Assembly: GCA_004022145.1 (NCBI GenBank)
Contig: RCNU01000005.1
Strand: one strand, 5' to 3'
Source: Paecilomyces variotii
Taxonomy: Eukaryota
DNA length: 64,000 nucleotides
Made by a program: the position numbers and the translations under genes. Shown here one piece after another: positions 1 through 64,000 of the stretch. Under the pieces are notes generated by a model. That model made no database searches. It worked only from the letters and a program-made list of their open reading frames with translations, and was not told where the DNA came from. Within the stretch, counting starts at the first letter, position 1, and the number at the start of each line of letters is the position of its first letter.

Positions 1-235
1 CAATTGGTTCCTTTCTATGGTTGGAGCTTTTCTTGCTGTTCCGCTTTCTTGGTATTTCCATTGGTCTCTTTCTCCTTCGCCTAACGAACTTTCCGAGAGG
101 TCGTCTTATCCCACATCCAAGCGGACCAAGCCACTGCACGGCGCACCACTAACCTCAGATCGAGACAGGGCTCCAATGTCACTTTTTCCTGCTAACTCTT
201 CTGTTTTTGCCCTCTTCCAAGCTTACTAGCGGCAT

Positions 236-324
236 GTAAGATCCGTGTATTCCCTTGACAGCCTTACCCACCATGCTGTAAATAGACCTAGGCTAACTGT
301 CCTCGCTTTGGTCTACCCCCCCAG
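236..324 (+). other. Probable 5'-UTR intron of the alpha-1,3-glucan synthase gene
   Basis: GTAAG donor at 236, GCTAAC branch site at 292-297, pyrimidine tract and CAG acceptor ending at 324, all upstream of the ATG at 870. Confidence 0.55.
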
Positions 325-869
325 CTTCTGGTTCAAGGGTCGAAAACACGGCCTTGGGCCCCCCTTTTGGTCATGGCTGACCCTGTGAAAGGGGCGCTGC
401 GGCGTCCTGGAGCTGTCGTTGACCTTACCGGACTGGGATGAATTGCGGCCAGCCTTTAGTCGAGTACTAAGGCCTGGCAAAAGAAGTTCAGATGCGCCTT
501 TCGTTTCTCTGATTCTTCTACAACAAAGCTGCTCTGGTACCCTGTCCGCTGGTCGCTGCCCTCAGGACCATTTCCTCTCCGGACTTGAAAGGGATCCTCT
601 TTTCCCTTCACGCTCGTTGCGATTCGCTTTCGCCTTCGTTTTTGTTTCTTTTCTCACGGGCCTTTTTGCGGACCCCGTATCTCTCGTTATCGGCAACTTT
701 CCGGCGTATCTGGGGTTAAAACGGTCAGTCGCGGCCACAGCAGTTATTAATTTCTAATAGCCGTTCTGGAATACAACGAAATCCTGTCTTTCTTTCTTCG
801 AGTGCCATCAAGACTCTTCCGCGACACATGTTGGGTTTGTAGAAGAACCAGCTCAAGTGGTCGTATACG

Positions 870-3800
870 ATGAAGTGGGGGTTAGCCGCTGTCGGGCTCG
901 CCCTCTTCGCGGCGACGTCTAAGGGCTGGCCATATGATGAGAATTGGGTCGAGTACAATCTGAATAAGAACCAGACGGCAACAGACCCGGTGTACTATTG
1001 GGGAGAATGGGAAAACCACACTTTCTTCCCTTCGCCAGACAACTGGCGGTTCCCCGTCTACACACTGTTCATCGATCGATTTGTTAATGGCGACCCCACG
1101 AATGACAACATCAATGGGACTTCCTTCGAGCATGATCTCAATTCCAATCAGATGCGTCACGGAGGAGATGCAGTTGGTCTGGTAGATACGCTGGACTATC
1201 TCCAAGGAATGGGAATCAAGGTGCTTTAACTCTGATACTCCCACGTAAGATCCTACCTTTTACAAGACTGACCACAAAGCTGCAGGCTATCTACCTGGCG
1301 GGAACGATATTGATCAACCAGCCTTGGGGATCAGACGGTTACTCGGCACTGGACACGACTCTTATCGACCAACACTACGGAGACATTCAAACGTGGCGCA
1401 ATGCTATCACTGAAATCCACAACAGAGGCATGTACGTTATCTTTGATAACACAATTGCAACGTAAGTCTCTCACTCACTCACTTCCTACTCACTGGAGCA
1501 TGATCTGTGTTGACGACAAGAGGTAGTCTCGGTGACTTAGTTGGCTTCGAAGGCTACTTGAACACCACGACACCATTCTCCGTTAAGGAGCACAAGGTTC
1601 AATGGAAGAGCGACCGCCACTACGTTGACTTCCACTTTGGTAATTCCTACAATGAGACCTGCGACTACCCTCGGTTTTGGTACGAAAACGGTTACCAGGT
1701 TGATCCCTCTGTGTACCAGGAGTTAAAAGGCTGCTACGACAGCGAGTTCGATCAATATGGCGATGTCGAAGCCTTCGGTGTGTTTCCGGATTGGCAACGT
1801 GAGCTTGCCAAATTTGCGTCCGTGCAAGATCGGCTACGAGAATGGATCCCTAGCGTGAGAGCTAAGATCATGAGGCACTCCTGTATGATTATCGCATCAC
1901 TTGATATCGACGGCTTCCGGTATGATAAAGCTACGCAAGCTACCGTGGACGCTCTTGGCGACATCTCTGGATCCTATCGGGAATGTGCTCGTCGGTATGG
2001 CAAGAACAACTTCTTCTTGCCCGGTGAAATTACGGGTGGAAATACCTTCGGAGCAATCTACTTGGGACGCGGACGGCAACCCAATCAGCTACCCTCTCTC
2101 GAAGAAGCTATAACAAGTACAAATAGCTCTCCTCAACAATATTTCATTCGCGAACAGGGGCAGAATGCCCTTGACGCTGCCGCATTCCACTATTCGATCT
2201 ATCGATCCATGACTCGATTCCTGGGCATGGACGGAAATTTGGAAGCTGGATACGATACTCCGGTCGACTGGGTTGATGCTTGGAACGAGATGTTGATAAC
2301 AAATGATTTTGTCAACGCGAATACTGGAAAATACGATCCTCGTCATATGTATGGTGCCACCAACCAGGACGTCTTCCGTTGGCCGGCGATCGCCAACGGA
2401 ACCGAACGACAGCTCCTTGCTCTGTTTGTGACCACTCTTCATCTGCCCGGCATCCCTCTAGTCCTATGGGGAGAAGAGCAAGCGTTTTACGTCCTAGATG
2501 CCACGGCAAACAACTATATTTATGGAAGACAGGCGATGTCTCCGGCCACAGCATGGAAGACGCACGGTTGTTTCAGTCTGAATTCCACTCAGTACTACAA
2601 ATTTCCCGTCGGCGACGCCGCCAATGGTTGCAACGATGAGACTGTCACGTACGATCACCGGGACCCTTCGCATCCCGTCCGAAACATCATGAAGCATATG
2701 TTCCAGATGCGCGAGGCCTTCCCCGTGCTCAATGACGGATGGAGGTTACTGAACCTTTCGAAACAGACAACGGACGTCTACTACCCCGGTTCTCAAGGTA
2801 CCCCAACGGAGACTGGTATGTGGTCCGTTCTTCGTGCCGGATTCGAGGGCGTTCAAAATTTCACAAGCGACGATTATGTCTGGCTGGTGTATCAGAACAC
2901 AAACCGAACAATCAACTATAAGTTCGACTGCGGCGATGATAGCAAGGCTATTATCGCCCCCTTTGCGAGTGGAACCACCGTCAAGAACCTGTTCTATCCT
3001 TTCGACGAGATTACCTTGGAAGACGGTCCTAAAAACCTTTCCTTCATAGGTGGTAATGGAACCGCTGGCTGCGTCGATACCATGTCGATGAGGGGATGGG
3101 AGTTCCGCGCATATGTCGACAAGGAAGACTGGGTAGGACCACGGCCTATGATCACAAAATTCTCTCCCGGCCATGACGCCCGCATCCTCTCAACAGTTGC
3201 CCCGAATGAATTTGAATCTATCAATGTCACCATCTGGTTCTCTACGGAAATGGACTGCGACTCGGTAACCAAATCCATCTCGTTCAACTCCTCTACTGAA
3301 AGCGGAAAGACGGCTTCTTTGGGAGGAACTCCTAGGTGCTCATCTATCCCTCCCGAAACCCAGACACAGATGGTTGGTGAGATTGCCAGCACTTGGTACT
3401 GGACTGCAGAGGTGCAAAATGTTTACAATGGTATCCACCGGTTGACTGTCAACAATCCTAAAACCAGCGATGGAAGCGGCAATACTTCGGCGGTTGACCA
3501 CTTCCTATTCAGAGTGGGCCAGATCGACAACCCGATGATATTCAACTTCGCCAACTACTCCAGCAGCTTGCTTCACAAGAATCCTGATGGCTCTTTATTC
3601 ATTCAGCATCACGCCGCTGGAGCTGATCTTTACCGCTACTCTACCAATTGGGGTACCACTTTCTCTGATTGGATAACCTACAAGGGCGGCAATGATACGA
3701 TCATTGAACAACCCTGGTCAGGCACGGACCTTCAGAAATGGCCGGGCAAACACGTTCGCGTGGAGTATTGGAATAGGTTGTCGGGTAGTAGCGACTACGT

Positions 3801-6800
3801 CCAACAGGGTGATCTCGATTACGACAAGAACGTGCCTCGAAGATTCCCACACATGTTCTGGAACGGCCCTTATAACCAGTATGGCTATGACGCTGGTCTC
3901 AAGAATGACTTCAAAATGGGGGACGACGGCCAATGGACCATCAAATTCATGGCTGAGTGGCCCGCCAGCGGCCAGGTTAACGTCTGGGGCATCAACCCCG
4001 ACGGCAAACCTGACCAGACTGGTGTCTACGGAGATGCTGACAACGATGGTGTCCTGGACCGACTCCCACCCTCGTCGCTGTCCGCTGTCTTGGTCAATAT
4101 CACTGAACACCCTCCGCATCCTTACCTGTCTTGGCAGGTATCAGTGGACGATGGTAATCTGCGCTTCCGTCTGTTCCCAATGGGATCGATGTACGCTCAA
4201 CTGGCCCTCTACATCTTGCTCTGGATCATCCCCGTCCTAACAGCCGTCACTGGTATCTGGGTTTTCATGAAATCCTTCTACCAAGTCAAGTTCAACCAGG
4301 TCGGTGTCACTGATAAAAAGGCCATCATTCCGCTTGCTCTCCGACGCAAGCTGAAGAGACGTCATCTGGAAGATGGCGAGTCTATGAACCCATTGATGAA
4401 GTTGGCGAACAAATCCGGGTTCCTCCAGACTAGCTCCGCATTTGTCCCTGCAAAGGGTGACAAGCGCCGCATGGTTTTGATCGCTACCATGGAATACGAT
4501 ATCGAGGACTGGGCCATCAAAATCAAGATCGGTGGTCTCGGTGTCATGGCTCAACTGATGGGCAAGAATCTTGGACATCAGGATCTGATTTGGGTCGTGC
4601 CGTGCGTTGGTGGAGTCGACTACCCCGAAGACCAGCGGGCGGAGCCAATGTTCGTGACTGTCCTAGGAAACTCGTACGAAGTCAAGGTTCAATATCACGT
4701 CTTGAGAAATATCACTTATGTGCTGCTTGACGCCCCCGTCTTCCGCCAGCAATCGAAGACTGAGCCTTACCCAGCCCGTATGGACGACTTGGATAGTGCC
4801 ATTTACTACTCTGCTTGGAATCAGTGTATCGCTCTCGCAATCAAGCGTTTCCCCATTGATCTGTACCATATCAACGACTACCACGGCTCGATCGCTCCTC
4901 TGTACCTTCTACCGCAGACTGTTCCAGCCTGTCTGTCATTGCATAATGCTGAATTCCAAGGATTGTGGCCTATGCGTACGCAAAAGGAAAGGGAAGAGGT
5001 TTGCTCCGTGTTCAACTTAGATCCAGAGGTTGCTACAAAATATGTCCAGTTCGGTGAGGTTTTCAACCTTCTTCACGCAGGTGCTAGTTACCTCCGTGTC
5101 CACCAGCAAGGCTTTGGTGCAGTCGGTGTCTCCAAGAAATATGGAAAACGTTCCTACGCTCGTTATCCTATCTTCTGGGGTCTTAAGAAGGTCGGAAACC
5201 TCCCGAATCCTGACCCGTCTGATACCGGTGAATGGAACAAGGAGATGCCAAAAGAAACCGACATCCGTGTTGACCCCGAATTTGAAACCAACAGGAAAGA
5301 ACTCAAGCGCCAAGCCCAAGAATGGGCCGGACTGGAGCAGAACCCCGATGCAGACCTCCTGGTATTTGTTGGAAGATGGTCTATGCAAAAGGGTATTGAC
5401 CTTATTGCTGACGTCTTCCCGGCTGTCCTTGATGCTCGTCCCAATGTCCAGTTGATTTGTGTTGGTCCAGTTATCGATCTCTACGGAAAGTTCGCTGCCT
5501 TGAAGTTGGACCGTATGATGAAGCTATATCCAGGCCGTGTCTTTTCAAGACCAGAGTTTACTGCTTTGCCTCCGTATATCTTCTCCGGTGCGGAGTTCGC
5601 CCTGATTCCCTCTCGTGACGAACCTTTCGGTCTGGTTGCTGTCGAATTCGGTCGTAAAGGTGCCCTGGGTATCGGTGCTCGTGTGGGTGGCCTGGGCCAA
5701 ATGCCTGGCTGGTGGTATACCGTCGAATCGACAACTACGTCGCATCTTCTGCATCAGTTCAAGCTTGCCATTGACAGCGCGTTGAACTCCAAGCAAGAAG
5801 TCAGAGCGCAGATGCGTGCTAGATCAGCGAAACAACGGTTCCCGGTTGCTCAGTGGGTCGAAGATCTGGAGATTCTCCAGAGCACTGCAATTCGCATTCA
5901 TCACAAGGAACTGGCAAAGTCTAAGGGCGAACCACTGACACCTTCTGGCTATAACACCCCCAGTGGCATGATGACCCCTCCCATTGGTCCTGGGTATATG
6001 ACGCCTACGGGCACGCAGACTCCTCCTCTCAGCCACTCCAGAAACTCGAGTTACTCCAACATACACCGCCTGAGCGCTCTGGGTCCGCAGCAAAGAAATA
6101 CAATCGTCTACAGCAGAGATCTCAGCCCTGGTGCCGACGAAAAACCGAAATCAGGATTGAGTCGCCAGCTTTCCCTTGGTGTCCGCTCAGGGCCTGGCCA
6201 TTCTTCTGAACGTCGCGGCCGTAGGACAATTCGGAGGAGCGGCATCCCGGAGAATGAGGAAGGTGTGGGCGTTGCCGTGACAGAAGATGTCGAAGACAGC
6301 GACGACGATATGGTTCATAGCTTCTACGGCGATGATGAGTATACCTTGACCCCGGAGCAAGCTGAAGCCGGTCGAAGGATGGAGAGTAACCATCAACAAA
6401 TCTCTCATGGCTCGTTGGCACCTCAGAGCAGGGACTTCCTGTCGCCCCGTCAATCGAGCTTCGGCTCTCTGCATCCTAGATCGCCTGGGTCACCCACAGC
6501 TTCGTCCCCGGGAGCTGACGATACGCTTCTGCCCCCGATACGGCCTTTTGCTGAACCCGGAAACCGCCTGAGCAGTGCCTCCGTGTTGTCATTGGATTCA
6601 GTCGTCGGTGACAAGAAGGATTTCAAGTTGCAGAAAGTCGATCCTTTCTTCACTGATAGCACCGGCGAATTCTACAGGCTGTTCGAGAAGCGATTGGAAG
6701 ATTTGAACGGCTCCAACTCCGAGTCGCAATTGTGCATTGAAGAGTACCTGGTCAAGAGTGAAAAGAAATGGTTCGATAGATTCAGAGATGCGAGACTGGG

Positions 6801-8506
6801 CCGCAACCAGTCGCCTGCGCCTTCTATCTTTCGCGGGAAACGCGGCAATTCCCCGGTCGGTTCTGTTTATAATGACGAGGACTCCCACGGTAGCAGCCCC
6901 AGCGAGGTCAACAAGGAAGCAGATGAATTCTTGCTGGGGAGGGACTACGTCCCGCCAACGGGCCTGAAGAAGTGGATGCAGATTCGCATTGGAGACTGGC
7001 CTGTCTATTCGCTCTTCCTCGGTCTTGGTCAGATCATCGCTGCCAATTCCTACCAGATTACGCTACTCACCGGTGAAGTTGGTGAAACGGCTGACAAGCT
7101 CTACGGAATTGCGACGACGTATCTGATCGCCTCGATTATTTGGTGGTTCATCTTCCGACGATTCAAGTCTGTCGTGTGTCTCTCTCTTCCTTGGTTATTT
7201 TATGGTCTCGCTTTCATCTTCATCGGTGTCGCTCACTTCGAGAGCAACAAATTCAGCCGTGGATGGATTCAGAACGTTGGTACCGGTCTGTATGCAGTTG
7301 CCTCTTCGAGTGGTTCTATCTTCTTTGCGCTCAACTTCGGTGATGAGAGCGGTGCCCCCGTCAAAGACTGGGTTTTCCGTGCATGTGTGATTCAGGGTAC
7401 TCAGCAGGCCTACATTGTCGGACTCTGGTACTGGGGTTCGTCCTTGACGAAGCAATCACAGGCGGGTGTTATTGACAGCCAACCGATCTCCAACAGCTGG
7501 AAGATGACGTATGTCTCCTTTTCATCCCTTCCGCAACCTTCCCTACTTTGATCTATTGCTAACACTAAAACCAGTGCTATTACGTTCCCTATCGCAGCCT
7601 TCCTCTGGGCAATTGGACTCCTTTTGGCCTTTGGCTTGCCAAATTACTACCGCCAGACACCTGGAAAGGTGCCCTCGTTCTACAAGTCTTTGTTCCGTCG
7701 GAAGATCGTCCTCTGGTTCTTCGTCACCGTCATTATCCAGAACTTCTTCCTCAGTGCACCGTACGGTAGAAACTGGAACTGTAAGTCATATCTGTTGCAA
7801 CACTGCCGTGATGGTCGCGCTAACCTGATTGCAAGTCCTGTGGAGTTCCAACCATGCAAAGGCCTGGCAGATCGTTCTCCTGGTCATTTTGTTCTTCGGA
7901 TTTGTTTGGGCTGGTATGCTATGTAAGTTTCGCCCAACATCATTTGAAACCTTGCTCCCGCTAACCCCTTTCATCAGACATTCTGAGTGTCCTGTCCAAG
8001 GATCACAGCTGGATCCTCCCCGTGTTTGCCATTGGTCTTGGTGCTCCCCGCTGGGCTCAGATCTGGTGGGGTACCTCGGGCATCGGTCTCTATCTTCCAT
8101 GGGCTGGTAGCTATGTATCTGGAGCGCTGGTGTCACGATCTTTGTGGCTCTGGCTTGGATGTCTGGATTCCATGCAGGGTGTAGGATTCGGAATGATCCT
8201 TCTGCAAACGCTGACTCGTTTCCACATCTGCTTTACGCTTCTCGCCGCTCAAGTACTGGGTTCCATCGCTACGATCTGTGCGAGGGGCTTCGCTCCAAAC
8301 AAGATTGGACCGGGAGACATCTCCCCTGATATCTCAGGCGGCGTCAGCGCCATCTGGACAGCCTGGTTCTGGATCACTCTGTTCCTCCAGCTTCTGATCT
8401 GGTAAGTAATCCTCCTTTTAGTATTCGTTTTTGTCCGTCATCTGACTGGTGATGCAGTGGTGGTTTCTTCCTCTTCTTCCGCAAGGAACAGCTTAGCAAA
8501 CCCTAA
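870..8506 (+). CDS. ags: Cell wall alpha-1,3-glucan synthase (GH13 amylase-like domain + GT5 domain + C-terminal multi-TM region), multi-exon
   Basis: Signal peptide; DRFVNGDPTND, IDGFRYDKATQ and KIKIGGLGVM motifs. Introns at 1221-1285, 1462-1526, 7509-7574 and three more 3' introns. Ends FFRKEQLSKP-TAA at 8504-8506. Confidence 0.95.
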
Positions 8507-10087
8507 ACGGGCTACCTTATCGGTGTGCCTTCGACGGTTCTTTCGATACCCGCTTCTACACCGCCAGCATACGCCCTCCCGTCGTCGGCTCTTTTCTCGC
8601 TATGATACTGCGCTACTCCAACACCATACGGTGTTTTACGCCAATGCACGTCTATCTGATTCTGTTCAAAACATCACCATCATCATCCACTACCTATACG
8701 ACACGGATATGACGCGAACTATGTACCACACCTGTTTTACTCCCGACCCCGTCTTCGGTCAATTGTTATTTTGGATACCGGACCTGCCTCTGATAGGCAG
8801 CCGTCGCATATATTCAGATACCTTTTTCCTCTTATCTCATGTTATCAGAAACATACATTCCTTTTATGGGTGTTGACGGTCCATCTATGGCATATCTAGC
8901 TTGGCCTGGGCATCGTATATATCTCTCCAGCAGCGTATTCGATTGTTTTGTCTGTCACAAGTGTTTTGTTTGCTGACGGGAGATTCCGATGTCTATTGTT
9001 GTATCTTGGCGTTGGTCTTTCCGATTATGTTTTTTCCTATAATTATTACGTGTGCGATAATCCGGCGTCCACTTACAATACCTTTGTTCATGAGACCCAT
9101 ATATGGTCAAGTGGGAAAGAAGCGCTCTTATATATCCTACAGTGACTGATGCATAATAATGTCAATGATATCCCTCTCAGTAGAATGGAGAGGAGTGTTC
9201 TCTAGCATTATCTCTACTTCTTTTTTTTTTGCATTTTCGAGTAAGTCAATCGTAGTAGATAAAGAGTCTTTTGTCGAAATCAGGCCAATCTAGTAAGTAG
9301 GCTGAATGAAGGGGACTGATTACTTGATCTGATAACTGGATTATATTGTTCTTGCCACAGAGGAAGACTTCAGGAGATATGATGATCTTTCTGTCTATTA
9401 ACTAAGCAGAAGACATTTCTCGCTGCTAAGCATACCTTTTCCATTACTGGAAGACTTCTTTCTATTAATGCTTATGATTCATCTGTGGTATAGTGTGTGG
9501 TTTGGTTCTCGTGAGAGAAATTCGGGCTGTTGGGGACACTCAGGCCATACATAACTTACCAAAAGGACTTATTATGAATTTGCTAACATGATGGATTTTA
9601 TCTGTGGATAGGATGGGAAAGTATAATTACCAAGAATTGCAGCATGGCAGTAGCAGTTAATCAAGTACAGTATTTATTTCCTGCCTGTTTGATTGGGATT
9701 TGGAATAAATATTTATGTAGCATGCATGCATGTCCATGACGGCACATGGGCATGATAATGAAAAGGGAAAAAAAAAAAAAAAAGAAAACAACGACGCCTC
9801 ATTATTTTGAAACAACATTTCCTCTGTATCCCATGTGACATTCCCGAGAGACCTCCCTGAGATAGATAACTAAAGCAAATAGGAAAATAAAAACAAAAGT
9901 GAATTCTCACAACTCGTAGCGTGGGATACACTCAACCACGTAGATATATAGTAATCGTGCCCGATAAAAAATTGATAATAATTTCAGAAGTCGTATCATA
10001 TCAAGGTTGTTGTTGTTCTTCCGAGAGAAAGATGAAAAAATGCAACTTTTTTCTTCTTGGAGTCTCTCAAGTCGAAGTCAAGCCCGC

Positions 10088-12533
10088 TTACCACTCTAGA
10101 GGCTCACCCTTGACGTCTCCGCGGTTGGTCTTGGGGACCGGCGCGGCCTCGATCTTGATTGGGCCCCGCTTGCCGCGCTTGAGGTAGCCGCTGCCATCGA
10201 GCCAAGGAGTCTCGAGCGTGCGCTTGGCCTCGAACTTGCGGATCTTGTCCTCCATCTGGAGAGTAAGGCCTATGTCGTCGAGACCGTTCACCAGGCAGTG
10301 CTTCCGGAAGGCGTCGACATCAAAGTCGGCGAGCTTGTTGCCATTGGCATCCTTGATGACCTGGTTGGGCAGATCGACCTCGATCTCCTTGCCGGCACGG
10401 GCCTCGTCAGCGATCTTCTGGATTGTGGCCTGGTCCTCGATCTTGATGGGCAGCATGCCGTTCTTGAAGGTGTTGTTGAAGAAGATATCGGCGAACGACG
10501 GGGCGATGACACACTTGATGCCAAAGTCAAGCAGGGCCCAGGGGGCGTGCTCACGCGAGGAACCGCATCCGAAGTTGGGTCCAGTCACAACCAGGATATT
10601 GGCCTGGCGGTAGATGCCCTGGTTAAGGACGAAATCGGAGATCTCCGTGCCGTCAGGGTGGTAGCGCAGCTCGTAGAACAGGGACTTGCCCAGACCGGTC
10701 CGCTTGATGGTCTTCAGGAACTGCTTGGGGATGATAGCGTCGGTGTCGACGTTGGCACGGTCCATGGGGGCGGCAATGCCCTTGAGGACGGTGAACTTGG
10801 GCAGACCGGCACTAGCTCCCTGGAGGGTGTTGGCGTGCGGCTCGTTGTCCTCGGGGAAGTCGAGGATCCGCTCGAGATCGTCATCCGTCTCGATGTCTTC
10901 CATTTCTGGCTGGACGTCAAGCTTGGGAGAGGCCTTGCGGACGGTCGGGCTGACGGTGGAGAGTTCTCGAACATCGGCCAGCTTACCGACAATGGCAGCA
11001 GCTGCAGCCATGGCCGGGGACATCAGATGTGTCCGGCCGTAGGCACCCTGACGGCCCTCAAAGTTGCGGTTGGAGGTACTAGCGCATCTCTCACGGGGCG
11101 ACAGGATATCGGGGTTCATACCCAGGCACATGGAGCAACCGGCCTCTCTCCACTCGAAGCCAGCATCGACGAAGATCTTGTCGAGGCCCTCGGCCTCAGC
11201 CTGACTCTTGACCAGACCGGAACCAGGGACAATCATGGCACGCTTGACGTTGGGCGCAACCTTCTTGCCCTCGACAATGTGGGCGGCCGCGCGCAGGTCC
11301 TCAATACGGGCGTTGGTGCAAGAACCGATGAAGACCTTGTCAATCTCAATGTCCTGCATGCGGGTACCAGCCTTGAGACCCATGTACTCGAGGGCGCGCT
11401 TGCAGCTGGCCTTGCGGGTCTCGTCCTGGAAGTCGTCGGGACCAGGGACAACGCCGGTGATGGGCACGACATCCTGAGGCGACGTACCCCAGGTGACGGT
11501 GGGGATGATGTCTTCTCCCTTGATGAAGACCTCCTGGTCGAACACAGCGCCCTCGTCGGTCCGCAGATTGGACCAGTGCTTGACGGCGCGCTTCCACTCG
11601 GGAGAGTCGAACTTGGGGGCCAGCGGACGGCCCTTGAGGTACTCGAAAGTGATCTCGTCAGGGGCGACCATGCCGGCACGGGCGCCTCCCTCAATGGACA
11701 TGTTGCACATCGACATACGGGCCTCCATGCTCAGACCGCGGATGACCGAACCGCAGTACTCGATGACTGCACCGGTACCACCGGCAGTGCCGATGACGCC
11801 GATAACGTGGAGGATAACATCCTTGCTGGTGACACCGGGGGGCAGCTTACCGTCGACATGGACGCGCATGTTCTTGCTCTTCTTGGTGAGGAGGGTCTGG
11901 GTCGCGAGGACGTGCTCGACCTCGCTGGTTCCGATACCGAAGGCGAGGGCTCCAAAGGCACCGTGGGTGGAGGTGTGGCTGTCACCGCAGACGACGGTGG
12001 TGCCGGGGAGGGTGAAACCCTGCTCGGGACCGATGATGTGGACGATACCCTGACGCTTGTCGTCCATGCCAAAGTACGTCAAATTGAAGTCCTTGACGTT
12101 CTCCTCGAGGGTGGAGACCTGGAGACGGGAGTCATTCTCCTCGATGAACTCGTTGACATTCTTGAAGTTCTTGCGGGAGCTGGTGGGGATGTTCTGGACA
12201 GCGTCAGTCAGTCAGCCGCTCCAATCGACGAGGACTGGAATATTATCAGAGAGAGACCTACGTGGTCCACGGTTACGAGAGTGCAGTCCGGCCGGCGGAC
12301 TTTGCGGCTGGCGTTCTTCAGGCCCTCGAAGGCCTGCGGGGAGGTGACCTCATGGACGAGATGTCGGTCTAGGAAAGCGTCAGTTTCACGCGCTGCTGGT
12401 GAGATGCTGTATCTAGCGATATCTGTTTCTTACCGATATAGATCAGACAGGTGCCATCCTCCTGCTCGTTGACGATGTGCTCCTCAAAGACCTTGTCGTA
12501 GAGGGTCTTGGGTTTCCTCTCTGCGGCCGGCAT
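10088..12533 (-). CDS. leu1: 3-isopropylmalate dehydratase (isopropylmalate isomerase), 3 exons
   Basis: Starts [14 protein letters not shown]; motifs [46 protein letters not shown]; introns 12369-12433 and 12194-12261. Confidence 0.97.
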
Positions 12534-12715
12534 GATGAAGTGCTCTGAAGGATGAAGATAAGACCGGCTGAGAAGAAGACGAGATAGAATCTCCAACCAA
12601 ACCAAACGAGACGATGGAAAGCAGCCGAGAGCAATTAATAACGATCCAGCCACAGCGACTTTATATATCAGCGACGCTGCCCGCGATGTCGCTCAGCCGT
12701 TTTCGAGGGGCTGGC

Positions 12716-12843
12716 CCGATCTCGGCGGTCAGCGGAATGGACTGAGTTCTGATTGGCCGTGCTTATCGGCTGTCGAGCCACTCACATCGCACTTCGCCGC
12801 GGGGATCGACGCCGGTGTCGGCGGCTGACTCATCCGGTCACGG
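12716..12843. promoter_or_regulatory. Three Leu3/LeuB-type CCG-N4-CGG sites plus a Gcn4/CpcA site upstream of leu1
   Basis: CCGATCTCGG 12716-12725, CCGGTGTCGG 12812-12821, TGACTCAT 12826-12833, CCGGTCACGG 12834-12843; TATA-like run near 12661. Confidence 0.75.
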
Positions 12844-13993
12844 CTACTCGCGGCCAAAGCAGAAAAAGTCTTTCGATCGAGAAATTGTCCAACTGCTTCA
12901 TCTCGTCTAGTTGGTTCATTCAGTTATCTAGACTAAGCTCAGTTAACTTAGCGACCACAATGAAATCATCACTGCACTGCTTGGATTCCCGTTTCCCTCG
13001 TCGCTCATTGGCCAGTGATGATCATGTCTGACTGCCTGGCCGACAACGGACAATCGCCCTGCTGGACCCAGAGCGAGAATGAAGGAATTCATGCAGGGAA
13101 CAAGGGGATTGTCCGCTGCTGGATACAGAGTAAGCATCTGGATAAGATCAGCGTCTTGTGGTTGAAGTTCGTTTGGTAGTTACAATGATAGCGATGATGA
13201 TGATGTGAGATGCAGAGGAACACTTCATCGGACATCCCGGACCAATTGGCAGCAGCAGAATCTCAAGCAAGATCCAGTAATGCTATTTGTGGCCAGATTG
13301 CATCTGGTGAGCTGTCATTGCAGTCGACATCGAGCTGTGATAGATAGTCTGCTGCGGGTAGCTTCTTTCACTGAAGCTGCTGATTTAATAACCTGGTTTC
13401 AATTTGCCGTTGATAAGCGTCATCCAGAGCTACATCGACAACTGTTCTGCATAGTTAGAGAATAATAATCGAAAGAAAACACAAGCAGTCCAGCACAAGT
13501 TGGGTTGGTGCCAAGGAACGGTCACTGAGGTTAGTTAAATGTATGAAGACTGCTTTAACAAAACACCTGGTTGGGGAATACATATGGGAAGTATCATTCC
13601 GTCGTCTGATATGTTGACACCATCCCGACGCGCGATGGTGCAACTGATTATCAACATTGATAGAGTCTTGACCCCTCCAAAATGAGGGGCATCGACCAAT
13701 CTTGACGGCGATACACCCGGCAGGATGTCCTCACGAACAAAATGTGGCAGATTGCGTGCAGCAACTTGTCCGAGGGGTAGATCGATGGTGTTACCACCCC
13801 ATAGTTAACGGTACGAAAGACGTAACTTATGCCATGTTTTCTATACATACTCGACCCACGGAGACAGCTCCGAAGAGTGAAGTGAAAGCGGGCTCAGTGC
13901 AACGATATTAAAATCATCCTTCTATTCCCTCTGTTTGTTTTCTTTTTCTTTTGCTTTTCAAGTCGCATCTTCTTCGTCATCGTCATCTCCATC

Positions 13994-16058
13994 ATGACGC
14001 TTGTTCAAGATCTAGCAACAGCAAATATTGAGCCATCGTTGAATGGCAATGGGATAGACCACGTCGTTCCTGCGCCTGCATTATACGATCTGAAAAATGC
14101 GCCAGTAACCGAAGTCAAGAGGATCCCTCAAGATTCTACAACAGAAGCTCCTGCAACCAAGCCGCGATTTGAACTTGAAGAACATCCCGTCGACCAGGTC
14201 AGAGATATCAAAGTTGGTGTGATTGGAGCTGGGTTGTCGGGCGTATTAGCGGGAGTGCTTCTGCCAGCGAAGCTGCCTGGTTTGGACCTACGAATCTATG
14301 ACAAGAATCCGGATGTGGTGAGTCCGTTTAATGCTTCGACAATTGCTCGTGGTTCAAAGCTAACGTGTGATAGGGTGGCACTTGGTATGCAGTAATAGTC
14401 CTTTGGCAATCGCAATATGTTACTCTAGCTAACAATGACGACGGTCAGGTTCGAAAATACCTATCCCGGCGTCAGATGCGATATTCCCGCCCATGTGTAC
14501 CAATCAGGATTCGAACCCAACACGCAATGGAGCGAGGAGTTTGCCCAAGGCAAAGAGATCAAGGAATACTGGCAAGGAGTTGCACGAAAGTACGACGTCT
14601 ACAAGTATTTGAAACTGAACCACCGAGTCGAAAGGGCAGAATGGCTGCCGGACGAGGGTAAGTGGAAAGTTACATTGAAGGATCTGAAGGAGGACAGAGT
14701 AAGCAGCACGTTGGCTAGTGGTTGTTGGTCTCCTCATCTGACGTGACTTGCAGGTGTATGAGGAGCTGCTGGATATCCTGATCGGAGCTATCGGCCATTT
14801 CAACGCCTGGAAGCTCCCGGACTATGAAGGAAGAGATCAATTCAAAGGAACGATCTTCCACTCTTCTAATTGGAACCACGACGTCGATCTCACCGGCAAG
14901 CGCATTGCCCTCATAGGAAATGGAGCATCAGGACTCCAGGTTCTCCCCTCGATCCAGCCCATTGCAGGTCATGTTGACCACTATGCTCGGAACCGAACAT
15001 GGGTGGTGGACTCGTTTGCCTCGACAGGTGTTCGCAGGCTCGAGCCGAATCTCTTCTCGAAAGAGCAACTGGAGTCTTTCAAGGATCCAGAAAAGTACCT
15101 GGAGTATCGACGAAGCGTCGAGAAGGGCTACTTCCAGAGATTCAGTGTCATCTTCAAAGACTCTCCCGAGAACAAGGAATTGCGCTCAAAATGGAGCAAG
15201 ATGATGCTAGATCGGGTGGTTGATAAGCCTGAGCTATCAGACAAGATCATCCCTGACTTTCCACCAAACTGTCGCCGACCGACTCCCGGTCCGGGATATC
15301 TGGAAGCATTGACCAAGGAGAACGTCAATTTCATCCAGACGCCTATCCAGCGCTTCACAGAAAAGGGAATCGTAACCAACGACGGCATCGAGCGGGAAGT
15401 CGACGTTATCATCTGCGCTACTGGTGCAAACGTCGACTTTGCTCCTCCGTTCTCTCTCATCGCCAACGGCATTGATCTGAAGACGGCATGGAAACCAGAA
15501 GGCCACTTCGGATTTCCATACACTTATCTCGGTCTCGCAACTCCCGGCTTCCCTAACTTGCTCTGGATCGGAGGCCCTGCTTCCTCTGGTTACAGCGGCT
15601 CTGTCCCAAACAACGTCGAAAACCAGATTACCTACCTCGCCAAAGTCATCCGCAAATTCCGCAGCCAAGGAATCAAGAGCCTGGCGCCATCGAAACAAGC
15701 CACGGACGACTACGTTGAGTACAGCGATCGGTTCTACCCTCGCACGGTCTGGACCGCCAACGATGACTCTTCCGAAGGAAACAAGAACTGCAGTTCGTGG
15801 TATAACGGTGGACGACCGGGTGGTCGCGTACATGGTATCTTCCCTGGAAGTGCAAGTCATGCCAACTATGTTCGGCGGGATCCCAGATGGGAAGATTTCG
15901 AGTACACGTATCTTAACCCTAGCGGGAATCGGTTTGCTTACTTTGGAAATGGGTGGACGAAGAGAGAGTTGGATCCCGAGGCGGAACTCACGCCCCATCT
16001 TACACTTCCTGAGAAGATTGATCTGAGATCATATATGGAGGGTTGGTGGGATGTATGA
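13994..16058 (+). CDS. FAD/NADPH-dependent Baeyer-Villiger/FMO-type monooxygenase, 4 exons, ~629 aa
   Basis: GAGLSG and GNGASG Rossmann motifs, GGTWFENTYPGVRCD, BVMO fingerprint FKGTIFHSSNW, ICATG. Exons 13994-14317, 14374-14384, 14449-14698, 14754-16058. Confidence 0.9.
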
Positions 16059-16478
16059 GTGGTCTGCGATAAGTTTACGAGTAAAGACAGATTATCTTAT
16101 ATGGAGAATATCAAATATTTCTTATATATAGGTAGCATGTATGTAGCATGTGCGATGAACCTCCCGACTTCCTCTTCTATCACATACCCCTTACAAGAAA
16201 ACTTGGCAATAGTTTATAGATGGGTTGGTAAATATGCCCATTGCTTATGGAATACTAAGACTCGCTGACTCGACCAACAACGCCAAATAGTATGATTTAA
16301 CTCTCTAGTACCGTATCTACTGCAGAGATATATTCCCTGCCTTTAGTCTCTGGTGAAGTACAGTAATTGACTGCCAGATGCGGGAGCTAAAATTCATAAA
16401 TAATCATTGCATCGTACTACTAACTCAAGTACTTCTGCACTTACTATGGTGTACTCCGACTTAGATGTAATTCTAGCT

Positions 16479-18745
16479 TTATCGATGGATACTACCAAAC
16501 CTCTGCCTATCTACGCCATGTTTCCGCTCAGAATACTGGCGCTCCAATCCAACATGCTCCGGTCTCGCCCTCCCGGGAAATCTCGGCTCGCCTCCGAGAC
16601 TTTCAAGGACGCATTTATTATTAGCAGTCAAGTCATCCATGACGTTGAGTTCGTGCTGGTTGAACCATTTCGGAATCACATATACCCGGAAGGGAATCAA
16701 TGCGATAATCAAAATAGGGAAACCTGATACTCTAGGTATTAATAGTGTTCCTGGAAGAATATATGTCATGGAAGAAATATTGTCAAGTACTGACCAATTG
16801 CAGCGATGGTTTGAGAAATGGCAACACAGGCAGCGACGTCTATCGCTTGACATGCGACCCATAGCAAGACTTTCCGCTTTCGCACGGTAAGTAGCGGTTC
16901 ATCTCGTTGGATGAATCGGTTTTCTCTCAGGACGAATAGAATTTTTAATAGAATCCCGTTCGTTTCAATCGATCCCCACTATATCATCATGCACGTTTGT
17001 TTTAGCAATCGTATAACGAGAAACATCTGGGAATGAGAGAGTCCTGGCCCCGTTATCTACGTACCCCGACAATGAAGAATACACCTGCAAAAACAGCGGA
17101 TGGCATCGTATGCAAGACTATCAGAAGTGGTCCAGTCATGGTACCGATGATAGCTAAAGCCATGAAGAAATGCGATATACGTTGCTCAACTACCGCAGTG
17201 GCTTTGACTACTGGTCGGCGGATCTCGGATCCTTCTCCTTCTTCAGTCGAGATGATCTGGACATCCGTCTCGTACACCGTGAGCGAGTCAGTATGTACGG
17301 GCGCCTGGAGCGTTTGTCAGTTTGTATATATATCTTGGAAACTCGTTGCTGTTGACGTCTTTGACATACTTGTGGAACTAAACCATTGGGCATCGGGATA
17401 CCGATGATGCCGGCTACAAAGGTCGTGCATCCCAATAAGAAGAAATCCCAATGAAAACCTGCTGGTTTCTTCAGTGGGTATTGGCGTGCTTGGGCAGTTA
17501 AGCTGCTGACGTTCTGTGTGGTGTCAGCACAAGAAGTCTCCGTAGTATGTACTCAATGGCTTCGAGACAAGGTAGAGTTACATGGTCATAGTAGAAAAGA
17601 AGCATAATCAGGAATCCGAAGGGCAATGCAGCAAAGACCCATTTGGCATCCAAATGCCAGAAATGGATTAACCAGCCTCGATCCTGCGATGGATAGAAGG
17701 CGCGAGAGACTGGCACCATAGAGATGTTCGCGGTTTGCAAACGACCGGGGAAATGTGCGAATCCGACCCAGAAGAGAGTTCCGATCTATACTTAGGTGTT
17801 GTGAGTTGAAGCCGTATTCCAAATCATGGCATTGTCGAAAAAGAGAACGTACCACATATGCGTAATCTGCCAGGAGCCCTCTGAGAGATGGTTTCCACAT
17901 GGTACTGGATCCTAGCTTCTCCAGTCCATAGATGGTTCCGAAATACAAGATGGCAATCATGCAACTCAAGTATCCGGCATTACTGCCCCTCGCATCGAAC
18001 TCGCTAGTTAATTCTTCGACGCCTTTGACTGTATATAATCCAGTTAAGCTGATATCTGCAAAAAAAATATTTTCCGACTGGTCTTACTTACTGCAGTAGA
18101 TTATACCCACGTACATGCCAAACGCTTCACTGGAGAAATCCGTCACATAGCGCATATAGTCACAAAGATTACACAATGAGACAATCCAGTGGAAGATTGC
18201 AGCCCAGATGCCCGTCCATGCCATGAAGCTGGGGTAAATAGAAGGCTCGTACTGTACAATGATCTCATAGATGGTATAATTGAACAGCGATATCAAACCG
18301 GTTATACCGACAATAGTCAAAGGCTGCGCTCCGAGAAGACTGAAAACGACAGCAGCGAGCGCGGATGAGAACAATGCTTCGTTAATGCCGAAGAACCCTC
18401 CTGTGCGACGGTCCATATCGAGGGTATAAGCGATGGCTGGGAGGATGCTGGAGTTGGGAAGTGAGCATTCCACGCTCTCCGCGGACATACAGAACCAATT
18501 GTAATGGTTAGGAAGGTCACGTACTTCACAAAATACATCCGGACCGTACTGGCAATCGTTCGGTAGGTGAGTGCATCCGTGATATCGCTCCAGTAATATG
18601 GTAAGCGCCTTCTCACATCATGATACATGCCTCGACCTATACAAAGCCACCGTATTCCTCTCCATCCATCCAGTCCCTCGTAGCCATAAGCTCTTTTGGG
18701 CTTGTCCCTTTGGGAGCGGGCTGAACTGTTCGAAGGGGACGTCAT
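16479..18745 (-). CDS. Bor1-like SLC4 (HCO3-/borate) anion exchanger, multi-exon
   Basis: DVRRRLPYYWSDITD, LPAIAYTLDM, QPLTIVGITG, FYYDH|NVSSLTAQARQYPLKKPAGFHWDFFLLG, NGLVPQ, VVEQRISH; CAACAATG start at 18745. Confidence 0.9.
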
Positions 18746-19471
18746 TGTTGACCAAGCGTCAGATCTCAACTACTGCTCTGGCATCGGATAATAGAATCGA
18801 AGACGACACAGAGACGAGATGGAAGTGGCGTGCAGAATGGTCTGCAGTGGACTTGATATTGTGACTGTCCTCTGGATATAGGTAGGCTAGGTTGAGGGGA
18901 ACGACTTTTTTTTATAGTCCTAATATGGAGCCAACTCGCTTGTCATTCTCTCTGGCCTCTCATTAGGCAAAATTAATACGGAACCAAGTCCCGGGTCCGT
19001 AGGTACGTGCACTACAATAGGAATATGGACTCTATAGAGCTGGATTCAATTGTGGTTTCAAGATCCCGATTCAATCATTCCCTTTGCTCGCGTGGCTGAT
19101 ATAAAAGGAGTCACTGGTGTAAACACTACCACAACGGATTGAAATCATTGACACATCTTCAAAGGCAGAGTTGCTTGGATCGAAGAGACTGAAGATGAAT
19201 CTCCATCCTGTTCTGCCCGGGCAGAAGATGACTAACTATCTCCATATCCGGGATGGAGATAGCTTGGCGCATTTGCCATCAACACAAGGAGGATCTTGGC
19301 ATCAGTAACATCATTCACTCTCGAAAGAGGGCTCTTCGGCCCAAGGGAAATTGAGAGTTAGTTCGTTTGGCTCGTAGCTATGCGCAGTGAATGCAGAAGT
19401 GGTGGTCATCGACACAAGATAGGCCCATATCAACCGGTTAAGTAATACAGTCGTTCTGTCTGTATCATACA

Positions 19472-21758
19472 ATGACCGCTATGGCGACCTCAGTGCCGAC
19501 ATGCAGACCCCCATCTGACGGAGAGCCATCTCGTGGTCCAACGTTGTTAGATCTCCTCAAAGAAGAGATTTCTGCCCAAATTAGCGCGCCAGCTTCGGAA
19601 CTTGACTCGCGAGATGGGCCATACTTACGAATTGAAGGCGTACTCTGCGGTTCACTGGACGACGTGCGCGAAAATGGGTTATCTGTTAACCAAAACGACC
19701 AGCGGCTGGTCCTGGTAAGGACTGCAGCTAATTTGGGATGGGCCTGTCTAATAGTGATTGCTAATATGAAGTCCAGGGATATCTCGCTTTCAAAAATGGA
19801 GAATTGATCCGCAATCCCATCCCCAAAGCATCGGTCCTGTTGGATTCCCAAGTAAGAAGGTTCTAAATATTCAAATGATCTCAGGCTGACAATTGCTCTA
19901 TAAGTGTCAGGTAGCGGAAGGAGAGGGTAAAGACAGACCGAATTGGAATCCACTGTCAACACCAGACTCCGGGCAAAGTGATGGTGGAGAGGGCTGCAAG
20001 AGGCGCAAAGTAGTTGGTGGCCTCCGGTTACAGAATCAAGGGAGTAACTCTGCGAGTGTCTCGGATGACGCAGCATCGGATTCTGGTTCTGGACATGAGC
20101 GCGGTGATGCCAGTGAAAACATATCTGTACGTCAGGTACTCAGTGATGTGACTCGCTTTCCTCTGCGGAAGCACAAGCGCAAGGTCGCTGGACCGGTGTT
20201 AGAACCAACCTCGGTGGATAGGCTCATAGCTGGAATATGGCGTCAGGTGCATTCGTCTGTACAGCTAAGTAGGCCTACGCTGGTATGTACACCCTGGAAA
20301 AAAGGCGATATTTCACCTCTAACACAGAGCAGCAGCAAAACACGGTTATTCGTTCTTATGGCTCATTGAGTAGTGAGGTCAGTTATCATCTGGTTCTTGA
20401 TGGATACAGATTCAGGCTCAGCAGTTCATTTATAGGACTTTCGAGAAGTCAGTAAGACGTGTTTGAGATACTATAATCAGAGCCAATCGTCCCGTGCGCT
20501 GGAAATGGTCGCACAGGCATATTGGGTTGAATGCTACGAAGGACGCATAGCTGCTGTGAGGACTGAAAACGAGGGATACTCGGCTACAGATGCTCACATG
20601 GCCGTCCTAGCAGAAGCCTGCGCTGCTCTTGGATGGAAGGAGAAGGACCTGAGAAATCGATTGTTCGTCTCATGATCAATGAGGACATGTCTGGGATGCT
20701 GACATGTCATATCAGAGCTATCTGGCGTGGCTATAAGGAGATCAAGGATGCCGGAGGATGGGCCTGTCTCATCTTTGCCAGCGCAGGTGTTTACCGCTTC
20801 TGCAAATACCGAAAAGGACATGATGAAGGCCTCTGGCCAAAGCTACAGAGTGTCCGGCACAGCGTCGAAGTTGCCGCCGACACTCTACATCCCGAGTGGC
20901 GGAACCTGGTCGATCTTATAGGACAAGAATCTCCTCGGAGGTATCATGGGAATCCACATCAATGGGTGACTATACGTTCCAAGCCTGCGATACCTATCGA
21001 GTTGACCTACAGCCATTTGCCGAATGGTTTCGATTATACGTTTATAGACGAGTGTATTCTGGACCGCAGTGCCTTCGGTGATGAAGATCCTCGTCGAATG
21101 CTCGGAGTAGACTCCGATACATGTCATATTTGCAAGCAACTGCAGTCGGATGATGTCCGTTTGAACCGTTGTTCTTGCTATCCTTCTCTGTTTGGGGCTC
21201 CTAAAAGCCCTGTGCCGGTGCAGATTTTTCATACGTCCACTGGAAAGAATAATGGCATCATTGCCCGTTGCGTAAGGATCCAAGCTGTCTCCATTGCTGA
21301 CGATATCTCGACTAACGGTGATATTAGAATTTCGAAAGAGGAACGGCTATTGGAGAGTTTGTGGGACTTGTCACCAAGGGAGTGCAAGGTATGGATGTCA
21401 TGGTTGGAGGTTCCCGTGAGAATACCTTCCAGATCTTCCAGGGTAAAATGGGTTCGTAAACTATTTATAAATGGATCCTATTCTGACAGTCCACTAATAT
21501 AATATACTTGCAGGCAACTTTACGCGATTCATAAATCATTCATGCTATCCTAATTGCCAGTTCCAGAAATTCTACTGGCGCGGCATTGAACGCATTATTG
21601 TTGTCTCCCGTGGTATAATAATGGGCTCTGAAATCACAGTCGACTACTCAGACCATTATTGGAAACAACTGGATAAGGTATGTCTTTGTGGCGAGCCATG
21701 CTGCCGGTTCTCGAACAGACAGGGACAGGAGTCGCGTATAAGGAGGAAAGATACATAG
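19472..21758 (+). CDS. Uncharacterised fungal SET-domain protein with Cys-rich pre-SET-like and post-SET segments, multi-exon
   Basis: Last exon reads GNFTRFINHSCYPNCQF...GSEITVDYSDHYWKQLDKVCLCGEPCCRF...TAG (21756-21758); upstream CHIC...CSC. GT-AG introns join ORFs 19472, 19893, 20463 and 20633; start codon less certain. Confidence 0.8.
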
Positions 21759-21837
21759 ATGAAGCCGAGTCTTGGAATAATTCATCTTAATCCTCTAGAC
21801 CGGTAGAGTTCACAACCGAGACGACCTTTCAAACGTT

Positions 21838-23307
21838 CTAATTCTCTTTCTGGAGCACATATTTTGGCGCCTCCTCCCCTTCCTTCCAGAAATACTGCGC
21901 CCCTGGATGCGTATCCGGCAACCTATTCTGCCCTGCTTTACCATATACATTCTCGCGGAACGTACCTCCCTTCACTGTATAATCATCCCAGAACAGCCCT
22001 CTCTTCCGCAATTCAGGTAGCAGATACGTGATGATATCCTCAAACGTCTCTGGGATACTAGCAGCGCTGAAATTGAAACCGTCCACATCGGCTACTTCAA
22101 CCCATTTCTCCAGCTGATCTGCCACTGTCTTTGCGCTGCCGATGATCTTGGGACCGTTACCGCCGAGCTTCAGGTACTCTGCGATGGTCTTCTTGTCCCA
22201 TTTCTTGCCTTCAGTTCCCGGAACTGTGCTAGCCCAGTGGTTGACCATGCTGCGGATCGCGGGCTGCTCGACGAAACGGAAGTCTTGGTCTTCGGGATAT
22301 TTGCTAAGATCGTAACCTGACCAGCCACCAAAGAGGGCCAGGGCACCTTCTTCGTCTCCATATGAAGCAATCTCTTCGAACTTGGCTTGTGCGGCTTCGT
22401 CCGTCTCCGCGACGATAGCCAGAACACCAGCGATGATCTTGATACTGGACGGATCGCGCCCAGCCTCCGCTGCCTGCTTGCGAATCGAGTCGACAGAGGG
22501 TCTCACGAGCTCGGGCGCATGGCCATTCAGGAAGATAGCCTCCGCATGCTTCGCAGCAAACGCCTTTCCAGCCGTAGACGTCCCCGCTTGAAGCAACAAC
22601 GGCGTCCGCTGAGGCGAAGGCTCAACGAGATGCGGTCCTGGAATCTTGAAGTACTTCCCTTCATGATTAATCTGGCGCACCGCATGAGGATCCGCATATC
22701 TCTTCTCGCTCTTCTCCACAGCTCCGTCCCTCCAAGACCCCTCCCACAACTTATACGTCACATTCAGATACTCATCTGCGATTCTATACCGCTCATCATG
22801 CTCAATCTGAGTGTCCAGTCCAAAATTCCTCGCCGCTGAATCCAGATACGACGTAACGATATTCCACCCCACGCGGCCACCGCTCAAGTGGTCAACGGTC
22901 GAGAAGCGACGCGCCAGCGCATACGGCGAATCATACGTCGTCGATGCAGTAATTCCAAATCCAATGCTCTGCGTCGCGGCCGCCAGGGCCGAGACGCTAT
23001 AAAGCGGATCAATTATAGGGAATTGCGTCCCGCCAGGAATCGTAGGATCAAGATTCGCAGGTCCCTTGTATACGTCGTAGCCGCCTAGGACATCTGCGAA
23101 GAAAATAGCGTGGAACTTCGCGGCTTCGAGCTTCTGCGCGATTGAGATCCAGTGCTGGATCGAGTTGTAGGAACTGCCTTTATCTTTGGGGTAGCGGTAT
23201 AGACCCGGGTTAAGGTGTGTGGGAGCTTGCATCGTGAAAGCATTCACGATGAGCTGCTTCTTAGCTGGTGATGAGGATGAGGATGAGGATGAGGATGAGG
23301 ATGCCAT
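21838..23307 (-). CDS. NtaA/SnaA/DszA (bacterial luciferase-like) FMNH2-dependent monooxygenase 1, intronless, 489 aa
   Basis: FFADVLGGYDVY, ARRFSTVDHLSGGRVGWNIVTS, HDERYRIADEY, KLWEGSW, PSPQRTPLLLQAGTS, DVDGFN, LLPELRKRGL. Confidence 0.93.
   Translation of the reverse strand: MASSSSSSSSSSSPAKKQLIVNAFTMQAPTHLNPGLYRYPKDKGSSYNSIQHWISIAQKLEAAKFHAIFFADVLGGYDVYKGPANLDPTIPGGTQFPIIDPLYSVSALAAATQSIGFGITASTTYDSPYALARRFSTVDHLSGGRVGWNIVTSYLDSAARNFGLDTQIEHDERYRIADEYLNVTYKLWEGSWRDGAVEKSEKRYADPHAVRQINHEGKYFKIPGPHLVEPSPQRTPLLLQAGTSTAGKAFAAKHAEAIFLNGHAPELVRPSVDSIRKQAAEAGRDPSSIKIIAGVLAIVAETDEAAQAKFEEIASYGDEEGALALFGGWSGYDLSKYPEDQDFRFVEQPAIRSMVNHWASTVPGTEGKKWDKKTIAEYLKLGGNGPKIIGSAKTVADQLEKWVEVADVDGFNFSAASIPETFEDIITYLLPELRKRGLFWDDYTVKGGTFRENVYGKAGQNRLPDTHPGAQYFWKEGEEAPKYVLQKEN
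23270..23303. repeat. (GATGAG)5 hexanucleotide repeat encoding the N-terminal poly-Ser of monooxygenase 1
   Basis: Read directly from the sequence. Confidence 0.9.
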
Positions 23308-24502
23308 TGTGAAGGGTATAATATTGTTTTGCTTATTTCTCAGTTGAATTGTCCCGGGTTCAATTGAAGAAAATACAAGAGAAAATGGAAATGGGAGCGA
23401 TGGCCGGACCCTCCTTGGAAGCCACGAAAGAGAAAAGAGAAAAGTCTAACAAGTTCCTCGTTCTGCTTTCCCTTTCTTTTTTCTTTGCGAAGTAAGATCC
23501 AGAGTACTTCTTCCCAGAAGCCCCTCCCCTCCGTCCACCCCTCCTTCGTGTCCCTTGTGCCCCTCACCCTACGCCTGGGAACTGGAACTGGAACTATACT
23601 ATGACCAGAAAAGGAAACAGATGCGCCGGAGAACTATACTAGGCCTCTCCATAATAATAATCACAGCCACAATTTCCTCAAGGCCGTTTTCTCTCCGTAC
23701 AGGTACAGTACATACCATACAAAAAACAAATCCTCCACCGCGGACATATTCCGACACGAAAAACCAAAATAGGTAAGGGACACGCGAAAGAAGATTATTC
23801 TACAGAGGAATTACAGATAGGAACGGTTCGAGGTGTCAATGCGTTGCTTCCGTGATAGGTTGGACATTGATAAAGCAAATACCGGGGTGCTATTGCGTCA
23901 GTGAACCCCGGAATCTCCTAACCATACATGAGCACTCTATGCAGTAACTAGTTAATGTTACCTACGGAGCTTCTAGACTAACTTTTATATAATTGATAAT
24001 TACAAGCTGTTTACTAATTAAGTGACTACTTTGAGGCGCGGAAGATGCCCGTGCGTAATGTTGCAAAAGGGGCTATTTTGAGGTGAAGTGAGGTATCATT
24101 GGTCTAGTCGTAGTATGTATTGTTGCACGGTGTCTAGATTCATCTAATGTTGATCGAAGATTAATCCGATTGATGATAAATACAAAATCTTGAGATCAGA
24201 CGACCTTTCATCGGAGATTAAGCAACGTTGGCGGTGGTGCAGTATCCGATTTCGGTGAGGAATTGTTTTGCAGGTCCAATCTACATGAGTTCAACTATGG
24301 AAATTTACGTGGAACATGTCTGGAATTAACGTTATTATACATCAGCACGAAGATTGCTAATGTATAGGTAAGACCACCGAAGTCAAATTATTCTATAGAC
24401 ATTTTAGTATCCATAGTCTATGGGTGTCATGTTTATAATCTAAATCAGACCGTGGCCGCCATATGTGTAAATGTCGTCTTCTTCTGGAATGGAAAATCCC
24501 AG

Positions 24503-25898
24503 TCACGCCTGTGAGTCAAGTCCAACAACAATCCTCTTCCCGGAAACGGAACCCTCTCGAAGAATATCCAGCGCGTCATTGATACCTGCAAGTCCACCCT
24601 TTGCGTGAACGACCTCTGGCAGTTTGATGCTATCTGTCTGTAAAAGGCCTTCGAGCCATGTGACCATGCTCTCACCCACAGCGGGAGAGGTATGGAAGAG
24701 CTTGATCGGCACAGTGTGGTAGTGAATCCGTGGATCTTGTTCCTTGGGAATGCCAGTCAATCCAAGAAGATGCGCCTGTGGACCGTCGTCTTCGCTACGG
24801 AATAGAGCATTCTGTAGCAGTGCCGCTGTGTCCTTGCCCACTATGTCGAGGCCAAAGCGTAGCTTACCACCCGTGACACCCCGAATGATTTCCACGGCAC
24901 GTTCAGTATTGTGTCGGTCTACTAGTAAATCTGCTCCGGCATCGAGGAGTTTCGCCCCGTGGCGCGCAACGTCTGCAACGCATATCACTTTAAGGCCGCA
25001 CAGTTTTGCGAGTTGTAGAGTGATATAACCAGTTGTAGTTGATGCTGTTATCTGTCAGTAGACTTTTCTATGCCAGTTTGCTAAGTTATAATGTCTCACC
25101 TCCCCAAATTGCCAGCCAATCACCGCGTTGAATCCGCTCTGATTCAGGCGCAGATGAAAAGCACTCTTTTCTGATATCCTCTGGAATGACGTTGATATTG
25201 GCGTCCTTCAGGACCTTGGGGAGATTCGGGCCTTTCGCACTTCCGGGAATAGTAGAGAAATCCAGGCCGAATGATACTCCCAAGGCCAAAGTCGAGGCCA
25301 CAAATGCCACTCCCAAAGATGCTGCCGCGTTTATCGACGTCGTCGAAGGTATCCGTGCTGCGTTGTAATGTGTTGCTACCGCATATTCCTGGAATGCGGC
25401 TTTCCGGATGTCTCTGTAGTCGGTCGATGGAACAAGGACGATATCTCCCACACGAACGCGCGAACTCTCATTGGATACCTGTACGACCACGCCAGCGAAG
25501 TCGCGGCCGTTGATCCAGGGCAAGGCGGGGATCCCGAAATTGAAAGCCCTATTGCTCGTTGCTCAGTGAGAATTCTTCAAAAGAAGTGCCGGCGAGTATA
25601 CATACGGCCCCTTCCAGTCGATCGGGTTCAACCCAACTGCAACTACCTTCACCAGAATCTCTCCATTGTGTATTAATGAGGGAATAGCGTGGTCCTCGAT
25701 CAATTTATACTTTTCTCGAGCAGCGTGAAGTAAAAGAACATTTTGTTTGCTCGTCTGCAATTTGGCGTCGATGGGACTGTTCGATCTTGTAGTATCTGTG
25801 CTGTCGCCTTGGCCTTCCACGAATATATGTCTATGGAATAGGACCTGCCCGTTCCCCTCGACTTCCTTGCACTGCAGGAAGGTTGATGTCGTCGACAT
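24503..25898 (-). CDS. MDR-superfamily NAD(P)H oxidoreductase (enoyl-reductase/quinone-reductase-like), 3 exons, ~427 aa
   Basis: GEILVKVVAVGLNPIDWK, GRDFAGVV, AAFQEYAV, IWG|ASTTG, VSGKRIVV. Exons 25898-25606, 25548-25100, 25044-24503. Confidence 0.88.
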
Positions 25899-26597
25899 TG
25901 TACCTGCTGCTATCAATGGTCTGCGCAATGTACACCACCAAAGAGAAGAGGTATCGGCGCGCTTTGAAGAGAAGGAAAATACTGTATTATACGAGATAAT
26001 AGAATCTGCAAAGTAATCCGGGTCTCAGGAACCAGCCCGAAATCCCACGCTTATCGGGATTATTCGCCATTGATTACGGATCTGAGGCACAGCAGGGCAT
26101 TACAAAACCCGAACCGTGCTTCGCCGGAGATGATTGGGCTTGAGAGGAGACGATTCAAGTGGAAACTCAGAATACGGCATGTTTTGGTACTTCGTGTTAG
26201 TATATCGGATTCGCAGCTGATGGTTGATATGCTCATGGCGGGGTCGTATGGCGTGATAGATCGATGTCATTGGAGGGGTAGCATGAAGAAACAGGAGGGG
26301 AATAGAAGAGTATCGAGCGGTTCAGTCGCTGTGTTACGCATTCCAACGCTCTTTTATCATCTTCAGTTGCTTGGGTTCTTCAGGGGTAGCGATCGTTCTT
26401 TCCAGACAGGACACTGGGTTATTACGGCGTAACAGGGGATACATTTGTCGCAGAATCCATTTTCATTTGCGACTCTACTCCAGACGCATCGATGTAACCA
26501 AGGGGGGCTGGTGGATGGACAACGTTGATTATCGTTGCCCGTTTAGCCACAGGATGCTGATGTGATTGCGGGTTCGGATGACGGGAGATTTTAACAT

Positions 26598-26621
26598 TCT
26601 CTCTCTCTCTCTCTCTCTCTC
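26598..26621. repeat. (TC)12 microsatellite in the divergent MDR/monooxygenase 2 promoter
   Basis: Read directly from the sequence. Confidence 0.9.
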
Positions 26622-27109
26622 GCCTGAGCTTCCCTTCCCGTTGCCGACAACTTCATGGGTAATAAGCGAGCGCCGTTAGAAATCAAAAATCTTAGGAATC
26701 ATTGCATTTCCCTTTATCTACATTACAGGGGTCCAATACCCTGCTTATAGCGTAATAATATGCGCCAATGGTGCGGATGTCACCCCGCAGCAGATATTGT
26801 AAAATTGGCTTGTATTATTTTGCGCCTCTTAACAACCAGACTACGGCTAAAGATACCAGTATGGTATTGTAGTGTTATCACGAAATACTCGGGCATATGT
26901 TTTGCATGCATAGAAGATGTATCTCTTAATAGGTCTTAGTGCGAGACTCGTGCTACGTTTGGGTCGCATACTTGAACAGAGTGAAGTCGTCTGTTTCCGG
27001 CACACGCTTCTTTTGTAAATATATCTACTTCACAGTTGGCCTAAAAAGAAGTCTCTCGATAAAACAGTGACTTCTATATTCGAACTCTGAGAAGGCTAAT
27101 CAAATCACC

Positions 27110-28826
27110 ATGGGTTCAGTAGGCGATGCGAACTATGAGAATGGGGCTGGGGGACAGAAGCAGATCCTTCTAAATGCCTTTGATATGTCCACGGTGGGAC
27201 ACTTATCACCAGGCCAGTGGAAAGTAGGCAAAAATCAACGATTGGGATCCAAGCTAGCGACATTATGTTGACCACTGCTTCATAGGATCCGGATGATAGA
27301 TCAGCCACGAAACGAAAGCTGGACTACTGGGTTAATTTGGCCAAAGTGTTAGAGAAAGGAGATATCAATGCTTTGTTTCTGGCTGACACCTACGGTGGCT
27401 ATGACACATATGAAGATTCGCTGGACAATTGTATCCGAAGAGCTGCGCAATGGCCAGTCACGGACCCTACAATTGTAAGACCCTTCTTGTCCCATCTATT
27501 TTTCTGTCGTCTAATTATCTGTTGTGTATAGCCGATCAGTGCCATGGCTGCAGTGACCAAGAACTTGGCTTTCGGGATTACTGCCTCAACATCCTTCGAA
27601 CCTCCGTTTCTTCTGGCGAAGAGATTCTCCACACTCGACCATCTGACAAATGGCCGAATTGGTTGGAATATTGTGACATCCTGGAAGAAAGGGGCGTTTA
27701 AGGCTATTGGACTGGACGAACCGATCGAGCATGACCGTCGTTATGCTCAAGCAGATGAGTATCTGCGTCTAACATACAAGTATATTACTCCACCCATATA
27801 TTCGTATGATATATACTAAATTTGCATAAACGTTTAGACTATGGGAAGGCTCATGGGCAGATGACGCAGTCGTTGCTGATGCGGAGAATGATACCTATGT
27901 TGATCCGGACAAGGTCAGAGTGATTGACCACAAGGGAGAATTCTACAACCTTGAAAGTAGACATATCGTCGATCCTAGCCCTCAGAGGACGCCGTTCCTC
28001 TTCCAAGCTGGAACATCACCGTAAGTAACGCTCCCCATATCTATCCCGCTTGCCACGGATGCTAAATTGATTTTGCAGAGCCGGGTCCCAGTTTGGTGCA
28101 ACTCATGCGGAGGCTATCTTTGTTTCCGCGCACAGCCCTTCTGTCTTGAAGCCCAGGGTTGCAAAGATTCGGGAATTGGCACAGGCGGCCGGTCGTGATC
28201 CTCAATCCATCAACTTCTTTGCTACCTTTACCCCGATTATTGGCCGGACAGAAGAAGAGGCAAAAGCAAAGTTTGAAAGAGCGAAGCGCTACGCTTCCCC
28301 TATCGGGGGGCTCGTTCTCTTCTCTGGCTGGACGGGAATAGACATCTCCAAGATCCCGCTGGATGAGGAGATAGACCCCGAAAAGCATTCTCTAGAGAAG
28401 CACAAGGTTACGTCGATCGCAGAAACTCTCACTGCCAGAACTCCAGAGCTACCCTCCCTGACACCTCGCTTGGTCGCTGAAGTTGCGTCCATCGGTGGGT
28501 TAGGACCTGTAGCTGTTGGTACTCCAGCCCAGGTGGCAGACGAGCTCCAACGTTGGATCCGGGAGGCTGATATCGACGGATTCAACCTTGGTTATGTTAC
28601 AACGCCTGGAACCTTTGAAGACGTCGTCGATTTGCTCGTACCCGAGCTTCGCAGTCGCGGCGTCTACCCTCCAAAGAGGGATGAGCAAGATCCACCACTG
28701 ACTGCCCGGGAGAAGGTGTACGGAAAAGGTCAAAATAGGCTGCGTGACGATCATGTGGGCAGTCACTACAAATATCCAGTATATAAGACCGACCCTCCCT
28801 TCATTAAAGAGGCTCCTTCGCAGTGA
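27110..28826 (+). CDS. NtaA/SnaA/DszA-family FMNH2-dependent monooxygenase 2, 5 exons, ~493 aa
   Basis: LNAFDMSTVGHLSPGQWK, FLADTYGGYDTY, AKRFSTLDHLTNGRIGWNIVTS, PSPQRTPFLFQAGTS. Exons 27110-27223, 27286-27474, 27532-27779, 27838-28020, 28079-28826. Confidence 0.93.
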
Positions 28827-29577
28827 ATATAGCTGCCTGTCTGTCCTTGATCAGATTAGCATTATTGACACGGGGATCTAAAGTCAGACGATAGACGCCG
28901 TTATTCAAGAGCGGCCGTCCTCGTGGTCTGGTATTTCGAACCCCGAGATAATTTCAGGAACCAGTCCATATAACACGAATAAAAGGATAAATTCATTATG
29001 ATTCATCCAATCAGTTCCCTGTTAATTCACTCGTTCGTTAACCAACTAACTAGTTAGTTAGCCAACTAGCTATTTTTACATAAGCATAAGACAGGCCGCG
29101 TCTCTTTCGCGTTCTAGTTAACTATTTAGTATGAGACTATGAGCTAAGTAGTTTGATGCTAATTTATCTTCAACGTTCTGGAATGCGATGATAAGACAAT
29201 ATGAGTTATACAGGCCGCAAAAAGGCTTATTCCTGCTGCATATTTCGGCATAAGCTTATCATGCCCAGTTGTTTCGGTCAGCTCAGATCATGTACTCCAA
29301 TCACTGGGTCTTACATCAATGTAGGGATGAATGGCGTGCGATCGGACAACAGTGCCAACCCTGTGTTTCTCTCTATTTCAGACGCCATGTTTACAAATAC
29401 ACTACAGCAATGGGCATCTTGCTACCTGTGCCGTAGATACTCAATTTTATCTCTCTCAGACACTCCCGACATATCGAGACCCCTTTCACAGTCTAATATT
29501 GCTATGCCTTAATCTGGATCGGCACCTTCATCTGGTTAGCCACTACGAAGCTCAATAACAGTTACAGGACCGAAACA

Positions 29578-31305
29578 ATGGATGACGCGGAGACTCTGAC
29601 GGAGGCTCTTCTGCCAGCATCTCAGGACTATCAGACATTCAGCACAGAGAGACCGTCGCAAGAAGAAGCAGAAGACCTTCGAGCCATCGAGCATGACACG
29701 CTACCAGAGACGGCCACCTACGGCAGGAATCTCAACTGGTCCAGTGCCTACATCCTCGTCATATCCAGAGTCATAGGGAGCGGGATATTTGCGACCCCAG
29801 GAGCGATACTGAAGTCGGCGGGAAGCACCGGTTTGGCACTGGTATTATGGGTCGTCGGTGCTATTTTATCAGCATGCGGTCTCGCGGTCTCCCTTGAATA
29901 TGGATGCATGCTGCCTCGGTCCGGTGGAGATAAGGTCTATCTCGAGTTTACCTATCGACATCCTAGGTTCCTCGCCTCAACCCTGATAGCCGCACAAGCA
30001 GTGCTTCTAGGCTTCACAGCCAGCAACTGCATTGTATTTTCCAAGTACATATGGTTTGCGCTCAATGTGCAGCCAACGGAGTTCCAAAATAAAGTCTTGG
30101 CTGCCGGCCTATTAACGATTATAACGTTCGTGCACGCCCGATTTCTGAAGACAGGCATTTGGATCCAGAATATGCTAGGGTGGATCAAGGTCTTCCTAGT
30201 TGCCATAATGGCAATCACTGGCCTGTTCGTGATTACATTTCATCATCAAAAGGATACCGATATTGGGTCTTCTTCCACGGCTGCTGCGACGGCCTTGCTT
30301 TCCTGGGATGAACTCTGGAGAGATACTAACTGGAGCTGGGGAACCATCTCCACATCCCTCTTCAAGGTCTTCTACTCATATGCTGGCCTGAGTAACGTCA
30401 ATAATGTCTTGAATGAAGTCAAGAACCCGGTTCGCACTCTAAAGACTGTCGGTCCGGCTGCTCTTATCACGGCGTGTGGCCTCTATCTTCTGGCCAATGT
30501 ATCTTACTTTCTCGTGGTTCCGATCCAAGAGATCAAAGAGAGCGGGGAATTGGTCGCAGCCCTATTTTTTGAACGGGCCTTTGGACCTCATTTGGGCAGA
30601 ACGATCCTCCCTTTAGCCATCGCAATTTCAGCAGCTGGAAATGTGATGGTGGTCACATTCACTCTTGTAAGTGGCCTATGTCTGCGATTTCAGCTGGACT
30701 CTGACAATGTATAGGCACGAGTGAACCAAGAAGTGGCCCGCCAAGGCTTCCTACCTTTTGCCAGGACGCTATCCTCCTCTCGCCCTTATAACTCTCCCCT
30801 GGGTGGTCTTATCGTACACTATATCCCATCTATATTGGTGATAACTCTTCCACCGCAAGGTGATGTCTATAATTTCATTCTTGACGTGGAAGGCTATCCC
30901 GGCCAGTTCTTTGCGTTGGCGATTACAGTTGGTCTTCTGCTTTTACGTTATCGACGTCCTGATCTCGAAAGACCGTTTAAAGCCTGGCTACCTGCTGTGT
31001 GGCTAAGGATTATTGTATGCCTAGCTTTGTTGGCAGCACCATTCTTCCCGCCTCCGGGCTGGAAAGGGGACGTGGATTTCTTCTATGCTACTTATGCCGT
31101 AGTTGGCGTGGGAATGTATGTCATCACTTCAATTTCTCATATCTTTGCTCAAGCTGACTTAAACAGAATCCTTTTCGCTGTAATCTACTGGTATGTATGG
31201 ACGGTTTTGCTACCTAGATGGAGAGGATATACTTTGGAAGAGGAGGTTGAAGTTCTGGAGGATGGGACCAGCATTACGAAGCTCGTCCATTATTATAAAT
31301 CATAG
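29578..31305 (+). CDS. LAT/APC-family amino-acid permease, methionine permease (Mup1/Mup3)-like, 3 exons
   Basis: SRVIGSGIFATPG, EYGCMLPRSGGDKVYLEFTY, SYAGLSNVNNVLNEVKNPVRTLK, ARVNQEVARQG, RPFKAW. Confidence 0.88.
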
Positions 31306-31716
31306 ACTATAAATGATCAGTAGGATAGCTATCAATAGAGCGTCATAGTTTCCCAAGGATGATAATTATACCGAGTGTGACATGTTGCCTAAATTCTGAA
31401 ACCGATCATGCGCCCCTTATCACTCCTGCAGCTACGCGGATTGTTCGTTATTTGCCAGCGAGTATTGAGTTGGCTTCCGGGATCAGCATAGTATGCATCA
31501 GGTCCAATAGGATCTATTTGCATTTCTCAGCATACAACTTTGACGCTATCGACTGTAATAATGGCATGCTGATCTGACAAATTGCCAGCTTTACCCCGCT
31601 TCTGTCATATACAAAATATCAAATATATATAGAGCTTTCTTGTAATCCTACAATATAGATCCTCAAGCACAACATATTTGCTTGTGGTCTTTACATAAAG
31701 GTATTATTCAATCGAC

Positions 31717-32694
31717 ATGGCTTCTGCAGTAGTGGGCCTGCCTTCTGGACAGGACGCATCCCTTCATGTCCAAAAATCGTTCCCCGTTAATTCATCAGAA
31801 AAGCCCCATCATGTTCAGACCATTCTTAATTATTACAAAGATCCTGGCGATGGCTCTCTTCCTTCGCCATCCTACGTCGGCAGGCCAGAAACCTACAATA
31901 ACAAGCCTGTGGAACCTACCTCGGTCACTGTGACGGATATTAGCGGCCATGAACTTGATTACACTCTCGACAAGAACGGCTTTCAGATCTACTATCATGA
32001 GAGTAAGGAAAAGGACTTTCTTGACGACGAGAAAATCCAAAAGGAGTATTATCCCGAGACAGAACAGTTGTTGAAGGACGCGTGAGTTGCATGATCACCT
32101 TCAAGCCCGTGATATTCTGGGATAGATAGCTGACAAGATGTGTGATACTGCTATAGGACCGGAGCTTCCCGCGTCTTCATCTTTGATCACACTATCAGAC
32201 GAGCTCCAAAAGATACTCGCACTCCCGAGGCTCAACTCCGAGGTCCAGTACAGCGCGTGCACATCGACCAGTCTTACGAAGCCAGCAAGAACCGTGTCAC
32301 TCACCACCTCCCTGACGAAGCCGACGAGCTTCTCAAGGGTCGTTACCAGATCATCAATGTCTGGCGCCCGATAAAGACCATCTACAAGGATCCATTGGCT
32401 GTCGCGGATGCTCACACTGTCCCCGACAGCGACCTCGTCGGTGTCCCTCTGATTTACCCCAATCGAGCCGGAGAGACTTACACTGTGCGACCGAACCCAG
32501 CACACAAGTGGTACTACCGCTATGGACAGACGCCGGAGATGGTCACTCTGATCAAGTGTTTTGATTCCAAGACCGATGGTCGAGCTCGAAGAGTGCCTCA
32601 TACCGCGTTTATCAATCCCGAAACTGAGGGAGCAGATCCGCGTGAAAGTATCGAGGTTAGAGCTCTTGTATTCCATCCCGAGGATAGGGATTAA
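31717..32694 (+). CDS. AsaB/CmcJ/NvfI-like (GA4-desaturase-related) oxygenase, 2 exons, ~300 aa
   Basis: YTLDKNGFQ, YYPETEQLLK, FDHTIRR, VHIDQS, INVWRPI, PHTAF, RESIEVRALVF; intron 32082-32156. Confidence 0.88.
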
Positions 32695-33493
32695 ATTTGT
32701 ATTATGTTGATCTTCTAGTATACGAGTTGGTAATAGGGCAATTTCACTCTTTATTGAATAGTCTAATAGTCCCCATGGTAGTAAAGTTCATTTATTCTTA
32801 AGGTTATAGCACGATCGATATGCTTAAACCATTCTATGATAAGAATAATCTTAGCGCACTAATCGTACAGAGTTATTGTTCCGATTTACATACAATGGCT
32901 CATTTCATAGTAACCTAGTTTCCCAGAACTATGTCCTGGGCAGTATTTTTCAAAGAAATATCACACTTTCTAGGAGAGGAAACTTCAAGAGCAGCATCCA
33001 GGAAGCTTTAGAACGCAGCACAAAACACAGATCTTGGAACGGGTTTTCCTGGTCTGCGCACTGTTCGTAATCGCAGCTAGAAATGCCGTGATAGCACGTA
33101 ATCCGTTGAAACATCACAACGTGCATATATGACCTCGGCGATCCAGCCAATGAGAACGCCACAAACAATATAGGCGATACTCGCCATGAGGTGTAGACGG
33201 AACTACCCCGATAACCTAGACCTTAATTATGGTCGCAAATTAAGCGTTACTAGTGGTATAGCAACCTTTTGGTGGAGGCGTTTTCCACGTTGTATGTTGC
33301 CGACATTCGCGTGGGACTATACCCGAAGATTTGGCAGGTTCTCGTATAATAATATACGATTCTAATGTCCGTGCCAAGTAAAGCTGTTATAGTTTGTTTT
33401 TGATTCTCTGCGATAAATATAAGAAGCCTGGTCGCTGCTATCTACTGGGCATAGCTCTCCTTGTCAAGTGTTCGAGAGCCATTCCATTCCAAG

Positions 33494-35069
33494 ATGGCGG
33501 ACCGCAAAGTGGTGGTTCCTAACGATGAAGAGATAGCTTACTCTCACAGTCAGGAACATCCAAATGGTATGTTATGTTCACAATAAACAGTTCTAAGAAT
33601 GCGCAGGCGCTCACACAACGCAGTGAAATGGTATCGATCGACTTTCTACAATGCGCTCATTCTGGGACTGTGCAACTTCCTCGCCCCGGGTATCTGGGGT
33701 GCAATGAACTCCCTCGGTGGTGGAGGAGACGAGTCACCTTATTTGGTCAATGCGGCCAATGCTCTGACTTTCTGTCTGATGGTATTATCATGTTTCTTTG
33801 GAAGTGTCGTGGTACGCTATATCGGGATTAAATGGACGTTTATTATTGGGACGATGGGATATGCGCCCTTCGCAGCAGGGCTTTACACTCATAACCGATT
33901 TGGGTTTGACTGGCTGGTCCTTTTAGGTGCAGCACTATGCGGCCTGTCTGCTGGAATTTTCTGGATGGCGGAAGCAGCAATTGCTCTTGCGTATCCTGAG
34001 CCCCATAACCAGGGACGTTTCCTCGGCTTTTGGTTGAGTTTCCGTGTCGGAGGACAGATCGTTGGAGGCGCTGTGAACCTGGGCATCAACATCAAGAGAA
34101 ATACCGCGGGAAAAGTCTCATATACCGTGTTCATCATTTTCATCGTGCTCCAGGCACTTGGTCCGTTTGCCGGTCTTCTCTTGAACAAGCCCTCGCAAGT
34201 TCAACGAACTGACGGGCTACCGGTCCGATTGAGAATCACCAAAAGTCCATGGGTTGAGGTCAAGGAAATGACCAAGCTCTTCTTCAGCCGGAACTTCCTG
34301 TTGATTGTCCCGCTTATCTCCCAGGCTGTCTACTCCGAGGCAGTCATGTACAGTTACCAAGACTTATGGTTCAGCGTCCGAGCTCGTGCTCTGGGATCGT
34401 TCCTCTCTGGAATTATTGCACTCATTCTGGGGAACGTCCTTGGTGCTTTTTTGGACCGGAAAGATATTTCTCTAAAAAAGAGAAACCGCTTTACGTTCTT
34501 CACGGTACTCGCGCTCCAGGGTGGCTGGTGGATATGGGGAACAATCCTGGTCACAGAGTTCCATAAGACGAATCCATCTTATGACTGGGTCGACCCTGGT
34601 TTTGGCAGAGCCTTCGCCCTATTCTTATTCCTGGTTGCTGGTTTTCAGCTGAACTATCTCTATCTGTGAGTCACTTATTATTCCGTTCTCCCGTGTAGAT
34701 CCTGAACCGGCGGAAACCTAACATCTCACTACAGGTACTTCGTCGTTGGGAACATCGCCAAGGACGAAGAAGAAGTCATTCGTATTGCAGGATTGCTTCG
34801 CGGTACCGAGTCTGCGGCTCAGGCTGTCAGCGTAAGTAATGCTGTTTTCCGTTTAAACAGAATATGCTGAAGATGAACTAACGTTGGAACAGTACGGCCT
34901 TAGCAGTGTGCCTATCATGGCATCTATCGGGAATTTCTATCTCAACTTCGCTCTCTGGGCGGTTGCATTGATTCCAGCATGGATTGTTACAAAGGATATT
35001 GGTGTCACGCTAGGTGACAGGAAGGTTGAGAGAGAAACAAAACTCTTGCGTGAATCTGCAAGCGAATGA
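33494..35069 (+). CDS. UNC-93-like (DUF895) MFS membrane protein, 4 exons
   Basis: LGLCNFLAPGIWGAMNSLGGGG, AGIFWMAEAAIALAYPEP, FSVRARALGS, GLLRGTESAAQAVS|YGL; first intron 33567-33590. Confidence 0.85.
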
Positions 35070-35350
35070 GAGGAGCTCCGTATTAGAGTACTTGCTTTGA
35101 GGATGTGCAAACAGGAATACATACCTTTTGACTTCATTAAACATCGAAGTTTACAGCAAAGTCCACTGCCCAATATTGGTTCTTTTTATTCAACGCTATC
35201 AAAGCTTCTAATTTGGTCTATATATGATAATTTTCGTATTAGTACGAAGGTCTTCGTTTGTGATAGGTATAAACGACGAGTCTATAACTAGACCATAAGC
35301 ATCATGAACCCCAATTTTGGTTTTAGCTAGTACACCATAACCTAAATCTT

Positions 35351-37213
35351 CTACACCGCGCTGACTTCTACCTCTGCATCTTTCCTCCGAATACCTGAAT
35401 AAAACTGCCTCTCCTCCAAAACCTTAATATCATCTCCTGCAAAAACTTTCCCTTCCTTCTGCGCTTTGTGTCGCAGCCGAGCAATCCTCCGCACGTCCCA
35501 TTCCAAGTTCCTCGTTAACCACCACGTCCATAGATTCGCAAAGAAGGCCGCAATGATCGAAGAGCCCGCGATTGCGAAACTGTTCTTGTAGCGGTTATAC
35601 GCCCATTTCTCCTGAAAGAGTTGCGGTCCAATCACACCACCTATTTGACCGACGCAGTTTTGGAAGCCCAAGGCGAAGGCCGCGCCAGTTGAGCCCTTTA
35701 GGGTCGTGGAGCGCCAGGCCCAGAAGGGGATGAAGTACATGCTGTAGAACATGGTGCCGAGGATACAGGCGACGTAGATTCCGGCGGGTGATGATATGGT
35801 GAAGAATAGTACGAAACAGACGACCATGCCGACCATGATGATCCTTTGTATATAGAGGTTAGATCACGGAAGCTGCCAGTATTTCGTAGCGATGGGATAG
35901 GGAGGGGAATCATACATAATATAAGCCGGTCGGGTTATATAGGCCCGTTTGATAAAATAAGCAGAAAATATAATCGCCAGAATGGAAGCCGCTGCAGGCG
36001 GGATATTAAGCAGCTGGTTCTTCGGTAATCCAGCAAACCCAAGACTTGTGGTGATTGTCGGCAGGTACCAACTGAGCGAGTAGCCACCTAGATTAACAAA
36101 GAACTGCGAGAGCATGAAGGCCCACATCGATTGTGTCTTCAGTGCTTCGATTACTTCTTCCTTCTTAAAAGCGGGATCACTGGTCACTGGAGCAGTTTCT
36201 GGCAGACGCGCCTCTATAAATTCCTGTTCTCGTGATGTGAGCCACTTGTTGCTTCGGGGGGATTTTGGGTAGTCGGGCAAGACTAGCCAGATGATAACAG
36301 AGAAAAGGATCGTCGCAATCCCCTCGAGGAGATAGACCCTGAGAATATACGTCAATATTTCGATATTACAGGCTGCGAGCAAGTCAAACTCACCAACGCC
36401 AGGCACTCAGCCCCCTCATGCCATTCATATAGCTGATGGCATAGCAAATCAATGACCCGACCACTGTTGCCAATTGTTGAATGCCGAACATCCATGCAAT
36501 AGGTCTGCCCATCTCGTCTGGGCGATACCAACTGGCCAATTGTACAGCCACCCCTGGGAACATTCCCGCCTCCAGCATACCCAGAAGGAATCGCAGCGCA
36601 TATAATGCTGCACGATTCTGGGCCGCAGCGTGACAGGCAAGGATAATGCCCCAAGAACAAAAAATTCGAGTTTGCCATACACGTGGGCCCACTTTCTTCA
36701 TGACCAAATTGCTTGGAGCTTCGAAGATAATGTAGCTGATCTAAAGATGGCATCGCAAGAGGTTAGCCAAAGAACGTTAATCTTGTACGAAGTATGTCCA
36801 GTCTTACAAAGTAGATAGATTGAATCCAATTATACTGGTCGGCTGTCATATGGAGTTCTTTCAGTATATTTCTGTCACTTCCCACCTGGAGCACTTTAAC
36901 ACTCGAGGCATTGGTGTAGTCAATCTATTCACATATTTCCAATCCCAGGTCAACAACCATTTGCACGCTGTATCCATGGCTAACTTACCGTCTTTATCAT
37001 GTACATTATTCCAGTGAGGAGCAGGAACCGCGCATCCACCTTCTTCATGATACTCTTCTCTTCCTCCGCCGTGAAGCTCGACAGGAATTCTGCTTTTGCT
37101 ACGGGGTCATCGCGCAGAATCCTCTCTTCAGCCCCAGTGACCTCAAGAGCGGGCCGTTTGCCTGAAGATTCAGACGGAGGCCCTTTGGGACGAGCCTCTG
37201 TTGTTGACTCCAT
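35351..37213 (-). CDS. MFS transporter, anion:cation symporter (Dal5/Tna1/Soa1/AstA-like) family, multi-exon
   Basis: MKKVDARFL, IDYTNAS, FEAPSNL, RFLLGMLEAGMFPG, WYRPDEM, GLSAWRW, LLEGIAT, LPDYP, LLNIPP. Confidence 0.88.
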
Positions 37214-37666
37214 GTTGTCGAAGCCCCCGAAGATGAAGATGGTTTGGCTCTACCTAAGGGAAGAAGTACTCCGTATAGCTAGATATGAAGATAAAATTAC
37301 GAGCTTCGCCCAGATATATATGTATCCTGAATCCTAGAGACCTTGGCGGGCTTAGATACATATCCAGGCCAACATTTTACTAAGAAGCGGTCTTTGCTAT
37401 CTGAGCGGTATCACCCGCCTTGCAAACGCATGTATATCGGCATCCTTGGCAGTCAATCGCAATTGCCAGTTAATAAGTATACTACTGGCAAGCGGAATAT
37501 CTCCGCAAAGTGGCAAAGGGAAAATATTTCCCGTAACCAGAACACGTATAACATTACCGGGACCATTTATCCCTCATAGTCGGGAGAGGAATGGTACTAT
37601 GCTACTGCCACAAGACGCAAGAACGTCCCTAAGATTTCAATGATATGAGGGCGAGTGGTCTCGCGC

Positions 37667-37683
37667 ACGCCATCGGATGGCGT
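37667..37683. promoter_or_regulatory. Inverted repeat ACGCCATC-G-GATGGCGT, candidate CYS-3/MetR-type bZIP element
   Basis: Perfect 8-bp arms; includes ATGGCGTTAT (one mismatch to ATGRYRYCAT); ~460 bp upstream of the MFS ATG at 37213. Confidence 0.45.
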
Positions 37684-37957
37684 TATTTCCCATCCTAGTA
37701 GCGTGGAACAAAACAAAAATTACAATGCTGTATTGATAGCGGTTTTTGCATATTGCTGGCAATCCATAGCTCTTTAGTTCGTTACCCTAACAAAATGATG
37801 TATACGGGGTTCAGGCTAACTCACTGTCGCAGCAGAGACAGTTGGAAGCCGCCGGGGCTATTTACTAGGTCGTTTTGTATCTATATATCCAGGACAAAAC
37901 ATCGTTCGTTAACATGTTGGCCTATATACAGACGTATTTTTTTTTCGTATTAAACAT

Positions 37958-39459
37958 CTAGACGAATCCTCTGTTATCCTGTCTGAACACCAACAACGCG
38001 AGCTTATGCCGTACGAACAGTCCAAGAAGTCCGCAGGCTGTCTGAATGGCAACCATGTGCCATGCGAGTTTGTCTTCTCTCATCGGGCCCATCCAGACCA
38101 GCCATAGATTGAGAATAGTCAGGTTGGTAGACTCGATGATTCGCCCCTCTTTATTCTTCGTTAACCGTACCAGTCGCAGCCGTTCCAACAGCTCCAAGGC
38201 CGCAGCCACGAGAGGTTGCGGAGGCGCTACCCACTCAGTCACGGATGCATCCAACAACCCCGTGGAGGCATTGAACTTGGGTAGACGATGACGCGGACAC
38301 GGAATGATACGGAAAAGCTGGGGTGTCGAGTACAGAAAGTTAAAAATCTGCGGTATGAACAGTAGGAGCAGAGTCTTGCTGAAATGGCCTAGGATGCCGA
38401 CCACAGCAAACACCATACCAGCGAAATAACAGTATGTGTCACCAACGAAGACCTTCGATGGGTACCAGTTATGGCACAAAAGCGCCAATGACACTCCGAC
38501 AAATGGTAGCAGGAAGTAGATCGAGAATAAATGCGAATCTGTTGCCGGGTGCGGGTATGGTGTAAACGGTGCCAGATACAATGCATCGTTAGCTAGCAGC
38601 AGAAATGCGATAACTAACGATTGTGAGACCTCGACACCATTGATACCGGCCAACATATTGATACTGTTTGGACAAAAGATGGCTACTGCAGCCATGTACG
38701 CATAGTACAGCCATCCAAGATCGACACTATTGCCGAGATAGCGCTGAAGTGGAACCGGAACTACCACCTGTGTGACTCCAAAATCTACGAAGTAGACGAT
38801 GAGCATAGGTATACTTCCGAATGCAGGAATCAAGACTTTGTGCCGCCATCGGATGTCCAGCAAATCGTCTCCGATTCCGAGGATAACAATGGACTGTATT
38901 GAGAGTAGACCAGACAGATAGGACGCGAGCTACCAGCGATGTCAGACAGGGAGACCTGATTCAATGCACTGAAGGAATTACATACCTTGCTATGAGGGAA
39001 TCGGTGAAGGAAACGGCCTGTCTCAACTTCTTGGACTTCAAAGACCACGTCCCTATTCCCTCCCCCTGAAGTAGCTGCGACAATATATTTATAGAATGGA
39101 AAAGGTATGAAGACAATTAGAAGCAACAGATATACCACGGCACAGACGGCGCCCATAGTTTCTGGTCTATGTAGCAGTCAGCATTGAACGAACCATGTAT
39201 TGGAAGAAGGCTCGTACATTTCAGGTTTTCGAGGCTTGGCCATGTCCTTCCCCTTTAAGCCGGCTTTCATGAATACTGGACCAAGCCACCTTATCAGGCT
39301 ATACGTTGCAGCAAATGCGATCGCACTAAATGCAAGTGAAGCAATCAAGGGCTCGCCGTCGCCCTTCAGAGTATTGACGATGATGCCAATAGAGGCTCCG
39401 ACAAGGAGCAAAAGACCCCATGTCTCCGTTCTGGTTAGAGTCGCCGAGGTAGCCATCAT
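37958..39459 (-). CDS. alg7: UDP-GlcNAc:dolichyl-phosphate GlcNAc-1-phosphate transferase, 3 exons
   Basis: PETMGAV, GIGDDLLDIRWRHK, NSINMLAGINGVE, VFVGDTYCYFAG, CPRHRLP. Confidence 0.96.
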
Positions 39460-39864
39460 GAAATTGTATGTGGATTCATGATTATACCTGCGAGACTATC
39501 TCACAAGTAAAGGACCTCCAAACACAATATGGACCTGCAATCTGGCATAATGCACGCTTGTGATTCTGCCGGTGCAAAACTTTACCGCCTTCGAGGCGGT
39601 CAGCCAGATATCGGCTGGATCCGTAAAGTCGGGTGCATAAGTTACACCCCAAAATGGAATAGTTTGCAGACGCCCAATATCCATGGCGCGCGTTTACCGT
39701 TCACTGCCCATTCAGATGCGCCCTACAGGGAAGTACATCCATACTCCTCAAGGAACAGCATTAGCGAACTACTCTCCAGCTGATATCCAATTGTACTTTA
39801 GACTCTTTATTCAGAACGGTAAAGGTCGGGTGTGGGATTTACGGGCCTGGCAGCACGAGCCAAT

Positions 39865-41175
39865 ATGACAAACGGGTTCACAGACTTCGATGCTGGTCAT
39901 CGTGACCTGGTTACCGTTACCAAATTCAATTTTTACGGCAATAGGATTGTCACAGCTTCCTCTGACCATCGTATGAAAGTCTGGGACCAGAAAGACTCAG
40001 GTTGGCAACCGGTTGATACTTGGCGCGCCCATGACGCCGAGATCCGCGATGTAAGAATCCCTTTGTGCGTCTGGAACCCAATTATTGATGTTCAAACAGG
40101 CTACCTGGAATGGTCCATTCACTGGCCAACATATCGGCAGTGTTGGTGAGGACATGAAATTCAAGATATGGCAGGAAGATGTGACTCAGCCACCCAATTC
40201 TGGTCGCCGTTTCAAGCCTATCTTCCGCATGACAGCACCGCAGCGGCATCCTTTTGTTTCATTGGACTTCCGTAATATAGACATGGAGACATGGCTTGCA
40301 CTTATCACTCGAGACGGTTACCTTATGATCATGGAGCCTGTCAGTCCAGATACACTGGCTGAATGGCAAGCATTGGACCAATTCCGCGTGTGTGCTGCAC
40401 CGCAGCGCGGGGAGGAGACGAGCTTCCGAGTTCAATTCCACCATGACCCCGTCGATATAACCCATTCGCTGCTGCCAAGCTGGGATCGGAAAAGCCTCTC
40501 CCTAGTTGTCGCAGCCATGGATACTGTAAAGGTGTATCGTACAGATGCAAACCGGCGCTTCTACCACGCTATTGAATTGAGTGGACACGGTGGTCTCGTC
40601 CGAGACATATCCTGGGCAAATGGCTCAGTGAGGGGATTCGATCTCATTGCGAGCGGTTGCAAGGACGGTTTTGTGCGCGTGTTTGAGGTCTACACTACCG
40701 TCACTAATGCGGGAACAAATAATGCGAACAGCAAAAATCATCAGGCGTCCTCACAATCCCCATTTGCACGTCCAACAGTGCAATCAGGTATTGGTTCTGC
40801 GCTTGCAAACCGAGCCCCTTCGTCCATGTCGAACCGAGGAGCAACGGGTGATCATCACTTCAAACACACGTTCAAAGAAGTTGCCTGTATTGACAGTAAG
40901 CACTTCGACGTGTGGCAGGTAGAATTCTCCTATGCTGGTATGTCCCCAATTGTCAGTATCGAAATCTATAATACTCATTACCTTGACAGGTGACTGTCTA
41001 CTCTCGTCCGGCGACGATGGTTCTGTGCGTTTCTGGAAGAAATCCCTGTCCGGCGAATGGCTTGAATTCGCAGAGACAAACATGGCAGATGAGTATGTCT
41101 CCCTCGGCCTTCTGTACCCGTAAAGCGCCGCTGACTTAGAACGAAATTACCAGGCCAAATGGTGCTCCAGCATGA
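39865..41175 (+). CDS. seh1: WD40 nucleoporin / GATOR2 subunit Seh1, 4 exons
   Basis: GHRDLVTVTKFNFYGNRIVTASSDHRMKVWD, WRAHDAEI, KIWQED, GHGGLVRDISWA, LLSSGDDGSVRFWK; last exon PNGAPA-TGA ends at 41175. Confidence 0.88.
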
Positions 41176-41756
41176 CATGTTTCTGCGGAATCAAATTTTC
41201 ACATTCTAGACCGAGTGTGGGCGCTCTTCCGTCCAAATGGTGGACTCGTCTTTTAGCCCACTTCTGTTTTATTATCGTTCTGTAGTCTTGGTGTGGGAGC
41301 ATTGTTGGGTCTGGATGTTTGAGATACCCATGCTTCAGTTGTATTTGTGCCCTTCGTTCCTGTCCTCTGCTGCGACAGACTCCTCTCGAACTTCGACCTA
41401 GCTGTTCGTTCAAGCTGAGAGAGTCCTGTTCTTTCGTTGCCAACTGCCCTGTTAGCGGTGTTTAATGTACTGATATGTTGATCGAGCTCCTGGAGTGAGA
41501 TGCGTGGTGAAATCATGGTCCAGTTATCTTCTCTAAGACAGCCACCATCACCAGAGTATGGTCATATTACGCGGCTTCGAGCTTAACCTTCTGTGCCCCT
41601 TCCATTTTTGGGGACTCAGGCCTATGGAGAGATACGGTCCGCCCGGGATCATTGAGGAAGGAACTATGAATCGGTATTCAACACACTGGGAGGGTCCCCC
41701 GCCATCTGTTTTTTGGGTGAAGAGCAGATGTATCATTTCTCTACCTGTACAGCAAC

Positions 41757-43424
41757 ATGGACATCGACGCCACTATTGGAGCAGGCTTCCTGCTCGGGGC
41801 CGGCCAGGCACTAGCCGTCGGTGGCCCAGCGTCGTTGCTGATGTCTTATGTATTCATATCTGCATTATCTCATTGCATCTTGACCGCTGTCGCAGAAGTT
41901 GGGGCATATCTGCCAATGCAAGGTGCTGGAGTCAGCGCCTATGCCTCCCGATATGTCTCACCAAGCATGGGATTCTCCATGGGTGCGCTGCATTGGTATG
42001 GACTGGGAGTTGCAGTCCCGTACCAACTCACAGCCATGTCCTCTTTCGTTCGGTATTGGATGCCCGATATCAACTCAGCAATCCCACTAACAATCAGCCT
42101 CGCAAGCGTTGTTGGAATGAACTTCATGCCGCAGCAGTATTTTTACCTGTCGACGACGTATCTAATGTACTTCAAAGTAGCCATGATGGCATTCTTGCTG
42201 ACTCTCTCTTCGATCCTCTTCCTTGGTGGTGGTCCGGATGGTGGCTTTTTGGGTTTCCATTACTGGAATACTCCTGGGGCTATGAATGAGTTCCTCTTAG
42301 GTGGTTCTGGCGGTCGATTTCTAGGTCTCGTGCAGTCTACATTGACCAGTGCCGTTGCCTTCCTCTTCTTGCCGGAAATGATCATCAGCAGGGGTGCCGG
42401 TCTGGTATCACCTCGACGCATGATACCCGTGACCGCTCAGCAAGACAACGGGATGGTCACCTTCTCATACATGATGAGCGCTCTCGCAATGGGAGTCGTC
42501 GCCCCTTCCGATGACCCACACTTGTTGAACGGGAATTTCGAACCCAGTTCAGGTTCTGGGTCAGATTCATCATCTTCTCAATCTGGTCAATCCCCTTTTG
42601 TCGTGGGCGTCAACAGGGCAGGGATCAATTTCTTGGGCAGTCTCCTGAACGTAGGGAACCTTATCTCTGCTACCTCTTCAGGAAGCACCTTGCTACAAAT
42701 ATCTACCCAATCACTCAGCTCACTTGCCGCCTCGGGCCATGCGCCGGCCACTTTCGGGGTCCGCAACAGATGGGGCACTCCGTACATGGCTTTGGGGGCG
42801 TCTTCAATTTTCTCTGGTTTCGCATACCTAGCCCTGGCACAGTCCGATCCACAGATTCTCCAATACTTGATGAATTTTATCAACACTTCGGGCTTTATGT
42901 CCTGGCTCGGTTCCGGCATGGTGTATAGCCGCTTTCGCAGTGCTGCCAGGGCCCAGGGTATCGAGCTCCCCTACACGTCTCGCCTCCAGCCATACGGTGC
43001 ATATTTTGGCATGGGGTCTAGCGCTCTACTCTGTCTGGGAAATGACTTCAGCTTTTTCTTTCCGTCCAATTTCTCTATTCCGAACCTGATGGCAGCATAC
43101 AGTGGTATTCCGATCTTCCTGCTCACCTACGTGGGACACCGGTTGATGTTCCGACAGTATCCGTGGATATACAAATCAGAGGAAGTTGACCTTTTCACTG
43201 GGCTCGATGAGGTTGTTGCTGCTGAACAGGAAGCGAAACCGGAAGATACGTGGTGGGGACAATTTTGGGTAATTGTTGCCGGTATTCGCGAGAGGTTTCG
43301 ACGCGCCATGGCTTTTGTCAGACAAAAATGGGGTCACTCAAGGCCCAGTGATTCTGAAAATAGCGCAGAAGTTGGTGAGACTGATGAGTTCGATGGAACT
43401 GGAGAGACTCGGGAGGTACCGTGA
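41757..43424 (+). CDS. Divergent YAT/APC-family amino-acid permease (N-terminus uncertain; possible upstream exon with intron 41674-41752)
   Basis: TIGAGFLLGAGQALAVGGPASLL, GFHYWNTPGA, QSPFVVG, NRWGTPY, LQPYGAY, AAYSGIPIF; roughly 12 hydrophobic segments. Confidence 0.8.
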   Translation: MDIDATIGAGFLLGAGQALAVGGPASLLMSYVFISALSHCILTAVAEVGAYLPMQGAGVSAYASRYVSPSMGFSMGALHWYGLGVAVPYQLTAMSSFVRYWMPDINSAIPLTISLASVVGMNFMPQQYFYLSTTYLMYFKVAMMAFLLTLSSILFLGGGPDGGFLGFHYWNTPGAMNEFLLGGSGGRFLGLVQSTLTSAVAFLFLPEMIISRGAGLVSPRRMIPVTAQQDNGMVTFSYMMSALAMGVVAPSDDPHLLNGNFEPSSGSGSDSSSSQSGQSPFVVGVNRAGINFLGSLLNVGNLISATSSGSTLLQISTQSLSSLAASGHAPATFGVRNRWGTPYMALGASSIFSGFAYLALAQSDPQILQYLMNFINTSGFMSWLGSGMVYSRFRSAARAQGIELPYTSRLQPYGAYFGMGSSALLCLGNDFSFFFPSNFSIPNLMAAYSGIPIFLLTYVGHRLMFRQYPWIYKSEEVDLFTGLDEVVAAEQEAKPEDTWWGQFWVIVAGIRERFRRAMAFVRQKWGHSRPSDSENSAEVGETDEFDGTGETREVP

Positions 43425-45135
43425 TCAAGACGACTGCGAGAGTCGATCTAAAGTGCTGAATGTGTCTGGGGGAATCCCGAAACCTGTCAAAGTTGTATAT
43501 CATCCTGCGCTGAAGCTTCTGTCAGCTATCCATACGCACCGGAGAACAGTCTCGATCATCGCATGTTTTTTTGAAAGAAGATAGTCCCGTGACATTCATA
43601 GCAGCTTTCTCTAGAATCCTGTTTCCTGCAAAACAGCACACCATCTGCGTAGGTGTATATATCTCTGTCGCTGGAGATCAGCGGTCTGGGCATGGCAGCA
43701 GCCGCCGTCTGATAATCCGTCTTTCCTGGCAGGCCTCTGTCAGGAGCGTCTTATATCATGGCATGACCCATCTCAAGCCGAGTTCAAGACCCAAGTACCA
43801 TCAACGACGAGTACAGAGCACGGCGATCATCACTGGTATCTCCGATCCATGTCATCGATCCGCCGTTGGCAGCCCCGCTGGAGCGTCGATCAGCGCTAGG
43901 ACCATGTGCCAAGGGCAGAGATGGTAGAGCATGACGAAGTGAGCGTGACCAAGTTAGGAATGTAAACAGGGATGACAAGGCAGATGAACGTTTGGGGTCG
44001 AGGAAACGGCGTGTAGGGGACCTTGTTCGTCTCGAGTATGATGAAACCGGCCATTGCGGCTCTCCAGGAGCACGCAGGACGACTGTCCCCAGGGGGAGGG
44101 GGAGTCATCTTGGCAGTTGATAATAATAATAGTGAAAGAGATGAATGTCAATGGGATGTTGATGCCAGAACGGAGCAGAAGCTGATGACTCTACTGCCAA
44201 TGTACCGGAGAAATCCGTTGTTGACGCTGAGCTGGACTGTAGAGCAGGCTGATGATTCCTTAAATTAGTGGCGGGTATCAAGGAGCTCGAGTGATCCCAA
44301 ACAGCCTGCTAGTTATTAAATTAGCCAGCAAGTCCCTATTATTTAGTAGTCTGGCCAGCAATTGTCGGAACAACACTAGATACTCTAGAGTACTAAACTA
44401 CCGGGCAACGCTGGCGGGTCGTCCCGTCCCCACGGTAGTTGATATAATAATAAATAATGACTGCTTGACGCCAGCCATCACTGGGTTCGTCAACGTGCAA
44501 TTGATTACTGGTTAGTGAGTATCATCTGGTCTTTGCGTTCCCAGGCTCTCTTTTCTCTCTCTTTGATTCTCCCCTTGCCCCTCATCTCTCTGCACTCTCA
44601 TCCATGTTTTTATTTAATTAGTTGCATCTGCACATCTTTTGCGCTCTTCTTTTACCCGCCTCATTAATCCGGTGGTCCACCGGAATGATTTTAGGACGCC
44701 AACACCGCTGTTTCTGCCCGTCAGGCTACATCTGTCTTGCAGATCGGGCCTGACCCGACGGCTTGTTGTCCTATCTGCGGTCTGGGAAGTCAAAATGATA
44801 CTTCGTTTCTCATCTCGCGGACGACGAGCATATTCGTCGCTACTGGGACGAAAAGCAAAGACGACCTGAGAGGGAGGATATTGGATTGGATTCAACGAAA
44901 GCGCCCCCCGGAAGTGGCAATTTCTCCCATCGCTAACGAGAGTATTTTCTTACTCCATCCACCGCTTCCCCGGGAAGGGTGTGGTGGTGCTCTGTGCTTT
45001 TTGCTTTTCTCTTCTTCCTGCCTCCCCTTCTCACTACTACGCTCTCGTTTTCTCTCTTTGCGTTGCCTGTCCGTGGGTATTATTACTCCTCTGTTCGTCC
45101 TACTGGGTGTACTTCTGGTCTCTGCCACTGTCTCT

Positions 45136-45141
<6 letters not shown>

Positions 45142-45167
<26 letters not shown>
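45142..45167. repeat. (CT)13 microsatellite
   Basis: Read directly from the sequence. Confidence 0.9.
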
Positions 45168-45172
<5 letters not shown>

Positions 45173-45900
45173 CCCTTTCTGGCTTCTTCTCCTGCCCTCG
45201 ATGGCGAACTTGTCGGGTGACCTCCTGGGCAGTGCAGACAGACAAGCCGTGCGTGACCCAATCCAAGCGTTCCGAGCAGCGTCGGGCACGTCCATAATAG
45301 GACTGCTCTCCCCCTCCAGCGGCCGGCTGTTGACACCACACAAACGAGATTTCCCTGCCGTCGCTCCGATCTAACAGCGGAGAGAGAGAGCTTCCGCTGT
45401 GGTTTTCGTGCTGCTAGTAATTTTGGTTTATTATTCTATTCCCTCTCTTCTTGCTATTCCTATCATTCTTTTACGGTTCTTTTTTTCTGTCCTAAGGGTT
45501 TCCACCTGGGTGCAGTGATTCCTCCCGCTGGACGATCCTGACGCAGTCCACGGTTCCATGTCCGGAGGCTCACCAGATTCCTCAACTGGACTTCCGAATC
45601 GGGCGGACCTGGCACTCTCGACCTCAATCTCCGCATCAGCCCTCTGGCACCTTGCTACTGACATCCTTCCTTCTTCTTCTTTTCTCCTCGTTCTCGAGGC
45701 AGCTGCCCTGCCGCAGCTCAGCGTCTCCCCTCGACGCTCCTTTCCTCTCTGCTACCCCTCTGCTCTCCTCAGCTATCGAGACGGACTGCCACACGGCCCG
45801 TGACCAGCAGCCATGATGACTGTCTTTTTTTGCTCAGACCCTTTTTCTTCTTGGCTAACGCTCCCCATGCAGTTGCTAACAAACAGTGGATTACGGTCTT

Positions 45901-45973
45901 CTACTCTACTCTACTCTGCTCTGCTCTCCTCTTACTCTACGATGGCTGACTGACTGACTGACTGACTGACTGA
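45901..45973. repeat. (CTACT/CTGCT)n and (CTGA)7 microsatellites
   Basis: Read directly; CTGA x7 at 45946-45973. Confidence 0.9.
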
Positions 45974-47123
45974 CCATCCCCTGCATTCCTCCCAGCGTTC
46001 CCCCTCCTGCTGCCTGTTTTTTTCTGCCGCCCACCGGCCCTCCCCACCTTGCCTGGCCGGGTCAGCCTCTCACAACCCTCGGACGCGTCCCCACTCGGCC
46101 CAGCCGTCCAATGCGCGTCGCCCATTCCGCATCAGGCAAGGCGGTTCGCCCGGGCCCTGGCTGGAAACGGACAAGCGGCCCCGGCCGTCAGGCCTGGCAG
46201 TTCTCGCTCGCTCTCCTGCTTGTCACCGCCCGCGCCTTTTCCCTTCCCTCGCTCTTCGTCCAGCTCGCTGTCTCTGGTCTCGCTGGTCTCTCGCTGGCTG
46301 CTCCCGCCCCAAGAAGAACTTCTTCCCACATCTTCCCTCCCTCCCCCCCCCCCAGCAGCCCAGAAAAAGAGAAGAGCCCGCGCCTTTCCTCTTTCTCCTG
46401 CGCGACGCTTGAATGGCCCGTCCGTTCCTCTAGCCTTCTCGCTCGTCTTCCTCTTCCTCTTCTCTCTCACCCTCCCACACAACCCCCCGCCCCTTCCTCG
46501 CATCTTCATCCTCCTCTTTTCTCTTCTTTCTCCATCTCGCTGTCGTCCTGTGCATCCTGCTGGTCCGTCTCGCGTTGTGCGTCTCGACCTCGTCAGTGCG
46601 CTGAATGTCGTCGCTGGCCTAAAGGTAGCGGTCTCTCTCGATTCCTCGACGCTCTCGCCTCCTTGCTACAGCGTCGCACGCGTGGAGGCCCTCGACGATC
46701 CACGACTTTCACGATACCGTTCCTGCGACTGCCTCCCATACGATCCAGCTGGTCATCCTATTGATGCTTACGACGGTTACGAACGCTACACACACGCGGC
46801 TCCTCTCCTTCCCGCTCCTCCCGGTCTGCGTACGTCGACAGGTCTTGCCGTCCACAGTCCGACGATAGGGTATCCCCGTTGCGCTTGGAGATCGCACGAC
46901 CGTCGACACCCTGTAGGCAGAGCATTCTGGACGGTCGCGCCGCCACAGGGTCATCGGTCGAACGAGGATCTGAAGGCTGAAAGGGCTGTTTTGGCGGTTG
47001 AGGACACGTCTCACTAGAGAGCATCCTCGACGGCTGAGATGCGCCGTGACCGCTGGCGTCTCTATCACTAGGTGTTGAGGACGAACGACAATCACGCCTT
47101 GTGAGGGGGTACGCTGTCAGATT

Positions 47124-49970
47124 ATGACAGATACCTCCTCCGTCGTCGCAACCACGCATTCCACCACGGACCCGTACCCGGTCGCCGGCCCTCTGAACTC
47201 TCCCGTCCCGAACGGTGCCGTCTCTGACTCCGTGCCCCCCGGGGAAGATGAACCGTACACTATCAAGTGCATCTGTGCCTTCCAAGATGACGATGGTAAT
47301 ACGGTCTTCTGTGAGCGGTGCGAGACGTGGCAGCACATCGAGTGCTACTACCACGGTCGGGACGTGCCCGAGGTCCATAACTGCGTGGACTGTGAGCCGC
47401 GGCCTATCGATGCCAAACGTGCCACAGAACGCCAGAGGCGCCTCCGAGAGCAGAGCGAGGCTGGCGACCGCAAATCCAAACGATCGGGCCCCAAGAGCCA
47501 CAAGAAGAAATCCAAGGACCCGGAACACGTAAATGGCTTCCATCAGCGGAGCGAGTCGGGTGTTCGAGATCAGCCGCCCACCAAAAAAACCAAGACCAGT
47601 CACCGACCCTCTGTCTCGGTCAGCTCGCTGCCAGGAACGGCCGTCCTGCAGCCAGATTCTCGCAAGCGCTCAGGATCGATGGCGGCGATGAGTCCAACCA
47701 AGGCGCCCGGTCCGTCAATTCCTCTGTACTCAAACGAATTTCTCCATCTCTACCAACGCGACCAGGAGCCCATCCATATGGAAGGCAATCTCTTTGTCAA
47801 CCTCACGCTCGCAGCCGATCTGGCCTCGTGGGTCAAGGACCCATCTGCCCTCTCGCGGGTGGTCAATGGACGCTCCCCGCAGGACATCTTCACCCGGTCG
47901 GATGCATCGCTCGAGTCTTCCCGGTGGCCTCATCTGTCAAAGGAGTCGATCACGGACACCAATTTCGAACAAGATGGGCTCCACCCGACCTGGAGGGTGC
48001 TGAAAACTGACAATGAGGTTCGCAAGGACGAGATCGTGGGCGAGGTGCGCGGTAAGATCGGTCTCCTCCGCGACTACTGTCTGGACCCCAGCAACCGATG
48101 GCAGGAACTGCGCCATCCGGAACCCTTTGTCTTCTTCCATCCTCAACTCCCCATCTACATTGACAGCCGAGAAGAAGGGACCATGCTCCGGTACATCCGT
48201 CGATCGTGCCGCCCGAATGTAACCATGAAGACGTTCATCACCAACGAGGTTGAATATCGGTTCTGCTTCGTTGCTAACCAAGATATCCCGCCGCAATCCG
48301 AGATCACCGCGATGTGGTACCTAGATCCTCAGCTGTTTGAATCGACCAACGGTCTGGTGAAGCAGGAGTCGAATGACGGTCGCCAGGAAGCAGCCGCCAT
48401 CTGCATCAGCAATGTGCTAGCTCATTTTGGTGGCTGCGCGTGCGACTCCTCTTCTCAGCCGTGTCTACTGTCCAACGTCGATCTCCGCCGTTATCCCAAG
48501 GCGATTGACTCCAGCGGGAAACAGGCGAACGGCAGACGCAAGAAGGCCAAGAGCAAACCGCACTTGTCACCTGCCGCCACTGGACGAGCTGACAGTGAGG
48601 GTGTCAAGAATCAGGACGACGATGATATGGCTGACGGGCGATCCACTTCAGGGTCGACGCGTGGTCATGCTCGAAGCCGTGACGAGACCCCTACGATGCA
48701 GTCACCAAATGACCTGGGTGACACAGAACTCTCCGCCCGCGATAAGCGGAAGATCGCCGCTGTCGAGAAGAAGTTCGAGCAGCTCGAGCACGATCAGCAC
48801 ACGCATCAACGGAAGAAAAAGCGTAGTACACACTCAGCTCAAACGACCCCAACTGTCGCCAGTTCAAAACAGCACGGATATTTCCCTAGCACGACCGGCC
48901 GTCAGTCTCGCTCTCCTCCTTTTCACTTATCACCGGGAGCCTCTTCTGTCGGGCGCATAGGCTCGCCGAGGAAAAGCTCCGGCTCTAATACTCCCACACG
49001 ATCACCTCTCGCCCCTCGCCAATATGTCGACTCTGCTATGCAGACCGATCCCGACGAGAATGATGTGCGGTTTGTTCCCCCAGTATCGACGCCACGTCGA
49101 CACAGCTTCGTTCCTCTTACCCAGCGGCTGCTGAAGCGATGCCATCAAGATCGCGTCAAGCTGGAAGAGTTGGGCAAGCAGCGGGATATCACCACAGTCC
49201 CAACGACGGGCACGCATTATCCTAGCTCTCCCTCTGTGAGCGTTGATGATACTGCTTCTAAGGCGCACAGTGAAAAAGACGATGTGGAGATGAGGGATGC
49301 TGACACGGCGATGACTCCGCCGCCCAAGCCTCGCACGTCGGAGGCTGGAGATGGCGTCTCGAGGGCAGAGTCGAGTTCGGTCTCTCCCAGCGTCTCGGAG
49401 GAAACCCCGAAACCGCCTCAAACCCCGTGGCCTTCAACTGCTGCGCACAACTCACCTATCCTGACCAACGGCGCTCGTTCCGCTCTCCGCGTGCAGCTCC
49501 CTCCCACCAATCTCCCTGCTGCACCCTTTGTGAACACTCCCGGGTCGGCTGTCTCGTCTGTTCTTCCATCACCTTCGGGCTTGGACTCGGCCCTGTCGCA
49601 AGCTGGTTTGCATACTCCGGGATCCGGTGTCACTGCTCCTAGTCCTGTAAAGAAGAAGCTAAGTCTAGGCGACTATCTCAGTCGGAGAGGGATCACGACG
49701 CCTACTACTGAGAAGAGCCAGACGACTGCAATGCTGCCGCCACAGAAATCGCCTTCTTCACAGGCGCCAGCTGGTAGTAGTCCACCTCTGTCGACGGAAG
49801 GGGCCCAGACACACCCCGAACCGGCGTTAAAAACTGATACCCCTCGCCGCGAGAGTCCGGGCCCGCTTGATGTGCCCATGAAAGATGTCCCCAAACCGCC
49901 TCCATCCCCTCCTTACGTCTCCTCCGTTCCTCCTACATTACCGACCCAACCGAGTGTTTCGCCGTCGTGA
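47124..49970 (+). CDS. set3: PHD-finger + SET-domain protein of the Set3/Set4 (MLL5/UpSET) type, intronless, 948 aa
   Basis: PHD IKCIC...CERCETWQHIECY...CVDC; SET with RYIRRSCRPN (RR in place of NH, typical of this subfamily); C-terminal KKKLSLGDY. Confidence 0.88.
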   Translation: MTDTSSVVATTHSTTDPYPVAGPLNSPVPNGAVSDSVPPGEDEPYTIKCICAFQDDDGNTVFCERCETWQHIECYYHGRDVPEVHNCVDCEPRPIDAKRATERQRRLREQSEAGDRKSKRSGPKSHKKKSKDPEHVNGFHQRSESGVRDQPPTKKTKTSHRPSVSVSSLPGTAVLQPDSRKRSGSMAAMSPTKAPGPSIPLYSNEFLHLYQRDQEPIHMEGNLFVNLTLAADLASWVKDPSALSRVVNGRSPQDIFTRSDASLESSRWPHLSKESITDTNFEQDGLHPTWRVLKTDNEVRKDEIVGEVRGKIGLLRDYCLDPSNRWQELRHPEPFVFFHPQLPIYIDSREEGTMLRYIRRSCRPNVTMKTFITNEVEYRFCFVANQDIPPQSEITAMWYLDPQLFESTNGLVKQESNDGRQEAAAICISNVLAHFGGCACDSSSQPCLLSNVDLRRYPKAIDSSGKQANGRRKKAKSKPHLSPAATGRADSEGVKNQDDDDMADGRSTSGSTRGHARSRDETPTMQSPNDLGDTELSARDKRKIAAVEKKFEQLEHDQHTHQRKKKRSTHSAQTTPTVASSKQHGYFPSTTGRQSRSPPFHLSPGASSVGRIGSPRKSSGSNTPTRSPLAPRQYVDSAMQTDPDENDVRFVPPVSTPRRHSFVPLTQRLLKRCHQDRVKLEELGKQRDITTVPTTGTHYPSSPSVSVDDTASKAHSEKDDVEMRDADTAMTPPPKPRTSEAGDGVSRAESSSVSPSVSEETPKPPQTPWPSTAAHNSPILTNGARSALRVQLPPTNLPAAPFVNTPGSAVSSVLPSPSGLDSALSQAGLHTPGSGVTAPSPVKKKLSLGDYLSRRGITTPTTEKSQTTAMLPPQKSPSSQAPAGSSPPLSTEGAQTHPEPALKTDTPRRESPGPLDVPMKDVPKPPPSPPYVSSVPPTLPTQPSVSPS

Positions 49971-50193
49971 TGCTTTCTTGCGGTCCATGTTTCATGGTTT
50001 CATGAGATCATCCGTCTATCGATTTCCTTCGAAAACAAAAGATTTGATTATGTATCGTCTGTTGTATGTGCTTCACTGGGAACGGCGTTTCACCTCAGCA
50101 AAGGGTTTCTTCGAGTGGGAAAAAGGCGTAATGTGTGTGGTTTATGGGTTACGGAGATTCAGGTCTGGATCCTTGAAAGGAACTTTGTTTTTT

Positions 50194-50195
<2 letters not shown>

Positions 50196-50225
<30 letters not shown>
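50196..50225 (+). repeat. G30 homopolymer preceded by T8
   Basis: Read directly from the sequence. Confidence 0.9.
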
Positions 50226-50226
<1 letters not shown>

Positions 50227-51832
50227 GGATACTGATGAGCAACATTTTCTCCTTTTCTTCGAGCCTTGTCTTCTTTCAAATATTGCGTCTTCCGGCGCCC
50301 CATGTGTACTTTCGGGTGGTGCAGTGGCTGGTTGAGTCGCAGCCCTCACTTTGTGGAATGATTCTATTCAGTTTCAAAATCTTTATACTATCGTCTTCCT
50401 TTCGAACATAATCGGCTTGCGACATAATGCCATGGATGTCCTTGATGGTTATTTAATGGATGGGCTATAGCTACACTTCTCTTCTGTTGTCACACTCTTG
50501 TGCTGTACATACGCCAGTCTTGCCAGTCTTTGGCGACGGCATGCTTCCAAGAATTATGATATTATCAGTTTAACGAAATACATAATAGCAGACATGTCAC
50601 GCGGATTCTGACGAGGTTTCGATGGCTCCTACAGTTAATAGATAGGTAGCAGGTACTGGCCAGGTAAATCATCGCCAACATCTAATACGCTCGACAAAGA
50701 TCGCTCAACCGATTATCAATGCACGGCAGCCAAACACTGACCGATAATGCAAGATCCATATGCTGTTATGTGCGGGTATCTATTTCCTTCGAGAAAAATC
50801 CTCGTTCTTAACTTCCATGTTTTCTCTTTGCACCCTCCTAACCTAATTACTCTCATCTACGTAAATCGTTATCAGACTATAAACCAACCCACCAATCGCT
50901 CCATCTTTTTCTTTTACCCGTCCTCTTCCGCTCGTCAGCGCTAGGAGGGACTATGTATGACCTTTCCCATCACATGCTGTGGAAAAAGATATTGCCGCAT
51001 GCTCAATTTATTTTCTCCGATTGACAGTGTCGTCATTCGTTATTTCATGCATGTTAGACATATCGGTATCACTCAGACTGGAGAAATGAAGTTCGATTTA
51101 GTATCGGGATTAGAATTGGGAATTACGACTCCATTAATTAGATGAGATTATTATATACCTATTATATTGCATATATATAATGTCTGAATAATTATATACG
51201 TAGCTCCTGATTATTCAAGTGTCGCTGCTCGCAGGAATTCTGACTCGAGCTCGGCTAGTATCTTGTTGGCACCACATATCAACTTATGACAGGAACCTTT
51301 GTTCTTTATTGCTGTCCCGGCTAATATGGCAATATTCGGATTTTGCCCTCAAAGAAGGTAGATCGGGAGCATCCCAGCTCTCGGTCGGTAAAGTGAGTCG
51401 GGATTGAAGATGTAGTTTTTACAGTAGCAACAAACCCGACTATCGTATGATGAGGTGATGGCTGCGTCACGGATCGATGAGCATACGGTCTGTTCTGTGA
51501 CTGTTGCATATTGTGATTTTCATGCTGAAAATATGATAGGATAGGAGTTTTGGTCCCCTTGCTCAAGAGGTAAACGGGCGTTTTGTTGTATGATCTCCTG
51601 AGGTGTAGGATCTATAAATGGGCTACTTACAGCGATCTGAGTATGATAAAGTTCTTTGACTAAGTTTGATATTATTTTCGGCTGACTTCTATTTTTCAGC
51701 TCTCGATCCCGAATTTTGTGATACTTCATCGAAAACGGGGACGATATCCATTCCATTTCATTTTCTTCTATACTACCTACTTACCTACCTACCTACCGAA
51801 ACTGACCAACTCCTTCCTACCCGCATATCGCA

Positions 51833-52750
51833 ATGGTATACAACATCACGGAAAAGGAAACCCAACCCACGGTCTGGAACCACCTCAACGGCTCCCCTGA
51901 CGAGATCCTTGACCGATACTGCGTCTCGGAACTATGTAAAGGATGGCCCGTCTATCGGGATGCGTCGGAGTGGAAGAATTTCCGCGATTTATTCGCTGAT
52001 AAGGGAGCGTTTATTTTTACGAGTACGTTGCATGTTCTACGTCTACGTCTGTTTCTATGTCTCCATCTTTAGGATAAAATAACGTATACGTATACGTATA
52101 TATATACGTATGTATCTGAATGAAGTACTTACTAACTAACTCCATCAGCATGGAGTGGCGGACTCCTCATCGACGACTTCATCGATGTATCCAAAAAAGG
52201 CCGCGCGGCAGGCGATTTCATCATGCATCGTGAGAACGGCACCCTCGTGGACTTGAACCCAGTCACAAACCGTGCTGTCGGAAAGATGAAAGTCACCATC
52301 ACACAACGGTTCACAGTTCCGGACCATTCCTCACCCTCTCCCTCCTCCAACAATACAATAACTTTCGACGTCGAATGTGACTGCCGCTTCATATTCTTCT
52401 GCAAAAAAACCATCTCTGGCTCTGCGCCCGATCATAGCACCGAATGGAAGATCCAATATAATAAGAACTTTTACGAAAAAGATCGTCTCGTCCCTGTATC
52501 TCGGGACGGAAAAGCAAGTACTGTCCTGCCGCAGTTCAGTGAAGAGGAGCTGGAAAAGTTTCCTGAGGGGTATAGGTATTTGGGCCTTGCGCAGGAGAAG
52601 TTTGGGGGACATGAGGTTTTGAAGGATTTGCCGACTATGAGGGATGATGAGGCGTTTAGGGGGTTGACGAGGGCGATGGATATGTGGTTGCGGGCGGAAA
52701 AGGTGGGGAGTGTTTTGGGGGTGTCGGAGGGGGCTGGGGTGGAATTTTGA
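51833..52750 (+). CDS. NTF2/SnoaL-like fold protein, pea pathogenicity protein 2 (PEP2)-like, 2 exons
   Basis: [73 protein letters not shown]; intron 52023-52148. Confidence 0.75.
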
Positions 52751-53067
52751 GAGTTTTTTTTTTTTCTTTCTGTCTCTTGGATTTTCCAAATCCTTGGGAA
52801 GGATGATGATGATGATGATGAGGTGCTGTGTTACGATGTTTTGCGAGATGATGATAGCTGTATTAGTGAACAGTTGGTTTATTAGCTTGGCAGTACCAGT
52901 AGGCTCGAGTTATTTTTATCAAAACTCTCGTTTCCTTGTAAGATCTATCTTCGTAACTGTGGAACATCCTCACAGAGAGAAAAGCTATAGCTGCGTGTGA
53001 GAATAGATATATGAAGTTGTATACATGGATGATGGAACTAGCTTGGATTCGTACTGGCCGCCATCGC

Positions 53068-53077
53068 GTCACGTGAC
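53068..53077. promoter_or_regulatory. Palindromic E-box GTCACGTGAC (Cbf1-type bHLH site) upstream of cdc73
   Basis: Exact palindrome ~165 bp upstream of the ATG at 53241. Confidence 0.4.
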
Positions 53078-53240
53078 ATCCCCGGGACATTCAACATCTC
53101 AGCTTCATTCACGACTGCTATTGAGCTGATCCGCCCAGCTCTCGATCCACACCGCTCCAGCACAGTTTGCCTTCAGCTTGTCGAGAGCTGCACGGCCTCC
53201 CAAGTGTTTCACACCGTTGCCACGAGAAACGATCGCACTC

Positions 53241-54722
53241 ATGGCTACTGTCGACCCTGCGCTGCAGGATCCCCTTCTCGCGCTCCGCCGGGCCATCGCA
53301 GCATCCAGCCTACCGACTCCGACGACCTCTGCGGATCTCTCTGCTGAGAATGCAACCGAGGACCTGGCGCAGGCGACTCATCTCTACTTCGCCCAGCCCA
53401 TACCGCAGTCGCTTCCGCTGTCGACGCCGACGCGCTTCGTTTCCGCGAACGCCAACAAGGCTGTCGACCTGCGCAGCATCTTCTTTGCCTGGTTGAAGAA
53501 AGATGTCGCCATTCCCGAGTACATCGCGTCGGCGCAAGAGTTGAACGACGCGCTGAAGAAAAAGGAAGGGGCAGAAGAGGAGCAAGTTCAGAATCTGGTC
53601 TTCGTCGAGCGGTTGGATCTCATCACTTGGCTCGAAGGTGCCTCTGATGAGAGCGAGTATATCAAGCCTCTTGAGGGCGTTGCGGCGGCCGCTGCGCAGG
53701 GAGCAGATGCATCGGCCAATGTCGCATCAGGCGCGGCTGGTGGTGTACCGACTGTTCCCAGTGGAGGTGCCGGAGGCGCGGTGCCTGCTACGGGGCCGCA
53801 GACAGGGAAGTTGACAAAGATCATTGATCCGCGGTTGCAGGAGATCTATAATGGGGAGAGGAAGATGGGTGATCGGAACACGGTGTTACGAGGGATCAAG
53901 TCAACGGTACGTGGTATCTAGGTGATGCTGGAAAGCCAATGACGAGATAAAAACTAACAATGGGATGAATTAAAGGACTTTTCGCATGTTCGAAAGGTAG
54001 CAGAATCATTCCTCGGCCGCAACCGTTCGAGAAGCCAATATCCTCCTGGCGTCAAGCCTGGTACAAAGGCGCCTATTCCCGCGCCATCTGCAGGACTTCC
54101 CCTTACAAAGAAGCCCGGTCTGCCTGGACCTTCTTCTTCGCGCCGTCCCGACCCGATCATTCTCCTCTCGCCTTCTGCCTCCTCCCTCATCCGCATGTCA
54201 AACATCAAATCCTTCCTCCAGGACGGTGTGTTCATACCACCAGACCACCCATCCGTGGCCACGTCTACTCCCTCGAACATCCTTCACATCACCCGTCCAC
54301 TGCGCATTCTATCAGACCCGAACCCCGCGGCCGCTGGACCGATCGGTTCGAACACCGGAGCAAAGAAGCCCACGCGTTTCATTCTGGTGGACAGCACGTC
54401 CAACTTCAAGCCGGACTATTGGCAACGTCTTGTCGCTGTCTTCACGACCGGCCAGACATGGCAGTTCAAGTCATACAAGTGGTCTTCGCCTCCTGAGCTG
54501 TTCAAGCACGCGACGGGTATCTACGTCGGCTGGAGAGGAGAAGACGTGCCCCGCGAAGTGAAGGGATGGGGTCGCGGCGTCAAGAGCTTCGCTGTGGAGC
54601 GATGGGACGAAAAGGGCGGAGTCCACGGAACTGGCCGTTGGAGAGACCGGGAAATCGTAGAAGGTGTATGGACAGCGATCGAAGAAGGCATGCGAGCGAG
54701 AGGATGGGGAACAACGAAATGA
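53241..54722 (+). CDS. cdc73: Paf1 complex subunit Cdc73 (parafibromin), 2 exons
   Basis: DPLLALR, FVERLDLITWLEG, VLRGIKST|DFSHVRK, DPIILLSPSASSLI, YWQRLVAVFTTGQTWQFKSYKW; intron 53907-53975. Confidence 0.93.
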
Positions 54723-56558
54723 TCAGAAGCAACTTGTCCTGTTATATCTTTCCTCCGATCGATCCACGCGTACGAGTTTCCCCTCACGGCCTGTTTTCCC
54801 TTCTTTTTTCTACTAGTTCCTGGAGGATCGGGGATATGACTCTCGAACACATACATACATACATATACCTCTTTTCCCCTCCCTAATCCTTCTTCTACCC
54901 CACCATCCTTTTTCATTTCCCACCGAAACAAGAAGGAGGAGAAAGATAAAATCGGTTCATATTCAATCATCATCAGCTGGCGTTGTTGGGAAACGGTGCA
55001 AAAAATTCTTACCATGGAGTTCGCCCTTTTCTTTTTCTTTTGTTTTTTTCCCCCTTTTCATTCCTATTATTACTTATGTACTTCTGTATAGATAGAGAGA
55101 GAAGAACAAACATTTTCCCTACTATTCTCTTGATCGCATTCCATTACTCTTTTTTTCTCGCTTGGTTACTTTCATAGAACGCAGATGTTGATATGTACGT
55201 AGGTAGGTAAGGGAAGTAGAATAGCAGTTATAACACAAGCGAGCGAGTAATTCTGAAAATATTTGTCAAAGTACTGTAGTTAGTATACTGTACTAGCTGG
55301 ACTCTGATTCGTTAGGGTCCATATGAGATTGGGTTTGTTTTAACTACCATATATATAGCTAAGACTGACGTGTAGTGTAGGGCTGAATGAAGATCATGAT
55401 GGATGGAACCGAACCAAACCGGCTAGCTAACTTAGCTCTTTTGGTTAGTATCTATAACCTGTTTTCTGGGGTCTGGGTTTCGGTGGCGAAATTTTTTTTT
55501 TTTTTTCCTAAGGCGAGCTTTGATCTTATGTATTAATGCGAACTAATTACTTGTGTTAATCCCATTATGATCATTATCGAGGAGCTTATGTTGGGAATGA
55601 CCATCGCGTTGTGATATAACAGTATTACCCATAGGATCGAATATGGATGGATATACATACATCGAACTGAGTTCTACGGCGTACTAAATGTTACTCGTAC
55701 CGGAGTATTGAGGACCAAGCGTTATATTCATATAAGTGCAGTCGTCGAAAAGGACAGATGAGTTCGGTTTAGAAAAAAAAAAGAAAAAGTTACAAAGACA
55801 TAGACACAGATAATCGTACTCGCTGTCAACCCAATGCAATGTGTGTAAACGTAGGGTTCTCGCAATACAGATCGGGAATCAGTGATGCTAAGCATATATG
55901 AATGGAACAGAACAAAGGGAAAAAGAAAAAAACAGAAGAAATTTATGCCGCGGAAATTTCAAGAAATGCAAACTCCTTCCCAATGCTTGTAAAGATATCC
56001 GCGGCTAATTCTATCCCCTTCCTGAATAAAACATGACGTGTTCTCTTTCTTAGTTCAAACCATGCCTATCGTATGATTCGTAGGGGATAAGGAAATTCGT
56101 AGCGTCCCTCGTCTCCGGGCGGGCTGAATCCGTGGTGACAAGATTAAACTCATAGTGATGCGTAATAAAAAGGAAGAGAGACAACAATCATTAGAAAGGA
56201 ATGAGCGGTGCAAAATAGCAGAACCGGCACGGTAGGGGGTAACTGAGTGGAGTTAAGAGGCACATCGCTGTCTTGAGAAGCCGCCAAGTTTCATCCAATC
56301 GATAAGAACCTAGACAGCTTCTCATTTTGCCCCCCTGGAAACGTTCGCCGAGAATAGCCCGCCGAAGTGTGAATAGTTGGCGATCCTACTATAAGTCGCC
56401 ACAGCAGGATAAACAGATCTAGAACTTCGTATTGAACAAGGATCTCGGCCGGCAGGAAAGAACTCAGGCGAATTCACGCGTATCAAGGCATATGCTGCTG
56501 AGAACAAACTGTCTCATGGATGACCCGAATGGTGGACCGTGTACCCGTGCGGATTTCC

Positions 56559-58941
56559 CTACGAGGGCTTGACCGAACGACTCATGGACCTCTCCGGGAT
56601 TGGAGCAGGAGTAGGCGAATAAGACCGACCGTTTCCGCCGATATCCAAATCATGTTCCTGCAAAACAACGGCGTACTTCGGGTCACGAAGGAACTTCGGC
56701 ACCGAGTCCTGTCAAAAAGGGAGAAATTAGTTGAAGTCCGCTGATGAGGAACAAACAGGTACTTACACTCGACATCAGTTTGAACACAGAGGTCTGTGCA
56801 AGCTCGAACAGATGCACGACTTCCTGCAAGCTGTTCAACATAGACTCGTCATCACCAACAGCCTTGGTCATCCGGCTGGCGAGGCTATTCCTCAGAGCAT
56901 GTTCAATGTTCAGCTCGCAAGGCGAACCGGGTGCCAAGAAAGCATTGTAAAGTCCTGATAATCGTTAGCAGGGGGAGATTTCTTAGATAGAAAGCAAAAC
57001 AGGGTTAACTCACCATACGCAGATGCAAGTGTCTCTCGAACCGCATCGATGTTGTTGAACGCACCCGCTTTCTCTGCTCTGTGGTAGTTTGCGGTGAATT
57101 CCGAGACATCAACGTAGAAAGACAGATTCTCCTCGCACAGCGAGTACCGGAGGAATTCACGGAAGAGCAATCTTAAAGCTGGGTCCTGCAAGATATGGTT
57201 CAAGCGCGCATTGTTGGAGTCCCGAGGCGCATTTCTGCTTTCAAAGTTGGCAGGTGGCTTGTCCCGAGCAATCCATCCACAGACACGCTGGCCACGCTCG
57301 GAAACACCGTAGATCGCGTACTTTGTGGGCTGGAAAACTGAAGACACGGGGTCCTGAAGAACGTAATTCTTATCCTCCTGATATGGAAGCATCAATCCAT
57401 ATTTGACAAAGAGCTCAGCAATGGAGCATGCCTCTCGTCGGTCGATGGTAGTAGAGCAGTCCATAAGCCAATCGATCGCCGCTTTTCCTGTGAAGGTGTT
57501 CTGGTAGATCTTGTCGCCAACTCTTCTTTCCTTTGCCATCTTAACACCGACAAGTCCGTTGGCATACTCGGTGACAGAATCCGAATCTGAGGAGGAAGTA
57601 CTGTTCTTGATGTTGGGACCATCCTGACCCATAAAGCGGCGGAATATGACTTCAATCGTACCTCTATCCGAAGAGATCTTATCGCTTTCCGTATCACGCT
57701 CCAGAGTAACCAGTTGCATCGTGTTGCGTGGGGACTCAAGGACGTCGATCACGTGCCTTGCCGTGATACCATTTCGCTGGCAGAAGCGCTGCAGGATGTT
57801 GATCCCCTTTGGCGTGAGCTGGAAGAGAGCCCCCTTCATAGGGAAATACGAGATGTTGCGTCCATCGACCGGTTCGATAAAACGGGCATCAACGAATCTC
57901 TGGCACACAGAACGAGCCATCTCCTTGGCCATAGAAAAAGTTGTTGTGGTCGTTGTGGTAACGATCCGTGAGGGGTCCTTGGGATCAGGCATCCGGTTTG
58001 ATTGCGAGAATTTGAGTGACCCCAGATTATTAATGGCCTCCTCAGAGGTAAATGAGTGATCAAACTTGGTGAATCGCACACGGTGCGAATCCAGTTTCAA
58101 GCTGACCATCAAGGTCGAGAACAGGTCCTTAAAATCCTGTCGACAAGTCAGTATCAATCAATGCGAAATGGGAGACTGGCAATTATGCAAAGCAGCAGCG
58201 GGAGATCATTACCTTCGTGTACGGCCGCTCCTCCTCCGTCATCCTCAACAACCTGGACGATGTCTGATGCATCTTGTTTGACGGTCTCCCCGGCGGGGTC
58301 TCTACTTGGGACGGAGGTAATTGTTCGGAATTCCGAGCGATGCGATTGAGCGTGCCCCGGCGCCGTAAAGCTGGGTTTGAGGTCGCTTCTAGAGCGAGAG
58401 ATGGCGATGATGAACGAGATGCGACCTCCGGGACGTCGGTGCGCGTGGACTGCTCGGAGCGACGAGGCTGGTCTGTCTCGGGTCTGTCGCTATGGAACAA
58501 TTGCTCGTTGCTGCTGGATCTGCTGCCCGACAGAGATGGGCTGAGAGCAGGCGATCCGCTGGACGCGTGGGATTGCTTGTAGCTATGTCTCGACAGGCTC
58601 CCAGAGGACGTCGGAGAGCGCAGAGAAGAACCGGAGTTGAGACCGATGGAAGCAAGAGTCGCTATCGTTTTCTCACGCGCAAGAACCGCGAAGGATCGTC
58701 GACTACCCTTCGAGATCGAGCCTGTCGCAGAAGGCGGCAGAGTGGTTGATGTTGATTTGGAGAAGTCTGGACCAAGATCTACAGGGGGTAAAGTAATTTG
58801 AGATGGTACAGCTGAGGATGATTCGGGGGATATTGTTGTCATTGAACCCGAATCAGGTGCAGAGGGACCAGCGGCTGCAGTTGTGGGAGCGGGAGAAATA
58901 ACACCAGGAACGGCCGCAGTGGAGGAGGCTGTATCCGTCAT
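56559..58941 (-). CDS. flbA: Regulator of G-protein signalling FlbA (two DEP domains + RGS), 4 exons
   Basis: MHQTSSRLLRMT, DFKDLFSTL, FTSEEAINNLGSLKFSQSNRMPDPKDPSRIVTTTTTTTFSMAKEMARS, LRLLFREFL, CEENLSFY, FKLMSS|DSVPKF; stop at 56559-56561. Confidence 0.96.
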
Positions 58942-61089
58942 GTAGTTAGTTAGTTGCAGGGCAAATTATCAGACTGGGCGTCCTTGTACTGTTGGGAATC
59001 TCCGTACACGGGTCCCAGGCTAGAGGATAGTAATTGCTAGGGTCTGCCTGTCATCGACGGCCCACCCAGAAGCACGAGTCAGACCGGGGTCGCATGCAAG
59101 AGACAACGTGGGACGCCGTCTTTTCTGCTAGACCTTTTCCGCCTTGAATTCCCGTGGGCCTTTTGGTGGCTGCGGTGGTGCTCTCTTTGGAATTTGGCAC
59201 CGCTGGCCAATGGGGGTCGGCGTCTCCGTGACAAAACGTCGGGGGGCCGAAGATCTCTAGGGGCGATCCAAGAGACCGCGCGAACAAGGAGTCCTAACAC
59301 GCCGGAGACAGAGGCCAGCGGCTTAGGGCCGATGAGGGCGCCGGAGAAAGAGTAAGCGACTGAAGATTTGGGCGGAAGTACAGGCTTGGCTCCCTTTCTA
59401 GGTATCGCGAGGTGGATCGCTTGAAACCGAAATCGTCGGATGATCAGCAGAATTGGGCCGCACAAGGTTTGACCAGATAGCAAAGAAGTCCTGGCGATCC
59501 AGGGTACGCAGGCGTGCGATGAGATAATAATCGCAGCAAGACTGACGACGGGGGATGACAATGATGCGGAATCTCGGGAAAATCAGATCCTGATACTACC
59601 ATAGATAGACCGGCTCGCACCGGAATGAGAGGTAAATACCTCTTGCTGACCAGCCTGCCTTTCAGGTAATAATGGATAGATAGACCGCGGCTCTTTGATG
59701 CACAGCGGGAATGCTGACTGGCGTCCCTTTTTTTTTTTCCCCCTCTGAACCCGGGCGAAACGTGGTCGCGGAGGACACAGTGGGTTCGGGTTGTGGTTCA
59801 GGCCTAGGGCCGGCAGTTGGGCCGCCCAGAGAGGGGGGGCGAGAACGAGGAATCTGGACAGCGAAGAACCGCTTCCCAGGCTAGAATCACCGTCACCGCC
59901 AGAACGAAGCACAGATCGTCCAGGTCGAGTCGAGTCTCGTTCACCGCAACCAGCAGAATGATTCAGTGGTGATGTTGGGGGCAGGGGAGGAGCGGTCTTT
60001 GCAGCCCCGGCTCTCACGTACAGAGAGAGCTATCTACCTACCCAGGACTCCGGATCTTGAGGGGGATGAGCAATGATCGTCCGGGCGACGACAGCAACGC
60101 ACGTGGGATCCTGGCCAGGAGATTGAGAGCTCGGATGGCGCGGCAAGACAGAGATTAGAGTAGTTAAGCTGCTGTGGGACTGCCTGGGGCGATCTAGCGG
60201 GCAATCAAAGCTCCCAGTTGCCAACCGTAAATAATAATGATAATAATAATCATGCAGGACCACGAAGATAAGCCACGGAGCCGTCAGGGTGAGATGGAAA
60301 TTGGAACAGACAAAACCAAGAACGGTTCCCAGGAGGTGGATGAATTGAGGATCGCAAACGGCAAAAACCACTGGAAAGATTGCTGGGACGGAACGGCCTA
60401 GCGGTGGATCCGGCGGAAGATGGCGACAGCTTGACTGACTCGTGGTTTGATATCGTGCTGTGAGCCTTAGCCTGGATAGTAGAATAATGCCGCGACGACC
60501 TTCACTAGCCCCCGATCCACGTTATTAAATCCCGGCTCCACGTGCGCCCACGTGGTGAGTCTTAGCTGCTGGATGCTTTTTTTCTGGCTGTTTGGCTGTT
60601 CCGGCCCCTTTTTCTGGGCGTCTCTGCCAATAACGAGCACGCCAGTTTCGACTAGATATGTCTCTGATCTCGGAGAATTATTATTATTCTTATTGTCCTC
60701 TGCTCTCGACAAACTTAGATCGAGTTGAGAAGGCTGCTTTGCTTGATGACCGTCCTCACAACTAATTGTGCGAGCCGTTGTGCTGCGCGAGGTGGGGGAT
60801 CATCAGCAGTGGAGTATAGTCGAGTTGAAAGCCGTCTGACGCTCAGCCTCAGCACGGTCTCCTGTTTAGGCTGAATCAGGAGAGGATGAAATCGCGCGGC
60901 TGAGAGAGGCAGGACGTGTTTATTTTTCTCAGATCTGGTACGATGGGGGGAGCGAGAGGTTGCCAAGCTTATCGCGGTGCTCCAGGGTCTTTGGGACGAT
61001 AGTTAGCCTCGATGACTCTAGAAAGTAGAAGGCTAGAAGCAGCAGAACCGAGGTTATCCCTGCCGGCACCGAGAAGTGGATAATCATAG

Positions 61090-61113
61090 GATGATGATGA
61101 TGATGATGATGAT
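61090..61113. repeat. (GAT)8 microsatellite
   Basis: Read directly from the sequence. Confidence 0.9.
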
Positions 61114-62843
61114 GGAGATTCTGTTGTTAGACTTCAATGATCGTCAAAAACTCCGACAGTGACGAAGAATCAGGCGGTGAGAGCGGGCCAATCACCGCCC
61201 CAGGCAGTTGGGATGTCTATCTAGCAAAGAGAATGATAGAAGATTCACTCGCAGTGATGGTCTCTCCATGTGCCATAATTGCAAACTGAACCAATAATGC
61301 TTGCATAGATGCTGTGATGCTGTGAGACAATGAGGCAAGAAAACGGTCAATCGGCTGGGATCTGCACCAGAGCTGGCTGCACATCCCCCGCTGTTTGATG
61401 CAGGCAGCTTACCGTTCAGACAGTCATCATCACAATTCCTTTCCTTTTTTTGCATAGTGGGTGATAATCACACTGCATCCACTATGATTATGATTATTAT
61501 TATGATCCCTGTCGCCATGAGCTTAAGCCACATGGCGCTCATGCTCTGTGCTATGTAGCACCTGGTGGTTTAGTATTTTTATTTTTCAAATATGCTTTTG
61601 CCGGGAGATAACTAGTGGTAGTTAGTAGTACAGTACCAGACTAGCAGGGCCCTCGCTCGTCACATCGGGGAGAACTAACCATCTAGTCTAGCTGGGATTG
61701 TTTGAGATCGATGTGAAAGATTCAAAGTGAAGGAGTTGACCTGTCATACAGACCCCAAGGGCCAATAATTTGTACAGTTGAAAAGATAACAACAACAGTA
61801 ATCATATTAATCTTGTCTGGTTCCCTTGGCCGTGTCCCGTGACTTCTGCAAAGAGCTTCATCCTCGTCTGCCCGCAACAACCCACGTCCATCGGAGAACC
61901 TCGACTTCCATCTACGTTGAGTCTGGCTCAACAGTCTAGTCAACGTCAAAACGCATCGAAACTGACGAGCGAATCATGCAGGTTTACCCGACTGATTAGC
62001 CTGTTCTCCTGCCAAGCTTCTAGAAGGCTTGACTTGACGCTTCGTATCATCATTACTCTTACTCGTCTCATCCTCTGAAACGCAACAACAGCAACTGCGG
62101 GCCCATCATCAAAAGAAAAAAGTCGGATCTCGAGCCTCAGTAATATGGACTACTCTCCCAGGCCATTTTGACCGTCACCGCAATTCCCGTCCTTGGCCGC
62201 AATAGCTGCCATTCTCAGATAACTATCTTGAGACCTGACAGGTATTGAGTACTATCAAGAACAGAGCTTGGCTGTCGAGAGGCTCGCTTACTGAAACAAC
62301 TAATATAGGGAGCACTGCTGCATACAGAACTGTTTAACCATGTGAGCTTGCCGAGCGTACCTGGTTACCTGGTACGAGTGACACTTTCTTCATTATCGGC
62401 GGTTTTCGGGCCTCGCTACAAGATCCCTAACGGGACATTGCCGATTGACACGCCAAGAGTTGCCACCATATTGCGGAGGTTATTACATACTCAAATGCAT
62501 GTTATTACTTAATGATCCAACTACTGATTAGGTCAAGCTTTCAGCATCAACTAACTATTCATACTTGAGCCGTTTCTGACCCTCAGATCGCCTCTATATA
62601 TCTCCACAATAATTCAGACGGGCGACAGAAAGAACATACGTGTCGAATCCATACCTTTCACCACGGCGCGCGTTGCCCTTAGCAGGACACCTCGATGTGG
62701 TTAGTCGCTTCGATATATGTGTAGCAATCGGGAATGATGCTTTATGCGTCTGTGCAGTACAGGTTACAAGCCATCAGTATTACACAGGTTCATTATTATT
62801 GGTAGGGGTGCACGCCCGGCCTGAAACAACCTCGGCCTTCAAC

Positions 62844-62859
62844 TACGGAGTACTCCGTA
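62844..62859. other. Perfect 16-bp palindrome TACGGAGTACTCCGTA
   Basis: Read directly; a related TACTCCGTA copy lies at 37267-37275. Confidence 0.7.
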
Positions 62860-64000
62860 CCTCAGGCGCCCAATTCTCCCGTTTCCAAGCTCGAAGGGCG
62901 CTTAATGACAGTCGATGAGACATCCCCTGGCAACCTTGGAAGTTCATGATCCACAGCTTCTAGAAGCGGCAGAACGTTCGGCAAACTCCGTAACTTCTCG
63001 TATAGTTACGTGGAACCCGTCAAATAATACTCCGGTCTCGGGCGAGGCGAAAAAAGCGAGGGCATTGCTCCGTGCTGGTACATATCGCCACCATGGAAAT
63101 GGGAGATAATGAGGGGCCACGGAAAAAGAAAAAGGTTCGTACCCCCATAATTCGCACTAGTGGGATGATGGGACGGGACCCCGAGCCGCTAGAAGAACCG
63201 TAGAAGGTGGAAGATGGATTTCTCTGGCCTTGGGAACGGGCCAGGCGTGACAGGGCGGCAGCGACATTCATCTGCTGTTTTTTCACTGTGGTATATTGGA
63301 AATTCCTGCTTCCCGGGTCTGGTTACCGATTACGACAAACGCCATAAGTTGCAGATGCAACGAAATACGGAATGCGCCTACAAACTGAATCCACCTCAAA
63401 GCAGTGTTCATCTGGTTAGGACGCCCGCAAAGCGACAAATCTGTTTCAGTTCGACGACGTTCAGCTTCAACTAGCATCATAACATGATTACCGTGTGTGA
63501 GACAGTAGTAAGCTACCATACAGGCGCATCTTTAGGTATGGAGGATAGCGTCAGGGACACGTGTCATGGACAAGATCGAGTTCCTTAATCCAAGGTCGAA
63601 GCTAAAGCGTCCGGTTTTATTTGACCTGAGAAAGCACAGGCAAATGGTGCGGAACAGGGATCAATAATCATATTGAACCATAAGATGATCGGTGAAGGGA
63701 TTTCCCTTGCAGCGTGGATCATAGCCAACGATCCTTCACCTGCAATGTTGGACTAGCAGTAACGGTCAACGGCGTGTCTCAACGGCTTTTTATGAGAAGT
63801 TAACGGTTCTATATGCGCCGTTAACTGTTCATAAAAAGCCTTGTGAACCTCGATGAGATGTTCGGAAACAATTAGCGACGAGGTGGTGCGACTGCGCCTA
63901 TGGAGCATATCTTCAACTAAATGCTGCTCGCAGCTTTCCTCTCGAGAGCACAGGCGATCGGATTGTCGCTCTCTTTCGAGGTTTTGCTGAAACAGCTCCC

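Follow-up and report, generated by a model that had tools for sequence, protein, structure and literature searches.

The closest described systems are bacterial gene clusters of the sfn/msu, dsz and Bacillus ytmI/yxe types. As at the locus described here, these clusters combine an FMNH2-dependent luciferase-like monooxygenase (LLM) from the NtaA/DmoA/DszA group with a separate flavoprotein for S-oxygenation, SfnB or DszC in their case and a putative one here, and methionine-type transporters are encoded nearby. Individual LLMs have solved structures: the dimethyl-sulfide monooxygenase DmoA of Hyphomicrobium (6ak1), the long-chain alkane monooxygenase LadA (3b9n), and the dibenzothiophene-sulfone monooxygenase DszA of the Rhodococcus 4S pathway (5tlc).

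In fungi, the nearest parallels are sulfur regulons. Methionine is reported to repress four DszA-type monooxygenases and an FMO in T. reesei, together with genes for a high-affinity methionine transporter and allantoate-permease-like MFS proteins (PMC4536894). CYS-3 of N. crassa binds and regulates a gene annotated as 'dibenzothiophene desulfurization enzyme' (PMC8550094), and sulfur limitation in Candida induces PF00296 enzymes, FMOs and SOA1 (PMC11502921, PMC13170222). The main text of PMC3757043 names no metR-dependent DszA-type gene of A. fumigatus. The methionine-repressible, CYS-3 and Met4/Met32 regulons of these fungi resemble the present locus at the level of families, namely DszA-type LLMs, FMOs, a methionine-type permease and allantoate-permease/Soa1-type MFS proteins; the passages of these reports used here, however, describe neither physical linkage nor a BVMO-LLM pairing.

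Here we describe a block of ten genes in 64,000 nucleotides of a Paecilomyces variotii contig (RCNU01000005.1, assembly GCA_004022145.1; hereafter the window). One BVMO/FMO gene and one LLM gene of the block are a conserved gene pair across Pezizomycotina. On balance we favor the view of a mosaic block with this pair at its core, as a module that would release sulfur from organic compounds, and with plausible members of a sulfur regulon among its neighbors.

Results

Gene content and transcription of the block

The initial annotation listed ten genes between positions 13994 and 37213, and gene models and family checks found all of them (Table 1); the first coordinate is the ATG of gene A and the second the minus-strand ATG of gene J. 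Domain and model matches upheld the family labels BVMO/FMO, Bor1-type, SET, MDR, Mup-type, CmcJ-like, UNC-93 and Dal5/Soa1-type.

Table 1. Genes and promoter sites of the block (window coordinates).
Feature	Position	Strand	Description	Basis
Gene A	13994..16058	+	Type I BVMO/FMO-like flavoprotein monooxygenase, 629 aa	Pfam FMO-like PF00743
Gene A exons	13994-14317, 14374-14384, 14449-14698, 14754-16058	+		Gene model
Gene B	16479..18769	-	Bor1/SLC4-type anion exchanger, at least 7 exons, model partial at N-terminus	
Gene C	20505..21790	+	SET-domain protein	Spliced model with NHSCxPN-type SET motif
Gene D (LLM-1)	21838..23307	-	FMNH2-type luciferase-like monooxygenase, NtaA/DmoA family, 489 aa, intronless	
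Gene E	24503..25898	-	MDR-superfamily reductase, 427 aa	ADH_N + ADH_zinc_N
CYS-3-like site	26247..26257	-	MDR/LLM-2 divergent promoter	10/11 match to N. crassa consensus
Gene F (LLM-2)	27110..28826	+	LLM-1 paralogue, 493 aa, 5 exons	PF00296/TIGR03860 on exon pieces
Gene G	29578..31305	+	Mup-like L-type amino-acid permease, ~542 aa, start codon inferred	AA_permease_2
Gene H	31717..32694	+	CmcJ/NvfI-family Fe/2-oxoglutarate-type oxygenase, 300 aa	
Gene I	33494..35069	+	UNC-93-type MFS transporter, 3' exons predicted, start 33494	PF05978/PF07690
Gene J	35351..37213	-	Anion:cation symporter (Dal5/Soa1-type) MFS, 534 aa, 5 exons	MFS_1
Palindromic RCGCCATC half-site pair	37667..37683		~455 bp upstream of gene J	10/11 and 9/11 CYS-3 matches

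The last exon of gene A is 100% identical to a 629-aa P. variotii protein, and its nearest solved structures are type I BVMOs (BVMOs/CHMO/PAMO, E ~1e-31). Three ORF pieces of gene B match HCO3_cotransp, and TIGR00834 is matched as well. Single ORF pieces of gene C gave no Pfam match; further upstream exons of this gene may begin near 19472. LLM-1 matches PF00296 and TIGR03860 (486 bits, cut-off 279.7) and shares 99% identity with a protein of P. variotii. Gene E, which shares one divergent promoter with LLM-2, has a weak match to the YhdH/acrylyl-CoA reductase family, and its model carries GRD at the site of the GHE motif of zinc ADHs. Gene H matches NF041278 (192.9 bits, cut-off 80) and, among solved structures, 7eus (E 1e-30) and NvfI (E 4e-17). 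The matches of gene G to TIGR00911 and of all three large exons of gene J to the ACS-family model TIGR00893 were below cut-off.

Domains were scanned in 136 (79 + 57) of the 210 window ORFs of at least 90 aa, every long one included. The block had been described as lacking a PKS/NRPS backbone, and the scan bears this out: no PKS, NRPS, terpene-synthase (cyclase) or prenyltransferase domain was found among the 136 pieces. The same scan of the window returned no NAD(P)H:FMN flavin reductase, desulfinase or SfnB/DszC homologue. The block is flanked by housekeeping genes, aconitase on the left and an ALG7-type GT4 on the right.

At least eight of the ten genes are transcribed. Spliced and/or polyadenylated cDNA contigs from two runs, both food-fermentation metatranscriptomes, cover genes A (14700-16105) and D to I as well as the 3' part of C; the stretch to which reads were assigned does not take in gene J. 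Both introns of gene E (25045-25099, 25548-25605) were confirmed in the two runs, and all four introns of LLM-2 were seen, with a poly(A) loose end at ~29001. Also visible were introns of gene G (30667-30714, 31116-31166; poly(A) end ~31362) and gene H (32082-32156; poly(A) end ~32762), the first intron of gene I (33566-33622) and, in one contig, an intron of gene C (21451-21512).

Relatives of the two LLMs

Both LLMs had been called DszA-family enzymes. They do share the luciferase-like superfamily with DszA, but both are nearer to DmoA and LadA, and 'DszA family' is a loose database name. DmoA is the nearest solved relative of both (LLM-1, E 1.9e-133; last exon of LLM-2, E 7e-44); the alignment runs end to end and includes a segment that is missing in LadA. 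LadA comes second, with a full-length match to LLM-1 (E 3.6e-123), and DszA is distant (E 3e-73). Two points weigh against a sulfur role: the similarity of LLM-1 to the alkane hydroxylase is almost equal to that to DmoA, and DmoA itself is an enzyme of carbon metabolism, not of sulfur scavenging. The catalytic residues of LadA are His17, Tyr63, Gln79 and His311; LLM-1 retains the residues aligned with the first three of these four, whereas it differs from LadA in a DmoA-like insertion and in having, as DmoA does, Leu at the His311 position of the alignment.

The fungal LLMs differ from DmoA in forming clades of their own, LLM-2 being the sister of the LLM-1 clade in the tree, and in having no gene for a small DmoB-type reductase subunit beside them. 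They nest among bacterial sequences from SfnB/DszC-type sulfur-acquisition clusters. In half of the bacterial loci with the closest homologues (11/22), an acyl-CoA-dehydrogenase-like gene lies beside the LLM gene. All 14 acyl-CoA-dehydrogenase-like ORFs match TIGR04022, 'SfnB family sulfur acquisition oxidoreductase', six of them above cut-off, and one locus (L024) also contains MetQ/MetI/MetN-type transporter genes. Six of the SfnB-linked loci belong to the bacterial clade that is closest to the fungal LLMs.

The Paecilomyces locus departs from these bacterial clusters in several respects. The putative S-oxygenating partner is a class B BVMO/FMO and not a protein of the acyl-CoA-dehydrogenase fold; flavin reductase, desulfinase and ABC transporter genes are missing from the locus; and the genes are eukaryotic, with their own promoters and, in LLM-2, introns. 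With the 4S pathway the locus would share the order of S-oxygenation followed by C-S cleavage, whereas homologues of DszB and DszC are absent from the window. Desulfurization of dibenzothiophene to 2,2'-dihydroxybiphenyl has been reported for Paecilomyces (PMC5857272).

CYS-3/MetR-type sites in promoters

We searched the window and ten fungal loci (205,226 bp) with the consensus ATBRCGCCATC, which comes from N. crassa DAP-seq (PMC8550094). Promoters of the cluster genes and their orthologues made up 20,867 bp. Allowing at most one mismatch, 12 of the 36 sites fell in these promoters against 3.66 expected (binomial 1.5e-4), in a post hoc test with promoter intervals set by tblastn limits. The half-site RCGCCATC gave 11 promoter sites out of 31 (3.15 expected), and p was 0.005 when L002, which is related to L001, was left out. 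In L001, L002, L003, L009 and L010, such sites precede the LLM-1-type gene by 120-235 bp.

No perfect 11-mer was present in the 205,226 bp. The LLM-1 promoter of the window has no CYS-3-like site at one mismatch or fewer, and the BVMO promoter has nothing beyond one-mismatch half-sites. The strict CYS-3/MetR palindrome ATGRYRYCAT was not enriched: its single copy in the window falls within gene C (1.2 expected), and it is absent from the orthologous promoters.

These data bear on the possibility that the pair serves carbon catabolism, with a LadA-like LLM hydroxylating alkanes or other C-H bonds, the BVMO turning ketones into esters (subterminal oxidation) and the MDR protein acting as dehydrogenase or reductase. 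The LadA match with its three retained residues, the type I BVMO character of gene A and the nearby MDR gene would fit. We nevertheless consider this unlikely: the Leu in place of His311 is DmoA-like, the nearest bacterial clade is tied to SfnB/DszC genes and MetQIN-type transporters and not to alkane genes, promoters are enriched in CYS-3-type sites, published work on fungal DszA-type genes reports repression by methionine or binding by CYS-3 (PMC4536894, PMC8550094), and the MDR gene is not conserved as a neighbor.

Conservation of gene order

LLM-1 orthologues (70-78% identity) were found on nine fungal metagenome contigs, seven with usable flanks. In all seven, which represent at least four lineages with a mutual identity of at most 73%, a BVMO orthologue (50-77% identity) is the direct neighbor of LLM-1. 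The two genes are convergent in L001 and L002, divergent in L004, L005, L006 and L008, and in tandem in L009. Their locus tags are consecutive in 9/9 named species with both genes in the same assembly, and the two genes are direct neighbors in P. variotii No. 5, in strain DTO271G3 and in two assemblies of P. lecythidis as well. Because the adjacency is conserved elsewhere, the juxtaposition of the two genes goes beyond chance, which the window alone cannot show. Inherited synteny alone is an insufficient explanation, since the pair was kept through three orientations in every informative contig and named species.

The other neighbors behave differently. In this window the Bor1-like and SET genes lie between the BVMO gene and LLM-1, and both are missing from that position in four other Paecilomyces annotations. 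No counterpart of genes B, C, E, G, H or J adjoins the LLM-1 orthologue in the seven contigs. A UNC-93 MFS orthologue (74% identity) directly follows LLM-1 in L004 and L005. LLM-2 and the pair sit on separate contigs in ten named species and share a contig in three; in P. longicatenatum their accessions are 677 apart, and in Xylona heveae a run of five consecutive accessions takes in all three genes, LLM-2, BVMO and LLM-1. In L010, the only other locus with an LLM-2 orthologue, this gene and an LLM-1-like gene are ~6.4 kb apart, and MDR and Mup neighbors are absent.

In the seven contigs, the co-occurrence of these families is limited to BVMO and LLM-1 and, in two of them, UNC-93. We know of no role of SET-domain or SLC4 proteins in sulfur scavenging, which counts against the proposal of the initial annotation that all ten genes form one co-regulated pathway of import, S-oxygenation, C-S cleavage and assimilation. 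In its favor, the ten genes form an unbroken run with housekeeping genes solely on its flanks, the same two runs yielded cDNA contigs for seven of them and for the SET 3' end, the J and E/F promoters carry CYS-3-like sites, and T. reesei and Candida co-regulate the same families by sulfur (PMC4536894, PMC13170222). The organosulfur part of that proposal survives for the core pair, on the strength of adjacency, bacterial context, near-CYS-3 sites and published regulons. A single ten-gene unit is quite improbable, with LLM-1 accompanied in the seven informative contigs only by BVMO, plus UNC-93 in two cases, and with LLM-2 on another contig in most species compared.

That the block is an ordinary run of unrelated metabolic and transport genes which merely resembles a pathway agrees with the poor conservation of most of the ten genes as neighbors, with the lack of enrichment of the strict MetR/CYS-3 motif and with the many paralogues of each family per fungal genome (database matches in thousands); the constant adjacency of BVMO and LLM-1 and the renewed proximity of LLM-2 to both in X. 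heveae make it very unlikely. Least probable is a set of tailoring and transport genes for a secondary metabolite with an unconventional or distant backbone (BVMO, CmcJ/NvfI oxygenase, MDR of the enoyl-reductase type, MFS exporters): CmcJ/NvfI-family oxygenases occur in meroterpenoid and cephamycin pathways, going by the family name and the NvfI structure match, and one database entry calls a BVMO orthologue 'stcW-like', but the 136 ORF pieces scanned in the 64 kb gave no backbone domain, the flanks are housekeeping genes, the unit conserved elsewhere is BVMO and LLM only, and bacterial LLMs of the same clade are tied to sulfur acquisition.

Discussion

We return to the mosaic block around a conserved BVMO-LLM-1 module, for which we infer the following chemistry, substrates and order of steps. 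The NADPH/FAD BVMO-type enzyme and the FMNH2-dependent LLM-1 most likely cooperate to free sulfur from thioethers, sulfoxides or sulfones. The BVMO would oxygenate the sulfur atom, the role that the unrelated SfnB/DszC flavoproteins have in bacteria, and the LLM would next break the C-S bond. The product may be sulfinate or sulfite, or a thiol and an aldehyde as with DmoA, and would enter cysteine and methionine synthesis. Reduced FMN would have to come from a reductase encoded elsewhere.

In this Paecilomyces lineage the pair appears to have been split by the Bor1-like and SET genes, which are probably unrelated to it and not part of the module. Beside the pair sit LLM-2 and MDR, the Mup-like permease, the UNC-93 MFS and the Dal5/Soa1-type MFS. 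As for regulation, we infer that these genes are plausible members of the MetR/CYS-3 sulfur regulon, not conserved neighbors, and their products may import substrates of the module or deal with its by-products.

Results

The BVMO and LLM-1 genes form a conserved pair

A profile of 27 fungal orthologs of LLM-1, the first of two FMNH2-type luciferase-like monooxygenases (LLMs) in the window, was searched against metagenome contigs and recovered 80 loci. Nine of these (L001-L009) contain LLM-1 orthologs at 70-78% identity; they represent at least four lineages, with mutual identity of at most 73%. Two loci were too short for the neighbors to be judged. In all seven informative loci, the ortholog of the window's Baeyer-Villiger monooxygenase (BVMO) gene was the immediate neighbor of LLM-1. 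The two genes are convergent in L001 and L002, divergent in L004, L005, L006, and L008, and in tandem in L009. An ortholog of the UNC-93 MFS gene (74%) directly follows LLM-1 in L004 and L005, two loci of one and the same sequence. No counterparts of the Bor1-like, SET, MDR, Mup-like, CmcJ/NvfI, or ACS-MFS genes were present in the seven informative loci. Synteny in these contigs was found for the BVMO and LLM-1 and, in two loci, for UNC-93; it did not extend to these other six genes. Pfam searches of the flanks matched unrelated genes, save one STAS-domain ORF in L001 (20765-21460, about 7 kb from the pair); STAS is a C-terminal domain typical of SulP sulfate permeases.

The pair was also evident from locus tags, which were consecutive in nine of the nine named species with both genes from one assembly (Aspergillus nanangensis, Malbranchea cinnamomea, Rasamsonia emersonii, Helicocarpus griseus, and five Penicillium species). 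The other tagged LLM-1 entries had no same-assembly BVMO among the 120 matches listed and are uninformative either way.

Within Paecilomyces, the BVMO and LLM-1 are three tags apart in six P. variotii strains, as in the window, and adjacent by locus tag in strain DTO271G3, strain No. 5, and two P. lecythidis assemblies. From these annotations, the Bor1-like and SET genes (16479-21790) appear to have been inserted between the two in one lineage, or to be a presence/absence polymorphism. Only short, chance-level repeat matches surround this segment, and it has no transposon-like ends.

Gene content and gene models

The window is fungal DNA with short introns. The last exon of the BVMO gene is 100% identical to a P. 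variotii protein, and the LLM-1 ORF is 99% identical to another. Exon models were built with a custom script and then checked against cDNA contigs of X5 and X6, two food-fermentation metatranscriptome runs from one study. These contigs confirmed modeled introns in four genes, revealed extra ones in two, and placed three poly(A) ends (see table). No such contig mapped to the segment at about 16.7-20.7 kb, which holds the Bor1-like gene and the 5' portion of the SET gene; an uncovered stretch is not evidence of silence. Contig depth is unsuitable for ranking genes; the highest word depth of the stretch in both cDNA runs fell on contigs of the CmcJ/NvfI gene (31717-32694).

Runs X2 and X3 were rejected as evidence of transcription: genes and spacers were covered alike, there were zero splice joints, and the longest contigs were very long. 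We read this signal as DNA carry-over and drew nothing from it. Words sampled from 21800-31300 were almost absent from six presumed-RNA runs with the same species label, which were not used. Two DNA runs with the same organism label contained 0.99-1.00 of the sampled words, and three DNA-like runs from one study (X15-X17) contained only 0.66, which suggests a diverged lineage or a region partly absent in some strains.

Features of the window, including the genes that flank the block, with support from cDNA contigs (runs X5 and X6)
Feature	Position	Strand	cDNA contigs
Aconitase gene (flank), G+C-rich	10091-12472	-	
BVMO/FMO gene	13994-16058	+	
Bor1-like exchanger gene	16479-18769	-	
SET gene	20505-21790	+	one intron confirmed
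LLM-1 gene	21838-23307	-	
N-terminal serine run of LLM-1 (about 13 serines)	23260-23307		
Repeat flagged in read mapping	23261-23312		
MDR reductase gene	24503-25898	-	2 of 2 introns confirmed
10/11 match to ATBRCGCCATC	26247		
LLM-2 gene	27110-28826	+	4 of 4 introns confirmed; poly(A) end 3'
Mup-like permease gene			one extra intron; poly(A) end 3'
CmcJ/NvfI oxygenase gene			1 intron confirmed; poly(A) end 3'
UNC-93 MFS gene			one extra intron
ACS-type (putative Dal5/Soa1-type) MFS gene	35351-37213	-	
Palindromic pair of RCGCCATC-type sites	37667-37683		
Alpha-glucan-synthase-like ORF (flank)			
ALG7-type GT4 gene (flank)			
WD40 protein gene (flank)			
Second amino-acid permease gene (flank)			
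Large SET protein gene (flank)			
Cdc73 gene (flank)			
RGS protein gene (flank)			

Pfam, NCBIfam, and PDB sequence searches on the ORF pieces recovered every gene family named in the initial annotation. We scanned 136 of the 210 ORFs of at least 90 aa in the 64 kb; no PKS, NRPS, terpene synthase, or DMATS backbone domain was found in these pieces. The earlier observation of ten genes without a PKS/NRPS backbone is therefore borne out. The aconitase gene is overlain on the opposite strand by a 790-codon open frame with no family match, most likely an effect of base composition.

The nearest structures to the BVMO gene product were BVMOs (E about 1e-31), and by these closest structures it is a predicted type I enzyme. 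Type I BVMOs carry two Rossmann GxGxxG motifs and an FxGxxxHxxxW[P/D] fingerprint. The gene model contains GAGLSG, GNGASG, and FKGTIFHSSNWN; the fingerprint therefore ends in N, which is neither P nor D. In the ACS-type MFS gene, three large exons each match TIGR00893 (TC 2.A.1.14), each below the whole-protein cut-off. The Mup-like permease matches AA_permease_2 above cut-off (217.7 bits) and TIGR00911 below it (212 against 701.8 bits). The second exon of the CmcJ/NvfI gene alone scores 192.9 bits against NF041278 (cut-off 80), which places it in that family.

Family and closest relatives of the two LLMs

LLM-1 belongs to the NtaA/DmoA family of FMN-dependent monooxygenases (TIGR03860, 486 bits against a curated cut-off of 279.7). 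LLM-2, searched exon by exon only, scored 122 and 174 bits; it aligns to DmoA and groups with LLM-1 in the tree. The nearest solved structures to LLM-1 were DmoA (dimethyl-sulfide monooxygenase, E 1.9e-133) and then LadA (alkane hydroxylase, 3.6e-123); the match to HcbA had an E of 2.1e-94. Much more distant were DszA (5tlc, 3e-73), YtnJ/MoxC (2e-66), NTA monooxygenase (3e-52), SfnG, and SsuD. The last exon of LLM-2 gave the same order of relatives, with DmoA first. Both enzymes had been labeled DszA-family; with DmoA, LadA, and HcbA all closer than DszA, we rejected orthology to this dibenzothiophene-sulfone monooxygenase, and the label gives way to DmoA as the nearest relative of solved structure.

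His17, Tyr63, Gln79, and His311 have catalytic roles in LadA. In the alignment, the first three are conserved in LLM-1, and the His311 position is Leu in both LLM-1 and DmoA. LLM-1 also shares a segment with DmoA that LadA is without. With three of the four residues kept, LLM-1 was rejected as a LadA-type alkane hydroxylase by this test.

LLM-1 begins with a run of serines, and the members of its cluster from Paecilomyces strains are 482 to 489 aa long; this spread may be length variation of the serine tract. The best database match of at least 435 aa to the last exon of LLM-2 was from Rasamsonia byssochlamydoides (86%). No near-identical P. variotii LLM-2 protein was among the matches listed, though DNA runs labeled as the same organism contain the stretch; LLM-2 may be mis-modeled or missing in public P. 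variotii proteomes.

Linkage of LLM-2 and origin of the fungal LLMs

LLM-2 represents a separate, widespread ortholog group with 63-86% identity across several classes. From tags and contig data, LLM-2 and the pair are on the same contig in three species and on different contigs in ten (Helicocarpus, Onygenales sp. PD_40, Talaromyces proteolyticus, four Aspergillus species, Penicilliopsis zonata, P. angulare, and P. pancosmium). The accessions of LLM-2 and the pair are 677 apart in P. longicatenatum. In Xylona heveae, from a distant class, LLM-2 is KZF18924, the BVMO KZF18925, and LLM-1 KZF18928 (P0125, P0304, and P0015, respectively); the three oxygenases are thus contained in a run of five consecutive genes, with two genes between the BVMO and LLM-1. 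A third fungal paralog (LLM-1-like, 56-60% identity) occurs in two further metagenome loci, L010 and L011. In L010 it has no BVMO partner and lies about 6.4 kb from an LLM-2 ortholog. With linkage so mixed across species, the three oxygenases come together repeatedly, not generally.

In a maximum likelihood tree of 103 sequences, LLM-1, the LLM-1-like clade that is its sister, and the LLM-2 clade grouped together (SH-aLRT 87). The fungal group sits inside the bacterial sequences, beside a high-GC clade holding six of the SfnB-linked loci; the tree came from a quick search, was rooted at the midpoint, and has several long branches. LLM-1 is intronless in the window and in all nine orthologous loci; LLM-2 has four introns. 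The nested position and the intron pattern would fit an ancient acquisition from bacteria with later duplication.

Bacterial context

The closest bacterial homologs were found in 22 loci at 44-52% identity, and an acyl-CoA-dehydrogenase-like gene adjoins the LLM in 11 of them (86 ORFs scanned). All 14 such ORFs matched the NCBIfam model "SfnB family sulfur acquisition oxidoreductase", 6 of them above cut-off; two of the 14 score slightly better on DszC. One low-GC locus additionally encodes an amino-acid permease along with MetQ-, MetI-, and MetN-type proteins. In the bacterial SfnB/DszC-LLM sulfur-acquisition clusters, an SfnB/DszC oxygenase lies beside the LLM and an NAD(P)H:FMN reductase is encoded with it. 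In contrast, neither Acyl-CoA_dh (the SfnB/DszC fold) nor the reductase families FMN_red and Flavin_Reduct had a match among the window ORFs scanned. With no flavin reductase and no desulfinase, the locus is thus not self-contained.

Candidate sulfur-regulatory motifs in promoters

Words were counted de novo in 13 promoters of LLM-1 and BVMO orthologs. Words of the ACGCCATC type match the right half of ATBRCGCCATC, the Neurospora crassa CYS-3 consensus from DAP-seq (PMC8550094). Most other top words were A/T-rich, of low complexity, and at or near the shuffled maximum; only RCGCCATC-type words were pursued. The motif set comprised the window and ten fungal loci (205,226 bp, of which 20,867 bp are promoters of the block genes and their orthologs). 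RCGCCATC occurred at 31 sites, 11 of them in promoters against 3.15 expected (binomial 1.5e-4; 0.005 without L002), and ATBRCGCCATC with at most one mismatch at 36, with 12 in promoters against 3.66 expected (1.5e-4), in a post hoc test with approximate promoter limits. No perfect ATBRCGCCATC was found in the 205,226 bp.

In L001, L002, L003, L009, and L010, the LLM-1-type gene has sites 120-235 bp upstream, and the LLM-2 ortholog of L010 is likewise preceded by 10/11 matches. The clearest sites in the window are the palindromic pair upstream of the ACS-type MFS gene and the 10/11 match between the MDR gene and LLM-2; the window's LLM-1 promoter lacks any site with at most one mismatch. The strict CYS-3/MetR palindrome ATGRYRYCAT was rejected as support: it had one match in 64 kb against 1.2 expected, with none in any block promoter or orthologous promoter. 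The yeast Cbf1 and Met31/32 motifs (CACGTGA and AAACTGTGG) were absent from the block.

Discussion

Fungi live on sulfides, sulfoxides, sulfones, and sulfonates, and the sulfur regulation of these gene families in fungi is already in print. The comparison of the published genes with those of the window is at family level. In Trichoderma reesei, added methionine represses four DszA-type monooxygenases, up to 8.6-fold (PMC4536894, Table 1), as well as one flavin-containing monooxygenase, one high-affinity methionine transporter, and allantoate-permease-like MFS genes (PMC4536894). A N. crassa gene annotated as "dibenzothiophene desulfurisation enzyme" is bound and regulated by CYS-3 (PMC8550094). 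In Candida parapsilosis and C. albicans, sulfur limitation acts via Met4/Met32 to induce PF00296 enzymes, FMOs, and SOA1 (PMC11502921, PMC13170222); single mutants are described in the 2026 Candida report as having no phenotype on sulfonates (PMC13170222). The main text of the Aspergillus fumigatus metR paper names no DszA-type gene (PMC3757043). According to a 2018 review, fungal FMNH2-dependent monooxygenases were without genetic or biochemical characterization, and Paecilomyces converts diphenyl sulfide to the sulfone and dibenzothiophene to 2,2'-dihydroxybiphenyl, the product expected of a DszA-type route without DszB (PMC5857272). The literature searched contained no described fungal BVMO-LLM or DszA-type sulfur cluster; Linder 2012 and supplementary tables lay outside the search and may bear on this. 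New relative to that literature are a BVMO-LLM pair conserved as physical neighbors, the LLM-2 and UNC-93 MFS genes that occasionally join it, and the proposal that the BVMO takes the place of SfnB/DszC.

Four lines (bacterial context, phylogeny, promoters, and literature) point to a role in sulfur metabolism, none of them a direct test. It is established that class B flavoprotein monooxygenases can oxygenate sulfur. Using NADPH and O2, the BVMO would oxidize a thioether or sulfoxide, and LLM-1, perhaps with LLM-2, would cleave the C-S bond using FMNH2 from an unlinked reductase, yielding a sulfinate or sulfite, or a thiol plus an aldehyde. Substrate import may fall to the Mup-like, UNC-93, and ACS-type carriers, and the MDR reductase may handle a carbonyl or enone by-product. 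We infer this mechanism as a whole, from S-oxygenation and C-S cleavage to import and by-product handling.

The Leu at the His311 position, the bacterial context, and the promoter sites all weaken the case for a carbon-catabolic pairing, in which a LadA-like hydroxylase works with the BVMO. The block might instead be a secondary-metabolite cluster without a backbone gene; the lack of a core enzyme domain among the scanned ORF pieces and the housekeeping flanks weaken this explanation. The full ten-gene organosulfur-scavenging pathway of the initial annotation is contradicted for the Bor1-like and SET genes and unsupported for four others; its BVMO-LLM-1 linkage stands. Pure chance juxtaposition is contradicted by an adjacency kept through three orientations.

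Taken jointly, the evidence allows a tentative and rather doubtful broader reading of the sulfur role. Pezizomycotina would carry a eukaryotic counterpart of bacterial 4S/sfn desulfurization, in which DmoA-like LLMs have a class B Baeyer-Villiger-type flavoprotein, in place of SfnB/DszC, to oxygenate sulfur for them. A single acquisition would have brought in the LLM lineage, which nests among sulfur-cluster genes of actinobacterial type, and duplication would then have given LLM-1, LLM-1-like, and LLM-2. The pair would supply the long-sought genetic explanation for how fungi grow on thioethers and sulfones, and for the desulfurization of dibenzothiophene reported in Paecilomyces.

The conserved BVMO-LLM pair offers two defined genes with which fungal C-S bond cleavage can be tested, in an enzyme family whose fungal members have so far been hard to assign a function, and it suggests thioethers and sulfones, not sulfonates, as the substrates to try. 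Even if a sulfur role proves wrong, the two enzymes would remain a conserved unit. If it is true, a class B flavoprotein would have taken the place of SfnB/DszC, a non-orthologous replacement in a pathway that fungi and bacteria otherwise share, with a bearing on sulfur cycling in soil and fermentation and on biodesulfurization.

Follow-up and report, generated by a model that had tools for sequence, protein, structure and literature searches.

Sulfur sparing, by which the enzymes that acquire sulfur are themselves low in cysteine and methionine, is established as a principle. It is known from the sulfur assimilation enzymes of Escherichia coli and yeast and from the cadmium response of yeast, and low-sulfur proteins of Pseudomonas putida were reportedly described by Scott et al. 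in 2007. Excerpts of PMC8557817 add SfnG, TauD, and AtsA of Rhodococcus IGTS8. The means by which fungi obtain sulfur out of sulfides, sulfoxides, or sulfones are largely uncharted: excerpts of PMC5857272 name Jlp1 as the sole verified fungal aliphatic sulfonate enzyme, term fungal FMNH2 monooxygenases uncharacterized, and mention that Paecilomyces is reported to oxidize and desulfurize dibenzothiophene. The excerpts of PMC8550094 describe the Neurospora crassa genes NCU05883–NCU05888, which encode two DszA-type monooxygenases, a Seo1 MFS transporter, a flavin-binding monooxygenase, a DUF895 protein, and an oxidoreductase. All six had a CYS-3 peak, with an induction of more than 100-fold under sulfur starvation; five were called induced (log2 6.7–10.3) in a CYS-3-dependent manner, and the sixth rose from 0.4 or less to 141–376 FPKM. 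A single CYS-3 peak was shared by the oxidoreductase gene, which starts 610 bp from it, and a DszA gene, which starts 590 bp from it. The same excerpts name these genes singly and do not contain the term "sulfur content".

We analyzed a stretch of 64,000 nucleotides from Paecilomyces variotii (contig RCNU01000005.1), referred to as the window, which carries a cluster of similar gene types (Table 1). The models of the BVMO, MDR, dioxygenase, and MO1 were identical to the annotated proteins P0513, P0535, P0525, and P0548 (0 mismatches), and joints in RNA contigs confirmed the introns of the first three genes and at least three of the four in MO2. Neither RNA contig depth nor the missing coverage in run X18, or over Bor1 and SET in X5, could rank or exclude expression, and these data were set aside. 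The UNC-93/DUF895 and Seo1-like MFS genes are probably cluster members. The likeness to the Neurospora block is one of annotation and arrangement, not of sequence, and the homologue searches returned no Neurospora protein: by annotation, NCU05886 and NCU05884 are of the gene types of these two carriers, respectively, and the Neurospora oxidoreductase/DszA pair resembles the divergent MDR/MO2 pair, 1211 bp apart, in P. variotii. The Neurospora block differs in gene order and has no annotated CmcJ/NvfI gene, amino-acid permease, or Bor1 and SET genes.

Table 1. Genes and regulatory motif of the P. variotii cluster, with the comparator Leu1 (positions in the window)
Feature	Position	Strand	Size and structure	Cys + Met	Remarks
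Leu1 isopropylmalate isomerase	10088..12533	-	770 aa	13 + 19 (4.16%)	Comparator, outside the cluster
Predicted type I Baeyer-Villiger/flavin monooxygenase (BVMO)	13994..16058	+	629 aa; 4 exons, including an 11-nt exon	4 + 4 (1.27%)	
Bor1-type HCO3- transporter family gene	16479..18745	-	598 aa	4.18%	
SET-domain protein gene	19472..21758	+	630 aa; 8 exons	4.76%	Seven intron joints in RNA contigs
NtaA/DmoA (DszA-like) FMNH2-dependent monooxygenase 1 (MO1)	21838..23307	-	489 aa; intronless	0 + 3 (0.61%)	
Zinc-free medium-chain reductase (MDR; LovC/quinone-oxidoreductase type)	24503..25898	-	427 aa; 3 exons	4 + 2 (1.41%)	Divergent from MO2
CYS-3 motif match (first 10 positions of ATBRCGCCATC, exact)	26248..26257	.			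Inside the 1211-bp divergent MDR/MO2 promoter
NtaA/DmoA-family monooxygenase 2 (MO2)	27110..28826	+	493 aa; 5 exons	1 + 3 (0.81%)	
L-type amino-acid (methionine-permease-like) permease	29578..31305	+	542 aa	5 + 5 (1.85%)	
CmcJ/NvfI (AsaB-like) Fe(II)/2-oxoglutarate oxygenase (dioxygenase)	31717..32694	+	300 aa; 2 exons	1 + 2 (1.00%)	Triad H157-D159-H270
UNC-93/DUF895-type MFS transporter	33494..35069	+	462 aa	2.60%	Outside the span of the initial annotation
Seo1/allantoate-permease-like MFS transporter	35351..37213	-	534 aa	4.68%	Outside the span of the initial annotation; subfamily name from sequence reading

The Cys and Met counts that the initial annotation gave for BVMO, MDR, MO1, MO2, and the dioxygenase were exact when recalculated from the spliced models. 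Pooled, these five enzymes contained 19 Cys plus Met among 2333 residues, whereas the composition of 100 long P. variotii exons would predict 70.5. The depletion is confined to the two sulfur residues and hits Met (9 against 46.1 expected, a ratio of 0.20) harder than Cys (10 against 23.9, 0.42), the other 18 residues lying at 0.82–1.43 of expectation (Trp 1.43, Tyr 1.31, Phe 1.07). The background, a stand-in for the whole proteome, consisted of 600 kb sampled systematically as 60 stretches from five contigs, in which a codon model picked 100 exon cores of at least 250 aa, with a bias to long exons; their median Cys+Met was 2.9% (pooled 3.02%). Without the initiator Met, the five enzymes had 0.41–1.17%, and just 1, 2, 2, 5, and 5 of the 100 exons were as low. 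The pooled binomial P was 2e-13, a value that overdispersion among proteins makes too optimistic. This depletion is best read as sulfur sparing, and that first interpretation was partly supported: we assign a probability of roughly 80% to the view that these genes belong to the MetR/CYS-3 sulfur-starvation regulon and that selection has spared sulfur in their products.

When 94 of the background exons were scanned against Pfam, 78 found a match, among which one weak DUF match fell below the cluster enzymes. ATP sulfurylase came next (1.39%) and thereby served as a blind positive control for sulfur sparing, in agreement with the known systems. The P. variotii case differs from those systems in that it concerns uncharacterized fungal enzymes, is dominated by Met, and was checked against paralogues. 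The TauD family gave a mixed result as a positive control, with 0.39–3.63% and less than 1% in 5 of 15 loci (partial regions). Since few TauD loci fell below 1% and the Seo1-like carrier was not depleted, low Cys+Met is not a sensitive marker.

Composition could also be a property of the families, if the zinc-less MDR, luciferase-like, and CmcJ folds need few Cys and Met and five low values coincide by inheritance, an explanation that we regard as unlikely. MO1 scored 486.5 bits with TIGR03860 (cut-off 279.7) and had dimethyl-sulfide monooxygenase as its best PDB match (E 2e-133); MO2, scanned as two exons only, scored 174.4 + 120.1 bits. By this profile and top structure match MO1 is like the bacterial NtaA/DmoA/DszA/LadA FMNH2 monooxygenases (PDB 6ak1, 3b9n, 5tlc), whereas no flavin reductase gene was visible within the P. 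variotii cluster. All five NtaA/DmoA genes of the genome were low (0.62–1.15%), including the three unclustered paralogues (0.68–1.15%). The initial annotation had taken the signal to be independent of family labels; because all three unclustered paralogues were equally depleted, this does not apply to MO1 and MO2, whose signal is family-wide, whereas composition does tie the BVMO and the CmcJ/NvfI gene to a sulfur role. The low Cys+Met of the other NtaA/DmoA genes may, however, itself be sulfur sparing. No sulfur genes were found beside the unclustered monooxygenase and dioxygenase paralogues in the 40 of 102 frames scanned.

The MDR had neither the GHE motif nor the four-Cys zinc lobe of zinc-dependent alcohol dehydrogenases; its best PDB matches were LovC and quinone oxidoreductase, and its ESM Atlas matches were enoyl-reductase-like clusters only. 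In a comparison that took 30 of 60 ADH_N matches, nine paralogues classed as zinc-free, one of which (L061) is probably of the zinc type, had 0.32–5.37%, and five of them were at or below 1.51% (0.32, 0.44, 1.27, 1.27, and 1.51), against a median of 4.96% in 12 zinc-type MDRs, which again favors a composition inherent in the fold. Beside these nine loci the MDR (1.17%) was third lowest in Cys+Met and, narrowly, lowest in Met alone. Because zinc-free paralogues are often as low, composition alone gives no link for the MDR, and the compositional evidence for it is weak.

The BVMO carried two GxGxxG motifs, FxGxxxHSxxW, and GGxWxxxxYPGxxxD, and its best PDB matches were BVMOs. Its 1.11% lay below all 16 paralogue loci of the same genome (1.97–4.70%; median 3.0% in the 12 with at least 298 aligned residues), and the matches that were long enough (85 of 120) had a median of 1.16%. 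The compositional evidence for a sulfur role of the BVMO is therefore strong, and a fold of normal composition in 16 of 16 paralogues argues against inheritance as the cause. The same paralogues bear on oxidation avoidance, in which oxygenases that sulfoxidize thioethers or leak peroxide would shed Met and Cys against self-damage regardless of sulfur supply. Flavin oxygenases do uncouple, Met is the most depleted residue, and four of the five enzymes are oxygenases; yet BVMOs of the same chemistry are undepleted, and proteins other than oxygenases are low too, with 4 Met against 10.7 expected in the permease and 1 against 8.4 in the MDR. We consider this explanation very unlikely.

The dioxygenase scored above the NF041278 cut-off with its HxD...H triad present, as did its P. 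lecythidis orthologue in score (256 bits, cut-off 80), and gave no Pfam match, TauD (PF02668) included, so that it is not a TauD member. Profile and triad are common to the CmcJ/NvfI-family Fe(II)/2OG oxygenases (PDB 7eus; NvfI, 7de2). Characterized members of this family tailor secondary metabolites, whereas the subgroup of the window is nearly sulfur-free and tied to a permease. Among 79 full-length matches of the orthologue group, internal Met was absent in 68 and exactly one Cys with no internal Met was found in 61 (median 0.34%). The family itself runs low, since 41 of 124 CmcJ/NvfI representatives were at or below 1.5%; their bin medians (1.31, 1.81, and 2.67%) are in favor of a fold effect, and about 12 of the 124 match the 0.67% of the dioxygenase in the window without initiator Met. 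Nevertheless, the orthologue group is below its paralogues, two of which in the same genome had 1.39 and 3.51%, the latter speaking against a fold effect, and the compositional evidence for a sulfur role is strong. The claim that composition ties the BVMO, MDR, and AsaB-like genes to such a role was thus upheld for the first and last and not for the MDR.

In LG tree simulations (every second long match; 41, 41, and 57 sequences), which were informative for the dioxygenase only, new Met states of the dioxygenase arose at 0.18 of the simulated rate, against 0.83–0.87 for Leu, Ile, Val, and Phe. The Met ratios of 0.50 for BVMO and 0.54 for MDR are not clean because aromatic gains were also scarce (BVMO Phe 0.69; MDR Phe 0.55; Tyr 0.56; Trp 0.14–0.64) and the simulation had no non-sulfur fungal control family. 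Scarce aromatic gains in the orthologue sets would suit a general cost minimization in highly expressed proteins, but the five proteins have no less Trp, Tyr, Phe, and His than the background and Leu1 is not low, which makes this cause highly improbable.

Bacterial homologues of the dioxygenase fell into sister clades with medians of 1.6 and 3.3%, a difference that a family-intrinsic composition does not predict. Neighbors of the ssu or NtaA/DmoA kind were found at 9 of 13 loci with 2.1% or less, against 2 of 17 above; the low-sulfur loci are one clade and therefore amount to about one independent event. The profile scan of the bacterial neighborhoods covered 93 of 120 frames, and a tblastn follow-up was partly circular because its queries came from the low-sulfur loci themselves. 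We tentatively propose, at odds somewhat short of even, that the CmcJ/NvfI-type gene represents an undescribed Fe(II)/2OG desulfurizing subfamily of filamentous ascomycetes, which would add a third route to those of TauD/Jlp1 and AtsK and act with the adjacent methionine-permease-like carrier on sulfur-containing amino-acid derivatives, and that a separate bacterial lineage of the family has converged on low sulfur beside ssu and NtaA/DmoA genes.

The contrast with Leu1, for which 664 aa with about 11 Cys and 18 Met (~4.4%) had been given, required correction (Table 1), and this Fe-S enzyme was rejected as a baseline: at the 78th percentile of the background, it overstates the contrast with the cluster enzymes. 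The transporters and the SET protein had been called unbiased, which is right for Bor1, the Seo1-like MFS, and SET and wrong for the permease and the UNC-93/DUF895 MFS, both of which were below all 11 background transporter exons (2.75–5.02%). The permease scored under the TIGR00911 cut-off, and orthologues of the neighboring genes are named "high-affinity methionine permease". Bor1 and SET, without depletion, were absent at the matching place in four related annotations with consecutive locus tags and are probably accessory insertions. The Penicillium orthologues are not adjacent to one another, yet they are as low in Cys+Met; depletion kept in unlinked orthologues therefore marks a sulfur regulon rather than a physical cluster.

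The CYS-3 motif ATBRCGCCATC was taken from the excerpts of PMC8550094; the MetR-site literature searched, likewise in excerpts, gave no Aspergillus MetR motif. The MDR/MO2 promoter had one exact copy of the 10-mer ATBRCGCCAT, against an expectation of about 0.1 for the cluster promoters taken together (11 matches in the 600-kb background), and the motif was not found upstream of BVMO, MO1, the permease, or the dioxygenase, even at one mismatch. One-mismatch sites were dropped as evidence, being present at 0.26 per kb and upstream of control genes too. Eight TauD upstream regions held five exact sites. By analogy with the Neurospora block, and with one motif match, we infer that the P. variotii genes may be regulated by sulfur starvation.

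Under the sulfur-starvation reading, the cluster genes would be strongly switched on once sulfate, Met, and Cys are exhausted, and selection would have purged Met, and Cys less fully, to make the enzymes cheap in sulfur. The predicted functions suggest an organosulfur pathway. The permease and MFS carriers would bring in organosulfur compounds, of which thioethers, sulfoxides, or sulfones are the most likely, sulfur-containing amino-acid derivatives among them; the BVMO would convert sulfide to sulfoxide or sulfone; and MO1 and MO2 would cleave C–S bonds in the manner of DmoA and DszA. The Fe/2OG oxygenase would hydroxylate the carbon adjoining sulfur, like TauD and AtsK, the MDR would reduce the leftover aldehyde or recycle a redox cofactor, and the sulfite released would enter assimilation.

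The literature searched on fungi contained no sulfur-sparing analysis of this P. variotii cluster and no description of the dioxygenase–permease pair as a sulfur-scavenging unit; the surprise is limited because the principle is established. Composition corrected for family nominates the BVMO and the CmcJ/NvfI oxygenase for the pathway and sets the old cluster apart from its two insertions, leaving a short gene list open to testing. The iron-dependent oxygenase may be a new fungal tool for freeing sulfur from organic compounds, and, if this is true, Met depletion corrected against paralogues would serve as a genome-only finder of unannotated fungal sulfur-scavenging enzymes.

The interval from Leu1 to a glycosyltransferase-like gene contained ten genes (Table), the last two of which lay past the end of the span initially assigned to the cluster. 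Annotated proteins were identical (0 mismatches) to four of the five enzyme models, and the last exon of the BVMO showed 100% identity to a Paecilomyces variotii protein. Among the rows shown, RNA contigs contained intron joints of the BVMO, MDR, dioxygenase, and SET genes and three of the four introns of MO2. The BVMO micro-exon, which encodes GGTW of a conserved motif, was present in RNA contigs of two runs. A contig of run X1 spanned the last SET exon and the entire convergent MO1 gene; transcript overlap or read-through is possible, and a contig over two genes does not establish a single transcript. By depth figure, the dioxygenase contig stood far above all others in both X1 and X5; contig depth cannot rank genes. 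The MDR stretch that PDB alignments do not cover has the GroES-like part on one side and the nucleotide-binding motif on the other (LovC, 371 aa, is shorter than the MDR).

Features of the region in window coordinates, with Cys + Met counts and protein length
Feature	Position	Strand	Cys + Met (aa)
Large alpha-1,3-glucan-synthase-like gene upstream of Leu1 (2015-codon exon; named by reading the translation)	843-8402		
Leu1			13 + 19 (770)
BVMO	13994-16058	+	4 + 4 (629)
BVMO micro-exon, 11 nt	14374-14384		
Bor1-type transporter, then SET protein	16479-21758		
RNA contig, run X1 record 2	21452-23384		
NtaA/DmoA monooxygenase 1 (MO1)	21838-23307	-	0 + 3 (489)
Zinc-free MDR	24503-25898	-	4 + 2 (427)
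MDR stretch not covered by PDB alignments	25200-25400		
ATBRCGCCAT match	26248		
Monooxygenase 2 (MO2)	27110-28826	+	1 + 3 (493)
Amino-acid permease			
CmcJ/NvfI oxygenase (dioxygenase)	31717-32694	+	1 + 2 (300)
UNC-93/DUF895 MFS			
Seo1-like MFS			

The initial annotation had counted Cys and Met exactly in all five enzymes, and had given Leu1 (4.16% Cys + Met) a length of 664 aa, which is incorrect. The background consisted of 100 long coding-exon cores from 60 evenly spaced 10-kb stretches of the P. variotii genome (30.1 Mb, 86 contigs), with pooled Cys + Met of 3.02% and a median of 2.9%. With the initiator Met excluded, values for the five enzymes were 0.41, 0.61, 0.67, 1.11, and 1.17%, and 1, 2, 2, 5, and 5 of the 100 exons in this sample were equally low. 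Pfam matches were found in 78 of the 94 exons scanned; one weak DUF2420 match fell below the cluster enzymes, followed by ATP sulfurylase (1.39%). Relative to 31 background enzyme exons chosen by Pfam name, the pooled enzymes had 0.20 of the expected Met and 0.42 of the expected Cys, the remaining residues being at 0.82–1.43, with Trp, Tyr, and Phe unreduced. In the BVMO and MDR, nearly all of the depletion was in Met (3 vs 12.4 and 1 vs 8.4 expected, respectively), and Cys counts were near normal. The depletion is real and was correctly counted; it is best explained by sulfur sparing, and it is diagnostic for two of the five enzymes.

The depletion of the BVMO held cleanly after correction for paralogues, with 1.11% vs 1.97–4.70% in the aligned regions of 16 genomic BVMO/FMO paralogue loci. 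The 85 full-length sequences among 120 homologues had a median of 1.16%, and the two highest, 2.4 and 2.9%, were among the most distant matches. Dioxygenase homologues came from several ascomycete classes with 72–95% identity over the query exon; internal Met was absent in 68 of the 79 full-length sequences (of 120), 61 had exactly one Cys and zero internal Met, and the median was 0.34%. The single Cys was invariant (41/41 aligned). In a tree simulation, new Met states were at 0.18 of the expected share and Leu, Ile, Val, and Phe at 0.83–0.87; Trp was low too (0.14). Weighing against this, the CmcJ/NvfI family tends to low values: 41 of 124 representatives had no more than 1.5% and about 12 no more than 0.7%; the two P. 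variotii paralogues had 1.39 and 3.51%. Two dioxygenase orthologues carry the name 'high-affinity methionine permease', and the annotation of a third describes an amino-acid permease fusion of 800 aa; the dioxygenase appears to be tied to the permease.

Among 30 bacterial dioxygenase homologues, SsuA, SsuC, SsuD, or NtaA/DmoA-like genes flanked 9 of the 13 at or below 2.1% vs 2 of the 17 above (Fisher P 0.002, with the query set taken from the same loci). The low group consisted essentially of a single clade (support 0.90; median 1.6%, sister clade 3.3%) falling outside the clade that contains the fungal dioxygenase, and therefore represents about one independent event. Low homologues near sulfonate ABC transporter, SsuD-like, or NtaA/DmoA genes were those at loci L171, L173–L176, L178, L181, and L196.

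The signal had been considered independent of family labels. For MO1 and MO2 it is not, since all five NtaA/DmoA genes of the genome had 0.62–1.15% and composition thus gives nothing more than the label does. The three unclustered paralogues may also act in sulfur scavenging. An intronless paralogue 58% identical to MO1 (L002, G000:C4:88k) lay head to head with a sodium:solute symporter-family gene, and the intervening DNA contained two near-CYS-3 sites. The best structure match of MO1 was dimethyl-sulfide monooxygenase, followed by LadA and DszA.

The MDR lacked zinc ligands. In the 30 of 60 ADH_N matches examined, zinc-type paralogues (n = 12) had a median of 4.96%, and nine classed as zinc-free had 0.32, 0.44, 1.27, 1.27, 1.51, 2.64, 4.63, 4.72, and 5.37%; the median of 112 full-length MDR homologues was 1.20%. 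Because zinc-free paralogues are often low and Met in the simulation (0.54) was no lower than Phe (0.55) or Tyr (0.56), composition alone does not make the suggested connection of the MDR to sulfur. The extremely sulfur-poor zinc-free paralogues L079 (G000:C1:4656k, 0.32%) and L072 (G000:C12:2058k, 0.44%) are candidates for further regulon members; an exact CYS-3-type site lay 386 bp upstream of the L072 match.

The best link of the MDR to the sulfur set is the Neurospora pattern together with the promoter motif, rather than composition. Six gene types of the cluster are also found in N. crassa NCU05883–NCU05888, a likeness by gene type, and the available part of PMC8550094 gives CYS-3 peaks at all six and sulfur-starvation induction of five (log2 6.7–10.3) that is lost in cys-3 mutants. 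There, NCU05883 rose from 0.4 or less to 141–376 FPKM, not marked confirmed, and the flanking NCU05881 and NCU05889 showed no rise (PMC8550094). One CYS-3 peak lies 610 bp from the start of the N. crassa oxidoreductase gene and 590 bp from that of the DszA gene (PMC8550094), an arrangement that matches the 1211-bp divergent MDR/MO2 promoter. This promoter holds the region's one exact match to ATBRCGCCAT (11 matches in 600 kb of background); the motif was absent from four cluster promoters. Unlike the P. variotii cluster, the N. crassa block has no annotated dioxygenase in the available part of PMC8550094.

The transporters and SET protein had been described as free of the bias, which was true of Bor1 (4.18%), Seo1-like MFS (4.68%), and SET (4.76%) but not of the permease (1.85%) and DUF895 MFS (2.60%), both below all 11 background transporter exons (2.75–5.02%). 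The permease signal is modest because five paralogues span 1.94–4.16%. BVMO and MO1 had consecutive locus tags in four annotations (two of P. lecythidis, two of P. variotii) and tags with two genes between them in six other P. variotii annotations, so that Bor1 and SET, which show no depletion, are most likely a presence/absence insertion, as read from tags rather than DNA. Among the matches listed, read by hand for species present in both lists, BVMO and MDR were on contigs of equal length in 28 of 32 non-Penicillium species, with near-adjacent tags in several, such as A. calidoustus (11325/11326) and A. nanangensis (7475/7477, dioxygenase 7479); in the 12 Penicillium species (some from different strains) the two were never adjacent. 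Penicillium proteins were as low as linked ones (BVMO, 1.29 vs 1.15%; MDR, 1.15 vs 1.41%), so the bias tracks the orthologue group, not linkage.

Most likely, the cluster functions as a set of organosulfur scavenging genes induced by MetR/CYS-3. We infer that the BVMO would catalyze a sulfoxidation step and the Fe/2OG dioxygenase an alpha-hydroxylation step, each on a putative substrate. BVMO sulfoxidation is established chemistry. Alpha-hydroxylation by the Fe/2OG enzymes Jlp1 and AtsK is described in the accessible part of PMC5857272, where fungal FMNH2 monooxygenases had, on the strength of promoter motifs, already been put forward as sulfur genes. No flavin reductase gene was seen in the cluster. 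Sulfur sparing was also treated in older work. It is an established principle, according to the available text of PMC8557817. In the literature covered (the NCU genes, CmcJ/NvfI and sulfur, cephem methoxylase, the DszA family in Aspergillus, and fungal sulfur sparing, with subscription papers including Linder 2012 outside its scope), cluster composition was untreated and a sulfur role of the dioxygenase was not found; the supplement of PMC3757043, also outside that scope, may hold MetR data on orthologues. The cluster represents a new case of an already known principle, and one lead in it is worth following.
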